Made by a program: the position numbers and the translations under genes. Positions 1 through 64,000 of a stretch of DNA of 64,000 bases are shown piece by piece. The stretch's first letter is position 1. Every line of letters begins with the position of its first letter. The DNA comes from Octopus vulgaris (lineage: Eukaryota): assembly GCA_951406725.2 (NCBI GenBank), contig OX597831.1, positions 47,182,001 through 47,246,000 on the forward strand, read 5' to 3'. Under the pieces are notes generated by a model. The model saw only the letters and a list, made by a program, of their open reading frames with translations. It searched no databases and had not been told where the DNA came from.

Positions 1-169
1 TGTGGAACTCCTTCGTCTTTTAGTTGCCAAATGTGGCTGGTCAACGTTGTTACATATTGCCTTTCTGGGACTCTGAAGGAGGATCGATGGCTGGAAAAAC
101 ATTTCTTGAATGAATTTCTGGTACAACCAATATATTTCCGTGGACGTACAATTTCATTGTTTACCTATT

Positions 170-615
170 ATCGTTGTTGTTGGCACAGTTGCTGCTGCTG
201 TTGTTGCTGCTGCTGTTGATGTAGTTGTAGCTGTCGATGACATTGCTGCCATTGTCGATGTTGTTGCTGCTGCTGCTGTTGATATCGGTGCCGTTGTTGC
301 TGTCGATGACGATGTTGCTTTTGATGCTGTTGATGTTGTTGAAGCTGATGATGCTATTGATGATGATGTTGTTGCTGGTGTTGGTGATGGTGCCGGGGTT
401 ACTGCTGTTGGTGGTGGTGGTGGTGGTGCTGCTGAAAGTGGTGGATGCGTCAGTAATGTTACCACTCCTGTGTGTGTGTTGCTGGTAAAACACCTGCTTA
501 TGCTGTTACTAATGCTGCCAATATTGTCAATGTTGTTGCGGATGTTGTTATCGTCGATGGTGATGTTGCTGGAGCCGGGGCTCTTGGTGTTGGTGTTGGT
601 ATTGGTGGTGGGGCA
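170..615. repeat. Compound GNT trinucleotide low-complexity tract
   Basis: Mixed GCT/GTT/GAT/GGT runs. A similar tract lies at 34195-34360. Confidence 0.85.
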
Positions 616-860
616 TTGGTAATACTATCGCCGTTGCTTAGATACATATCAATGTATCTATGTATCTGTCTGTCTGCCTATTTTAGACACTCACTGTCAC
701 TCATGCACATGGTTCTTTGGTAAGAAGTTTACTTCCCAATTTGCTTCTTGGTTTCAGTCCCACTATGTTGCACTTTGGGCAAGTGCTTTTTACTATAACC
801 TGGGCTGACCAAAGCATTGTGAGTGGCATTAGCTGATGTTAACTGAAAGAAGCCCATTGT

Positions 861-896
<36 letters not shown>

Positions 897-1166
897 GTCT
901 TTTTGCCTTGACTTCATGTAATAGTTGTAAATGAATATCACCATCATGTAGTTGGTGTCCTTTGTTCCCAGTCTTCTGTGAAAACATGTCTCCCGTAGGA
1001 ATATGTTACTTGTTAAAAGGTGAGGGTTGGCAACAAGAAGGATGTCAGGCTGTAGAATATTTACCTCAACAAAATCCACCCAATCCATGTAAGCATGGTA
1101 AAATGGATGTTAAACAACAATGTAACTGACTAACCCCATCCCCTAGAATTTCGGGCCTTGTGCATT

Positions 1167-1372
1167 ATCATCATTTAACATCTGCTTTCCATGCTGGCAT
1201 GGGTTGGACGATTTGACTGAGGACTGGTGAGCCAGAGGCTGCACCAGGCTCAATCTGATCTGGCAAAGTTTCTGCCCTTCCTAACACCAACCCCTCTGAG
1301 AGTGTAGTAGGTGCTTCTACGTGCCACTGGCATGAGGACCAGTCAGGCGGTTCTGGCAATGACCATGCTCAA
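1167..1372 (-). mobile_element. Family C 3' fragment
   Basis: Homologous to 11057-11263. Confidence 0.7.
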
Positions 1373-1430
1373 GGAAAAAATTATTTGGTTAGATTCCTAC
1401 TTATGAAAAAAAAAAAATGTTGATAAAACT

Positions 1431-1520
1431 GCAAACCAAGAAACTCTTCTGGCAAGTGTTAAAAAGCTGAAAATGATGTGGCTTGGTCATGTAACTAAAT
1501 ACTGTGACACTGTCTCTAAT
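1431..1520 (+). mobile_element. RTE-clade LINE ORF remnant
   Basis: ANQETLLASVKKLKMMWLGHVTK resembles the RTE post-RT motif LL.TVKRRKL.W.GHV.R. Confidence 0.6.
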
Positions 1521-2550
1521 GAATACCATATTTGCTAGTGTACAGGGCATATACTTGCATAGGACAAAACCACTTCATTTTAGTGGGAAAACAAATTTGA
1601 TGTTTCCTCATGCAGTCATACACAAGGTATCCCATTTCTAATATGTTATCATTAGACACATGACAATTTCTGATACATTTAAGAGTCTAAAAAGTGTAGG
1701 GACAAATTCCTGGCAGAAGATGCGTAGGAAGAATACAAAACAACAAAAAATGGGCCGAGGGAGATGGTAGAAAACACAAGATTAGCTGATAACCAGGAAA
1801 AATAGCTGATAGATGATAGAGATTGTTGTGCTTGCTATATGCTTACAGCTTCCTTTGAATTTTGATGATGGGCTTTCTACTGACAACCATTTCACCTATA
1901 TTGTCTTAAGAGATTGGGGTTTGGAATTCATGGTCCCCAATCACTAACAGTTGTGTTTAAGGGCTGATTTAAACTACTGTATTTTCTAGATTAAGAGGGT
2001 TTTAAGTAGAAACCATTCTTGCCTTTGATTCAACTTCTCTGGGATTTTTGAGCAGTTCTTACTGCTTTGTAGCATAGACTGATCTCAGAGAAACAGAAGC
2101 CACCAAATAAACCATACAGAAAAGATGTACTTAACTTTTAAAACGTTCTTCATACAATTTTAGGTCTTTGAGAGGAAGCATGTTTTTCAAATGAATAAAA
2201 ATAATATTAAACAAAATGATAAATTTTTATTTTCACCTCGTCATCAAAATGAGTAATTCAAAAAGGAATGTGCTTTATCTGTGTTGCATCTGTGTTTCCT
2301 TTTGATGAAAGTTTCTGGTATTCAAAAATGAAAAACATAATGTAAATATTCACAGGTAGAATTGGACATCTTTTGTGAGTTACCCCATCCTCTGCATCTG
2401 GCAGTATTCTTTTCCTCTTACCACTTTATGCAAGTCAAATTCACATTATTTTTTCACTCTTTAATTGTTCTTCTCTGGTGCCAACTTTTAATCGTGTTCT
2501 TTCTTTATTGTTCATTCTTCCTTCTTTCAACAATTCTTTTATCGTTTCTT

Positions 2551-2922
2551 TTATCTTTTAATTGTTTCGATCATTGAACTGTGGCCATGCTTGAGCAACA
2601 CCTTACAGGATTTAATCAAACAAATTGACCCCAGTACTTATTTTTTAAACCTGGTACCTATTCTATCAGTATCTTTTACCTAACTGCTAAGTTACAGAGA
2701 TGTAAACTAACCAACACCAGTTGTCAAGTGGTGAGGGTGCAGGACAAGCAAACACACACACACACACACATGGCATGCTTCCACACAGTTTCTATCTACC
2801 AAATTCACTCACAAGACATTGGTTAACTTTGAGAGCTGCTGATACTGCTGTGTAGTGGAACTGAATCCAAAACCTTATGACTACAAAGTGAGCTTTTTAA
2901 CTACACAGCCATGCCTGCTCCT
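2551..2922 (-). mobile_element. SINE family A, diverged
   Basis: Colinear homology with 8248-8661. Confidence 0.7.
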
Positions 2923-3833
2923 ATTGATGATATTTCTATGTGAATCACTCAGAAAAGAGATAGAAACGTTGGTAGTCCCAACCCATTAGCATTGATTTTT
3001 TTTTTTTTTCTTTTTTGAGGATTTCAACTTTCACTAGGAGGTGTTATTTATAACTTATGTGTTCAAAATCAACTTCAAATAGTTATTGGTTCGTTACAAT
3101 TAAATCCAGTTTCAAACAGAAATTGACTTTTGTGCAGTGTGAAAACTTACCTTGAGAACCTGAATTTGTAAATATTCAAACTTGTCTGACTTCTGAAAGA
3201 TATATATTAAATGCATGAAAAATATATCTAAATGTCCTCTTTCTTCCCACCTTCCCCTCTCTATGAACATGTATGTATTTGTGTGTGTATGAAAATAGGA
3301 AGTCTATTTTTAGTTTATAAGTTATAATTATCATGAAGTTTGATATTACACTCTTTTGTTAAAAATGTAATTAGATCATTATTTGCTGCTGATAAGCTTT
3401 TGCCGACTCTGTTTGAGAAGTTTGATGTATTCTTTCAACCTTCTCTTCAACTTCATAAGAGGTAGCCTACTCTAAGAGATGATGTGCACTCTATATTAGT
3501 CAATTCACTTGTACAAATTGGCCCCTATTTGTACTGAGGTCATCAGTTTCACTGAAGTTAGCTGATGCTACATATAGCCAAACTATCATTACCTCATAAA
3601 TGTATGCCTTTTGCTAAGACTTTCAACACAAGATTCAGTAGCTTGATTTTTGCGATTTTTTTTTCTTTTTCCTGAGTTTCATAGGCTGTGTCACTGAACT
3701 TCTGAAAGTAAGTTCAGTCAAAACTAGTCTTTTTGAATGCAAAACTCTATTAGTCAGGTAAGATAGTGTGAGCCATTACCCATTGTTTGGGGAAGATGAA
3801 CTTTCAGTGCAAATTATAAAAGAGACTCTTTCT

Positions 3834-3995
3834 TTAGTCCTTCTTCATTCCCTTGGTCATCAATGACTTTCCTCCTCTCTTCTTGACTGTGAACTGTCTT
3901 TTCTGCTTCTCTCTTATTGAATCCCTGCTTTCTCAGCTCTGCTTCAGTACCCAGCCTCCAGGTATTTTTAGGGCATCCTCTCTTCCATCACCTCT
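3834..3995 (-). mobile_element. RTE-clade LINE 3' remnant
   Basis: The minus strand gives WKRGCPKNTWRLGTEAELRKQGFNKREAEKTV, resembling the RTE C-terminal KRGRPKNTWRR..EAEL motif. Confidence 0.65.
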
Positions 3996-5200
3996 GTAGG
4001 CAAATGTTTTCGTGAGGGAAGGTCTTCCTCTCTCAGGTTTTGATGGCTTTTATTTATTGTTGATGCGTCTATAACTTTGGTTTTTGTCTTACCCATTACA
4101 ATTCGTATTGGCATTACGGCCCTTAATGTTTGCCTTCGTCAATTGTTTACTTTGTATATCCATTCTGTTGTTGTTTGTTCACTTGAAGCCCAAAATCTCC
4201 ACAAATTTTATATTTCTAAAATTTCTAGATGCTGCTGTCTTATGAAGTTTTCCTATCTTGTCGTTAAAAGCATGAAATAGGGAGTAGTAAAACAGGTGAC
4301 AACTGATGAGCAAGTTATCTTCTTTTGGAATTTGTCCTGTACTTATCTCTCTCATGTGTTTATGTAGTTTTCACTCGTTGGTGATGTCCTGTACTTGTAT
4401 TTGTTTTGGTATTTAGTCCTGTATTTATCTCTCATTTGTTTACATATTTTTCACTTGGTGATATCCTGTACTTAATGTGTATTTATATATATACTTCTTT
4501 TCTATATTTTATCTCCGAGAATAGGTAAATCCATATTAAGTCTGACCTCTATCCTTTGACCTGTCCAGCATTGGAAGGTCTACAAGGAGCTTGTTCTCCA
4601 CTGGCATAACTCTTGGGCCCACTGAGGTACTCAAGCTACTACCCTGGAACAAGGACTAGACCTTATGGTGGATAAATGAAACTCTATTCATATCTTCATC
4701 GGGTGTTTCTGTTATTGTCTATGCCTCACTGCTATTGAACAATTGTTTTCAGTGTAAGCTGTAAAATGTAGTATTGTAATTCTTCCTGCCTAGCAACTTC
4801 AACACCTGACGTAGTCATAGAGATATGTGGGCATGTCTTAAGCATTTTAAATCTGGCAGAGCCAGTTCCTTTCTAGATTCAATTTCAACTAATTTCTTCC
4901 AAGGTGAAAATGAGTATGAAAGAGAGAACATAAACCAACTAGCACCACTTGTCAAGGGAAGTGTGGACACACACACACACACACACACTTCTGTGGAGTT
5001 TCTGTCTATCATATTCGCTTCCAAGAGCTAAGGCAGAAGACAACTACTGAAGGTGTTGCACAGTGGGACTAAACTGAAAACTATTTGATTGTAAAACAAG
5101 CAATTTCTGCTTTTTTCTATCCAAAATGATCTTTAACACAATATTTAAACACTAATATCTATGCATACATGCATGCAATTATATATATATATATATATAT

Positions 5201-5427
5201 TTCTTTACTACCCGCAAGGAGCTAAACACAGAGGGGACAAACAACGACAGAAAAACGGATTAAGTCGATTACATCGACCTCAGTGCGTAACTGGTACTTA
5301 ATTTATCGACCTCAAAAGGATGAAAGGCAAAGTCGACCTCGGCAGAATTTGAACTCAGAACGCAGTGGCGGACGAAATACCGCAAAGCATTTCACCCGGC
5401 GTGCTAACGATTCTGCCAGCTCGCCCC
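5201..5427 (-). mobile_element. tRNA-derived SINE family B
   Basis: Head GGCGAGCTGGCAGAATCGTTAGC..GAGTTCAAATTC and body GTCGACTTTGCCTTTCATCCTT. Multiple copies. Confidence 0.8.
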
Positions 5428-5486
5428 TATATATATATATATTTATATATATACACACACATATACATACAGACATATAGACATAC

Positions 5487-5546
<60 letters not shown>

Positions 5547-6358
5547 GGCTCTCTCATTAGCCTTCGTGAACATGTAGAAGCTTCCACGTTGGCTTCCAGT
5601 TACCACATGAAGTTTAGAAGTTATACAGCAGTATGTACTTTCATACGAAATACACCTTTCAAGAAGAGCATTAAGAAAGGGCAGATGGCAATTCATGTGC
5701 TCCCATATGAATTTATCATGTGATTATCACACAGCAGTTCCTAGCTAGTCTAGAGAATGCTGCTTGGTTGTTATCTTAGTATTATGGATAGGCTTTTCTT
5801 TAATAGAATGCAGTTTCGCAATTGTGCTTAATGTAAACCACAGGAACATATGGCATATATTTGAGAATTTCTAGCACACCTTTTGATGGCACCTGAACAG
5901 GGAAGGAGGTAGAAAGATAAAGGAAAAAGCAGAGAGAAAGAGAGAGGGGGGGGAGAGAGAAAATGTGTTGGAGAGAGAGGGGAGAGGAGAGAGAGAGAAG
6001 TAGATAAACACCTACTGGACATTTGTTAAATGCTAATTAATCTACCTGCCTCTAACAATATTACATGCATAAGCACATTTATGCACACAAACATATTTCA
6101 CATGCATACATACATACACACACGCACGCGCACACACACACACTTGAAAGGAAGTCCTATTTTGCATCAGTATGTAGCAAGTAGCTAGGCAGAATGAATC
6201 CAGAGTACCTTGTCCTGTCTGTTTCTTGCTGTCTTTGTCTGTCTGTCTGTCTCTCTCTCTCTATCTATCTATCTCTCCAAAAAGAAAAGCTCTACTTTGT
6301 AATTTGTCCCCTCTGTGTTCAGCCCTGTGTGGCTAATAAAGAAACATCTATCTATCTA

Positions 6359-6427
<69 letters not shown>

Positions 6428-6934
6428 TTATATATACACACACACAGAGTTTTTATTTATTTTTATTTATGTATATATACATACATACACATAGGAATAT
6501 ATATCATTCAACCTCCTGTAAACTTACCAACAAATAAACTTATTGAGAAATTACTGAGAGACGACATCCACATAGCAAACAATAGTCAAGCGTATGTTAA
6601 CGTTAGCATTTAATGAAGAAGGGAACATTGAGAAGCTAATGAAAAATAATGAGACATTGAGAAGACAATATTAGTCAATAACAATATTATTTTATTTATT
6701 TTGGCAAATATGGGAAATAACTCAAGACATGTTATTACACTGCCTCAGCAAAGCATAATCTTAATCAGTTTAAACTGAAAGGTTTTATTGTTTTGACAAT
6801 TCACAGTTTAGAATTTGAGCCCTACCAATGTTAACTCAGTTTAACATTCCTTTTGAGATAACAAAAATAAAAACAATTTAATATAGCATTTTGATAAGTT
6901 ATGAAAATGTACATGTTGAAGTTGTTGTTTAGCT

Positions 6935-7159
6935 CTAAATGAGCAAAATGCCCCCCGTCCAATGGACGGTGCTGATGTACTTGCTCGTACAAATGCATGT
7001 TCCCACAGTTTTATCGATCGCATTCTCACCTGGAATTGATTTTTGTAATTTTTTCAAGACTTATACATGCCCTGATACTGTCGGTGAGCACAATCGGATG
7101 GAGGATGCCCGATATCCTAGAAGACACACAGACAGACAGAATGGATTTTATATAATAGA
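6935..7159 (-). mobile_element. Internally deleted copy of the 45138-45753 Helitron-like family
   Basis: Both termini are shared (TCTATTATATAAAATCC..; hairpin CCGTCCATTGGACGG) and the middle is missing. Confidence 0.65.
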
Positions 7160-7224
7160 TTAATCCTATCTTTGACCACAATGTTTATTTTTTTGTCTTC
7201 CTGTATCTTCCATTTCGTTTTTAA

Positions 7225-7445
7225 CCCTTTAGCTTTTAAATCACTCTATCAAATGTAATGCTTATTTATTTATATTGTTTGGAATTAATCATGCATTACC
7301 TTGTAACTTTGAGACTGCAATGATGGTGATTGTTCATTTTTAGAATAACATTATAGGGTAGGTATGAGAGGCTGGATCTGTACAGTTTGAACATAAAGCT
7401 GGTAGAATATTTTGGCTGGATATGACTGGTTTAGATGCTAAAGGG
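7225..7445 (+). mobile_element. piggyBac-type MITE
   Basis: TTAA TSD on both sides and TIRs CCCTTTAGC/GCTAAAGGG. Confidence 0.8.
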
Positions 7446-8175
7446 TTAAGACAGAAAGTTGTAACTTGAAGATCTGGCAGCTTTATTGTATTCTCTTGAG
7501 CAACTTCATTGAGGTTCCCACAATGCTTGTTAAAATTCTGTTTTACTACATCAGCTCTGATTGAAGAGATTTATGATTGAAGCTGTAGCAGTTGTGACAT
7601 CCAGTCTTTGTGTTTTTAGAACTAGATTTGTCTCTTTGTTTCCTAAGTGGTAGGTTATTATTTAAAAATTAAGTTGGCAACAGTTTCTGACAAGTTAACA
7701 ACTGCATAGAACTTCTTAGATGTCACAAAAAGATAAAACACTTTGATTTCTCAAGTTGTGATGTATATTAGTACCAACATCACTAAGCTATCATGATCTG
7801 ATGAGAACTTGTATGTTCAACATAATATGGTTGTAAACCAAGCTATGATTAAATCTTGTTTAGCTCCAGGTAAAGAAGATATAAAATTTACTAGCAACAT
7901 GATGAAGGGCAAACTAGCCATGACCATTCCATCTTTCAAGACATAATTCATCTCAGATTACAGTACCCAATACCTAGCAGTGACTCCCCTGCCTTTTTTC
8001 AAGGTTATAAAGATTACATTTTCTAGTATGTACTTTATTTAAGACAAGATATAATATGAGGAATATTTGACTGCTATTTCTTTCAGGTTCAGCATTCACA
8101 TAGACACTTCCACATTGGTTCATATTACATTTTGCTTGTGTATCACAAGTTTCTGTGACACACAAGCAGGATCTA

Positions 8176-8214
<39 letters not shown>

Positions 8215-8247
8215 CAGTCAGTCTATGTATGTATGTGTGCATGTGTT

Positions 8248-8661
8248 ACTCTTTTTACTCTTTTACTTATTTCAGTCATTTGACTGCGGCCATGCTAGAG
8301 CACCGTGTTTAGTCAAGCAAATCGACTCCAGAACTTATTCTTTGTAAGCCTAGTACTTATTCTATCGGTCTCTTTTGCTGACTGCTAAGTAACGGGGACG
8401 TAAACACACCAGCATCGGTTGTCAAGCGATGTTGGGGTGACAAACACAGACACGCAAACAACATATACACACACATACATATATATATTTATATATATAT
8501 ATACGACAGGCTTCTTTCAGTTTCCATCTACCAAATCCACTCACAAGGCTTTGGTCGGCCCGAGGCTATAGTAGAAGACACTTGCCCAAGGTGCCACGCA
8601 GTAGGACTGAACCCATAACTATGTGGTTGGTAAGCAAGCTACTTACCACACAGCCACTCCT
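8248..8661 (-). mobile_element. tRNA-derived SINE family A (dominant family), near full length
   Basis: Head GGAGTGGCTGTGTGGTAAG..GGTTCAGTCC, CCTTGGGCAAGTGTCTT body, internal microsatellite, tail ..GACTGAAATAAGTAAAAGAG. More than 15 copies in the window. Confidence 0.85.
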
Positions 8662-9021
8662 GTATGTATTGCTTTGTTTAAAAAAATGAAAGTTTTCTTC
8701 ACTTTCTGCTTATTTGCCTGTTCTACTAAACTATTTTTTCTTATGTTGGTTATAAAATATGTATTTTAATTTAAGCTATGAATAGATTCAAGGCCATGTG
8801 TTTTGAGGTGAATACACCAGTATTTGACTGAAATATTCCAGTAGTTGACTATTATTTGTTTGAACTACTACTGGATTGTCCACATGATTGCTTGACTACT
8901 TGCTAAAAGTAAAATGTCTCTCAAACAACACCTTGCATCAGATAACATAGTCTGGGGATAAGCTATTTCAGGAAAGTGGCTGGAATGATTTTGCTCCTAG
9001 GTCAGCTCCAGCAAGGCTGAC

Positions 9022-9023
<2 letters not shown>

Positions 9024-9086
<63 letters not shown>

Positions 9087-9098
9087 TGTGTGTGTGTG
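9024..9098. repeat. (AG)n(TG)n microsatellite
   Basis: Directly visible; one of many dinucleotide tracts. Confidence 0.95.
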
Positions 9099-9689
9099 TT
9101 AAACAACAAATGGTACTTAATTTATCAATCCCAGAAAGATAAAAGTCAAGGTTGAGCTTCTTCTCAGAAAATAAATGAAAAGTAGAATAGTCACTCAACT
9201 TCCTACAAATAGCTCCAAATCCCTCCTATATCACATCCTACCATCTTACAAAAACAAAAAAGAAAAGATGAAAGGTAAGGAAAGAAGACAAAGGTTAATG
9301 GAGTCCTAGATGCACTGTTTCTGGCGGCCTTGTCTTTTTGATCATTTGTTTGTTCAGTCAGGGCTGACCTAGGGTTAAATAACAGCATCAGCAAAAGAAG
9401 CAGACTAATGTATTAATTTGAGATTTATGTAATATTGGATGGATACTAATTAATAGGACTAGCTTTTCATTATATTAATTAGACTATAAGTTAGAGAAAT
9501 GAAGCTTCATTTCACATGTAATTACAGTTTAATTAAAAAAAATATAATGAATTTCTAATATGGTCACATGACCACACCACACCACTTGTTGAGAGAATAG
9601 TTGATTAAGTTGACCCTAGTGCTTCACTGGATGTCTATGTATTGGTCCCAAAAGGTTGAAAGGTAAAGTCAATTGAGGCAGGATTTAAA

Positions 9690-9973
9690 CAGCTCCCATG
9701 AATTTCGGAAACATTTTTTCACGCTCAGAGTTGCTGAAGCATGGAACAAACTGCCTGCATCAGTTGTTGACTGCCAAGACACTGCATCCTTTAAGGCCCT
9801 CATGCTTTCCGAAATCCGCCGAAACTACACCTGATTGTTCCCCTTCCATACTCATACACATATGTGTATGTCATGACTCATACACTGTTCTTTTCCTGAC
9901 GCTTGTACATTACCCTATGTACTATACATACACTTTAGATGAGTTGTAGTGCACCTGAGCACTGTACACAATG

Positions 9974-10013
<40 letters not shown>
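9690..10013 (+). mobile_element. CR1-clade LINE 3' fragment with (ATT)n tail
   Basis: 9691-9834 encodes SSHEFRKHFFTLRVAEAWNKLPASVVDCQDTASFKALML...*, the typical CR1 ORF2 C-terminus. A 3' UTR and (ATT)n tail follow. Confidence 0.85.
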
Positions 10014-10014
<1 letters not shown>

Positions 10015-10280
10015 ATAGAATGTAACTAAAACCCACGGGATATTGTGTCTGCTGCTGTATGCATGCTACCAACCCACCACCAAATGTAGCAATTTACATA
10101 TGGAAAACGGAAATGTAGAATAAACAGCATGTTCTATGATTTTTTCATTTTATTCCTTGTGATTACTTTTAGATGGGGCCTTTTGGATAACAATAGACAG
10201 TTGATAACATTAAGCAGAAGGCAAAACAATATCTTAACCATTTGAAAGTATTAGCTATGATTTTAGTTAGTGGATTCCTC

Positions 10281-10324
<44 letters not shown>

Positions 10325-10355
10325 CATACATACACATATATATATATATAATGGA

Positions 10356-10650
10356 TTCTCCTGTTGTTAGATGGCGTATGAGGGTTCAACAGCTTCTTAC
10401 TGAACAACCACTCAGATGATTTGTTTATAGTGATCAAAAGTTTGTGTAGACATAAGCCCACTCCCTTCATCAGATCGATATTACCTGTATAGGTGCAACA
10501 GATGCCACATGTCAGATGTTGAAATGATCGCAGAGCAACGTGAAATGAAGTGCTTTGCTCAAGAACACAATGCAATGCCCAGTCTGGGAATCGAACCCAC
10601 GATCTTGCAATCGTGAGTGCAACACCTTGACCACTAAGCCATGTGCCTTC
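10356..10650 (-). mobile_element. Family D-related SINE
   Basis: Minus-strand head TGGCTTAGTGG..GGTTCGATTCCC and body TTCTTGAGCAAAGCACTT. Confidence 0.7.
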
Positions 10651-11054
10651 ACACACACACACACACACACATACACACACTGCTTTCCAAGCACATTGTT
10701 TTCCGTTCAGTTTGACTGCATGGCATCTTGGATTGGTATCTTCTACTACTACAGCCTCCACCTAACCTGGACCTTACAAGTGGATTTGGTAGATGGAGAC
10801 TTAAAAACTCATTATGTGGATACGTTTGTGTTTTCTTGTGTTGACACAATGATAATTGCAAATGGATGACATTTCATACAGGCAGTGTCATACATTTCCA
10901 GTATTCTATGAAAATATGTCCAGCCAGAGGGAGACATATTGCTCGGAAACAGGTGAGTGTTGGTGTCTTAAAGGGAATTCATCTGTAGAAAAACCTACCT
11001 CAATAAATTCCATCTGACCCATGCAAGCATGGGAAAGGTTGTTAATACACAGAT

Positions 11055-11056
<2 letters not shown>

Positions 11057-11088
<32 letters not shown>

Positions 11089-11263
11089 GTTTAACGTCCG
11101 TTTTCCGCGCTAGCATGGGTTGGACGGTTCGACCGGGGTCTGAGAAGCCAGGGGCTGCTCCAGGCTCCAGTCTGATCTGGCAGAGTTTCTACGGCTGGAT
11201 GCCCTTCCTAACGCCAACCACTCCGCGAGTGTAGTGGGTGCTTTTTACGTGCCACCTGCACGG
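11057..11263 (-). mobile_element. Family C 3' fragment
   Basis: (ATC)n followed by GTTTAACGTCCGTTTTCC..GGATGCCCTTCCTAACGCC. Confidence 0.75.
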
Positions 11264-11598
11264 CAATGATATATATTTAAAGATAACAACTGTCACTCAC
11301 AAGTGAGCACGACTTGGGAGTGTGTGCTTGGCTTTAGCTAATTGTTTTAGGTGCCTATGTAGTTGCACACAGACATAAACATTCCACCCCACCTCCCTTT
11401 GCATTCCCTCTCTTGACCTAGCAGAACATCCACCATTTGTCAGCATTCGGCGGATAATCATTTCAGTTGAGCAAACTGGAGCAACATGAACTGAATCACA
11501 TTACTTAAGGATACAACTTATTGCCCACTCTAGTCGAAGAATCAAACCCATGAGCTTAGGATTAGAAGCTCAACACTCAAACCATTGGGGGTCACACA

Positions 11599-11633
<35 letters not shown>

Positions 11634-11637
<4 letters not shown>

Positions 11638-11954
11638 TCAGTGGTAAGAGCGTCGTGCTTACGAACGTGAGGTTGTGAGCTCGAATCCTGGACCGGGCTG
11701 CGTGTTGTGTTCTTGAGCAAGGCACTTTATTTCACGTTGCTCCAGTTCACTCAGCTGTAGAAATGAGTTGCGACATCACTGGTGCCAAGCTGTATTGACC
11801 TTTGTCTTTCCCTTGGATAACACTGGTGGCGTGGAGAGGGAGGCTGGTATGCATGGGCGACTGCTGGTCTTCCATAAACAACCTTGCCCGGACTTGTGTC
11901 TAGGAGGGTAACTTTCTAGGTGCAATCCCATGGTCATTCATGACCGAAGGGGGT
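11634..11954 (+). mobile_element. tRNA-derived SINE family D
   Basis: A-box TGGCTCAGTGG, B-box-like GCTCGAATCC, and body TTCTTGAGCAAGGCACTTTATTTCACG. TA-flanked. Confidence 0.8.
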
Positions 11955-11987
11955 CCACTGAAAAATATATATATATATATATTAATA

Positions 11988-12373
11988 CAGTGATACTTCA
12001 CTGTACAAGTTTAATTTGTTCCAAGACTGAGCTCATCTTACAATTTACTTGTTTTACAAATCAATTTTCTCCGTTGAAATTAACTAAAATATAATTAATC
12101 TGTTCCAGCCCCACAAAACCACCCGAAAATAATTTTTCGTGGGTTTTAAAACAGAAAAAGTGTAGCTGCAAGTAAAATGACAATTATCAAAAAAGAGGAT
12201 GCAAAAGAAATATGTAAACTGGTTTTATTAACTGAATTACCTTAAAGATGGGACAATTTTTGTGCTTGTACTGTGGATTTCCGCTCGTACTTCAAGACAA
12301 AAATTTGTACGAATCTTGGCCTGTACAGTAAATGACTTGTACAATGGGGCAGTCATACTGTGAGGTTCTACTG
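11988..12373. mobile_element. Tigger/pogo-like MITE (degenerate)
   Basis: Starts TA-CAGTGATACTTCACTGTA and ends TACTGTGAGGTTCTACTG, forming imperfect CAGT..ACTG TIRs. Confidence 0.5.
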
Positions 12374-12395
12374 TGTATATATGTATATATGTTTA

Positions 12396-12433
<38 letters not shown>

Positions 12434-12437
12434 TATA

Positions 12438-12829
12438 CTAGCAGTATCGCCTGGGGTTGCTCGGATTTGTTTCGACCCTTTAGAATTGGAATTTTTGTAA
12501 AATAAAATTTTTGCATTATGTAGCTTGTTATTCTCTTTAAGTGAACATTTTTCTGGTTGAAATACACCATAAAATGGCAACACAGCAGTCAAAAGATCAT
12601 AAAAAATAGGGATTTTCATAGAAAAAAAAGCACCTTTTTGATGTAAATAATTTTTGGTGTTAACATGGTCTGATTTGAATTTTTTCTTCTACAGAAGGAA
12701 GAGCAAGCCTTCTTCTATCATACTCTCAATTTGATCAACTTGCACTGCAGGGTCTCGGAGGAGATAGTGTTAGTTGAAGGCTACCAAACCTGCCATACAC
12801 AGACAACTTCAGCTTTATATCTATAGAGA
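12438..12829 (-). mobile_element. Non-autonomous Helitron
   Basis: The minus strand reads A|TCTCTATAGATATAAAGCTGAAG...CCGAGCAACCCCAGG-CGATACTG-CTAG|T. It shows a 5' TC, a 3' CTAG, a degenerate hairpin and an A/T target. Confidence 0.8.
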
Positions 12830-13169
12830 TAGGTATATATTTATATATATAATTGCACAGATATAAGTCCAGTAAATATGGGTAACCTAATAGAATTGTC
12901 AATTTGTCAATATTTAATTGAATAATTTATGTAATTCCTGAACTATTTATGAATTATATGATAATGGTAAGTAAACAGCTGCAATTAAATGAATAGGCTA
13001 CTGTTTATAGACTACAATAATAGCTTTATCTGTGGTAATTAGGAAAGCTCTATTAGCAAAATAGTAATACAAATAATAAAGCAATGGAATAAATTTTATG
13101 TGTTGAGAAGGAATAGAAGTCTAAACATTTTGGACATTGTCATTCTTCAGAAAAAGAATATAAGAAATA

Positions 13170-13293
13170 CTCTCTTACTCTTTACTCTTTTACTTGTTTC
13201 AGTCATTTGACTGTGGCCATGCTGGAGCACTGCCTTTAGTCGTGCAAATCGACCCCAGAACTTATTCTTTGTAAGCCTAGTACTTATTCTATC
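13170..13293 (-). mobile_element. SINE family A, 3' part
   Basis: Matches the family A tail. Confidence 0.75.
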
Positions 13294-13316
13294 AGGAAAT
13301 TGTTACATTATATGGT

Positions 13317-13435
13317 GTGTTATGAGAAGATGTTAAAATTTAAAAGAATTTTAAATTTTAACATCTTCTCTTCTCCATTTTTTAACTTACTTGTTGAGTT
13401 TCTATGGGACACCTTTCCATAAATTCTCATAACAC
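13317..13435. repeat. Short inverted-repeat element adjacent to (TA)n
   Basis: A perfect 22-bp hairpin at 13324-13370 and a 12-bp inverted repeat GTGTTATGAGAA/TTCTCATAACAC. Confidence 0.6.
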
Positions 13436-13440
13436 TCACA

Positions 13441-13483
<43 letters not shown>

Positions 13484-13518
13484 TATTGTAATTTGCTTGA
13501 AGCATTGTATATTGTTTG

Positions 13519-13676
13519 TAAAGAATAAAAAGGTTCGTATAGTACAACAATGCACTATAATATAGACAATGGGCTATCCAAAATATCATATCAAACTATG
13601 GATGACTAAATTACAACAGGTAATTTAGTCATGCCTATATTATAGTGCATTGTTGTACCATTCAAAACTTTTTATT

Positions 13677-13681
<5 letters not shown>
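13519..13681. repeat. Imperfect fold-back between (TA)n tracts
   Basis: 47-bp outer arms (13519-13565, 13635-13681) and a perfect 13-bp inner stem (13602-13614, 13620-13632). Confidence 0.75.
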
Positions 13682-13725
<44 letters not shown>

Positions 13726-13737
13726 TCTATGTATCAA

Positions 13738-14040
13738 GGCCAGTTACTGTAGTATTTGTCCTGAGATAACATCTGTTTTGGACATTCTGTGTGTAAAACA
13801 ATATATATATATCAGCGTGAAAGAAAGAAAGACAAAAATTTGTTTCGGTAGCTGCCAGTGTGAATAGCAGATGCATTTCAGTTTTTTGGAGCCTTTTCAA
13901 TGGCTTGTACCCACAGCTAGCTACATGTTTAGGTTAGAAATCATGTCTCTGATATAGAAAACATTGAATAAAACATTCACTGATATTGTGAGTAACTGCT
14001 TCAGTATACGCAGTTGAGACAATATTACGTTAAAATAGCC
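13738..14040 (+). repeat. Unclassified dispersed repeat, second copy at about 61356-61625
   Basis: Shared GGCCAGTT.CTG.AGTATTTGTCCTGAGATAAC..GGACAT.CTGTGT and CTCTGATATA..ATTCACTGAT.TTGTGA. Confidence 0.65.
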
Positions 14041-14526
14041 ATCTGTGTATGATACTTAATGTATAAATATTGTTGATAGGCCAAATGCTATGATATATGT
14101 CCTGAGCGAATATCTTGTGTGTGTTTATACATATATATTTTAAGAGAGAGAGGAAGAGCAAGTGAGAGCTGGAGGAATTTATGTATCAAGTAGAACATGA
14201 TACAAATAAATGATAGAATTGGATCAGGATTTTGTGGGGTAAGATGTCAATGAGAATGGATGAGAATTGATTGTGGATCAGGTCAAGTGAGGTGAGTGAA
14301 GTGACAATGAAATGGTAAGGGGTGAACGGAGGGACGCACAAAAACACACGCACACACCAAAAATAAAACAAAATGGAAAGAGAAAGACAATGGTAAGGAC
14401 GGCTAACAGAAGAAAGAAATCTGTAAGATTGATCAGATATGTTATTATTTAGCTCCAGGTCAAACAAGTAGGTTGTGATCACAGATATTCTAGCTGTGTC
14501 TTTTTAAGGGATATATGTTCATTCAA

Positions 14527-14821
14527 TCGTCACTCTTTTCAAGCCTTACCAGGATCATGGGCCCGGTTTCTGTGGTGTATGTGTTCCCCCCAGCTGGATG
14601 GGACACCAGTTCATTGCAGCGTTACTCAAGAAAGAGGAAGAGAGAGTGAGAGAAAGTTGTGGTAAAAGAGTACAACAGGGGTCGCCACCACCCCCTGCCG
14701 TTGCCTTGTGGAGGTTTTTTAAGTGTTTTCACTCAATAAACAACGCCCGGTCTGGGAATCGAAACCACGATCCTCTGACCACAAGTTCACTGTCCTAACC
14801 ACTGGGCCATTGCGCCTCCAC
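14527..14821 (-). mobile_element. tRNA-derived SINE family E
   Basis: Minus-strand head TGGAGGCGCAATGGCCCAGTGGTTAGG..GTTTCGATTCCC. Confidence 0.7.
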
Positions 14822-14870
14822 AATTTTTAAGGGATATGTAGGACTACATTAACTTGTGTTTTTCTCTTTT

Positions 14871-15048
14871 TTCTTTGGTTTTTAAAACATGAGGGTGTGA
14901 CTTGAATGATATTTGGTTGTTATTTCTAGAAGATTGAATAACCATGTAGAGACTTCCTTTCTTTGGTTTTTAAAACATGAGGGTGTGACTTGAATGATAT
15001 TTGGTTGTTATTTCTAGAAGATTGAATAACCATGTAGAGACTTCCTTT
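14871..15048. repeat. 88-bp tandem duplication
   Basis: TTCTTTGGTTTTTAAAACATGAGGG...AGAGACTTCC occurs twice, apparently identical. Confidence 0.9.
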
Positions 15049-15525
15049 ATCGTTTATGTAGACTTTAGCTGTTGACTATTTATAGTCACTGTTTACAGCC
15101 ATTAGCTATTTGTCACTTTACAGCTGTCATGTAAAAAGACAAATCTTGTTACAATCCAGTATGTAGACACAGCCAACAGCTGTCACAGCCTGTTGCAGAC
15201 AGCTACCTTGATGTTGACTATAAACTTTATGCAGACAGTATTTGCAGTTGTGAACTTCATTGTAGATACTGCCTGTTGCTTTTAACTTGTTAGGTACTAC
15301 CCACAGCTTTAAGATAATATCATATCAACACTTAACACTTATGTTCTCTATCCTTACTGTCTTGACCAGGAATGTTCTTTACTTATTTCTCTACATGTGA
15401 TGCTGCTGGTTTCTTATGCTTTACTTATTCTTCTGCTTGTGATGCTGTAAGTTTGTTATGCTTCAGAGTATGACTAGTGGACTGTATCCATGCCGACCTC
15501 ATTAAACTAGTACTCTTAACATGTT

Positions 15526-15571
<46 letters not shown>

Positions 15572-15574
<3 letters not shown>

Positions 15575-15835
15575 TAAAAATGGTAAGATAACAAAAGAAA
15601 GAAAGAGACCTCAATATTATGTCAATAGAGGAAATTTATCTGTAAATTAATATGTTACTATTATTCAATAGCCAAGATAAAACTCTGAGTTTCAGATGCC
15701 GAAGTGGAAATCCACAACACCATCTCTTCAGATGGCCAGATAACCGAAGAGATGGTGTTGTGGATTTCCACTTCGGCATCCGAAACTCAGAGTTTTATCT
15801 TGGCTATTGAATAATGGTAACATATTAATTTACAG
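15572..15835. mobile_element. Fold-back Penelope-like fragment between (TA)n tracts
   Basis: 90-bp arms at 15640-15729 and 15746-15835 with 2 mismatches and a 16-nt loop. The left arm continues unpaired to the (TA)n at 15571. Confidence 0.75.
15735..15804 (+). ncRNA. Hammerhead-like motif (U4C core on this arm)
   Basis: GCCA-GATAA-CCGAAGA-GATG..CATC-C-GAAA-CTCAGAG-TT-TTATC-T-TGGC. The opposite arm keeps CTGAAGA. Stem II has a 1-nt irregularity. Confidence 0.55.
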
Positions 15836-15903
15836 TTATATATATATATGCTTCATCATGGTCTTGTCTGTGATGGTTAAAACATACTAAAAAAACATAC
15901 GTA

Positions 15904-16120
15904 CAATGGGGTGCTGAAAAGTTCCTGGTTTCAAGGGTATCACAAAAGGCCTAGTTGGAGGCCCAACCATCTGAGTTCTTTTACAGGGCTTAGAAAAACT
16001 GAAGAACTACTACAATAAGTGTGTGAATCTGAGAGTGGAATGTGTTCAATAAAATCGTAATTAACTGATCCTTCCATGTTTGCTTTTACCCAAAGTCAGG
16101 AACTTTTTAGTACTCCCTCA
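15904..16120 (+). mobile_element. Mariner-derived non-autonomous element
   Basis: TA-flanked, with TIRs GGGGTGCTGAAAAGTTCCTG/CAGGAACTTTTTAGTACTCC. The internal remnant GLEKLKNYYNKCVNLRVECVQ* resembles a mariner transposase C-terminus. Confidence 0.75.
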
Positions 16121-16516
16121 TACATATGCATGCATACACACACACACACGTACTGTAATTATCAAAATTGAAGAAAATGACAAAACGAAGTGGTCAAATT
16201 TCAGTAAGATAATATGCATGCACAGCACAATCTGTTTCTAGGGTTTGTCTGTTTATATTTCTATTTCCATATTAATATACATAAGTTCAGTTTCTGGGTT
16301 AATCAAACTATATGTAATCTGAGTGAAATGTAATGAAAGTGGCATCACAAGCAGTCGACTGACTAATAAGGATATCCCTGGGTCTGCCTCCTCCATACAT
16401 TCCCTTCACAATTGGAGATCAGCCACCCACTGAAACACACATACATGTATGTATATGTATTCTACACTACATATTTCCCTTATTAATAGGAAACACCTAC
16501 ATTATTAGCTACAATT

Positions 16517-16960
16517 AAGGTGGCGAGCTGGAAGAATCGCTAGCACTCTGGGTGAAATGCTTAGCAGTATTTCGTCTGTTTTTACATTCTGAATTCAAGT
16601 TCCACCGAGATCGACTTTGCTTTTCATCCTTTCGAAGTTGATTAAATAAGTACCAGTTACACACTGGGGTCAATGTAATTGACTTAATCCCCCTCCCCAC
16701 CAAGCTCCCCTTGTGGCAAAACTTTGAAATCATTATTAATTACAATTCTTTTCTACCCTAGGCACAAGGCCTAAAACTTTGGGGGAGGGAGCCAGTTGAT
16801 TAGATCGACCCCAGTATGCAACTAGTACTTAATTTATTGCCTCCGAAAGGATGAAAGGCAAAGTCAACCTCGGCAGAATTTGAACTCAGAACATAGCAAC
16901 ACATGAAATACCGCTAAGCATTTCATCCGGCGTGCTGATGTTTCTGCCAGCTTACTACCC
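16517..16960. mobile_element. Two family B SINEs tail-to-tail (16517-16735 +, 16747-16960 -)
   Basis: Both show the family B head and body in opposite orientation. Confidence 0.8.
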
Positions 16961-17071
16961 TTTTATTAACTACAATTATTATACTCCCAACTAGTTTTTT
17001 CCATTCCCAATGCTGCCGTTTTTTGACCACACTATGACGATATAGTTCTATATTCAAGAGACGAGGAATTA

Positions 17072-17199
17072 TGTACATTATTTACATTTGACGGATATTT
17101 CTCTTCATCTTGTTTGTTGTTAACACAATGTTTCATCTGATATACCCTCCAGCCTTCATCAGGTGTCTTGGGGAAATTTCGAACCTGAGTATTTTTCGA

Positions 17200-17237
<38 letters not shown>

Positions 17238-17513
17238 TCACTGCCTGGAATCGAACTTGGAATCTTGGGGTTAGTAGTCCACGCTCTTAAGTGGTTAAGA
17301 GTGCGGGCTACTAACCCCAAGATTCCGAGTTCGATTCCAGGCAGTGACCTGAATAATAATAATAATAATATTGAAAAATACCTCAGGAATGAGAACCCAG
17401 GTTCGAAAATTTTCCAAGACACCTGATGAAGGCTGGAGGGTATATCAGCTGAAACGTTGTGTTAACAACAAACAAGATGAAGACAAATATCCGTCAAATG
17501 TAAATAATGTACA
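17072..17513. mobile_element. Head-to-head palindrome of a tRNA-headed, hammerhead-bearing element
   Basis: Arms of about 220 bp fold back around CTCTTAA-GTGG-TTAAGAG (17291-17294). Each arm reads outward as a tRNA-like head (B-box GTTCGATTCC), (AAT)n, then a hammerhead. Confidence 0.8.
17418..17463 (+). ncRNA. Minimal type I hammerhead motif (Penelope-like, extra A after A9)
   Basis: GACAC-CTGATGA-A-GGCTG(10 nt)CAGCT-GAAA-CG-TT-GTGTT. A mutated mirror copy lies at 17122-17167 (-). Confidence 0.7.
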
Positions 17514-17802
17514 CTATGAGGATATTTTTATTTTTAAACTGAAACCAACAAAGTTTGTGCTAATTTAGCTGGATTCTTAGAACTGTAAGAAAGAAACTCA
17601 GTGAACAAAATTTTGGACTTCTTGCTTACAACTGTGCATTTGGATTCAATCCAGGTTTTTGATGAGAGTTCCGCTCCTGGTATTTACTGCATTTTAGTTT
17701 GTTTTAACAGAATATCCACATTTAAGTGGGGATAAATATTACCTCTCAGTTTTTGATTAAGTTTCTCGGTAAACCACTTTATTCTACATTATCAGTCTTG
17801 GA

Positions 17803-18112
17803 AGGCATATGGCTTAGTGGTTAAGGGTTCTCGATTGTAAGGTCGTGAGTTTGATTCCCTGTGGCACATTGTATCCTTGAGCTAGACACTTTATTTTACA
17901 TCGCTACAGTTCATTCAGCTGGCAAAAATGGGTAGTACCTGTATTTCAAAGAGCCAGCCCTGTCATATTCTGTGTCACGATGAATCTCCATGAGAACTAC
18001 ATTAAGGGTATGCATGTCTGTGGAACACTCAGCCACTTGCATGTTAATTTCACGAGCAGGATGTTTTGTTGATTGGATCAACTGGAATTCTTATTGTAAC
18101 CAATGAAGTACC
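17803..18112 (+). mobile_element. Family D-related SINE
   Basis: TGGCTTAGTGGTTAAG..GTTTGATTCCC head. The body is homologous to 59165-59470 (-). Confidence 0.7.
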
Positions 18113-19704
18113 AGGTATCAGTTTGATGAAGTATCAGGAATATGAATGCTACCTGTGATAGATTGGCATCTCATTTAGATGTGGGGGTGGATATTCAGAT
18201 TCATCCCTTATCTGCTTCATATCACGAAACCAGAGCCTAAAGACTGTGGTCCTTAAAATCTCTTAGGACTTCATAAAGTATTTGCATATTTTTCATTAAA
18301 CCAGAATATTTATGAAGAGTGGCACTTTTAGATCAATGTCAATCTGATACCAAATATCATAAATACTGTATTTGTCACTCTTTGCACTGACATCCCAGAT
18401 TCTTTAAATTTCTTCATGGTGTTTTCATATCTTAGATTTCATTCCCATTAGACTAGTATGCTACTATTTTTCATCATTTTTTGATACTTCTAGTGAGCTA
18501 AACGAACATGTGCTTGTACACACACACGCACATGCGTACAGACAAGCACAAGCGGTAACAAATATTCACACAAATACTTACACATTTATGTTGTTGTATA
18601 TACAAGTGTTTCACTGTCCCTATGTAACGAACTATAATGACTCATTCTTAGTCCAGTTCCATTAAATAATAATCTGTTGATACAGTATCCCTAAAAGAAA
18701 AAAAATTATATTTCCTTCAGTTTAATCATTTGTTTGCTGCATGAAAACAAAAAGTACATGATGAATTCAATAAAGAATCATCTGTTGTACAGTCCCAGAT
18801 CAGATTTGATTGAGCTTACCTATAACCAAGGCACTCTTAGCTGTGACCAGCTTTATTTTGGAGATGTTTTTGTGTCTGGTGAGTGATTTGATCTCAGAGT
18901 GTGTGTTGAAATTAAAACAATTGCGGGTGGGAGTGACACATACCAGTCATACAAAAATATGTTTTTGAATAACTTATATGCATCTTCCACACTGTTAATG
19001 CATCTTCATTTTTTTGTTTCTCTAAATCATGGACTTCGTTGTCTAAAGTATCTTGCTTTATTTGAGACAGTAAGATTTAGTTTTGAAGGAGGCTTGGATA
19101 CCATTTCTAACAGGTTGAGTGACTGTGTAGTTGCTTCCTTCTTGGCACCATTAGTGGTTGTTAATGTTTGCTCCAGGTCATCTATGATTAAAGGTGTTCC
19201 AGCCATGCCCATCCCATCTTTTCAGATATAGCTTTTCTCACATTATTGAAAAGGACGATGGATTGGTAGAATCATTAGTGTTGGATAAAATATTTGTTCC
19301 AGATCTTTATATTATAAGCTCAAATCCTGCTGCAGTCAGCTTTGCTCTTCATCCATTCAAAGTTAATAAAATAAAGTTACCAGTTTCAGAGCTGTGAATT
19401 GGTGGAATTGTTAGCACACTGGGCAAAGTCATTATTATCATCATTATTGTTATAACATCCACCTTTCCATGCTTGCATGGGTCAGATGGAATTTATTGAC
19501 CAAGGCAGACTTTCTGTGGCCTAATACCTCTCTTGTCACTAACTCTGACTTGCTTTCAAGCAAAGTAATATTTCCCCATTGCCAGATATGTTTTTCATTG
19601 AAGACTGGAGGAAAAACAAACTTGCTTGTATGTAATCAAACCATCATGTTATGTCTAGGCAAAGGTGCACACAAACACACTCTCACATGCACACATTTTT
19701 TTTG

Positions 19705-19909
19705 TTTTTACTTGTTTCAGTCATTTGACTGCTGCCATGCTGGAGCACTGCCTTTAGTCAAGCAAATCAACACCAGGACTTATTCTTTGTAAGCCGAGTA
19801 CTTATTCTATTAGTCTCTTTTGCTGAACTGCTAAGTTACGGGGACGTAAACACACCAGTGTTGTCAAGCGATGTTGGGGGGACAAACACACACACACAAA
19901 CACACACGT

Positions 19910-19952
<43 letters not shown>

Positions 19953-20280
19953 TATATGACAGACTTCTTTCAGTTTCAGTCTACCAAATCCACCACTCAC
20001 AAAGCTTTGGTCTGTACGGGGTTATAGTAGAAGACACTTGCCCAAGGTGCCATGCAATGGGACTGAACCTGGAACCATGTGGTTGGTAAACAAGCTACTT
20101 ACCTCACAGCCACTCCTGTGCCTATGGTAGGCTTCATTCAGTTTCCATCTTGCAATTCCACTCACAAGGCTTTGGGTTGGTCCTGAGCTATAGTAGAGGA
20201 CACTTGTTCAAACACACAGTGGGACTGAACTCAAGACCACATGGTTAGGGAAGCCAGCTTCTCTATCACTCAGCCACTCT
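19705..20280 (-). mobile_element. SINE family A, full copy plus adjacent partial head
   Basis: Colinear homology at 19705-20123, with a second head fragment at 20130-20280. Confidence 0.8.
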
Positions 20281-20310
20281 TGTGCCTGTCTTGTGGTATT
20301 TCTTCTCATC

Positions 20311-20545
20311 TAAGGTGGCGAGCTGGAAGAATCGTTAGCACGCCGGGCAAAATGCATGGCTGTATTTCGTCTACCGTTACGTTCGGAGTTCAAATTCTGC
20401 TGAGGTCAACTTTGCCTTTCATCCTTTCGGGGTCGATAAATTAAGTACCAATTATGCACTGGGGTCAATGTAATCGACTTAATCCGTTTGTTTGTCCTTG
20501 TTTGTCCCCTCTGTGTGTAGCCCCTTGTGGGTAGTAAAGAAATAG
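20311..20545 (+). mobile_element. SINE family B
   Basis: Full head-to-tail copy. Confidence 0.85.
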
Positions 20546-20844
20546 GTATTTCTTCTCATTCTTTACATTGTAAGATTGCCTGCAACAGCACTGGTGTCAA
20601 GCTGTACCAGCCCTTGCCTTTCCTTTGGATGTTCTTTAGGTGAGGTGGCATGGAGGGAGGAGATACTTGTTGCATGAGCAACTGCAGGTCTTTCTATAAA
20701 ATAGAAAAAGGCCTTGACAAGACTTGCACACTGATAGAGAGTGGGGACATTTTAGGTCCAGATATATGGTGAACACTGGTCAGCAGAGGTATTGAATATG
20801 ATCCTATATCTCCACTGTGTTTTCAATAGACTCTAGGATATATC

Positions 20845-21151
20845 TCTTTTATCTCTTTTACAAGTTTCAGTCATTAGACTGTGGCCATGCTGGGGCATAG
20901 CCTTGACATTTTTTTTGTTTTTTAGTTGAATGAAATGACCCTTGTACATGTTTATTATTTTTAAAGTCTTGTACTTATTTTATCGGTCTCTTTGCTGAAC
21001 TGCTAAGTTATGGGTATGTGGACACACACCAACACCAGTTGTCAAGCAGTGGTGGGGGACAAAGTCACATAGGCACACACAGCAGGACTGAACCCTGAGC
21101 CATGTGCTCAGAAAGCAAATTTCACCCACATGCACACTCTCACACATGCAT

Positions 21152-21195
<44 letters not shown>

Positions 21196-21470
21196 TCACA
21201 CATGCACACACACACACACACACACATACACACATGCACACACACTCTCATACACATGCACACACGCCCACACACACACTCTCTCACACACATGCACACA
21301 CACTCTCTCACACACATGCACACACATATACGACAGGCTTCTATCTACCAAATCCACTCTCAACGCTTTGGTCAGCCCGAGGTTATAGAAAAAGACACTT
21401 GCCCAAGGTGCCACGCAGTGGCACTAAACCCGGAGCCATGTGGTCAGGAAGCAAACTTCTTACTGCACAG
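20845..21470 (-). mobile_element. SINE family A, diverged with expanded (CA)n
   Basis: Tail and head segments flank a compound CA repeat. Confidence 0.7.
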
Positions 21471-22102
21471 TCACGTGAGATTTAGTTGCTGTTTCTAGTA
21501 GGTTGATCAACCCGCTTTGAGGCTCTTTTACCTAATAGTATATTCTGTTTATAAATAGTGCAGAAAATTTGAAGGTATACAAAAACAAGGCAACGCTGTG
21601 TTAGTAGCACACACTGAATATTCATACCTGTTTAAAATGGTTTCAATATCCAGTCTCTGTATATGGGTATCCCATGTGTGTGCATGACTGAGTATGTGAA
21701 GGATATCCAATCTCCAACTTGTAATTTAATTCAGCTAGAGGTGCTGTGCAATTTTCGTTTGTCTGATTAGTTTCTTACTTATTTGTAACAGCCTAGGTGT
21801 GTGCAATCCTAGTCTTGAATGAATATTAAATAGCTGCTGTTTGCATTATTTGAACGAGGTGTTCACAAGTGCAGTTGGGGTGGGAAGGAGATAGAGAGAT
21901 AAATTTTGCACTTGCTACAGCAGAAGCACAACACAATCATTAATTAGGTAGACCTAAATTTAGTAGTAATATGCAAATATAATGAAGGAATCGCTATATA
22001 GCTGGTTGAATTATTATAAATAGCAGCCAGATTTCTCTCAAATCAACCTGTACTGTCATATATAAAAAAAAGAAAGAAAAAAAAAGATATTGGTATACAA
22101 AT

Positions 22103-22530
22103 AGCTGTGTAGTAAGAAATTTGTTTCCCAACTATATGGTTCTGGGTTCAGTCCCACTGTGTGGCATTTTGGGCAAGTGTCTTCTAATATAGCCCCAGGC
22201 CAACCAATGCCTTGTGAATGGATTTGGTTGATAGAAACTGAAAGAAGCCTCTCATGTATGTTTATATCTATCTGTGTATGTTTGTGTTTGCCCCTCACTA
22301 CTGGTGTTGGTTTGTTTATGTCCTTGTGACTTAGTGGTTCAACAAAAAAGACCATTACAACTGAGTACCAAGCTTTTAAAAAAAAGAAGTATTGGAGTTT
22401 GTTCAGCTAAACCCTTCAAGGCAGTGCCCCAGTGTCGCTACTATCCAGTGACTGAAACAAATAAAAATAAATATATATTTGATAATGTGGTGCCCCAGCA
22501 TGGCCACAGCTTGTGAGCTGAAACTAGATA
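22103..22530 (+). mobile_element. SINE family A, diverged
   Basis: Head GCTGTGTAGTAAG..GGGTTCAGTCCCACTG and the family tail. Confidence 0.7.
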
Positions 22531-24273
22531 AAATGAAAAAATGAATGAAATGCAATGTGAAATAAATTATGTATATAAAGGCAGGGCAGCTATGTTTTTG
22601 ATTATTAATTGGCAGAAGAGTGACTCAAGTGCTGAGAGTTACATGCATTGATAAGTGTCAATACTCAAAATTCTCATCCCTTGAGTCACTCTGTAACTTT
22701 GGCCAGTTAATAATATATATATATATGTATATATACATGCATGCATATGCATACTCTGTAAAGTGGCTGGCATTAGGAAGGGCATCCATCTATAGAAACT
22801 ATGCCAAAGCTGACACTGGAGCTCAATGCAGTCTTGCAGCTTACTGGATCCTGTCAAACTGTCCAACCCATGCCAGCATAGAAAACAGATGTTAACTGAT
22901 AATGATGGTGGTGTTGCTGGTGGTGATGTCATCAGTGTCAGCAGCGGTGGCATCGTCGATGATGATGATATTCTTTCAGTTCTATTTTCTTGTTTGTATG
23001 ACCAAACCCGTATTTTTGATCATAGATCTGGTGAGTCAAGTCTTACAATGGGACTAAAAGACAATAACAACAACTAACATTCTCACAAGCCAGTAAGGAA
23101 ACACCTACAGAGTTGTTTGGCTTCCAAGAAATAGTTGTCAACTTTTCCTCAAACAACACTTCTGGACATAAAATGCCAAAAAGGAAGATAACATGCTAAT
23201 GTCAAGAAGGCCTGTTGGATAATAAAATAAATGTAAGTGAATTTCAGAAGGTATAATTTACCCTACAGTTAGCTGGACACTTAGACTAAACTGGTTATAC
23301 CACTTAAGGTACCTTAGATCTGGGGTACCATCACTATCTAGAAGGATTGCAAAGCAGACTGTAGCACAGAATATGGCAACAGAAGAGTATCCAGGTGTCA
23401 TGGTCTGGAAACAGCCTGGCTCCCTTAGAGGGTAAGATTAAGGGCTGAAACACTTGCTAGAGTTTCTTACTACTAAAGAAGCTATTTATTACAACTCGCC
23501 TCTGTTATAACTGGTATTAAAATCTACAGACATATGGAAACAAAGTGGATAGTGGAGAGAGATACTGCATAACAGAACATGCAGTATGGTCTGTAGGTGT
23601 GACATGTTTAGAGCTTTGGATCTGTATGTTGTGCCTAGTTAATCAGCCAACAACCTACTGTTGGCACAAATCTATTCAATCAGGCTGATTTAGAACTACA
23701 CTACAAAGACCACTATTTCTCAATGACTGATCTATAGTTGTAAATCATAAAAGCTGTGAATAGCAAGCTATCAATGATGTACCATTATAAAGTGTATATG
23801 TAAATCATATTATGGGCAGTGTCCAACCATGATCTTCATGTCATAATTTTCATGCATGTGGTCTTCTTGGACCCTTCATTAAATGTTAGGGTATGATTTT
23901 TACGGAAATTTGGCTTCCATTTCTGACAGATTGAGCAACCAAGTGACACTCATAGTGACATCAGCACTCGATATTGCAGGGTAGTGAAATACTCATGAAT
24001 TATGCAGTACTACCAGCTGTAGCAGGTAATACTCCTTGTTATTTTTTTACAGCTAGGTTGACCGGGCTATTTGAGTATCAAACACATTTGCTATGGACAG
24101 TGTAGTACTTATGGTGACAAGATATGAACCGTGCACTCTTCAATTTGCAGCTTGGTTCAGTTTTCCATTTCAGCTGTCAGTGGTTGGATACTAATTTATT
24201 TATTTTTTTTTTGTCAAAACATTATTATTCCTAAATCTCTCAGCAAGAGATATTCAGTAGCAGTACTTTAAAG

Positions 24274-24512
24274 TAAAGGTTATTTACCAACCTAATATGG
24301 CAGTCCCACTTGGGACGGATGCTCCTGTTGTTTAGCCCCAGGAGACATCATCTCCGGCTGGCTAAACAGGAGTGCTAAACTCCCCTTTTCGAAAATATAA
24401 GGACTGAGATTGTGTATCGTATAGCCAGCTGGAGACGATGTCTCCTGGGGCTAAACTACAGTAGCATTTGTTCCAACTGGGACTGCCACATCAGGTTGGT
24501 AAATAACCTTTA
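24274..24512. mobile_element. MITE with long (about 91-bp) terminal inverted repeats
   Basis: Arms 24274-24364 and 24422-24512 are near-complementary (TAAAGGTTATTTACCAACC...GGTTGGTAAATAACCTTTA) around a 57-bp spacer. TA at both ends. Confidence 0.75.
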
Positions 24513-24565
24513 TTTTTGTTGAGATAGATTTAAATCTAACATTGGATTAATAATTCTTATTTAAT

Positions 24566-24766
24566 ATAGGCTCAAGGCCTGAAATTTGGATGAAGTGGGT
24601 AGTTGATTAGATTAACCCTTGTACTTAACTGGTACTTGTTTTATCGATTCCTGAAAGGATGAAAGTCAAAATCAGCCTCAGTAACATTTGAACTCAGAAT
24701 GTAAAGCTTGAAGAAAAGCTGCTAAATACATTATCTGGCATATTAATGATTCTACCAGCTTACTGC
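24566..24766 (-). mobile_element. SINE family B, diverged
   Basis: AAAGGATGAAAGTCAAA..TTTGAACTCAGAATG. Confidence 0.6.
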
Positions 24767-24989
24767 ACTAGCATTGGTTTAATAATAAATATTGTTTTAC
24801 AATTATAACTCATCTACTGTAATTCTGCAGTCTACTCCTACCTTAATATCTGTCCTGTGGAAGAAGCAAATTATATGCAAACAAAAATTCTCTTTCCACA
24901 CATATTGATTGAATATTAAAACTTGAGTAAATTTAACAGAACCTCAATGATTTATTTTTGTTTTTTTATATATACCCTTACCCCTTTAC

Positions 24990-25343
24990 CCTTTTACTTG
25001 TTTCAGTCATGTGACTGTGGCCTTTTGTCGAGCAAATCAACCCCAGGACTTATTCTTTGTAAACCTAGTACTTATTCTATCGGTTTCTTTTGCCAAACCA
25101 CTAAGTTGCCAGCATTGGTTGTCAAACGATGTTAGGGGAACAAACACAGACACACAAATATATACACACACATATATTCATATATACGATGAGCTTCTTT
25201 CAGTTTCCGTCTACCAAATCCACTCACAAGGCTTTGGTCAGCCTGAGGCTATAGCAGAAGACACTTGCTCAAGGTGCCACACAGTGGGACTGAACCCAGA
25301 ACCATGTAGTTCGTAAGCAAGCTACTTACCACACAGCCACTCC
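24990..25343 (-). mobile_element. SINE family A
   Basis: Colinear homology with small internal deletions. Confidence 0.8.
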
Positions 25344-26993
25344 TACTTCTACACACATTTTCTTGTGTGTGTGTGTGTACATATGCATGTGTAGTTATAT
25401 GCATCTGCATATACATATGTACATCTATGTGTATGTATGTATACATTGGTTTCATACATGCATGCATGCATGTGTGTTGAACTTTTACCTTTTTAAGGCT
25501 AACAAGCTTTCATCAAACTGAAACTTTGCAGTCACTGTCAACCCTCTTTCAGTAAAAAGTTAAATAAACATGAATTCTACTAAAAGTATTGAGCAATTCC
25601 TCAGTTTAATGTTAAATTGTTTTGATGTATAACTTAACCATAAAAACATATACATATATATATATATCCTTTGGAAATGTAAGTTACTTAAAGCATTTAC
25701 CTTCCTTTTCCCTCATTATAATCCCTCTCATTTCTTGTTTTCCTGCTTCCACCCTTCCTTTCTCTTGTTTATTCTCTCACGTTGTTTTCCTTTCACTTTC
25801 TGTCTCCCTTATTGATTCTCTTTGTATCCCCTAACATACACTCCTCAAAGATGTATTGCGCACACTCTCTGTCTATTGTTCTATTTACAATGGTAAAACC
25901 TTAGAAAAAAGACATTATTATCTATATTGATTCATGAAATTTAATTCTGGGGTGATTAAGCTTGGGCTGCACGTAGGGAAAATGTTTTACTTTGCTTAAT
26001 TAATTATAGTTTTAAATGGAAAAGATACATGTACGTTTTCTATAACCTGGTTGAATATAAAATGTTTATTCATTATCATTTACCTTCACAATGTAATATC
26101 TTGTGTTTCAAGCATAGCTTCATAGAAACTTAATGAATCAACAAAACTCAAGGAAAAATATTTGAACTGGGGTTAAAACAACTATTTTAAAATAAAATTA
26201 CACTGATTTTTATTTCTGTCAACTTAATTAAAGCATACTGCCTGTTCTAATGTGTAATTATAACATGTAACACGTTGTTGAGAGGAAAGCTGTGTAAGAT
26301 TTATTTTGGAGTTGGTGATATAAGATATGCACTGTTGTTCATGATTATGTATGGCTTTTACTGGTATGATCTTTGATTGAAGATTTCACTTTGAATGAAG
26401 TGTTAAATCCTAAAATTTATTAAAAATTGTTAAGTTTATGAAATTGTTTTGCAAGATTCCTGATGTGAAATCATATGTTGAAACAGATACTGTTATATTT
26501 CGGAAGTAGACACGTGGGGTGAAAGAGTCACTGAAGAGGTCACAGGTGTGTGACAAAAGATTTCCAGACAATTGATATAAAAAAAATTAAGGAGAATAAT
26601 AAATGAGTGAAGAACAAATATACATAGTGCATATGTTTATTTGGCATGAAATAAAAAAATGACCATCTCAAAATATAACACTTACTAAAAATTCCTTTTC
26701 ACTAAATATAACAGAATAGACACTTAACGAATTATATATGTAATATAATATTGGTTTCTGAGCAGTGTTGAATTTTTTGCAGTCACAAAGGATTTTCCTC
26801 CTTGTTTCATTTTTACTGCACTTTTACATTATCTTTTTTTATTTACATCTTTAGTGTTGAGTTTAATGACTCATAGGAAAAACCTTGAATCATCATATGT
26901 GTTTATTGAAGTCAGAGAGTAATTTATAAAACAGAATTTTTCCATGCCACATATTTTACAATCAATGCTATTGATAAAAGAGCAATTTTCCAA

Positions 26994-27047
26994 ACACACA
27001 CACACATACATACATACATACATACATACATACATACATACATACAT

Positions 27048-27138
<91 letters not shown>

Positions 27139-27143
27139 GACAC
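26994..27143. repeat. (CATA)n(CA)n microsatellite
   Basis: Directly visible. Confidence 0.95.
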
Positions 27144-28674
27144 AAGCGTTTGTGTGTATCCCACTTGCAAACTTAGAAAGTCAGTTCTTTGGGAAAACTG
27201 TATCTGATATATTTCACAAATGTTTTGCACCAAATTTCTGTATGACATCCTGTTTAGTAGGTTTTTCAATAAAATCTTTCAAAAGTGTCAGGAAATAACA
27301 AAACAATATAGTTTTTTTATAATTCCAATAATAACACCGGAAAAAAATAATTGGGTCAATTGAAAATCAGTTTTTTTCAATGCAAGTGTTCTCTATTGTA
27401 TGCACGTAAGATCAAGTGTGTAATGTGTATCCAGTACTGAATGCTGTCTTGCATAGTGAAAATTTTAACCACCGTTGTTTCAGTCTTTTGAAGATGAAAT
27501 AATAATTGCAAATGTAAACAAAATATATGCATATATTTTGATATATTTTGTTTATATACAAGGTCATCTTGTATATAAACACAATATTTTATATACATGA
27601 TCATTGTTAATGTCCTGTCCTTCCTCCTTTCACTTTCCTTTATTCTCCCCCATTGTCTTTTTCTCTAATTTTCCCACCCCACTCCTTTTTGAGTTACCTG
27701 TGTGATTTGCTCTCTGAAATAAAGGAGAGGGAGCAGATATGGAAAGAAAAGAGTGTGACAGACTGTCTTTTAGATTTAAAAAAAAAAGGCAGTGACAAAT
27801 ATGCAGGATAAAACAAATCAATTCAGATATTGATAAGGTTCCCAGTGATTCATTGAAGGAGTAGGGGTGAGACTCTTTCTTTTTCATACATAATATATGT
27901 ATATAGGTCTGTATCTCTGTATGGTTGTGCGTTGTTGGTAATATATTGATAAATGATAAAAATCTACATATGTTTGTGTGTGAAGATATCTATCGACATG
28001 TATATAAGAAGTAGAGATATAGAAGTAGAGATTTAGTTTATCTCTTCTTTGTGCCTGAGAGTAACTATATGTCAGTCTCATAAGCCAAGCACTGATATCA
28101 GTTTGATTGACATTACCGAATGATAAATTCAAATGACATAAAAATTGTGCGTACATCGGTGACATAGTGGATAGCAACATTGTACTTGATAAATGTTCCG
28201 AATTCAAATCCAGTCTGAAACCATGACTGGAACCAGAAATAAAACACTTGATGATTGTTTATATAAGGATAATAAGGATAATCCTGCACCCTACCTTTCT
28301 CATTGCTGCTGGAGATTATTAAGGCCTGTGAAACATTACTGTTTTAGAGTCATTGTCTCAGAGTTATGATATTGTTGTTTCTTACAAAAGCCATGAACTT
28401 CTGAAGCATTTACCTGATGTGAACTCATTTCTTTTCATCTACTCTATTCACATATCTTTGTTCATATATTTTATCACATCCTTCCTTCCTTCCTTCTGTT
28501 TTATAAAATGAGAAGGAGAACCTCTATGTGATCATCTGATCTGCAAGAAACAACAACCAAATCTCCATAGAATCTTACCTCTGATATTTATACCTGAAGA
28601 AAGAAGAAAACATTCAGTATTGTAGCCTTTGATACATTGTCTGACAAGGAAAAAAAAGAAAGAGGATTGTCATA

Positions 28675-29032
28675 GGCTCAGGTGAGGCTGTGTGGTAAGA
28701 AGTTTGTTTCTCAACCACATGGTTCTGGGTTCAGTTCCACCGTGTGGCACCTTGAGCAAGTACCTTCTATTATACCCCTTGGCCAACCAAAGACTTGTGA
28801 TTGGATTTGGTAGATGGAAACTGAAAGAAGCCCATCATATATGTGTGTTTGTCCACCACCACCACCACCACTTGACAACTGGTGTTGGTTTGTTTACATC
28901 CCTGTAACTTAGTGGTTTACGATCACACCAGACTTTAAAAAAAATTAAGTACTGGAACCAATTTCTTTGACTAAATCCTTCAAGGTGGTGCTCCAGCATG
29001 GCTTCACTCTAATGACTGAAACAAGTAAAAGA
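28675..29032 (+). mobile_element. SINE family A, diverged
   Basis: Head and tail motifs present. Confidence 0.75.
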
Positions 29033-29467
29033 ACAAACGAATTAGCTGGAATGTGGCCTGCCATCATGGATCTGCCTAACTCTGCCTAATCAGCAACAAC
29101 AATGATAGCAACTATTTTTTGCCCCTAGGTATGTCATCTCTATCTATCTAAATCCATTTCATGCACCCAAATTATTTTTCAAACCCTTGATAAACATTTT
29201 AATGCTAAATGAATTTAGCCATTGAGAGTTCAGTTAAGAATATAGGCTTGGACAACATACACTAATCTGGAACTGGCTCAAAATGCCAATCTCTCAGTTT
29301 TTTCATCTCATCATCCCAGCTTCCACACTTTAAGCCCTTAGTTTGAAGAAAGCTTAAAATTAATGCTGAGCTCAAAGATTTCCTCTTTGAATTATTGAAT
29401 ATGAAATGATTTTCATATTTTAAATCCTGCCAAGGTCAACTTTGCCTTTATTCCCTCTGGGTTTTTT

Positions 29468-29855
29468 TCTTTTACTTGTTTCAGTCATTTGACTGCGGCC
29501 ATGTTGGAGCACTGCCTTTAGTCAAGCAAATCGACCCCAGGACTTATTCTTTGTAAGCCTAGTACTTATTCTATCGGTCTCTTTTGCCGAACCACTAAGT
29601 TACAGGGACATAAACACACCAGCATTGGTTGTCAAGCGATGTTAGGGGCACAAACACAGACACACAAACACACACACACACACACATATATACACATATA
29701 TACGACAGGCTTCTTTCAGTTTCCATCTACCAAATCCACTCACAAGGCTTTGGTCGGCCCAAGGCTGTAGTAGAAGACACTTGCCCAAGGTGCTACACAG
29801 TGAGACCGAACCCAGAACCATGTGGTTGGTGAGCAAGCTACTAACCACACAGCTA
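29468..29855 (-). mobile_element. SINE family A
   Basis: Near full-length copy. Confidence 0.85.
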
Positions 29856-30593
29856 TGCAGTCTTCCACACTTATCAATCCTCTTCATGTATAGGTGATCA
29901 GTGTCTGCACATGGATGATGTTAGGAGCTTTCTTGACTTCCTGTCCATCTCCCTTAGCTCCTCCTCTGTCTACTTCAGGATTGCAGTGCCATACCGAACT
30001 ACTGTGAATGCACGTGAGCTTATTGCCGAAATTATGTTTTTGGCATTTAGCTTTGAAGCCAATATTTTTCTCACTTGCCACAGATACTCCCTTTTCATTA
30101 TTATTATTATTATTATCCATCACACAATATTTCTGGCCTTGTGCCTACATTAGAAATACTTATCATCATCAGCATCATCATTTTTTATTACAAGATTGGT
30201 ACATGATAGAATTGGTGGAGCACAAAAACACCTTGTAATATTTAAGTAGCTTTGCTTTCTGACTTCACTTTTCATTCTTCTGGAGTTGATAAGATAAGTA
30301 CCAATCACGTATGGTTTAAACTACTGTGGCTTCTCCAAAAATCTGTGGCATTGTGCCAATTTTAGAAAATGTCATCATCATCTTCATAATCACCATTAGT
30401 ATGAAGATGTTTTTTTGATTCTCCCTTCAGAACATGTTTTACTCAAGTTTAACCAAATGATATTTTCTTTGGAATACTTGTAAAAAGAACTATAATTGCC
30501 TATGGAAAACCTGTCTTTGATGCCCAGGGGCAGATAATTGAAAGGAAAAAGAGGTTTCTTTCACAAAATTAAAATTTTATTTATACACCTTGA

Positions 30594-30678
30594 TATTGGC
30601 TGGTCGTAGGTATCGACTGGTTATAGGCATCAACTGGTTATTGATATTGGCTGGTTATAAGTACTGACTAGTTATGGG
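30594..30678. repeat. 17-bp minisatellite, 5 units
   Basis: Consensus TATTGACTGGTTATAGG. Confidence 0.75.
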
Positions 30679-31726
30679 AATTGCTTTTCGTACTTTTTAG
30701 CCTCAGTTTCCTATGATCATATCAAACCAGTGATAGCACATGGCCTAGTGATTAGGCTGTTTGCCCTATGATTATAATGTTGTGGGCTCAATTCCTGGAT
30801 TGGTCGACATATTGTGTCCTTAAGCTAGGAATTTCATTTCAAATTACTGTAGCCTACCTTGCGGAAACGAGTACCAGCTAGGTGCTAATACAACCCTGCC
30901 TCCGGCTGTCACATTCTCAATGTTTTGCTGTGTCATGGCAAAAAACATTCCACAATGTGTTTTTTTTTACTGTGTTTAAAGAAGGCAGAGTTTGATTTGA
31001 GGGAGATTTGGTTGCTGTGTCTATTGGTTTGAGTGGCCATGTATCAGCTACTTAATTGGTTCTTATTCAATAGCTGTAATGAATGACATGAGCATTTAAA
31101 CCAAAAATGTTGTATAGAATGACATATAGTTATCTCAGCACAGTGTATGGTATTTTCACAAATAAATCTTACTGCTGACATTTATTCCAAGGACTTTGTG
31201 CATATATATATATATATATTCTGTTTTTTAAATGACTTAGTTTTCTTGCGCTCTTTTTATATTTAGCAAATGTGAATTGGATGAGATTTAGTTAAATAAC
31301 TAACTATTCTTACTCTGATAATGTTATCAACCTGATGTTTGAAGCATAGCTTAGCAAAATGTCCTCACATAAAATTATAGCAGCAGGTTTTAATTTAAAA
31401 ATGAATAGTATAAACCAAAAGTTTTGTAATGATAAAACCATGGGCAGTCTCAGAGCAGTGGATGGTGTAAATATTGGAGTATCAGATGCTCAAGAGAGAT
31501 GCCTAGCTGTATCTCTTCTGGTGTTTTTTCATTTTGAGTTTCTGTCAAGCTGACTTAATCCATTTCTCAGTTTTAAAACCCACCATAGAAAAGGGTTGAT
31601 ATTAAATCAAGGAAACACTAAGATAGTCTGTTGCAGAGTGAAACATCTTTTATGGTAAGAGCAACAAGGCTAGTTCTAATAGTGGTTTTGGTAGTTCGCT
31701 TATAAGTTGTTGTTTAATCTGTAGAC

Positions 31727-31945
31727 CAGTGGTTTTCAACCAGGGTTCCGTGGAACCTTAGGGTTCTGCCAGTACAGTCCAGGGGTTCCGCAAGAAGTTA
31801 CAAAAATGCTAAAATCGACAGTAATTTTTAATGCTCCTGTGCAGATATGTGTGCATAAGACAATTAAATTATTGCACAGGGGTTCCTCGAGCCAATGAAA
31901 TGTTTTATTGGGGTTCCGCTCCAGCAAAAAGGTTGAAAAGCACTG
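31727..31945. mobile_element. hAT (Charlie-like) MITE
   Basis: TIRs CAGTGGTTTTCAACC/GGTTGAAAAGCACTG and an 8-bp TSD CTGTAGAC/CTCTAGAC. Confidence 0.85.
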
Positions 31946-32255
31946 CTCTAGACCATTCTTGATTAAGCAAACCTATAACGAAAGACATTCTAGCTGTGAC
32001 AATCCCATATTTTACTCAGGTATAATATATGAAGAACCACATTATCCAATCTATCCTATTTTTATAAAATATGATCTGGTGTGATTTGAGGAAGACTTGC
32101 TGTTATTTCTTACAGGTCAATTGATGGCATAGACATTGTGGTATTACAAGTAACAGCTGTAGTGGTTATGTTATTGTAGTTGATCAAAGGCATGCCAGAC
32201 ATGACCACCCAATCTTCTGTTTGGGATAGTGTACCTATCATTATCTTTTTTTTGA

Positions 32256-32410
32256 CTTTTTACTTGTTTCAGGACTTATTCTTTGTAAACCTAGTACTTA
32301 TTCTATCGGTCTCTTTTTGGTGAACCACTAAGTTACGGGGACGTAAACACACCAGCATCGGTTGTCAAGCAATGTTGGGGGGATAAACACAGACACAAAC
32401 ATATACACAC

Positions 32411-32448
<38 letters not shown>

Positions 32449-32603
32449 CTTTCAGTTTCCGTCTACTAAATCCACTCACAAGGTTTTGTTTGGCCTGAGG
32501 CTATAGCAGAAGACACTTGCCCAAGGTGCCACGCTGTGGGACTGAACCCGGAACCATATGGTTGGTACGCAAGTTACTTACCACACAGCCACTCCTGCGC
32601 CTA
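32256..32603 (-). mobile_element. SINE family A
   Basis: Copy with a deletion near the tail. Confidence 0.8.
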
Positions 32604-33269
32604 TAATCTAATGTACATTTTTTAAAGATGTTAGGCTGTGATTTGAGGAAGGTTTAGATGCTATTTCTACGAAGTCAAGTGAGCATGCGGAAGATCTCCT
32701 GATGGTGTTGTTTGCTATAAGTTGTTGTTTAACTTGCAGCTCAGCCTTGATTGAGCAGACAAAAGATGGTCACAAGTACTCTGACTATGACCATCCCGTC
32801 TTTTACTCAGACATAGTGTGTGCAAAACTCCATTATCTAATGTCTCCGTTCTTGTTGTTTTTTTTTTTTATAACATGACATTGTGTAATTTTAGAGATAT
32901 TTAGCTGCTATGTCTAGCAGGTTGGGTGGTATTGTTAGTTGTGCTCTTTAGCCCTGTTTGAAGATATTTATGAACAAAATCGTTTTACTATGACCACTCT
33001 TCACCCCTTTTTTTACCGTTTCATGCATCCATCCTTTTTAAGATGTCAGAGTATGACTTAAGGAAGATTTTGCTACTATTTCTAGCACTCTGAATGACCA
33101 CCTAGATAAACTCTCAATCGTTTGGTGATGTTATAAAGGGCTAGCTACTGCAGTTATGGTTGGGTCACTAGTAATAGTAGTTGTAGTAGTAGTTGTGTGA
33201 GGCTGAAAAAACAACTGCATTAGGGATATTGTTCATTGTAGTAATAAAGGAATAGTAGGGGATATTATG

Positions 33270-33824
33270 ATGGCATTGATGGTGGTGGTGGTGGTGGTGG
33301 TGGTGGTGATGGTGTCGATGAGTCAGCTTTGTGTTAATACTCTGTAGTGTTGATGATGATGATGATGATGATGATGATGAGTCAGCGTTGGTAATGCTGC
33401 ATACTGTGGTTGATGATGATGGTTGTGATGTTTATGATGGTGTTGATGATGGTGATGGTGTTGATGATGATGATGATGATGAATCAAGTTTGGTAATGTT
33501 GTGTGCTGTTGTTGTTGATGATGACAGTGGTGATGATGATGGAGTTGGTGATGATGATGATGATGATGAATCAACTTCGATGATGTGTGCTGCTATTGTT
33601 GATGATGATGATGGTGGTGATATTGATGGTGTTGGTGATGATGATGATGATGAATCAACTTCGATGATGTGTGCTGTTATTGTTGATGATGATGATGGTG
33701 GTGATATTGATATTGATGGTGTTGGTGATGATGATAATAATGATGATGAATCAACTTTGGTAATTTGTGTGCGGTTGTTGTTGATGATGACGATGGTGTT
33801 GGTCATGATGATGACGATGACGAC

Positions 33825-33855
<31 letters not shown>

Positions 33856-34010
33856 TTGGTTGTGAGGATAGTGATGATTGTGATTATGATGACGATGACA
33901 ATGATGGTTGTGCAGATAGTGCTGATGATGATGATGATGGCAAGAATGGTGTTATTGATGATGATGATGATGACGACGACAACAATGTCGGTTATGAGGA
34001 TAGTGATGAT
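33270..34010. repeat. (GAT/GGT)-rich compound repeat with higher-order unit of about 80 bp
   Basis: GAATCAACTT(C/T)G..TGTGTGC recurs between GAT runs. Confidence 0.85.
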
Positions 34011-34559
34011 GAGGGGTCATTCAGTTCTGTTTCTTGCAAAAGGAAAACGTATGGGATTTATTTATTCATTTACTTTATTTGTTTTTTGGGGGGTTTTTTT
34101 TGGTTTTGTTTTGTTTTGTTTGCATTTTGTATTACTTATTCATTCATTTATTTATTTATTTATTTATTTTGCGGGAAAAAGCAACTGTTGCTTGATATGT
34201 TGTTGTTGTTGTTACTGTTGTTACTTGAGATGGCAGTTGTTGGACTTGTTCCTGCTGCTGCTGCTACTGCTGTTGTTGTTGCTGCTGCTGCAGTTGCTGT
34301 TGTTGTTGTTGTTTGTGATTGGATGACATTGTTGCAACGATGCTGGCTGTGTTGTTGTTGATAACTGCAATCCTATTATTGATTTGAGTGGCCCTGTTGT
34401 TGTTGTTATTGCCTATTGGGATAGGTAGGTGCTAAGTGGCATTAGCAGTGGAGGGGGGGTAGCAGCCTGGCTGTGGCTTACATGTTGATAGAAACTTCTC
34501 TCTCACTCTCTTTCTAACCCTTTACTCTCTCTCTCTTTGTCTCTCTCCCACTCCCTCTC

Positions 34560-35295
34560 TCAACTACTCATTCTATTCCCTACCTTCCTCCTTCATCTCT
34601 CTCTATTACTCATTCTACTCCCCTTCCACCATCCTCTCTACTACTCATTTTACTCCCTCCCTTCCTCCTGCCTTTCTCTCTACTACTCAGTCTACTCCCT
34701 CCCTTCCTCCTTCTCTCTCTCTTTACTACTCATTCTACTCCCTCCCTTCCTCCTTCCTCTCTCTACTACTCATTCTACTCCCTCCCTTCCTCCTTCCTCT
34801 CTCTCTACTACTCATTCTACACCCTCCCTTCCTCCTTCCTCTCTCTCTACTACTCATTCTACACCCTCCCTTCCTCCTTCCTCTCTCTACTACTCATTCT
34901 ACTCCCTTCCTCCTTCCTCTCTCTTTCTCTACTACTCATTCTACTCCCTCCCTTCATCTCTCTCTATTACTCATTCTACTCCCCTTCCACCATCCTCTCT
35001 ACTACTCATTTTACTCCCTCCCTTCCTCCTGCCTTTTTCTCTACTACTCAGTCTACTCCCTCCCTTCCTCCTTCTCTCTCTCTCTACTACTCATTCTACT
35101 CCCTCCCTTCCTCCTTCCTCTACTACTCATTCTACTCCCTCCCTTCCTCTCTCTCTCCCTTTACTACTCATTCTACTCCCTCCCTTCCTCCTTCCTCTCT
35201 ACTACTCATTCTACTTCCTCCTTTCTCTCTCTCTACTACTCATTCTACTCCCTCCCTTCCTCCTTCCTCTACTACTCATTCTACTCTCTCCCTTC
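34560..35295. repeat. Pyrimidine-rich minisatellite (unit about 35-42 bp)
   Basis: About 20 recurrences of CTACTACTCATTCTACTCCCTCCCTTCCTCCTT. Confidence 0.9.
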
Positions 35296-35579
35296 CTCAC
35301 GCCCTCTCTCTCATATGCACACATACAAATACATACATAAACTGGATATTTTGGCAAAAACTACTTACAGAAAAAAAAACAAAACAAAACAAAAAAACAA
35401 ATTGGTATTAGTTGCATAAATAATAGAAATGATAGTGGTGAATGTGGTGAAGCTGTGGCATTAATGCTGTGTTTATATGGTGGTGGTGACAACTGCAGTG
35501 GTGGTGTGGAATTAATGGTGTATGAATGTGATAGTTCTGTGGTGGTATCAATAATTACATGTATGTGTGTGTATGTATA

Positions 35580-35800
35580 CTCTTTTACTTGTTTCAATCA
35601 TTTGACTGCGGCCATGCTGGAGCACCGCCTTTAGTTGAGAAAATCGACCCCAGGACTTATTCTTCGGAAGCCTAGTACTTATTCTATTGGTCACTTTTGC
35701 CGAACTGCTAAGTTACGGGGACGTAAACACACCACCATCGGTTATCATGCGATGATGGGGGGACAAACACAGACACACAAACATATACACACAAACATAT

Positions 35801-35879
<79 letters not shown>

Positions 35880-36064
35880 TATATATTCATATATATATAT
35901 ATTCATATATGATGGGCTTCTTTCAGTTTCCGTCTACCAGATCCACTCACAAGGCTTTGGTCGGCCCTAGGCTATAGCAGAAGACATTTGCCCAAGGTGC
36001 CACACAGTGGGAATGAACCCAGAACCATGTGGTTGGTAAGCAAGCTACTTACCACACAGCCACT
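35580..36064 (-). mobile_element. SINE family A
   Basis: Near full-length copy with a long internal (TA)n. Confidence 0.85.
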
Positions 36065-36245
36065 ATGTATGTATGTGTATATGTATGTATGTAGGATTCA
36101 TGTATGTATGCGTATGCATATGTATGTGTGTATGTATGAATATGTACATGTATATGTATGTATGTGCGTAACTGTGTGTGTGTGTGTGCTTGCATGCCTC
36201 TGTGTGTGTGTGTGGGGGGGGGGGGGCTTGTATGCCTCTATGTGA

Positions 36246-36279
<34 letters not shown>

Positions 36280-36448
36280 TGATGTTGAATAAAGAGAGCA
36301 GTAATGAAAATTAACTGGCATAACTAGAAAATGAATCTCTTATTGCTTATCTCAGGAAGGGTGAGTCAAGGAGGTTTTGTCCATTTTACTATATTTATGT
36401 ATGTTTCTGTATGTGTGTTTGTGTTATATTTGTATGTGAGTATATGTA

Positions 36449-36486
<38 letters not shown>

Positions 36487-36497
36487 AATATATATAT

Positions 36498-36907
36498 AGG
36501 CGTAGAAGTGGCTGTGTAGTAAGTAGCTTGCTTACAAACCACATGATTTCGGGTTCAGTCCCACTGCGTGGTACCTTGGGCAAGTGTCTTCTACTATAGC
36601 CTCGGGCCAACCAAAGCCTTGTGAGTGGATTTGGTAGACGGAAACTGAAAAAAAGCTCGTGATATATATGTATATATATACATGTATGTGTGTGTGTGTA
36701 TATGTTTGTGTGTTTGTGTTGGTCCCCCCAACATCGCTTGACAACCGATGCTGGTGTGGTTACGTCCCTGTAACTTAGTGGTTTGACAAAAGAGGCCGAT
36801 AGAATAAGTACTAGGCTTACAAAGAATAACTCCTGGGATCAATTTGCTCGACTAAAGGCGGTGCTCCAGCATGGCCACAGTCACATGACTGAAACAAGTA
36901 AAAGAGA

Positions 36908-36908
<1 letters not shown>
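36498..36908 (+). mobile_element. SINE family A
   Basis: Near full-length copy. Confidence 0.85.
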
Positions 36909-36947
<39 letters not shown>

Positions 36948-37673
36948 TGTGTGTGTCTGTATCTGTGTAAATTCCTCTCTGAGTAAGTCTAGGTACTATT
37001 ATGGAGTGTGTGATCTGAAATGATTACCACTGTCAGTTCTACAGGGCTGCCTAAACCTTGTACAGTTCGCCTTGTTATGTCGACAATGTTCCTAGTGTCT
37101 TGCAGGGTTATGCTAAGCTTGTTTTGATAACTGAAGAAAGAACTGCATTAAAGAGTACATATTGAGCACTTCAACCCTGCCCCACCCCCTGCACCCTGCA
37201 CCCGCCTCTGGCACCTGCCAGCCTCTGTACCTCTCCCCTTATGTCTTTTAATGGCCGCCCTCCCTGCTGCCTTATTTATATACCTATGTTCCCTTTCTCT
37301 GCACCATCTGAATTCCTTCTTTATTCTTTCCATGTTCAGTAGTTATCTTTTGTTTTTGCTACATGTGTGCGTGTGTGTGTGTGTGTGTGTGTATTATACA
37401 ATCATATATATAAATGTATACATATATACATAGTTACACACATACATATAAATATACACATATATACTCATACATATATATATATATATATACACATGCT
37501 TACACACGCATTTATATTTGTTTGTGTGTATGTGTGTGTATTTATATATACATACATGCGTGTGTATGCATGTGTATATATATATACATATGCATACACA
37601 CGCATTTATATTTGTTTGTGTGTGTATTTATATATACATACATAGATATAAATATACACATATATACATATAG

Positions 37674-37837
37674 TAGGCGTAGGCATGGTTGTGTGCTAAG
37701 TACCTTGCTTACCAACCACATGGAACCGGGTTCAGTCCTGCTGTGTGGTACCTTTGACAAATGTCTTCTACTATCGCCTTGGGCTGACCAAAGCCTTGTA
37801 AGTGGATTTGGTAGATGGTAACTGAAAGAAGCCCGCC

Positions 37838-37884
<47 letters not shown>

Positions 37885-38106
37885 TATATGTGTGAGTGTA
37901 TATGTTTGTGTGTCTGTGTCTGTCCCACCGCTATCATTTGACAACCAATGCTGGTGTGTTTGTGTCTCCGTAACTTAGCAGTTCAGCAAAAGAGGCCGAT
38001 AGAATAAGTACTGGGCTTACAAAGAGTAAGTCGTGGGGTCGATTTGTTCGACTAAAGGCAGTGCTCCTGCATGGCTGCAGTCAAATGACTGAAACAAATA
38101 AAAGAA
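37674..38106 (+). mobile_element. SINE family A
   Basis: Near full-length copy. Confidence 0.85.
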
Positions 38107-39279
38107 TATAGTTACACACACACACACATACACACACACACACATACACATACACACAGATATTTATATTTGTTTTTAATAAAGTGTTGCTCCTGATACC
38201 CAATGCTGGTTCTATACTGTCTGTCTTACCGTTTCTCTTATTCCTCACTTTCTCTTACTCTCTCACTCTCTCAATACTTGTGGATGGTAATGGTAGAAGC
38301 AGGACATTCTCTTTCATCCTGCACTGTTACTTATATTGCTCAGGTTCCCTAAGGTACCATCTCTTCTCTATCATTGATTGCCTTTTTTTTTTCTGGTCTC
38401 ATTCCCACTTTTGCCTTCACCCAAACACACACCCACCACCACTCATTCTTAATTTTTTTTTTTTTTTGCCTTTCATCCTCCTCCGTCCTCTACAATTCCT
38501 TACTTTTCTTCCCTACTGACAAATATCTATTCTTTTGAGTGGTTTTTTTTTTCTTTCTTTCTTTTCCTTTTGAGTTTCGGGTTTTCTTAAGGGAAAACAA
38601 GTATGAACGAGAAAGAAAAGGAAAGAAAAGGAATGAAAGTAAAACCATTGAAATCATGGTTTAAAATTATCAGCCATTGATTTTGTTATGAATGGAAGTT
38701 AATTGTGTTGAAATATCAGCCATGTCTTAACTTTTGAATATATCATTCTTTTGAATGATATATTTTCCTCCACTGAGATTCATATTTATATCATTGTTAT
38801 CCCATTACCAGTTACATCATTCAGCTGTTGTACATGCCTATAACTGTAGCTGTATTGTATTTTATAAATTGTTGCATTCGGTGCTCTTCTATTGACTACA
38901 TATGTTTATTTTGATGGTTTTACTTTTTACTGTCACATGTTACCTCTCTGTACTGAATAACAGCTGTCAACCAGGGATCTTTACACTTTATTTGTACTAG
39001 ATGAAGGAGTTTGCTTTGGGGTATCTCTTTCATTGGAAGAATGCTATCTATTTTCAGAATGTCTGATCACAGCTTGTCAACTCAGGTTGTGAGAAGTGGT
39101 CATATGTGTGGCATAGTGCTTAAGAAGTCCACTTTGAAATCATGTGGTCTTGCGTTCAGTTCTACAGCATGGCATCTTGGGCAAGCAAATTTATGTGTCT
39201 TTACCATACTCTCAGGTTTACTCATGCTGTGTGAATGAAAATGGGTAGCAGGAAACTGTGTGGAAGCCTGTTGGGTGGG

Positions 39280-39508
39280 ATGTAAAAGCACCTGTGCAGT
39301 TCTATGTAAAAGTACCCACATGGTGCCATGTAATGACACCCAGCACATTTTGTAAAGTGGTTGGTGTTAGGAAGGGCATCCAGCCACAGAAACCATACCA
39401 AATCAGACTGGAGTCTAGTGTAGCTCTCCAGCTTGCCAGCTCTGGTCAAACTGTCCAACCCATGCCAGCATGGACAACAGATGTTAAACGATCATGATGA
39501 TGATGATG
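39280..39508 (+). mobile_element. Family C 3' fragment
   Basis: TTAGGAAGGGCATCCAGCC..CCAACCCATGCCAGCATGG..(GAT)n. Confidence 0.7.
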
Positions 39509-41124
39509 GTGCATGTTAATTTAATTATTAGACTATTAAAAATTGATTAACCGCATGCTTCAGGTTCAGCCACACTGTTTCGTAAGTGTCTTCTACAAAT
39601 AGCCCTGAGCCAACCAATGCCTTGTAAGTGAATTTGGTAAACAACAACTGTGTGGACACCTATTATATATGGCAATGTGGTTGTCAGTAGAAAGCCAATC
39701 ATCAAAATCTAAAGGAAGCTGTAGTATGCACAGCAAGCAACACAGCTTCTGTCATCTACCATCTAACTTTTCTGGTTATTAACCAACCTTGTATTTACTA
39801 CCATCTCGTGCATTCCATTAGAAATTTGTCCATAGGGAGCCATATTCACTAGAGACAGAATACCCCAGTGTTTGGTCGTAAGATTGTGATTTCAATTTCT
39901 CGACCAGGCAATGACATTGTGTTCTTGAGCAAAATACTCCATTTTACATTACCCCAATCCACTCACCTGGTAAAAATGAGTAATCTTGTAATGGACCAAC
40001 TTCCATCCAGGGAGAAATATATACACCAGGGAAACCTGGAAACTGGTGCTATGCTCCTTACAGAGTAATGTGGACTAGCCAGCCATAGGGAAAGAAGATA
40101 AATGTTATCCAGTATTTGTGTGTTAGGTGTCCTACATTATAAAATCTCTCACACAGCCATTCTCTCAAATATCTTTTGTACACAAACAATGCCAAGCACA
40201 AAGTAATCAGTTTAACTGGGAAATGGAATCCCAATTAGCTACTCTTAATTGTTATGCTACTGCATAATGTGTGCTTGAAACTCCAATAAAGAGCAAGCAG
40301 CCCTATTGCTTAAGTAGCCAACTTTGGAAACAGACTCAAATTCACTTCCAATTAATGATTATATCCTTTTGTTCAATGTCACCGTTTCTTTCCCACGTAG
40401 GGAACTGAATTATTGCTGCAAATATCCGTATATTTAATGTATCAAATGTAACAGCATTGTTTTGTTGTTGTTGTTTTTTTCTTTTTTTTTTTTCATAGTT
40501 GCCTGTTATTGACATATTCAAATGTGGCATAAAGGTGACGCTTATTTTCAGATAAGGAAACTGGGCCAAACATGGCAACAGGTTTTATTTATTTATTTAT
40601 TCGTTTATTTATTTATTTATTCTATTTATGATTTTTATGGGGCTCAAATGCAAGAAACAAAACCAACCAAACAAAACAAAACAAAAAACCCCTGCTAGAA
40701 AGGAGTCCAGAGTGACACCAATGTATGTACTGTTCATTTGTGTGTATAAATAGCTTGTGTTCAAATAGTTCGGCTGCAAATGATATATATTGACTCTGCA
40801 GCTTTAGCACCCCATCCCCCTCCTCCTCCCCCTCCTCCTCTTTCTGCACCCTCCTCTGCTACCTTTTCTTCTTCCTCTTCATCTGTTTCTTCTGCTTCCT
40901 CCTTCCTCCTTTCTTATCTCCTTTGCTTCTCCACCTCTTCCTTTGCTCCTAGTTCCCTTGTTCCTCTTCCTACTCTGCTTCATCTTCTTCTGGCTCTGTT
41001 TCCTTCTCTTCCCCCTCCTCCTCCTGCCTCTGTCTCTGTGCTTTCTCCCCCCCCCCCATCCCTGTTGTCATCACCACTACCGCCTCCAATAAGAAGTCTG
41101 AAACCAACAAGGAAGCCACTGGAC

Positions 41125-41495
41125 CAGTAGTTCTCAACAAGAGTCCATATGACCCCTGGGGGTCCATATAAGGGTTTTGGGCAGGGTTCACACTCAAAAA
41201 ATAGTAAATTGGGGATCCTCAATAGTATTTTAAGGGTCCACGAAAATAGTTGATTTTTATGTATTTATTGCAAAAAAAAAAGAAAAAAAGAGAAAAAGAA
41301 AAACAACAGCTTGGTTCCTTTCTCTAATGTTTTACATAGTTCATCCTACACAAATTAACATGTGAAAAACAAAGTAGGAATTTAAAAAGAAGTATCTATA
41401 CAACTAGTTATTAAACATCAAATGGCTATGGGGTCTACCTGAATAAAATAGTAATCAAAGGGATCCATAAGTAAAAAAATGGTTGAGAACCACTA
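41125..41495. mobile_element. hAT (Charlie-like) MITE
   Basis: TIRs CAGTAGTTCTCAAC/GTTGAGAACCACTA and an 8-bp TSD CACTGGAC/CACTAGAC. Confidence 0.85.
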
Positions 41496-42658
41496 CACTA
41501 GACTGTTGCTTGACCTCATAGAAATTATGATGGCCGGCTAATGCTACACTGTATTATGTAGTATTAGATAAATGACACCTTAAAATAAAAAATAAAAGGT
41601 GGAATGGTTGTAATCCAATGGTTTTTGTCATATGTCTATCCAATCAAGACCAACTTACCTTAAACAACAAGTCTTGTTTCTTGAGGTTTGACTGGGTTGA
41701 ACTGGTGTGCAATCAAGTAATACTGCGATATCTTCTCTCAATCCAGTGTTATCTTAGCTTCTGAGAATCTGTTATGCTGAGATATGACCCCCTTCACTTC
41801 CTCCTATCTCTTTCATTGGCCTTCTTTTCTCTGTTACAAACAGCTTTCTCAGTAATAGCTCATTTTTCTTTCTTTTTTTTTTTTTACCTAGCAGGATTTA
41901 TCCATTCACACTGCATATAATCAAGTAGATGACACAAATCTCATTTCTGTCTGGCATCCACGTTATTTCATATAATCCTCCAAGTTTCACAAATGTCATG
42001 TCTAGGTGATATGTGTAGCAGTTACCAAATGCAACAGTATAATTATAGCTTGCAGATTGTGGCATAGTGGAGAAGTAACAGGAGAAGCCGAGAAAGGCTG
42101 CTTGTTACAAAGTTAAAGAAATGACAAATTGGGAATTGACATAAAAGGTTTTATTGAACTGTTACAAAGTCTCACAACAGTGATGAATTGTTTTCAGTTT
42201 TGATGGAGAATCTCTTGTGGGCTGGCACTAAGTTGATGTGAAACTTGTGCAAGGTTGCCATTGATGAAAAGTTAACCGTCTGTTAGTAGCAAAGTAAAAA
42301 GAGAAAGGAATGTATATATATTAATTGGAATGTACAGTTTTATATATCCATTATGACCTATCTTACCAATCAATTTTGTGTTAAGGATTCAATGGAGTGC
42401 TAAGTTACAGTCTGATTGTGTAACCCTGCACTCATCAGAGGTAGCTGTTATGGAATGAAATATGGTGACTGCTCTTTATTGTTGGAGGTGAATAGACACA
42501 TCCAGTTTGTGATATATATATATATATATAGATAGATCAGACTGGGCCTGGTGCAGCCTTCTGGCTTCCCAGACCCCAGTTGAACCGTCCAACCCATGCT
42601 AGCATGGAAAGCGGATGCTAAATGATGATGATGATGATATATATATATATATATATAT

Positions 42659-42961
42659 CAGTAATAATATAGGGTGAAATTAATTAATTTGGAATAATCA
42701 TTAATTTCACCAAGTAGATTTCGGCATGTAAAAGCCTCATTCGAGGAAAGTTTAAGTAATACTAAGTAATTAAGGGTTTAGCAACGATTTGCCTCACCAC
42801 ACACCGAAATTTAGAAATAGCAGTCAAAGAGTTATAGCTATTCTTTCTACTAAAAGGGAGATCTCAGTGGTTTTACTGAGATCTCCCTTTTAGTAGAAAG
42901 AATAGCTATAACTCTTTGACTGCTATTTCTAAATTTCGGTGTGTGGTGAGGCAAATCATTG

Positions 42962-42964
<3 letters not shown>
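42659..42964. mobile_element. Fold-back element between (TA)n tracts
   Basis: 90-bp arms at 42779-42868 and 42875-42964 with 1 mismatch and a 6-nt loop. An additional 12-bp terminal hairpin lies at 42673-42711. Confidence 0.75.
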
Positions 42965-42998
<34 letters not shown>

Positions 42999-45029
42999 TG
43001 TATATATATATACATAGAGAGAGAGAGAGTTCTCTGAAAGTTGTAGAAGAAGGAGAATGTTTCCTTACAGGTAACTTGAATTTACAGCTGCCCTAAGGTT
43101 GCATGACATCATTGACAGTGGAAGCAAATAGATTTATCTGGATTGATCTCTTGTCTCATCTTAGATGGTGGTGAATCTGACAGGTTGAACTTCATAAATT
43201 CTAAGTGCAAATTCCAAGAACAATAGAAACTGACATGGAGATCGATTCTTGGTTATGAGAATCTAGTGTGTATCTCTAACACAAATATGCAGCCTCATTC
43301 CTTTTAGAGGGGGGAGTGGGGGGACATTCTTTTTTGGTCTGTAGAGGTAACAGCATCTTCTGCTCTGTGTGTACTCTAGTTCAGAGATGGAAAAAAGTAC
43401 AGCATTTGAAATTTAAATCGTTATATTGGAATATGTTTGTGTTGATTTTAAGTTGTTTAAAGCCTACGTTTTCAGATACTTGTGAATTTTTTTGGAAACA
43501 TCTATTTAGATTTCTTTATCTATATTTATAATTACTTCTTTGCAATAATTACAATTGTGTTGAAAGCAGAAATCTGTAAAAAAAATTTCCAAAAAATAAG
43601 CCAAAACAAAAACTTACTATTTTTAAACTTAGGAGTGCTTATTCCAAAACTCTAACATTTTAATATTTTGTTAAAGTTTTTATGAACAAGTGCATTTTAT
43701 AAAGTAATAGCTTTCCATTATTAACATTTTTTTCTGAAATGCATTTTGTCAGATGGCAGCTGTTTCCCCACCCTCATTCCAGCTACTCTATTTTCACTAT
43801 AACCACCACAAGCATTAAGTATTGTTGTGAAATCCAAGTTAGCACTGCTTGTTGAGATATATTATCAATGGTGATCGTCTCATCTTTAATTTTTTTCCTT
43901 TTTTGACTTAGAGTACCTTGGACTACATTGTCCAATGTATTGTGTGTGTGTTTTTGTTTTTTAAGATATTAAGGTGTAGTTTGAGGGAGATTTGGCTGCT
44001 ATTTCTTCTACAGCAAAACTCCTTCATTGGCAAGAGTAATCCTCCCATCTCTGTCTCTTCCTGCTTGTCTCTCTTTCTATCTATCTATTTATCTATCTAT
44101 GTGTGTGTATGTGTGTGTGCGCATGTATATATATACATTGTTAAAAAAATGGTCCGTTCCATGCTGTTTTTACTTTTTTGTTTCTCGTTGAGTTCTATGT
44201 CTATTTGTGGTGTCCTGTACACACGTATATATATTTATATATGCATGTATATATACATGTAGATGTAGGTACGTACATATATGTTTGTATGTATGCATAT
44301 ATTTTATTTATTACACTATTGTATGACTGAGCGCCCTCGTGTTGATTCGATTCAATTCATTTCGTTTCGTTTCTTCTTCTTCTCTAAGCTGGTTTATATA
44401 TATATATATATATTTACTCATTCATTCATTGGTGATAAATATATGAGGATATACATAATATATGCATGATATTGTACAACTAATTCTAAAACTGAACATT
44501 CCAGAAGGCAATATTTGCCATAGTTTGGGTGGTAAAAATCATTGAAAGTTTATTTGAAGATTAAGAGCTAGCAGTGTGTGCATGTGTGTGTGTGTGAGTG
44601 CGTGTGTAAAATGAATAAATTAAATGAATAAATAAAACAGCATTTTGATTGCATTTGGAAGATAAACCACTTTAAAAATATAATGGCCAATAGCAACACT
44701 GGAGTGCTACAGTAACCTGATACCATTTAGTTATTTGCCAAATATCAGAAAAAGAATTTTTATGCTGAAGAGGGTGTTATTTATTTTTTTTTTACTATTT
44801 TTGTTTCTCATGTGATTCTACGCTTTGGGCAAATAGTTCCCTAACAGACGTGAAGGTGTGAGTTCAATCCTATTTTTAGCTATTGTGGGTTCACTGTAGA
44901 TGAATGATACAAACATGACAAATGTTGTTAAGCTATAGCTAACCTACCACATCACACATATGGTTTATAAGCAGTGCTAGATGTGCTCAAGGTATGTAAC
45001 TGAAATGACATAAGTGAAATTTGAAGTTT

Positions 45030-45865
45030 GAAACATTCAAATTATTCTGTCAGAAGTAATGCTTATTTATTCTTATTGTTTTGAAATTAATCATGCATTA
45101 ACTTGTAGCTTTGAGATTTTGATGAGGTAACTGTTAATCTATTATATAAAATCCGTTCTGTCTGTCTCTGTGTGTGTCTTCTAGGATCTCGGGCATCCTC
45201 CATCCGATTGCGTTCAAATTTGATATGTAGATACTGACGGTATCAGGGCGTGTATAAGTCTTGAAAAAGTTACAAAAATCTATTCCAGGTGAGAATGCGA
45301 TCGATAAAGCCGTAAAACGTGCATTTGTATGTGCAAGTACATCAGCTGTTGTGATCGATACTACACGTACACGAGAAAAATGGATGTGCAGTTTGCGCAA
45401 AAAAAGACGGCTTCCATTTTTTGTTGTTTTTGTACTGCTTAAAGGCACGTTTCTTTCCTGCCAAGCTTACTGTTTAAACCATGTTTGTGTTCTCCCAGTC
45501 AACAGCCTTATCATTACTGGTACTTTAAACTCTTCAGTTGCATATTTGTGTGAATAAAATCGTTTTTCTTTGGAATAGAAAAAAAGTGTATCTTTATTTC
45601 TTCTTTTGCTGGTGTCTCAAATTTAGGCTATATCAGTGTTTCTCAAAGGGGAGGCCTATGGGACGGTCGGACAAGTTGTTTTGAGAAAATTTGGTTTAAA
45701 TGCCTGACAACTCAGCACCGTCCATTCGACGGGGGAGGGGGGCGTTTTGCACGATTTTTTAATATTGTAGGGTTGGTGTGAAGAGCCAGACACAGCCAGT
45801 TTGAACATAAGAAACAGGTAGAAAATTTTGGCTAGATATGGCTGGTTTAAATGCTAACAGGTTGA
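45030..45865 (+). mobile_element. piggyBac-type MITE split by a Helitron-like insertion
   Basis: 45030-45136 and 45755-45865 match the two halves of the 7225-7445 element. Confidence 0.65.
45138..45753 (+). mobile_element. Non-autonomous Helitron-like element
   Basis: 5' TCTATTATATAAAA followed by CTGT repeats, and a subterminal hairpin CCGTCCATTCGACGG. No TSD seen. Confidence 0.6.
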
Positions 45866-48800
45866 AGGTTTATGCATTTATTGATCTGTTTTCAGTTTAT
45901 TTGGGACATTTTGCTAGTTTTATTATCAAGTATATTATCATTCAATAGATTTTTTTTTCTTTTGAAAATGCTTTCTAAATTGATTAGAAAATTTTATTGT
46001 CTCACTGTTAGAATTATGCAATCTAGCAGTTTAAATTATATACTTACAATTGCTAGTTTCCGTTTTCTAAATGACACATGCAAATGTTACAAAGCATGTT
46101 ACTGCGGGCCCTACTTAGAGAATTATCAGTGGGGCCCACCACTCTACAAAAGCTGAAGATTGATGTTTTATGCTTTGTGTAGTATGCCAGTTCCAGCCAA
46201 AAAGTATTGAGGGTTTGAGGCTACACCATTGGCCAAAATGATATACTGAAAATTCTTCATAACATCCTTTCCTTGAATGTGTGCGCAGAGTTTTCTCTTG
46301 GCATGAGACCCTCTCTTGGTGCAGGTCCCAATTTGAACAAATCTGTCTAATTGGCTTACAGCCAGCCCTGTGTATGTGTGTGTACATCTTTTATGTCTTA
46401 ACTTTTACTTGTTTCAATCATTGGACTGTGGCTGTACTGGGGTGCCACCTTGAATGGGTTTAGTCAAACAAATTGATCTCAGTACCTTTGTTCTTTTAAT
46501 ATTTATTCTATTGGTCTCTTTCCACAAATCACTATGTCACAAAGACATAAAGAAACCAACACCGGTTGTGAAGCAGTTGTGCTCTGACAAACACACACAG
46601 GTATATGGTGTGCTTCCACACACTGTTTCCATCACATGGATTCACTCACAAGGGATAGTTGACTCAAGGCTATATATAACTTCTACCTTTTATGCGTTTC
46701 ATTCATTAGACTGTGGCCATGCTAGAGCACTACTTTGAATTTTAGTTGTATGAATTTACCCTACTACTTATTTCGAACCACATGTTTTGAGGTTCAGTCC
46801 TACTGTGTGGCACCTTGTTAGTGGATTTAGAAGACATAAATTGTACCAAAACAGGCAAAATGGAACCTGGGCAGCTCCTATCAAACTGTCCAACCCATGG
46901 AGAAGGGACATTAAATGATGATGATGATGATGAGATATTTGTATGTGTGTGTGAGTTTCTGTATGTTTGTGTCTCCTTGATTTCACATCATGTGATTGTT
47001 GTAAATGAATGTCATTCATTCCCAAAAATCTGCAAAAATCATGTCTGGCCATGGGAAACTATTACATTGCTTTGAAACAGGTCAGGATTAGTAATGGGAA
47101 GTGCATTCATTTGTAAAACATTTGCCTCAATAAACTCTGTCTGACCCATGCAATATGGAAAAATGGACTTAAAGACAATTATAATCACAGTGATATATGT
47201 CTGTCTGTCTGTAGGTAGGCAGGCAGGCTCATACATAATTCTTTGGTTAAAAACTTTACTTCACAAACATGTGGTTTTGGGTTCAGTGCCACCATGTGAC
47301 ACTGGGCCAACTGATGTCAAATACAATAAGTTCATTGTTATTATCATAAAGAAGTCACTAGCCCAGGGTGCCATGCAGTGGTTATTTGAACTCCAAATCA
47401 CATGTTGCAAATTGAACTTCTAACCTCACAGCCATATCAGGACCTCTCTCTCTCTCTCTCTCTCTCCATATATATTATACATGTATGTGTGTGCTTGAGT
47501 AGCTAAAGCTATAATGTAAAAGTATGAGAAATCATGGCGAGTTAGTTAACGGCTAATTTAATTAAGAGAGTTAAACTGTGAGATAAAATAGATACAGGTG
47601 TGGAAAGATTCTAAATTAGGGTGCAGGTGAAAGATGTAATTAAAAGAGAAAAAAAACATTCATTTAAGAAAAACATTCTTTTTTTAGTATTTCAATATTG
47701 CACTACAATTGTGGAAACCTGCTGTTTTATGAGTTATTGAATTTTAGATAAAAATGTGTTATCCTTATTGATTATTATTCATTAATAAATTTATTTATAT
47801 ATATTTTTTGCAAAAATTATCTGCTTGATCATTTCTAGATTTTAAACCCCCATAGGGGTTTGAAAATCTTGATACAGCACTTAAATTGTTATGTGCCCCC
47901 CCCCCCCACATCAACCCAAAGATATTCCAGATGTGATTCATCACCACCACTCCAGAAGTGTATTTAGTACATTAGGGAATATATTAATTATTTTTCTTAG
48001 ATGCTAACATGTAATTTGAGGGAGATTTGACTGCTATTTCTAGTAAGTCTAATGACCATGTAGAGTCTTCTGGCTTGACTGCACCTGCATAAATAAGAGA
48101 GGATTTTATTCAGTCTGCTGCTTATACAGTACTTTACTATTTATATCTGTTTCACATCTCCCACATTATTTATAAACCTAGGATACTGTCATTTAAACAA
48201 GTCATGTATTGTATAAAGCTGTATACAAGAATCCTATTAAGACGTTCTGTATTATTTTAGTACTTGGATTCTGGTTCCTTATGTTCTGTATTCCAGTTCT
48301 TCTTTGATCAATCTTGTCTTTCATCTTTCTGAAGTTGATAAAAGTAAAGTTCCATTTAAATGCTGGATTCAGTGGTATCGACTACCCACTTCCTCTCGAA
48401 ATCATTGGCCTTGTGCCTAAATCAGAAACCATTATTTTAGTATTTAGTAGTCATATTTATCCAGCCATCAATCCATCCATCCATACATTGGGTCATCCAA
48501 CTAACCAAACATCCAGCCATCCCTCCTACACTTCACTTATTTATCTATCAGGTTAGTCAGCCAGGTATATGCTTAAGATTTAATTCACAGTCATGTGGTT
48601 CCAGCTTTGGTCCCATGGCTCCACACCATAAGCAAGTACCCTCTATGATGGCCTCTGGCTGACAAATGCCTTTATACATAAAATTTGGTTGAGAGAAATT
48701 ATACAAGGGCCCATTGTATGTATGTATGTGTCTATTTATATATGTGTATATCAATTTGGTATAGACAAAACTGGTATGTCACACAAGAAATACTTTGTAG

Positions 48801-50746
48801 TATTCATGTCCAACTAAAAACTTGAAACAATGTCTTACTTTTCATTTCTTACGGAAAGAAAAGACAAAATAATATCAGAGTACTGAAGTCAATATAAATG
48901 ACTTAGAAAGATTTTTTAGATATCATTCATGGCAGTACCCCTCCATGGCAGCTATCCAATGACTGAAACCAATAAAAAAATTGTAGAAAACCATAATTTA
49001 AAAGTGTAATTGCACATTTTGAATTCTGAATTGTGTAATCAAGAAAATAAAGATGTAGAGATAAAGAGCAAAAATGAAAAATAAAAAGCTAATGTATTTC
49101 AGACAGAATAATATTACAAAGAGAATATTCTACCATTCCTTATTCGAATTTGCAAATTATATCGAGGGATTAAGATTTTTATCCCAGTGTTGCATTATTT
49201 AGGTAATGATTTGCTTGAGAAATTTGAAAATGGTGTGTTATGTTTAAAAATTTGAAGTTCAATGGGAATCCAATAGAATGTTGCTAATTACGTTGTTACA
49301 TCTGTTTTTTAAAAATTAATTTTATATCAAATTCAGTGAACAATAACATCCTTAGCTGATGGTTTTCAAATAGCCCCTTCCCGACTGTGAGAGTGGCAAG
49401 GAGTGATTATGTAACTTGGACAAAGTAAATACCACAAGAGCTATTTTTGTTCAGATGCCTCAGGTATGGCTGTCAGTTTAAGAAGTTGACTCCCAAGCCA
49501 AATGGTTTTAGAGCCAGTCCCACTGCACAGCACCTTGAGCAAGTGCCACACAATATTTGTAATCAAGCATTATCATCGAACAAGCAGTGCTGCTAATTTC
49601 CAATCTTCCACAAAAGCATATCTAACTATTTGGAAACAGGTGAGAGTTGGTCACAAGAAGGGCATCTGCTCATAGAAATTTACTTCAGCCATTTCCATTT
49701 GATACATGCAAACACAAATGATGGTGATGTTGATGATGATGATGATGATGATGCTGATGGCTTGTGTTTCTGGTTAAACAAAAACTGATGGAATACAGTC
49801 TGCCTAAAGTTTATTTTCTGAGTTCAAAGTCTTGTTTGGATTAACCTCACACTTTACCACTCTGACAACATAAATAGCAGTAATATACTGAGGTATATTC
49901 AACCGGCTATATCTATCTGCTATAAATTTCTGGCTTTGTGACAATGTTGAGAAATCAATATTTTGCAAGTAATGCAGTCAGCATGTGAACAAAGAGATAT
50001 AGTGGAATTCCAGCTATGTGCACAAATAATCAATATTGCGAGTGCATGAAATGCTTCGGTGAAACTGGATGTAAACAGCAAGAAGGTTATTAAATGTTGC
50101 AATGGGTCAGTGGAGCTAATAAATAAGTTCCTTTTCCCTAAGTAACTAGAGCTTAGAAGTGTAGGTAAAGTATTAGCTGTGGTGGCTGAAAAAAAAGATG
50201 TAGGAGCTTTCCGTCTCTATTGATTTAGGGCGAAAGTGAGGGAGAAGGAAAAAAAGAGAGACAGAAAGAGTGTGTATGTGAGTGTGTGTGTTTATGTATA
50301 AAGTTAGATTATATGATCCATCAGTCTGAACTTTAATATTACATAACAATGAGCCTTGGACAATGAAAGCCAAGCATTCCATGTAACGGGAGAATATGAT
50401 CTATTGAATGTGTAATAAGCTTAGGAGAGGAAAGGGGATGGTTTGGATATTTTAAAATATTTTTTCTCTTTTTTTTTTTTAATCACATTTCATGAACAAT
50501 AGCATTGTTAGTTATAGGTTTCCAACAGGCCAATCACTGGTTCACTGCAGTTTTTGATGGCAAAAGTGACAAGGCAGCAGCATCTGTTTCAACTCAAGCA
50601 GAACAAATACCTCTAGGTATTTTTGTTCAAAAGCACATGTTTATTGGTTTTCTTGCCAATATATATATATGTATATATCTTATATTAGACATTTATGGAT
50701 TTATATATATATATATATGTGTGTGTGATTATTATCATTAAATGGA

Positions 50747-51180
50747 TGCGGGAGTGGCTGTGTGGTAAGTAGCTTGCTTCCCAACCACATGGTTCCAGGT
50801 TCATTCCTACTGTGTGGCACCTTGTGAGTGGATTTGGTAGACGGAAACTGAAAGAAGCCCGTCGTATATATGTATATATATATGTACATAGATGTGCAAA
50901 CACATAAACAGACCGATGCTGGTTGTCAATTGGTGGTGGTGGCAGGACAAACACAGACACAAAAACACACATACATGTATGTATCTATACTCACACACAC
51001 ACACACACGCACACACACTCACATGATGGATTTTCACATAGTTTCCATTTACTATATTCACTCAAAAAGTTTTGATTGGCATGGGGCTATAGTAGAAACA
51101 CTTACCCATCGTGCTGCAAAGTGGGACTGAACCCATAATCACGTGATCGCAAAGCAAACTTCTTAACTACACAACCATGC
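50747..51180. mobile_element. Two partial family A SINEs in opposite orientation
   Basis: A plus-strand head at 50747-50864 and a minus-strand half at 50905-51180. Confidence 0.65.
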
Positions 51181-51464
51181 TTTATAAAATATGAAAGAAA
51201 AGAAAAAAGTTTCCTAAGCTGGTGATTGAGAGTCATATAATCAAAGATGTAGAAAGCAGCTAGACTCAGAACTTATATTCTGAGATTAATAAGCTTCAAA
51301 CACAACACAGCTTAGAAGCTACTGCATAGATCTAATATGCTAATGCAAGCAAGCTTCATTTAAACTTATGGTGGCTGTTGTTTGTTTGTTTGTATGTATG
51401 TTTGTATGTATGTATAAACTTACTTGGAAATGGATGTGTGGCATTCAATTAAATAATCTAAATA

Positions 51465-51522
<58 letters not shown>

Positions 51523-51600
51523 CCATATACACACACACACATATATATATATGCATATATGGGTGTGTGTGTGTGTATATATATATATCTTTATATATAT

Positions 51601-51783
51601 TTTAGCTCCTACACGCATTTTTTTCTCTCCTCGTTTCTTTTCTGTGCATTTTTCTGTCGAAGAGCGTAGGCTCGAAACGTAAAAGACTTGTTTTATTTCT
51701 ATTCCTGAGCGCCATACTAATACAATTGTTTGTTTGTACTCCACCTGCCTTCGTGTTTTGTTTCTTTTCGTAAACCTTCCCGT
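51601..51783 (+). mobile_element. Short Penelope-like 3' fragment in (TA)n with hammerhead-like motif at 51649-51686
   Basis: TTTTT-CTGTCGA-A-GAGC-GTAG-GCTC-GAAA-CG-TA-AAAGA, embedded between TA microsatellites. Confidence 0.6.
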
Positions 51784-51965
51784 TATATATAGGTGTATAT
51801 GTATATGTGTGTGTGTGTATATGTATGTATATGTATGTAAATATATATGTATGTATATATGTATGTATGTATATGTATGTATGTGTATATGTATGTGTAT
51901 ATATATTTATGTATGTATATATGTATATATGTATGTATATATATATATGTATGTATATGTATGTA

Positions 51966-52011
<46 letters not shown>

Positions 52012-52058
52012 GAAAGAGATACTTTGATGCACCATTATATAAGACAAATGGATTAAAT

Positions 52059-52175
52059 GGATAGAATAAGTACTAGGCTTCCAAAGAATAAGTCCTGGAG
52101 TCGATTTGCTCGACTAAAGGCGGTGCTCCAGCATGGACACAGTCAAATAACTGAAACAAGTAAAAGAGTAAAGAG
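52059..52175 (+). mobile_element. SINE family A, 3' tail
   Basis: GATAGAATAAGTACTAGGCT..CTGAAACAAGTAAAAGAG. Confidence 0.75.
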
Positions 52176-52185
52176 TATATATTAC

Positions 52186-52502
52186 GGAGATGTACTTGCA
52201 TGGCAAGTGACCTGATCTGAGATCGTGTGTTGAAACAAAAACAGTTGCAGTGTGGAAGGTGTTTGTAAGCCATTTAAAAACACACAAAAACTGTTAGATT
52301 CACTTCAATGTTTAAATATAATTTGTCAAAATATTTTTGTCATTTTAAGACTGCAACATGATCACTGACAAAATTCCGTGCTGCATTTTATCAGTGATCA
52401 CGTTGCGGTCTCAAAGCAACGAAAATATTTTGGCAAATTAAATTTAAATGTTGAAGTGCATCTAACGGTTTTTGTGTGTTTTTAAATGGCTTATAAACAC
52501 CT
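52186..52502. mobile_element. Fold-back Penelope-like fragment
   Basis: Imperfect 118-bp arms at 52257-52374 and 52385-52502 with a 10-nt loop. The left arm extends to a short TA run near 52180. Confidence 0.7.
52387..52437 (+). ncRNA. Hammerhead-like motif with G3:C8 core variant
   Basis: TTTATCA-GTGATCA-C-GTTGC(9 nt)GCAAC-GAAA-ATAT-TT-TGGCAAA. The mirror arm has a perfect stem I (TTTGTCA/TGACAAA). Confidence 0.5.
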
Positions 52503-53388
52503 ATCACGCTTCCTTCGTTTTTCCATCTACTAAATCACTCACAAAACCACGGTTGAGAAATAAGCCTCTCCACTGCACAAATACACTTTGTGCTTATCAA
52601 TGACAACAATATTTAATTTTTTATATTTCTGTTTTCTTCAAAGTGGAAAATATATTGGTGTGTGTTTTACCACTCTTCTGCCAAAGTAACAGAGAATGAG
52701 ATTCATTTCTCATTCACCTAATGATTTTTAGAACAGAACTAAACATCAGTTTTATGAACTTTTGCCAGTGGTGTATGAAAAGAAGATGAAAAAAAATAAA
52801 TAAAAAGAGAGAGAGAGAAAGAAATTTCTTCCTTTTAACTTACAGAATAAATTTATCTTAATTTTAGTTTAAATGTGTTGAACATTTTAGACATAGTTAA
52901 AATGAAATAAATCTTTAACTACCATCTTAAGATGGGTAGTTAAATGAGATTTACTGAAAAAAAAATTGTTACTGTAATTTTTATGATCTAGCCTTTGGAA
53001 TAATCTACTTTTATATTAGATATTCTGATAAGATTCTCAGAAACTCTGTGTTAATATGACATAAATTGCTTATGTAATATTTATGCTATGGCTTTTGGAA
53101 CTTACCACTTTTACATTAGATATCTTTAAAAATTGTCAGAATCATCTGCATAAACATTACACACATGAAGAACTCTGGAATATATATATACATATATATA
53201 TGGGTGTATGTATGTATATATATATATATATGTATAAAATAAATATAAGAGAGTGGTCACTATATGGCTCACTCTAGCACCAGTTAATCCAAAAGGTTTC
53301 AACCACAAAAATACATGTTTCCCATGAAAGTCAGTACGATTGTTAGCTCACACGGACAGGGCAAATAAAAAATAACAAATACAGATTA

Positions 53389-53470
53389 TTTTGGGACAAT
53401 TGTTTCGCTATTAATGAATTAAATGTAATTTTACTTACAATAAAATCCACTTGTAGCTCTTCAGCCAAAA
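53389..53470 (-). ncRNA. Minimal type I hammerhead ribozyme motif, copy 1
   Basis: The minus strand reads TTTTGG-CTGAAGA-GCTA(43 nt)TAGC-GAAA-CAATTG-TC-CCAAAA. It has an intact core, 6-bp stem I, 4-bp stem II, palindromic stem III (ACAATTGT) and a GUC cleavage triplet. Confidence 0.8.
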
Positions 53471-53921
53471 CCATCTGGATGAAATCCACTCAATCACACG
53501 CCAGATTTTACCATAACGATAAATACGCGTGTGGTTCAATTGATTACATCCGACGTTATAATTCAAATGCCCCAACTAACAGCGCGCCAAACTTTCACGG
53601 AAAACAAATACAGCATTTAGAAATAAATGCAGCATAATTATAATTAATTAATAAGGGTGAGAGAATTAGATACTAATTTAATAGTATATCTATTCTACAC
53701 CAAGTGGCCTAGTGCTTCGAGAAACCTGGATTATTATAATATTTTATAATATATTATAATATTTTTACAAAATAAATATAAGAGAGTGGTCACTATATGG
53801 CTCACTCTAGCACCAGTTAATCCAAAAGGTTTCAACCACAAAAATACATGTTTCCCATGAAAGTCAGTACGATTGTTAGCTCACACGGACAGGGCAAATA
53901 AAAAATAACAAATACAGATTA

Positions 53922-54003
53922 TTTTGGGACAATTGTTTCGCTATTAATGAATTAAATGTAATTTTACTTACAATAAAATCCACTTGTAGCTCTTCAGCCA
54001 AAA
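53922..54003 (-). ncRNA. Minimal type I hammerhead ribozyme motif, copy 2
   Basis: Same sequence as 53389-53470, offset by 533 bp inside the direct repeat. Confidence 0.8.
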
Positions 54004-54311
54004 CCATCTGGATGAAATCCACTCAATCACACGCCAGATTTTACCATAACGATAAATACGCGTGTGGTTCAATTGATTACATCCGACGTTATAATTCAAA
54101 TGCCCCAACTAACAGCGCGCCAAACTTTCACGGAAAACAAATACAGCATTTAGAAATAAATGCAGCATAATTAAAAATATTATAATATATTATAAAATAT
54201 TATAATAATCCAGGTTTCTCGAAGCACTAGGCCACTTGGTGTAGAATAGATATACTATTAAATTAGTATCTAATTCTCTCACCCTTATTAATTATATATG
54301 TATAATATATT

Positions 54312-54519
54312 CTTTTACTTTTATTCTTTTGTTTTGGTCGTTTGATTGTGGCCATGCTGGAGCACCACCTTAAAGTGTGTTAGTTGAAGAAATCAACCTC
54401 AGGACTTATTCTTTGTTAGCCTAGTACTTATTCTATCATTCACTTTTGCCGAACTGCTAAGTTACAGGGACATAAACACACCAGCATCGGTTGTCAAGCA
54501 ATGGCAGGGGTCAAACACA

Positions 54520-54580
<61 letters not shown>

Positions 54581-54770
54581 GCATGCACACACAGAAATAT
54601 ATGCACATATATATACAATGGGCTTCTTCTAGTTTCCATCTACCAAATCCACTCACAAGGCATTGGTTGGCCCAAGGCTATAGTAGAAGATACTTGTCCA
54701 AGGTGCTATGCAGTGGGACTGAACCCGGAACCATGTGGTTGGGAAGCAAGCTTCCTACCACACAGCCACA
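54312..54770 (-). mobile_element. SINE family A
   Basis: Near full-length copy. Confidence 0.85.
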
Positions 54771-56904
54771 CATTATTTTGGTTGATTTAGTCTCTTGCAA
54801 CTCTGAGTTTCGCCTTTGGGTACACAGAGTCTTCAGGCAAGTTATGACTGAAGAATTGATGGAATATATACATATATAGACTGATTCAATCAAAATAAAG
54901 ATATTGATTTCAAATTTTAGCATAAGGCCAGAAATGTTGGGGGAGGGGGTTATTCAATTACATTGAATCCAGTACTCAGCTGGTTGTATTTACCTTGAAA
55001 TACAATAAGCATGCTAATGAATCTACCCACCCGCCACTGTCCCCAAAATAAAAATATTGTTAATCTCTACTATAGTGTCAAGTATTCTTTCTCTTTACAG
55101 TCAACACTAAATGGATGTGTGTGTGTGTGTGTGTGTGTGTTTGTTTGAGAGAGAGAGAGAGAGAGAGAGACATTGAAAAGACAGCTGTATTGAAAATGCA
55201 TTCATGAAACCTGTGCTTTATATTCTAAATATATCGTTATCTCATTTCCCAACACTAATACAATTTGTTACAATCAAACACCAATTAAGATGTTCTACAA
55301 GTATCACACTTTAAGAGAAAAAAACCCATAAAAACATGCACTATACAAACATTTGGGTTTTTTTTCAACAATAGATATTTGTCTAGAATATTTGTAAAGT
55401 TTCCGGTTATTAAAATTCACAATAGCACACATTTTTGAGCTTTCATTTTCTATTTAACTCAACAATCAAACCAAATAAATATATAACAACTGTATATATT
55501 ATAGGTGTCTCAATCTCATCTCTCCTTTTTTTATAAAATTAATGACATTATATAAAATGTTAATTTCTTTATATTTCCTAATGGTCTTTTAGTTCTTGAA
55601 AGACTGGTAGAGATAGGGGTGGTTCAGTGAATAAAAATTTGATTTCTTACATTGGCACAAAACCTCATCCTTGGGCAATTTTTATAGACAATGATATCAA
55701 ACTCAGTGCTAGGTTTGTACATTATCTTACCAACCTCAGAAATATGAAAGTCTGTGTCATGCTGTATCTTCCTGAGAACTGTGTTAAGTGTATGCATATC
55801 TGTGGAGTGAGGGGTCAGGCACTTGCATGTTAATTTCATGAGAGGAATGTTCTGTTGATCAGATCATCTGGAACCCACATCGTCGTAACTGACTGAGTAC
55901 CAGCTTGTGAACATGACTGTGGTGAGTGCAGAATTTCACATGTGTGAGCACTCATATGTATGATATATGGTTTGTATATTGTAAACGATTTGCTGATGTC
56001 CATAAGTGAATAATTTTTGACTTTGAAAAAAAGAACGGAATGTAACAATCATTATTTGTATTAATGGGGGGTCTCAATGAGAGTTTGAATTATTTGGTAT
56101 TATGGTAGTTTTTATTTACTTTTATTTTTTATTTTCATTTTTTCCACATTTCTGTTTATAATTACAGAAAAATATGTCGGCTCACTTGTTAATATTTCAT
56201 GACCAGCATCAAATTAATAACTTTGTTTTTTTTTTTTTTTTTTTGCATATTTATTTTTTTTTTTTTTAAAGGATGGTATATAGATAAGTAGCACGGGTTA
56301 GATAGCTGGGTTTGCTGATTTGTAATTGTTATTTTAATTTGCCCAGCACTTAAATAATGAGAAAAGCAGTGAGAAACAACCGTGTTAATAGTATGGCGAT
56401 TTCATTTTTAAATGTAGAATTTTATCAGTGGAATGTGGAGAAACTATCAATTGAAAGGAGAACTCAAGTGGAGAGAGTAACAATTGGCATTCTAAGCATT
56501 TGCTTGTGTTGTATCACTCCCTAGTTAAAACCAGTGCACAGCTCAAAAATATCATAGAGAATTAATTAACTGCTTTTGATTCCAACCTGCCAGACACTGG
56601 CTTTAGGTTTTGGATACAAAATTGTCTGTTTTAATATGTTCTTTTATCTTTTATTTTTTACTTGTTCTAGTCATTGGAATGCAGCCATGCTGGGGCATTG
56701 CCTTGAAGGGTTTAGTCAACTAAATTGAGCAGTTAATTTTTTAAAGCCTGGTACTTATTTTGGTTTCTTTTTTCTGAACCACTAAATTATGGGGATGTAA
56801 CAAACCAACATCGGTTATCAAGCAGTTGTAGGGGACAAACACAAGCACATGTATATATGTGTGTGTGAACCATGGAAAACGGACATTAAATGATGATGAT
56901 GGCG

Positions 56905-57383
56905 ATTCAATGGAAATTGCAGATGTGTTCCCAGTGCCGGTGGCATGTCGAAACTCTACTTGTGAAGACCCGTTGAGGCAAGTGAGGATCAGAATGGAAA
57001 TTGATCAATGGAAATTGCAGATGTGTTACCAGCGCCGGTGGCATGTAAGAGAACCTTCCGTTTCGCGACCGTTGCCAGCACCGCCCCGTTTCGTGTCCGT
57101 TGCCAGCCTCGCCTGGCCCCTGTGCCGGTGGCACATAAAAAGCACCATCCGTTCGTGGCCGTTTGCCAGCTCTGTCTGGCACCTGTGCGGGTGGCACGTA
57201 AAAAGCACCCACTACACTCACGGAGTGGTTGGCGTTAGGAAGGGCATCCAGCCGTAGAAACACTGCCAGATTTGACTGGGCCTGATGAAGCCTTCTGGCT
57301 TCACAGACCCCAGTAGAACCGTCCAACCCATGCTAGCATGGAAAACGGACGCTAAACGACGATGATGATGATGATGATGATGA
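56905..57383 (+). mobile_element. SINE/LINE-tail family C ending in (GAT)n
   Basis: GGCGTTAGGAAGGGCATCCAGCCGTAGAAA..CCAACCCATGCTAGCATGGAAAACGGACG then (GAT)n. Internal repeats of CCGGTGGCA. Confidence 0.75.
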
Positions 57384-57409
57384 TATATATATATATGTAT
57401 AAATATATA

Positions 57410-57601
57410 GTGAGAATTTAGAAAAAAACAAAAGACGAAGATGGGTGTGTAAACAACAAACAGATATATTAGTTTAACGCTCGGGAAGTTAGAAAGTCTT
57501 TTACATTTTGAGCCTACGCTCTTCGATAGAAAGGAACACAGAAATAAGCAGAGAGGGAAAATAGAAAAAAGGTTTAGTGGCTAGCGATCTATCATGGCGC
57601 G
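57410..57601 (-). mobile_element. Second, diverged copy of the 51601-51783 family
   Basis: The minus strand reads CTTT-CTATCGA-A-GAGCGTAGGCTC-AAAATGTA-AAAG at 57498-57533, with a similar downstream tail. TA-flanked. Confidence 0.6.
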
Positions 57602-58821
57602 TATATATGTATGTGTGTGTGTGTGTAGATAAATTTTGAGTTAGAGATTATGCAACCATCTAGGGGATAAATGTATCCGTAGTCACTACTGGTGTATTAC
57701 CTCACTATGTATAGGCCTTGTAATGACAGGTTAACAGTAGTTAGTAATTTAAATGGTAAACCGTAGTTTAACATACTCAGATAAGAAAAGAAACGGAGCA
57801 ACAATTAACAATTAGAAGTTGATCATTGGTATTAAAAGGTCATAGATTAATTGTAGTTAAAAAACATTTACTACTGTTTCAGTTTGTTATTTTTGAAGTG
57901 AATTTGGGATTCATACTCACAACATCACAGTCGTAAGTTCGATGCTCTAACCACTAAGCCATGAAATAAAGAACACAAAAATATAAAACTAGCACAAGAG
58001 AGAGCTAATGAAATTATTCATGTATAAGTCCTGATTTATCTAAAATTAATTGGCTGTTAGCAACATAAAGTCTTGAGAGTTTTGGGTTTGTGTGTGTAAA
58101 TATATGTAAATATATATATATTTATATATGTACATATGTGTAAATGTGTGTGTGTGTGTAAGTCATTGAAATGATTTTAAAAAAATAAGATTGTATGATT
58201 ATTTTTTAAAAGTATTAAACTCAAATTTATTGATAAAATGTATAATATATTTTTTTTAATTTTTACATCTACATTATACTTTGATCTATTAGATTACTTA
58301 TTGTAATCAAGCATTTTGTTCCTCGCAGTGATATATTCACAGACTGGATTCAAATATAAAGATTTATTTATAAAATGCAATACCGTACTTTCCCACATAT
58401 ACATACTCCTGTGACCTACTGGAGAAGAGTATGATTATCTTTGGTTTGCAAATAAAGGTTCCAAGTTTAAATCCAGTCTGGGACTATGTACACAACCAGT
58501 AATAAAGCACATGGTAATGATTAGTTATCAAACTGCTCAAAGCTTAAATGTAAATATCAAATGTTTTTCATTTCCAAAGATGATATTAATAGTCTATGAA
58601 AATACAGTCTTATTTATCTTGTCTGTGTTATGGCCGTAAAACCAAAAATACGTAACAACCTTTATGTGTGCTTTATGATTTTGTTAATATTTATTTCATG
58701 CTTTCAGACTTTGGTGATATTTATTTTTAAAAATGTAAAATAAATATTGATTTTTATATATTAGCATAATTTAATAATTTATTTCAAATGCTAATTTACT
58801 TTATTATTCTATTATAGGAAA

Positions 58822-59028
58822 ATGGGTATTGCAAATGACCTCCAAGGGAGGTCATCACATGAGGCCCTCATTCGCCTCTTGGATGAAGAACTTAGCCTTA
58901 TGGAGACCATGAAAAAGTGTATGGCCATTCGAGTTGAAGGTGACCGGAAATATGTAGATATGCTCTCTAACTTTCTACAAGCTGCTCAGAAAATTGGAAC
59001 AGTGGAATTTCAAACATCAATATATCGA
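58822..59028 (+). CDS. FER: First coding exon of a Fer/Fes (Fps85D-like) non-receptor tyrosine kinase, N-terminal FCH/F-BAR segment; remaining exons lie outside the window or were not recognised
   Basis: MGIANDLQGRSSHEALIRLLDEELSLMETMKKCMAIRVEGDRKYVDMLSNFLQ resembles the FER/FES N-terminus ([40 protein letters not shown], recalled). Branch-like CTAAT and a T-rich tract end in AG at 58816-58817, ATG is at 58822, and donor GTAAGT is at 59029. 207 nt, phase 0. Confidence 0.9.
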
Positions 59029-59164
59029 GTAAGTAACTAATTCTTTTAAAATATCTTAAACCTTTGTTTTTATGATTAACTTTTTCTATTTAAAACATAA
59101 AAATAGAATGACATTTTTTAAAGACATTTATATAAGTTTTCTATTAACTGGAATTCTGTCAGTT

Positions 59165-59470
59165 GTAATGACAAGTGTTCCAGATAACCTGGTTAATGGA
59201 ACAGCTTGCTTGTGAAATTAACATGCAAGTGGCTGAGCACTCCACAGACACATGTACTCTTATTGTAGTTCTCAGGAAGATTCAGCATGATACAGAGTGT
59301 GACAAGGCTGGCCCTTTGGAATACAGGTACAATTCATTTTTGCCATCTGTGTGGACTGGAGCAACATGAAGTAAAGTGTCTTGCTCAAGGACAGAATGCG
59401 TTGCTGGTAATTGAACTCATGACCTTGCAATCATGAGCCAAATACCCTAGCCACTATGCTACACACCCAC
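59165..59470 (-). mobile_element. Family D-related SINE
   Basis: Reverse-complement homology to 17803-18112. Confidence 0.7.
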
Positions 59471-59904
59471 CTTCACACATAAGTTCTCTAATGTAGTAAG
59501 GGCCAAATTAGTAACTAAATAGTCATGTGATCACATGAATGACCAGACTATCGGATGTTATACATCGCTAGTCACAATGCACTTTTGCATCAGTTTATCC
59601 TAAGCAAGCAGGCCAACATTTCCCCTTGATCAAAAGTGGGGAACTGGTGCAATGTGAAATGAAGTGTTTCATTCAAGAACTCAAAGTTCTACCTAGTCTG
59701 GGAATTGAACCTATGATCTAAGAATCATGAGTGCAAGAGCCTAACCACTAAGCTATGCACCTTCATTATATAATACAAACCGATAATATTTGGGATGAGA
59801 CAGAGGTGATTTGAGAGTGATTCAACTGAGTACACTCTTTCCCTTAAAACAATCTTGCTTTATGCCTTGCTAAAATATATAAATATTAGGTTCATGTCAT
59901 TGTC

Positions 59905-60190
59905 ATAATCATCGGTTAACATCCTCCTTCCATGCTGGCATGGGTTGGACAGTTTGACAGGAGCTGGCCAGGCAGGAGCCTGTGCCATGCTTCTGTGTCT
60001 GTTTTGATATGTTTTTTTTTTTATGGCTGGATGCCCTTCCCAACACCAACCACTCTGCAGAGTGAGCTGAGTGCTTTTTACGTGGCGCTCACACAAGCAA
60101 GGTCAGTTTTGGCAAGATTTTTACAGTTGGGTTCCCTTCCAAAGGCCAACCACTTTACAAGTGTGGACTGGATGGTTTTTAAGTGGCACC
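59905..60190 (-). mobile_element. Family C fragment in the Fer intron
   Basis: TTCCATGCTGGCATGGGTTGGAC..GGATGCCCTTCC. Confidence 0.7.
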
Positions 60191-60959
60191 ATGTATAGCT
60201 GTGTAATTAATAGGCTTACTTTGCAGCTACATGTTTTTGGGGCTTGGATCCTACTTCATGGCTCCTTAGGTATGAGTTTTTTACTGGTGCCTCAGGATGA
60301 CCAACACCTTATCAATGAAATTTGGTTGACAGAAAATGTGAAGGCCTGTTTGCGCATGTGTGTGTGTGCGCGCACATGCATGCATATGTGTGCATGTTTG
60401 TGTGTGAGTATATATATATCTATGTCTCTGTTTGTCTATACGTATGTAAAATAGAAAATCAAGTTGCAACCTTTCTTGCTAATTGGTTACTTAACCATTC
60501 AATGAGCAAGGATCAATAAAATAAGTGGCAGACTATATACTGGGATTCAATGTGATTGACTAAAAAACTCTTGAATGTGATATTCCAACATGGCTGCAGT
60601 CCTCTGCCTGAAACCTGTATAAGACTAAAAGAAAATTAAAGTGATAGAGGTATGGAAGAAATGGTAGAACTCAGGAATGAATTATTACTTCAAGTATATA
60701 GTTTCTGATTTCAAATCCCAGGGACAAACTTTGCTCTTTGATTTCTCCTGGATTGTGAAAAAAAGTAACACTCATATAATGTGGTTATATGCCTTCTTTA
60801 CAAATCTTTCTCATATTGTACCATTATAAGAAATGAACATTTGTGTATAACTTTAAGCAGTTGGATGATGAGAGGCTCTTAGAAATAGTTATGTTTTTAT
60901 GTATATATTTTAAACATGTTCACTTGGGTTATTAGATATAAAAAAAAAAAAACATTTAA

Positions 60960-61178
60960 CACTTTAGTGTTTAAACTGACCAAATCAGGCACTTGTTCTA
61001 CCTTGTTTTATGTTCAGACCAACTCAATTTGGCCTCTCACACTTATCCTACAATGTCATTCTAAAAGTAAACAATCACATCACCAAATCTCAAATATGTG
61101 AGATAATGCCTGATTAGTTCAAAACACATGTGAATACATAAGCATTACATTTGTCAGAGTAATCTGAATGCTAAAGGG
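60960..61178 (-). mobile_element. piggyBac-type MITE, same family as 7225-7445, inverted
   Basis: TTAA-CACTTTAG...GCTAAAGGG-TAAA, with internal homology to the 7.2-kb copy. Confidence 0.7.
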
Positions 61179-62220
61179 TAAAAATGTTTATAAGCTTTAA
61201 ACTCAAGTTTTGTTTGAAGTTTGTAATTTTAATCATACAAGAATTATTTTTAAAGTTTTTCATTGAATTAGATAGACAAAAGTACAGCTTGATAATGATG
61301 CATTGCAGATAATGATAACATTGCCATTTATGTGTCGTACTTAATGCTGTTGACAGGCCAGTTGCTGCAGTATTTGTCCTGAGATAACTTCTCTTATGGA
61401 CATACTGTGTTGAAAACAAAAAATATTGAAGGGGAATGAAAATTAACCCCAGCAGGAACACCAGATTCATTTTGGCCTTTTGGGGCTTTTTCAATGCAGT
61501 ATAATTGCAGTCAGCCACTTGCTTGGATAAGAATTTGTTGCCTCTGATATAAATAAAAAATTAAATAAAGTATTCACTGATGTTGTGAATTGACCACCCA
61601 GCTGATTTGCAATTGAGGCAGTTATTTGTTTTTCTCTTTTTCTTTTTTTTTTTAACTGTGTGTTTACGAAGTACAGAAGGTAATTTTATACTATATTCTC
61701 TTTAGTGAAGTTATTAAAATTTGAAGCACAAATGTTACACTTAGTAATATGATGTTGAAATGCTTAAAAAACAAAACAATGTAACAATACGATTTTAACT
61801 ATTAATACAGTCTTATGTTTCACTAGCCGGAAAAACTACCTGAATACATTTCAGTTGTAATTGGCAAATATTGTAGAATGGCAGTAAGCTTACTAAATTA
61901 AGTCCTAGCCATAACCTAGATTCACTTGCTGGTTGTTAGGAATACAGCTTACATGCTGAAGCAAGCTGATGCTGGTTAATCCAAATGCATTTTCATACTC
62001 AGATTTCATTGCTTGACATCTTGGAGTGCAACTTCCCTGGACTGATAAACAGGAAGCCCTTAATTTGAACTTGACTTTGTGCAGTGTACTAGTGTAGTAC
62101 ATTGTATATGAGATTTATGTGTCTTATACTAGAATCATATATGAAGGTTAGCCTAGTTTTCAATGTCCCCCTCTTTTCTAGTTCATTTGAACAGTCTGTA
62201 ATTAATAATTCATTAATGCT

Positions 62221-62460
62221 AAGGTGGCGAGCTGACAGTCATTAGCATGCCAAGCAAATACGTAGCAACATTTTGTACATTTTTAACTTCTGGGTTCACA
62301 TTCCGCCAAGGTTGACTTTGCCTTTCATCCTTTGGAGGTCAATGAAATAAATGCCAGTTGAATACTGGGGTCAATGTAATAAATACCAGTTGAATACTGG
62401 GGTCAATGTAATAAATTACCGCACCCCTGAAATTGTTAGCCTTGCATTAGAAATTGAAGC
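62221..62460 (+). mobile_element. SINE family B with an internal 32-bp tandem duplication (62347-62410)
   Basis: Family B head, with ATAAAT(G/A)CCAGTTGAATACTGGGGTCAATGTA twice. Confidence 0.7.
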
Positions 62461-62689
62461 TGATAATTCGTTAAAGCTTTCCGTCCACATCTCACATTAA
62501 TTTACCCTTCCCACACCCCAAGAACCAAACTACATCTCATTGTAAACTATGCTTATCTCACCCCCTTCCCCCTTGTTCCTGCAGCCCAATTCCATCTTGT
62601 CATCTCTCTCTGTCTCTCGTCTCCCCATTTGCCAAACTGTATTATTGCTATCTTGCTGCTTGCTACCCCCATCAACTTACTCACCCCAT

Positions 62690-62826
<137 letters not shown>

Positions 62827-63820
62827 TGTAGATGAAACCATAGCGACTGAAGAAGGGGGTTTTTTTTTGTGTTAATTGTCCTGTACTCTATTTTTTTGTT
62901 GTTTAAAAAAATGTCCAGTTCCTTGGGTTTGTGTCTATGTTTTCGTTTCTCATTGTGTTCGACGTCTTTTTGGTGTCCTGTACTCATATATGCGTGTATA
63001 TGTACATGTAGAGGTAGGTACGTACATATATGTTTATATATATGCATATGTTTTATTTATTAATATATATATATACACACACACACCTGTGTTCACTACT
63101 CACTGCATTCCCTTCCCTTCTATCTGCATCTCTCCTTTTGCACTCTTTTGAGCTCTCTGCACACTCACCCAGTCTAGTCCTCTTTACCACTTCACTTACA
63201 TTCACCTCCCTATCTTCCTGTACCTTGAGGGTACACCCAGGGCCATTGCTAAGCCCCTGCAACCCCTGCAGTTGCTGGGAGCCTCTGAAGTTGAGCCCCA
63301 TGTTAAGATCAGAGTACATAGATTAGTCATCTATTTACTTTGGTTAAGATGTTGAACAAGAATTAAACTATCTATAGTGACTGAAAATTTCAAAAAATAA
63401 AATAGTAATACATTGTACCTGCAAAACTTCTTGTAAAAATATTACCTTGTACAACAAACATGTACCAGACTTTGTGGATTGTCTATGATATCTACTGAAC
63501 ACAAACTTAGCTCTCAGTTTGATTATTCTGAACTGATCGATGATTTCGCTAAGCGAAAAGTGCGCTGTGTTTGTCTTTGAAAGTTGCCTGGATTATAAAA
63601 GTGCTCTTTTATCATATCTGAAAGTTTTATTTGCTGAAATTTGTAATAGACCTAACTAAATTTAACTTGTGCTTTTAAAGATATTCTTTTGGATAACATG
63701 AAGTATGAAGGGATGGGGTCTCGAAACAAAATGTTGTAGGGGGCTTCTAAAAGTCATGCAACAGAACTGGGTACACCCTGACACATTTTCATGACCATCG
63801 ACTCTAACTCTCTGTCTGTC

Positions 63821-63870
<50 letters not shown>

Positions 63871-64000
63871 CTCCAACTGGGATAGCCATGTATCTCCCCT
63901 GCAGCATGACACCTGTTTTTGTTCTTCTTTCATAGTTTAACCGCTTGTCACTTGACACAAAGCTACCTTCCTTAATACTACTTCCTCACTCATTTGAGGA

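Follow-up and report, generated by a model that had tools for sequence, protein, structure and literature searches.

Hammerhead-bearing insertions of probable Penelope origin in Octopus vulgaris, including a candidate tRNA-headed SINE

We found six insertions of five families, each bearing a minimal type I hammerhead motif, in a window of 64,000 nucleotides from Octopus vulgaris (the whole stretch of DNA that was analysed; Table 1). The motifs are real, and the five families are unrelated. With a probability of about 80%, all six insertions are products of the reverse transcriptase (RT) and GIY-YIG endonuclease machinery of Penelope-like elements (PLEs), in which case B would be a SINE with a PLE-type end, A, C/C2, and D would be stubs, and E would be a non-autonomous dimer, the PLE enzyme and its two-strand priming being presumed. 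The hammerhead anatomy, head-to-head junctions, one-sided tails, the TSD of B, and TA targeting in most insertions point to the PLE origin, by TPRT, that the original prediction had proposed, but not to a new "system." Instead of the novel retroelement community envisaged there, the general observation is the published PLE footprint found again, near the density expected from the PLE content of the O. vulgaris genome (6.83%; 190 families, 31 of them recently active). The prediction had missed the most distinctive item, namely, the tRNA-derived Pol III-type head of B.

Table 1. Positions of the insertions, their parts, and the host context in the window
Feature	Position	Strand	Description
Element A	15572-15837	.	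Head-to-head fold-back between (TA)n runs
A hammerhead	15735-15804	+	Stem I of ~10 bp with one bulge, core CCGAAGA, stem II GAUG/CAUC, palindromic stem III
B left TSD	17029-17043	+	14/15 identical to 17511-17525
Element B	17044-17510		Head-to-head fold-back flanked by 15-bp TSD, without TA flanks
B left arm	17044-17290	-	5'-truncated tRNA head, (AAT)n, spacer, hammerhead, optional tail of ~30 nt
B tRNA-derived head	17290-17349	+	Box B at 17327-17338; box A cut by the apex in the window copy
B minimal hammerhead	17418-17463	+	Stem I GACAC/GUGUU, CUGAUGA core, extra A, GAAA, palindrome AACGUU
B right TSD	17511-17525	+	Pairs with 17029-17043
Element F	42660-42964	.	Near-perfect 186-bp fold-back, extended on one side by 120 nt and bordered left and right by (TA)n; absent from the original prediction
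Element C	51601-51785	+	Single-arm copy in TA-rich microsatellite; hammerhead 51649-51686
Element D	52186-52510	.	Head-to-head fold-back; left arm with 63-nt one-sided extension abutting TA
Element E	53236-54294	-	Near-exact dimer of 533-nt ORF-less unit, TA at both ends
E hammerhead copy 2	53388-53471	-	533 nt downstream of copy 1
E hammerhead copy 1	53921-54004	-	Canonical core, GUC site, palindrome ACAAUUGU, long stem II
Element C2	57410-57601	-	Separate insertion of family C, decayed to 76% identity with C and flanked by (TA)n runs
Fer tyrosine-kinase coding exon	58822-59028	+	Host context; 100% identical to Octopus sinensis and O. bimaculoides proteins

A descriptor scan detected a hammerhead-shaped motif in each locus named beforehand (6/6). 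The region 13317-13680, where the predicted system was said to start, holds hairpins free of any hammerhead match. The strict canonical descriptor matched only the two E copies. Relaxed post hoc, with the sequences already viewed, it gave five matches with a stem I of at least 4 bp, compared with none in each of 100 block-wise dinucleotide shuffles, and seven matches with a stem I of at least 3 bp, compared with a shuffle mean of 0.04 (maximum, 1). The motif frequency, a check suggested in the prediction, was in excess over shuffled sequence, and one of the seven matches (9439-9511) is probably due to chance. The pair G10.1-C11.1 was present in 5/5 families though the descriptor did not require it (in B it is the family majority, restored in 75 to 78% of the family, with G-U in the window copy), and B, C, and D have an extra base after A9. 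Compared across families with the descriptor, the stems differ in sequence yet still pair; as claimed earlier, there is no obvious primary-sequence similarity among the families (best cross-family E values, 0.006 to 0.02 over 17 to 24 nt). An Rfam search found no hammerhead at E values up to 5 in the window, nor any in the right arm of B. Single-strand folding z-scores were modest (-0.4 to -2.1), and the MFE fold of the A hammerhead region has the hammerhead shape. Homodimer cofold energies were better than those of two monomers for 9/9 stretches, a result that palindromes give trivially. Self-cleavage would probably be weak and dependent on dimer or protein help, and the core deviations of A, C, and D (U4C, A6U, and G3:C8, respectively) may render their ribozymes inactive.

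In A, the descriptor match (+ strand, 15744-15794; predicted cut after 15794) lies in the right arm, whose core carries U4C; the left-arm copy (CTGAAGA) keeps U4 and lacks stem I. The A arms differ at 3/92 sites, and those of D at 15/118. Both D arms have the core GUGAUCA, i.e., a G3:C8 swap (match on the + strand, 52394-52430), with an intact stem I (7 bp) in the left arm and an intact G12 in the right. The C hammerhead (match on the + strand, 51654-51681) has the core CUGUCGA (A6U), an extra A, stem II GAGC/GCUC, and the palindrome ACGU. A pairing of C and C2 as one fold-back was rejected, as they are separate single-arm copies 5.6 kb apart. The E unit consists of Y (~405 nt) and X' (~128 nt), and the reading order X(inverted)-Y-X'-Y begins with an inverted start of 123 nt. 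Both E hammerheads have the canonical core CTGAAGA (matches on the - strand, 53997-53928 and 53464-53395), so that E, like a retrozyme, comprises two tandem units without an ORF, each with a complete type I hammerhead. The element is young (X copies, 100% identical; Y copies, 99%), and its two presumed cDNAs would each end where the other begins. Element F resembles the other fold-backs in insertion anatomy and has only a nonconforming hammerhead-like motif.

The six hammerhead-bearing insertions in 64 kb amount to one per ~11 kb, in agreement with the proposed one copy per 10 kb. Nine of the 12 insertion ends touch TA runs, compared with 8% of window positions equally near such runs (binomial p of about 3e-8, for loci that were partly picked for TA). 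The asserted TA association thus holds for most insertions but not for B, which has its 15-bp TSD. Similarly, palindromes in which the ribozyme reads outward from the apex were confirmed in A, B, and D but not in the other loci: only three of the five families are true head-to-head fold-backs because C and C2 are separate single arms and E consists of two tandem units, with its start inverted. One-sided extensions measure ~62 nt in A (left arm, 3' side, 15572-15633), ~30 nt in B (17044-17073), 63 nt in D, and 120 nt in F; as an optional 3' tail, that of B is defined by two family end clusters, and those of A and D come from a single locus each. Family-level data cover B, and A, C, D, and E are represented by one or two local copies each.

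A Pfam search of all 177 stop-to-stop frames of at least 62 aa and high complexity in the window found neither an RT or GIY-YIG remnant nor a transposase, and the elements had no matches in prokaryote, virus, and metagenome scans. Thus, these insertions are not autonomous EN+ PLEs, which would have an RT plus GIY-YIG ORF, and, with no such gene in the window, we infer the PLE link. The type I minimal hammerhead does lie near the 3' end, as in PLE-derived sequence.

The family of B is amenable to closer description, with 38012, 35637, and 32837 matching contigs in three DNA runs of three organisms and presence only in one presumed-RNA run. Its order is a tRNA-type head with boxes A and B, (AAT)n, the hammerhead, the optional tail, and often a short inverted 3' arm; the inversion is family-wide, and the apex position and inverted-arm length vary between copies. 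A complete box A upstream of 17290 was recovered from other copies by a loose-end consensus of 439, 469, and 361 contigs in the three DNA runs; this consensus together with the window sequence places it at tRNA positions 8 to 19. ARAGORN and Rfam called no tRNA on the truncated head of the window copy, which folded no better than shuffles. Family ends form two clusters ~30 to 34 nt apart, one for tailed copies (17040/44/45) and one for tailless copies (17508/11), and the flanks beyond them are heterogeneous and AT rich (agreement, 0.40 to 0.46). The right-arm hammerhead (match on the + strand, 17423-17458; predicted cut after 17458) has the canonical core CTGATGA, and its stem II is GGCUG/CAGC plus U in the window copy, with C in the family majority; the left-arm copy (17167-17122, sense on the minus strand) shows CpG decay at G12/C11.1. 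The sense strand of the left arm is free of T4 runs, and the T4 run of the right arm is removed in the family majority. Among variants listed at a frequency of at least 8%, the sole non-CpG core change is at N7, the free position, and no compensatory double change in the stems occurs among the variants listed, 11 others standing outside that list. B thus has the traits of a SINE, being short (~270 nt), noncoding, dispersed, and of high copy number, with a TSD and a head with boxes A and B.

B is therefore a candidate PLE-mobilized SINE, with presumed Pol III transcription and a presumed PLE mobilizer. More tentatively, and at somewhat less than even odds, B may represent an undescribed SINE class with a tRNA promoter and a copy number probably in the tens of thousands in several octopus species, which would parasitize Penelope-like (telomerase-related) RTs via a captured hammerhead-bearing pLTR end and whose ribozyme core, with drift at N7 only, would be kept by selection; this novelty is set against described SINEs, a comparison that leaves aside the 893 families filed as "unclassified SINE" in the O. 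vulgaris library. A simple repeat does separate head and tail, and the contig rows skip the (AAT)n junction, which leaves some room for a reading of B as two elements: a plain tRNA-SINE with (AAT)n at its end and, inserted after it, a PLE stub, joined in a single fusion or in many. We consider this improbable, however, given that both arms carry head, (AAT)n, and tail inside one TSD and that diverged contigs of several organisms, with 8 to 13 differences, bridge the head to the spacer or hammerhead (X1 records 2 and 3, X2 record 30, and X12 record 19). Moreover, other copies have joints from 17085/17088/17098/17181 to 17290, i.e., a short inverted 3' arm directly against a full head, and mirrored depths of head and spacer are nearly equal (head:spacer, 0.83 to 0.94; head:hammerhead, 0.51 to 0.60; rough values, not copy numbers). 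Mobilization by a LINE (RTE, CR1, or Dong-R4), as for other SINEs or schistosome SM-alpha and with the hammerhead as a passenger, is very improbable in our judgment: LINEs rank first in abundance among the TE orders of O. vulgaris, a 15-bp TSD suits LINE endonucleases, and twin priming also yields inversions, but the 3' end of B lacks poly(A) or a simple repeat, its two discrete 3' ends fit the PLE tail, the same 3' sequence is repeated in both arms, and the hammerhead is of the PLE minimal type.

For the insertions as a whole, long inverted arms and TA flanks recall Tc1/mariner-type MITEs, and the hammerheads could then be incidental to, or captured by, fold-back DNA transposons with DDE transposases and TA targets. 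Such an origin is scarcely credible: it calls for terminal inverted repeats that match and a short TSD of fixed length, whereas here the two arms of an element are not equal, lack a spacer, and carry a tail on one side only. Besides, C consists of single arms, E is tandem, the TSD of B measures 15 bp and its inverted arms vary in length between copies, the motifs exceed shuffles, and no transposase was found in the window. It is also doubtful that each of the five families, even A, C, and D, is a self-propagating noncoding retroelement and not a by-product of coding PLEs. No ORF was found in any of the five, and the anatomy of B and E looks non-autonomous, but the 5' ends of C and C2 do not coincide, the breakpoints of A and D lie at stem I or immediately before it, most PLE hammerheads in the literature occur as truncated single copies, and no promoter motif was found in A, C, D, and E, all four of which contain T4 runs. 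Most probably, A, C/C2, and D are pLTR stubs with truncated 5' ends, derived from different PLE families.

Under the PLE reading, the enzyme would nick AT-rich DNA, often (TA)n, and copy the 3' region of an RNA with the pLTR hammerhead; both target strands could prime, each from one of two internal start sites, and the two cDNAs would extend toward the RNA 5' end and then be joined head-to-head. Two-strand priming with such joining would yield fold-backs with outward ribozymes and a "tail" on a single arm. In accordance with this, purified Poseidon protein nicks and extends both strands at AT-rich DNA, and its two internal RT starts define the tail (PMC11167929). Trans-mobilization by the pLTR alone is described for PLEs in the available part of PMC3846280. 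E would be a retrozyme-like non-autonomous 533-nt tandem unit that entered the genome as a near-exact dimer, with an inversion of the twin-priming type, and B a distinct, very abundant non-autonomous family that acquired its own tRNA-derived Pol III promoter and whose 3' recognition end would be of the PLE type and not the LINE type.

If B is a PLE-dependent tRNA SINE, a pairing that we did not find in the literature outside subscription journals, Repbase, and Dfam, SINE partners would extend beyond LINEs, and B would be a 270-nt natural minimal substrate for PLE RT that defines a minimal cis-signal for PLE retrotransposition and implies that the hammerhead is needed for PLE-type mobilization in vivo. 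Likewise, D would add a natural G3:C8 hammerhead, and the E dimer would be a fossil of priming twice on circular or multimeric RNA. Lunse et al. reportedly compiled a catalogue of PLE hammerhead variants in 2017, which may already contain the D and C variant cores. Rfam misses all ribozyme motifs of the window, and such elements may end up under MITE, SINE, or unknown in repeat pipelines. Cleavage by the PLE hammerhead was dispensable for insertion in vitro (PMC11167929), and the tiny, high-copy B family with its subfamilies is useful for a test of selection on the core.

The window motifs resemble the minimal pLTR hammerheads of EN+ PLEs in the accessible part of Cervera & de la Pena 2014 (PMC4209133) in their short helix I, extra base after A9, G10.1-C11.1, and palindromic helix III (15.2-16.2/loop 3 there), as well as in the many unrelated, heterogeneous families per genome, opposite-strand pairs (100 to 700 bp apart there), mostly truncated copies, and 3:8 core covariation; the pair given there is U3:A8, whereas D has G3:C8 and C has A6U, and here no coding PLE is linked. 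Head-to-head junctions, a one-arm tail, AT-rich targets, and two-strand priming are shared with PLE insertions (Arkhipova 2013, PMC3846280, and Craig 2021, PMC8557442, in the parts consulted; Frangieh 2024, PMC11167929); PMC8557442 describes a (TA)n bias and the inverted 5'-truncated copy. The one-sided extensions of A, D, and F (62 to 120 nt) are longer than the PLE tails of typically 30 to 40 nt in the portions available (~31 nt, optional and at one end, in PMC3846280), and the 15-bp TSD of B is longer than the 8 to 10 bp given there for rotifer PLEs.

Octopus tRNA-derived SINEs bear the names OK, OR1, and OR2, and Ohshima and Okada are said to have reported such elements in 1994. With the octopus and mollusc tRNA-derived SINEs in the available part of Matetovici 2016 (PMC4758252), B shares a head with boxes A and B, a length of ~270 nt, a very high copy number, and a TSD; the partners described there are LINEs, whereas the 3' end of B is a hammerhead-bearing PLE-type end. 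E is comparable to the non-LTR retrozymes (Cervera & de la Pena 2020, PMC7229834; Li, Clavereau & Pollet 2026, bioRxiv 10.64898/2026.07.22.740005), as far as the accessible sections describe them, as an ORF-less tandem with a type I hammerhead in each unit, and its 533 nt fall within their reported 51 to 972 bp. Unlike them, E has only two units, the first partly inverted, and ends at the Y/X' boundary and not at the ribozyme cut site; the circular RNA intermediate of retrozymes is hypothetical in its case. Finally, B and the SINE-like schistosome elements SM-alpha/Sj-alpha (PMC6765202 and PMC8490949, in part) are both short noncoding repeats in which a type I hammerhead lies downstream of a Pol III-type promoter. 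SM-alpha, according to those portions, forms tandem multimers with a canonical, tertiary-stabilized hammerhead and no established PLE tail, whereas B is dispersed and combines a minimal PLE-type hammerhead with TSDs, a PLE tail that is either present or absent, and regular head-to-head inversion.

The window DNA is AT-rich, dense in repeats and animal in character, and it holds no long genuine ORF. The exon encoding the start of the Fer tyrosine kinase showed 100% identity to the Octopus sinensis and O. bimaculoides proteins, which places the DNA in the genus Octopus, and the hammerhead elements are located upstream of it. Pfam analysis of 177 stop-to-stop frames of the window (at least 62 aa, high complexity) returned the Fer FCH domain, sub-cutoff noise and nothing else; no RT, GIY-YIG or transposase domain was found in these frames. 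Many SINE copies form long-range inverted pairs throughout the window, and we take its common SINEs to be OK/OR by name.

Elements and repeats of the window (A to E, hammerhead families; F to J, other fold-backs and hairpins)
Feature	Coordinates	Form	Hammerhead core	Other traits
A	15572-15837	head-to-head fold-back, ~62-nt 3' extension in one arm	U4C, in the stem I-bearing arm	
B	17044-17510	head-to-head fold-back, ~30-nt 3' extension in one arm	canonical	box B at 17327-17338, in the tRNA-like start of the arms
C	51601-51785	single arm	A6U	
C2	57410-57601	single arm		
D	52186-52510	head-to-head fold-back, 63-nt 3' extension in one arm	G3:C8 in both arms	
E	53236-54294	X(inverted)-Y-X'-Y, minus strand	canonical	
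F	42660-42964	fold-back of the A/B/D type, 120-nt one-sided extension		(TA)n on both sides
G	24270-24516	GC-richer fold-back, 247 bp, 78% arm identity	no match	no TA flanks
H	22617-22692	hairpin element	no match	
I	13324-13370	hairpin element	no match	
J	13480-13680	short hairpin	no match	beside TA
Hairpin	13317-13440 (spans I)	short	no match	beside TA
Hairpin	22600-22710 (spans H)	short	no match	beside TA
Half-core repeats	4260-4500, 44135-44400, 62815-63030		first half only, then a T-rich run	last two 74% alike across 144 nt
Kin of D's extension	18860-19000, 26438-26494	74-75% likeness	hammerhead part absent	
Inverted kin of another repeat	6950-7160, 45130-45460			GC-richer cores
tRNA-like SINE, common	16526-16952	inverted pair, 72% arm identity		
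Fer exon	58822-59028			

A strict canonical descriptor, run on the window and on 100 shuffles, matched only the two copies within E (2 versus a shuffle mean of 0.01). The relaxed descriptor, which was loosened only after the sequences had been viewed, allowed the 3:8 pair to be any of the Watson-Crick pairs, tolerated a single change at position 4 or 6 and a single inserted base beside stem II, and required stem III to be a perfect palindrome. When stem I was at least 4 bp, five matches were obtained (A, B, C, and E twice) versus none in all 100 shuffles, and the original prediction that families unrelated in sequence carry a hammerhead motif was thus borne out above chance, with a descriptor that had been tuned. 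With stem I of at least 3 bp, D and a site at 9439, the latter a probable chance match, brought the total to seven versus a shuffle mean of 0.04. Since the descriptor was tuned, an untuned trait weighs more: G10.1-C11.1, which the descriptor does not demand, occurs in each of the five families (for B, in the majority sequence of its family). Besides, an unpaired base follows A9 in B, C and D, and both features are traits of the PLE (Penelope-like element) minimal hammerhead according to Cervera and de la Pena 2014 (PMC4209133). The stems pair in every family, although they are wholly unlike in sequence between families.

Folding z-scores were modest (-0.4 to -2.1), and the MFE structure of A's right arm was the hammerhead fold. 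Rfam detected none of the window's hammerhead motifs and no genuine tRNA, and we rejected its miRNA matches as artefacts of microsatellites and hairpins; ARAGORN gave no match either. As for the core of D, a C3G/G8C double change in a PLE hammerhead partly rescued cleavage (PMC11167929) and a natural U3:A8 pair has been described for PLE hammerheads (PMC4209133); a natural G3:C8 pair, like the A6U change of C, may already be known. A degenerate G3:C8 pattern occurred at 101 metagenome and 5 viral loci, with at least four stem II pairs in 3 of the 106; these loci were taken as chance, as none of the three with an adequate stem II had a palindromic loop III and none was D-like. The exact pattern of C had no match in prokaryote genomes and viral contigs, nor had that of B in metagenome contigs. 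The half-core repeats are possibly decayed or "half-core" PLE/Naiad ends.

The predicted fold-back form stands for A, B and D, whose ribozymes face outward, and fails for C and C2, independent single-arm copies with 76% identity and different 5' ends, and for E, a tandem with an inversion. In E, an ORF-less 533-nt unit is nearly exactly doubled, with the first X' flipped. Its outer end and inversion points lie no more than a few bases from the Y/X' boundaries and away from the ribozyme cut site, which suggests that the template RNA was uncleaved when inserted; such a pattern would be the expected leftover of twin priming if the RNA was tandem or circular and offered two start sites. Fold-back F, which the earlier observation had not named, is young, with 1 mismatch in 90 between its arms. 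The minus strand of its extension holds stem II and GAAA with a nonconforming 5' core, and this hammerhead-like motif was rejected for its core misfit and lack of a hammerhead fold. Kinship between E's X segment and the extension of F was not significant (best E value, 0.23). TA runs adjoin 9 of 12 element ends versus 8% of window positions, a figure biased by the choice of loci. The predicted TA association is upheld only in part: B has no TA and is flanked by a target duplication of 15 bp, whose two copies agree at 14 positions.

The window architecture as a whole is that of published PLE behavior. PLEs have been described as heterogeneous minimal-hammerhead families, mostly truncated single copies and opposite-strand pairs 100 to 700 bp apart (PMC4209133), and as bearing an inverted pLTR, an optional 31-bp tail and a target site duplication, with head-to-head as the commonest arrangement and pLTRs mobilized in trans (PMC3846280). 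Their insertion is biased to (TA)n (PMC8557442), and they nick and extend both strands of AT-rich DNA, two internal RT starts setting the tail, in a study where ribozyme cleavage was dispensable (PMC11167929). The window elements, including F, add up to ~2.8 kb and make up 4.4% of the window, which agrees with the 6.83% of the genome (190 families) assigned to PLEs in the O. vulgaris annotation, whose supplement makes no mention of ribozymes. We infer from anatomy the elements' tie to a coding PLE, and consider them, with a probability of roughly 0.8, to be mostly known PLE debris. The earlier observation was largely right, and its reading as a new system too strong.

To the motif excess, the anatomy, the target duplication, and the family ends and head of B that we observed, known PLE biochemistry would add target priming on two strands, each from one of two internal start sites, and a joining of the arms at the apex through microhomology. 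Alternatively, self-priming on an antisense template, as proposed by Arkhipova in 2013 (PMC3846280), might produce the fold-backs from one cDNA folding back; in A, however, the extra 5' bases sit on the short-tailed arm, which two independent cDNAs fit better.

Family-level evidence was gathered for B, from contigs at least 80% like it: DNA runs from three organisms yielded 38012, 35637 and 32837 matching contigs, while a further run, guessed to be RNA, yielded 1945 and indicates presence only. The flanks of B were essentially free of contig cover, except at the orthologous locus in one run, X2 (depth about 56 to 62). Family ends cluster at 17040/17044/17045 and 17508/17511 against heterogeneous AT-rich flanks and, when mirrored, give two 3' ends 30 to 34 nt apart. 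In the three DNA runs, 439, 469 and 361 contigs share a continuation before 17290, which contains seven acceptor-stem bases and the whole box A at tRNA positions 8 to 19. Diverged contigs span the head, (AAT)n and hammerhead, the alignment having skipped the (AAT)n junction. At the 5' end of the B family, a leader of ~10 nt is complementary to the first tRNA-head bases and forms a small terminal hairpin. Several joints connect, in other copies, a short inverted 3' arm to a full head, and fold-back is thus a habit of the family. Mirror-summed depth, which is not copy number, gave head-to-spacer ratios of 0.83 to 0.94 and head-to-hammerhead ratios of 0.51 to 0.60; the about twofold depth of the hammerhead end is what would be expected of insertions that often carry an additional, short 3' arm.

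In the listed variants, which reach 8% or more, hammerhead core changes were confined to N7 (U>A) and CpG sites, and no compensatory pair was present; C11.1 is restored in the family majority. Its sense strand lacks a T4 run, which would be compatible with Pol III read-through. Against this stand the skipped (AAT)n junction and the truncated head of B, which neither ARAGORN nor Rfam called as a tRNA.

As a tRNA-headed and hammerhead-tailed family, B goes beyond published PLE behavior and is plausibly a new variant; the G3:C8 core of D and the exact dimer of E are minor additions to it. No PLE-tailed SINE appeared in the literature searched, with most subscription journals, Repbase and Dfam lying outside it. 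The nearest precedent of B is the schistosome SM-alpha, which combines a Pol III promoter with a hammerhead and differs from B in being described as tandem and canonical (review PMC6765202).

Follow-up and report, generated by a model that had tools for sequence, protein, structure and literature searches.

A candidate Penelope-like hammerhead with a reversed 3:8 core pair (G3:C8) in an octopus retroelement family

A short stretch of octopus DNA raises the question of whether a hammerhead motif can occur in nature with its sole tertiary core pair reversed, i.e., with G3:C8 in place of C3:G8, and whether such a motif would be active. It lies in a 64,000-nucleotide segment of the Octopus vulgaris assembly GCA_951406725.2 (contig OX597831.1, positions 47,182,001 to 47,246,000 of the forward strand), hereinafter the window, within which all coordinates are given. 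A compensatory swap of this pair is good evidence for selection on the active fold. The function of the hammerhead in Penelope-like elements (PLEs) is still debated: its cleavage is slow and is dispensable for insertion in vitro.

The motif and the inverted pair that carries it

The region 52387–52437 on the forward strand has the minimal type I hammerhead layout described for PLEs; its catalysis is a prediction only. The 5' strand of stem I (52387–52393) is followed by core positions 3–9, GTGATCA (52394–52400; G3 U4 G5 A6 N7 C8 A9, where N7 is U in the window copy), and by an extra nucleotide between A9 and G10.1 (52401; C here and T in the mirror arm). Stem II (52402–52420) consists of 5 bp, GTTGC at 52402–52406 and GCAAC at 52416–52420, with the pair G10.1-C11.1 and a 9-nt loop. 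The segment 52421–52430 includes GAAA (52421–52424; G12 A13 A14 A15.1), the palindromic stem III AATATT (52424–52429), U16.1 and U17 (52430), and the 3' strand of stem I occupies 52431–52437. The cut is predicted 3' of U17. Thus, G52394 and C52399 replace the usual C3 and G8 and can form a Watson-Crick pair with the orientation reversed relative to the consensus. The other core letters, U4 G5 A6, A9, G12 A13 A14, A15.1-U16.1 and H17, are canonical both here and in the family, and the features of the minimal PLE type (the extra nucleotide after A9, G10.1-C11.1 and palindromic 15.2–16.2) are present.

The sequence-only reading, which proposed this motif, was accurate about GTGATCA instead of CTGATGA, stem II, GAAA and the palindromic AATATT, as well as about stem I TTTGTCA/TGACAAA, which is a perfect 7-bp helix in the mirror arm. 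It counted seven bases between stems I and II; there are eight, GTGATCAC, if the extra base 52401 is included. Its statement that all parts are in register holds once this insertion is accepted; with the insertion disregarded, the parts are out of register. It also overlooked the ORF start downstream and the link to PLEs.

The motif sits in the right arm of an inverted pair (52237–52374 and 52385–52522, each 138 nt, 83% complementary). The left arm (52181–52386, reverse strand) is a short PLE-type unit composed of a 12-nt leader, the hammerhead motif, a 5' UTR and the first 31 ORF codons. The leader (52375–52386, reverse strand) precedes stem I, forms the loop of the palindrome and is the apparent common 5' end of many family copies. 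The mirror hammerhead (52322–52372, reverse strand) has a perfect stem I and keeps the G3:C8 core, but its stem II is disrupted and A stands at position 12 instead of G; it is predicted to be dead. The ORF start (52181–52273, reverse strand) encodes in its 31 codons the N-terminus of a likely PLE protein and ends at ATT in an AT-rich flank. The left arm begins with the leader and extends to 52181; the right arm (52385–52522, forward strand) is joined to it head to head as an inverted copy that lacks about 11 nt of the 5' end, with the terminus between 52510 and 52522. The right arm carries the ATG and the first ORF codons at 52486–52510 (forward strand); in each arm, the ATG follows the predicted cut by 55 nt (forward strand, 52486; reverse strand, 52273). 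An inverted, 5'-truncated copy that ends inside the ORF start and has a one-sided tail matches the pattern described for PLEs (available text of PMC8557442 and, for copies ending in the ORF start, of PMC11167929), the tail being longer than the published 30–40 bp. Elsewhere in the window, a near-identical tandem duplication of 533 bp (53216–54299, 98%) contains a 128-nt inverted repeat of its own (53640–53767 and 54172–54299, 98%).

The earlier remark that each arm is damaged agrees with our data: the left arm has lost G12 and has a broken stem II, while the right arm, complete in the core and stem II, has one wobble (G-U) and one mismatch (A-C) in stem I. In folding of the isolated right-arm fragment, the pair probability is 1.0 for stem II; for stem I it is 0.17–0.49 in the right arm versus 0.7–0.99 in the left arm. 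The duplex of stem III has little stability (−0.2 kcal/mol versus −1.7 kcal/mol for a canonical motif at 17423), and the folding z-scores of both arms as monomers are unremarkable (−0.1 to −0.8). A read-through transcript of the locus folds as one hairpin (−156.7 kcal/mol), in which the hammerhead pairs have P = 0.0. We reject hammerhead function at the window locus on this ground; the folding model predicts that the read-through RNA would collapse into the hairpin. The locus is a decayed copy of its family and is predicted to be inactive.

Rarity of the motif and the letters of its family

The bare string GTGANCA-N(8–30)-GAAA occurs in the window at the chance level (4 found versus 5.0 expected). 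The full descriptor requires stem I of at least 3 bp, stem II of at least 4 bp, a Watson-Crick 3:8 pair and a palindromic stem III; it follows the published one but was composed after the motif had been seen. Against 400 block-wise dinucleotide shuffles of the window, it matched in 4 shuffles, and its G3:C8 form with the palindrome in none; with the palindrome rule dropped, matches appeared in 17 shuffles for G3:C8 and in 106 for the relaxed type I descriptor with any Watson-Crick 3:8. The real window contains two full-descriptor matches, the G3:C8 motif at 52387–52437 and the canonical C3:G8 motif at 17423; allowing any letters at 3 and 8 adds a third at 3263, which is non-pairing and non-palindromic. 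A full-descriptor match such as that at 52387–52437 is therefore rare by chance. No matches turned up when metagenome and viral contigs were scanned for the motif.

The G3:C8 motif satisfies neither the literal CUGANGA consensus nor the Rfam hammerhead model. Rfam gave no hammerhead match in the window, nor in 52170–52530 at E ≤ 10; the latter region produced miRNA-type matches from the palindrome only, all below their cut-offs. Since Rfam also overlooks the canonical motif at 17423, it appears blind to the PLE-hammerhead class. That motif belongs to a second inverted pair (17060–17512) of canonical C3:G8 minimal hammerheads, intact at 17423 on the forward strand and damaged at 17162 on the reverse one; the layout is that of the G3:C8 pair, the sequence is unrelated, and we used it as an internal control. 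A short palindrome at 42826–42917, with perfect 26-bp arms, also gives miRNA-type Rfam matches below the cut-off.

To consider the family as a whole, contigs from 4 of the 24 listed runs, each representing a different organism (A, C, D or E), were aligned to 52372–52512 at a likeness to the window of at least 80%, with letters listed from 3%. The numbers of aligned contigs per run were 3761, 5096, 4364 and 2170, which indicates a dispersed family of very high copy number, although the summed depth is not a copy number. In all four runs, no alternative letter reached 3% at 52394 (position 3) or 52399 (position 8), and the same is true of the other core letters except for C11.1 to U (52420 C to T, 2.0–3.2%). 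At 52398 (position 7), A replaces T in 96–98% of the family depth in the four runs, and at 52401 (the extra base) G replaces C in 97–98%. The family core is thus GUGAACA followed by an extra G, from which the window copy has departed at 52398 (T) and 52401 (C). De la Pena and Flores reportedly found in 2001 that G or C at the extra-base position lowers activity.

The frequent polymorphisms of the motif (52404, 52407 and 52433) all preserve pairing or fall in a loop. Within stem II, C occupies 52404 in 50–61% and G occupies 52418 in 89–94%, which gives a C-G or U-G pair; in stem I, 52433 is A in 53–79% (U-A or U-G); and 52407 in loop II changes from G to A in 6–24%. Pair-breaking changes are listed as well (52405 G to A, 5–9%; 52417 C to T, 4–5%). 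Because about half of the sites would permit changes of this kind, we regard the polymorphism pattern as weak support (roughly p = 0.12 by our own estimate). Stem covariation in the contigs consists of wobble-type changes only, and the U-A of the window at 52404/52418 versus C-G of the family can be explained by CpG decay. We saw no covariation and no intermediate form at 3:8 in the family, i.e., in contigs of four runs with at least 80% likeness to the window. As the pair is invariant inside the family, the word “compensatory” takes the canonical consensus as its reference. The core depth is only 1.1–2.4% of the peak depth and is skewed to window-like copies, and the likeness filter could clip away a C3:G8 sister subfamily. 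The family retains GUGANCA and the stems in all four runs among these window-like contigs; position 52390 in stem I is ambiguous in the contigs, and pairing there was deduced from the mirror arm only. The G3:C8 motif is real and family-wide. Older partial copies of the far end of the family (71–80%) are found at 18854–18994, also as an inverted pair, and at 26438–26506; none of them reaches the hammerhead.

The open reading frame and the ends of the copies

The 40-residue translation had one match, P0001 (LOC115227545), an uncharacterised protein of Octopus sinensis (E 1.5e-8); identity extends to 28 of 35 residues, and similarity is lost after codon 31, at ATT 52181–52183. Residues 1–225 of P0001 in turn recovered P0002 of Octopus vulgaris (118/151 identical), which contains PKF (145), RWR (170), DKSG (293) and YGL..KDHK (364–371). 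PLEs are characterised by a telomerase-like RT with N-terminal GxKF/Y and DK motifs. By eye, the order of the P0002 motifs and the spacing of roughly 70 residues from DK to the first RT motif match the PLE alignment in the available text of Craig et al. 2021 (PMC8557442). P0002 has no match in Pfam or PDB, and the sequence stops short of both the catalytic motifs of the RT and any GIY-YIG domain; the PLE assignment is thus based on motifs and architecture. We presume that the ORF encodes a PLE reverse transcriptase, and the family is likely a Penelope-like retroelement of octopuses. The motifs are insufficient to settle the clade, and we rejected any such assignment. The gene model of P0001 looks chimeric, with about 225 residues of a likely PLE protein and a methyltransferase piece (Pfam, 243–310).

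The 31-residue query had no matches among protein representatives; no longer relatives of P0001 1–225 were found among 995 candidates; and no full-length element was recovered in the protein-relative and related-locus searches (protein representatives and contigs, including viral ones). The related-locus search in viral contigs yielded none, and a bacterial-looking contig (L001) was dropped as a chance match with in-frame stops. In the protein atlas, leads for P0001 score under 0.9, and P0002 scores 0.96–0.97 to rotifer-rich clusters with DUF8422 on 16–41% of members, which we take as a lead only. A single-sequence fold of P0002 was discarded (pLDDT 34.5).

Concerning the ends of the copies, 37–59 contigs per run, among the loose ends listed, exit before 52385 via the common 12-nt leader, beyond which the letters are unrelated (agreement 0.53–0.56). 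This suggests a shared 5' boundary of family copies 12–14 nt upstream of stem I. The loose-end consensuses turn mixed at 52510–52522, where the right arm ends. Among the joints listed, 14 single-run ones switch to the opposite strand, mostly from 52384–52387 to varied places, so that inverted junctions recur in the family. Where inserted copies begin and end seems not to be dictated by the cut.

Several details of these junctions may be mentioned. Four contigs from two runs join 52386–52387 to 52434–52435 and, in doing so, cross from one strand of stem I to the other, a pattern reminiscent of cDNA that looped back at stem I and served as its own primer. At the 52385 loose ends, AG stands immediately before the leader in three of four consensuses of low agreement; by analogy with a site near stem I in D. 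virilis Penelope, it is a possible 3' splice site. Two of these low-agreement consensuses have GAG; this triplet might base-pair with loop II or else be an echo of the element's far end.

The reversed pair among known systems and alternative explanations

PLE hammerheads as described by Cervera and De la Pena in 2014 (PMC4209133, in its available text) have an extra nucleotide, G10.1-C11.1, a stem III palindrome and opposite-strand pairs. The octopus motif is similar in these respects, and also in the short stem I, the 5-bp stem II, the position of the extra nucleotide after A9, the six A/U bases of stem III as in D. virilis Penelope, and its terminal-repeat position. It differs at 3:8 and at the extra base, both compared here with the same text: the 56 aligned motifs there include 53 C3:G8, two U3:A8, one U3:G8 and no G3, and the extra base is G in one of the 54 motifs having one. 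Natural U3:A8 hammerheads (Perreault et al. 2011, available portion of PMC3088659), including the Schistosoma Cercyon families, likewise present a natural Watson-Crick covariation at 3:8; however, U3:A8 can be reached by two transitions through a U-G step, whereas G3:C8 requires two transversions.

The closest experimental counterpart is PAc (Poseidon) of Anolis carolinensis (Frangieh et al. 2024, PMC11167929, as far as its accessible text goes). In PAc, C3G and G8C each abolish cleavage and C3G/G8C partly restores it; cleavage requires the protein of the element, insertion in vitro proceeds without cleavage, and reads terminating at the cut are absent. As in octopus, the PAc hammerhead adjoins the ORF start, copies terminate within that start (about 80–150 nt past the cut), the junction is ATT and the tail is optional. 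Unlike the octopus family, PAc has a natural C3:G8 core, its C3G/G8C being engineered; its ATG is at stem II rather than 55 nt past the cut; and its tail is 30–40 bp, against about 55–70 nt for the extra stretch of the left arm. The earlier claim that double swaps keep partial activity is borne out by PAc and by the available part of PMC8495972. The accessible portions of PMC8495972 and PMC3884650 mention G3:C8 as engineered only, and those of PMC6765202, PMC6155905, PMC10085705, PMC2837043, PMC13282606 and one 2026 preprint contain no natural G3:C8. Nor did a full-text literature search, thin on subscription papers, find a natural example, although a large survey of PLE variants may contain some. 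Such a survey, by Lunse et al. in 2017, is said to include about 150,000 PLE-linked variants. In what we found in print, natural Watson-Crick variation at 3:8 is limited to U3:A8, and G3:C8 appears as a laboratory mutant only.

We believe that the motif is probably a minimal hammerhead of an octopus Penelope-like family, with 3:8 reversed to G3:C8, preserved here in a decayed inverted pair of fragments; its self-cleavage is predicted to be slow and to occur as a dimer or with the aid of protein. Source elements would be transcribed from near the leader, and the RNA of active elements would fold stems I and II. Two such RNAs may pair through the AAUAUU palindrome, completing stem III, or the protein of the element may stabilise the fold. 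G3 would then pair with C8 and thereby keep the 2'-OH on the ribose of C8 close to the scissile bond; G12 would serve as the base, with a slow cut after U17. The chemistry, including G12 as the base, is established for hammerheads (PMC6155905, available text). The other eleven core letters are canonical while positions 3 and 8 have both moved to a new Watson-Crick pair, which argues for selection, and we infer that the swap was retained through selection on the source elements. Activity is rendered doubtful by the extra G, the weak stem III, the lack of covariation and the copy ends lying off the cut. The stronger proposition, that a natural active G3:C8 hammerhead became fixed in one of the most abundant octopus retroelement families by crossing a two-transversion fitness valley, is accordingly put forward as tentative, with the balance somewhat against it.

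Chief among the rivals is that the motif is a true PLE hammerhead homologue but catalytically silent in vivo, either because the fold is maintained to serve a different purpose (binding of protein, control of translation ahead of the ATG, or arrest of reverse transcriptase) or because G3:C8 was a founder state amplified with one source element. We consider it unlikely, yet deserving of serious attention. Cleavage in Anolis is unneeded for insertion in vitro and leaves no reads ending at the cut (PMC11167929, accessible text), Naiad elements thrive without canonical hammerheads (PMC8557442, available text), and family copies start 12–14 nt before stem I, away from the cut. The extra G and the weak stem III point the same way, and a single young burst would make all positions appear fixed. 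It is, however, improbable that drift alone produced two transversions restoring exactly 3:8 with the eleven remaining core letters intact, and G3:C8 is common to four organisms, though these may be close kin.

The other two explanations are far less probable. That G3:C8 marks a minor window-like subfamily, with a different majority core masked by the likeness filter, is made conceivable by the low core depth, by the 309–658 contigs per run that aligned only partly and by 467 further loose-end rows beyond those listed; but 92–97% of the depth over position 8 also covers position 3, both window arms agree, and one clipped group among those listed (52405; 14 contigs of run X14, agreement 0.56) reads G3 and C8, with A at 4. 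We think it very improbable. Slightly more improbable still is a chance hammerhead look-alike within a repeat of MITE, SINE or Helitron type. The chance level of the bare motif and the lack of an Rfam hammerhead match (E ≤ 10) agree with it, and the occurrence of GAGATG both ahead of the leader, in two of four loose-end consensuses, and at the distal end of the left arm might reflect a short terminal inverted repeat. Nevertheless, G3:C8 with the palindrome never arose among the 400 shuffles, the unit ends in an ORF that continues in P0001 and P0002 with PLE-type motifs, and the canonical motif at 17423 is equally invisible to Rfam.

Returning to the hammerhead we prefer, the octopus G3:C8 family offers a natural test case with built-in controls (single changes and the double reversion). 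It also exposes a blind spot, since published searches relied on C3:G8, U3:A8 or the string “cuganga”. If the proposal is true, G3:C8 cores would constitute a hidden class of PLE ribozymes missed by CUGANGA searches, and some elements regarded as devoid of hammerheads would need to be searched again; PLEs would then be selected for a catalytic fold even though it is not the cut that determines where insertions end.
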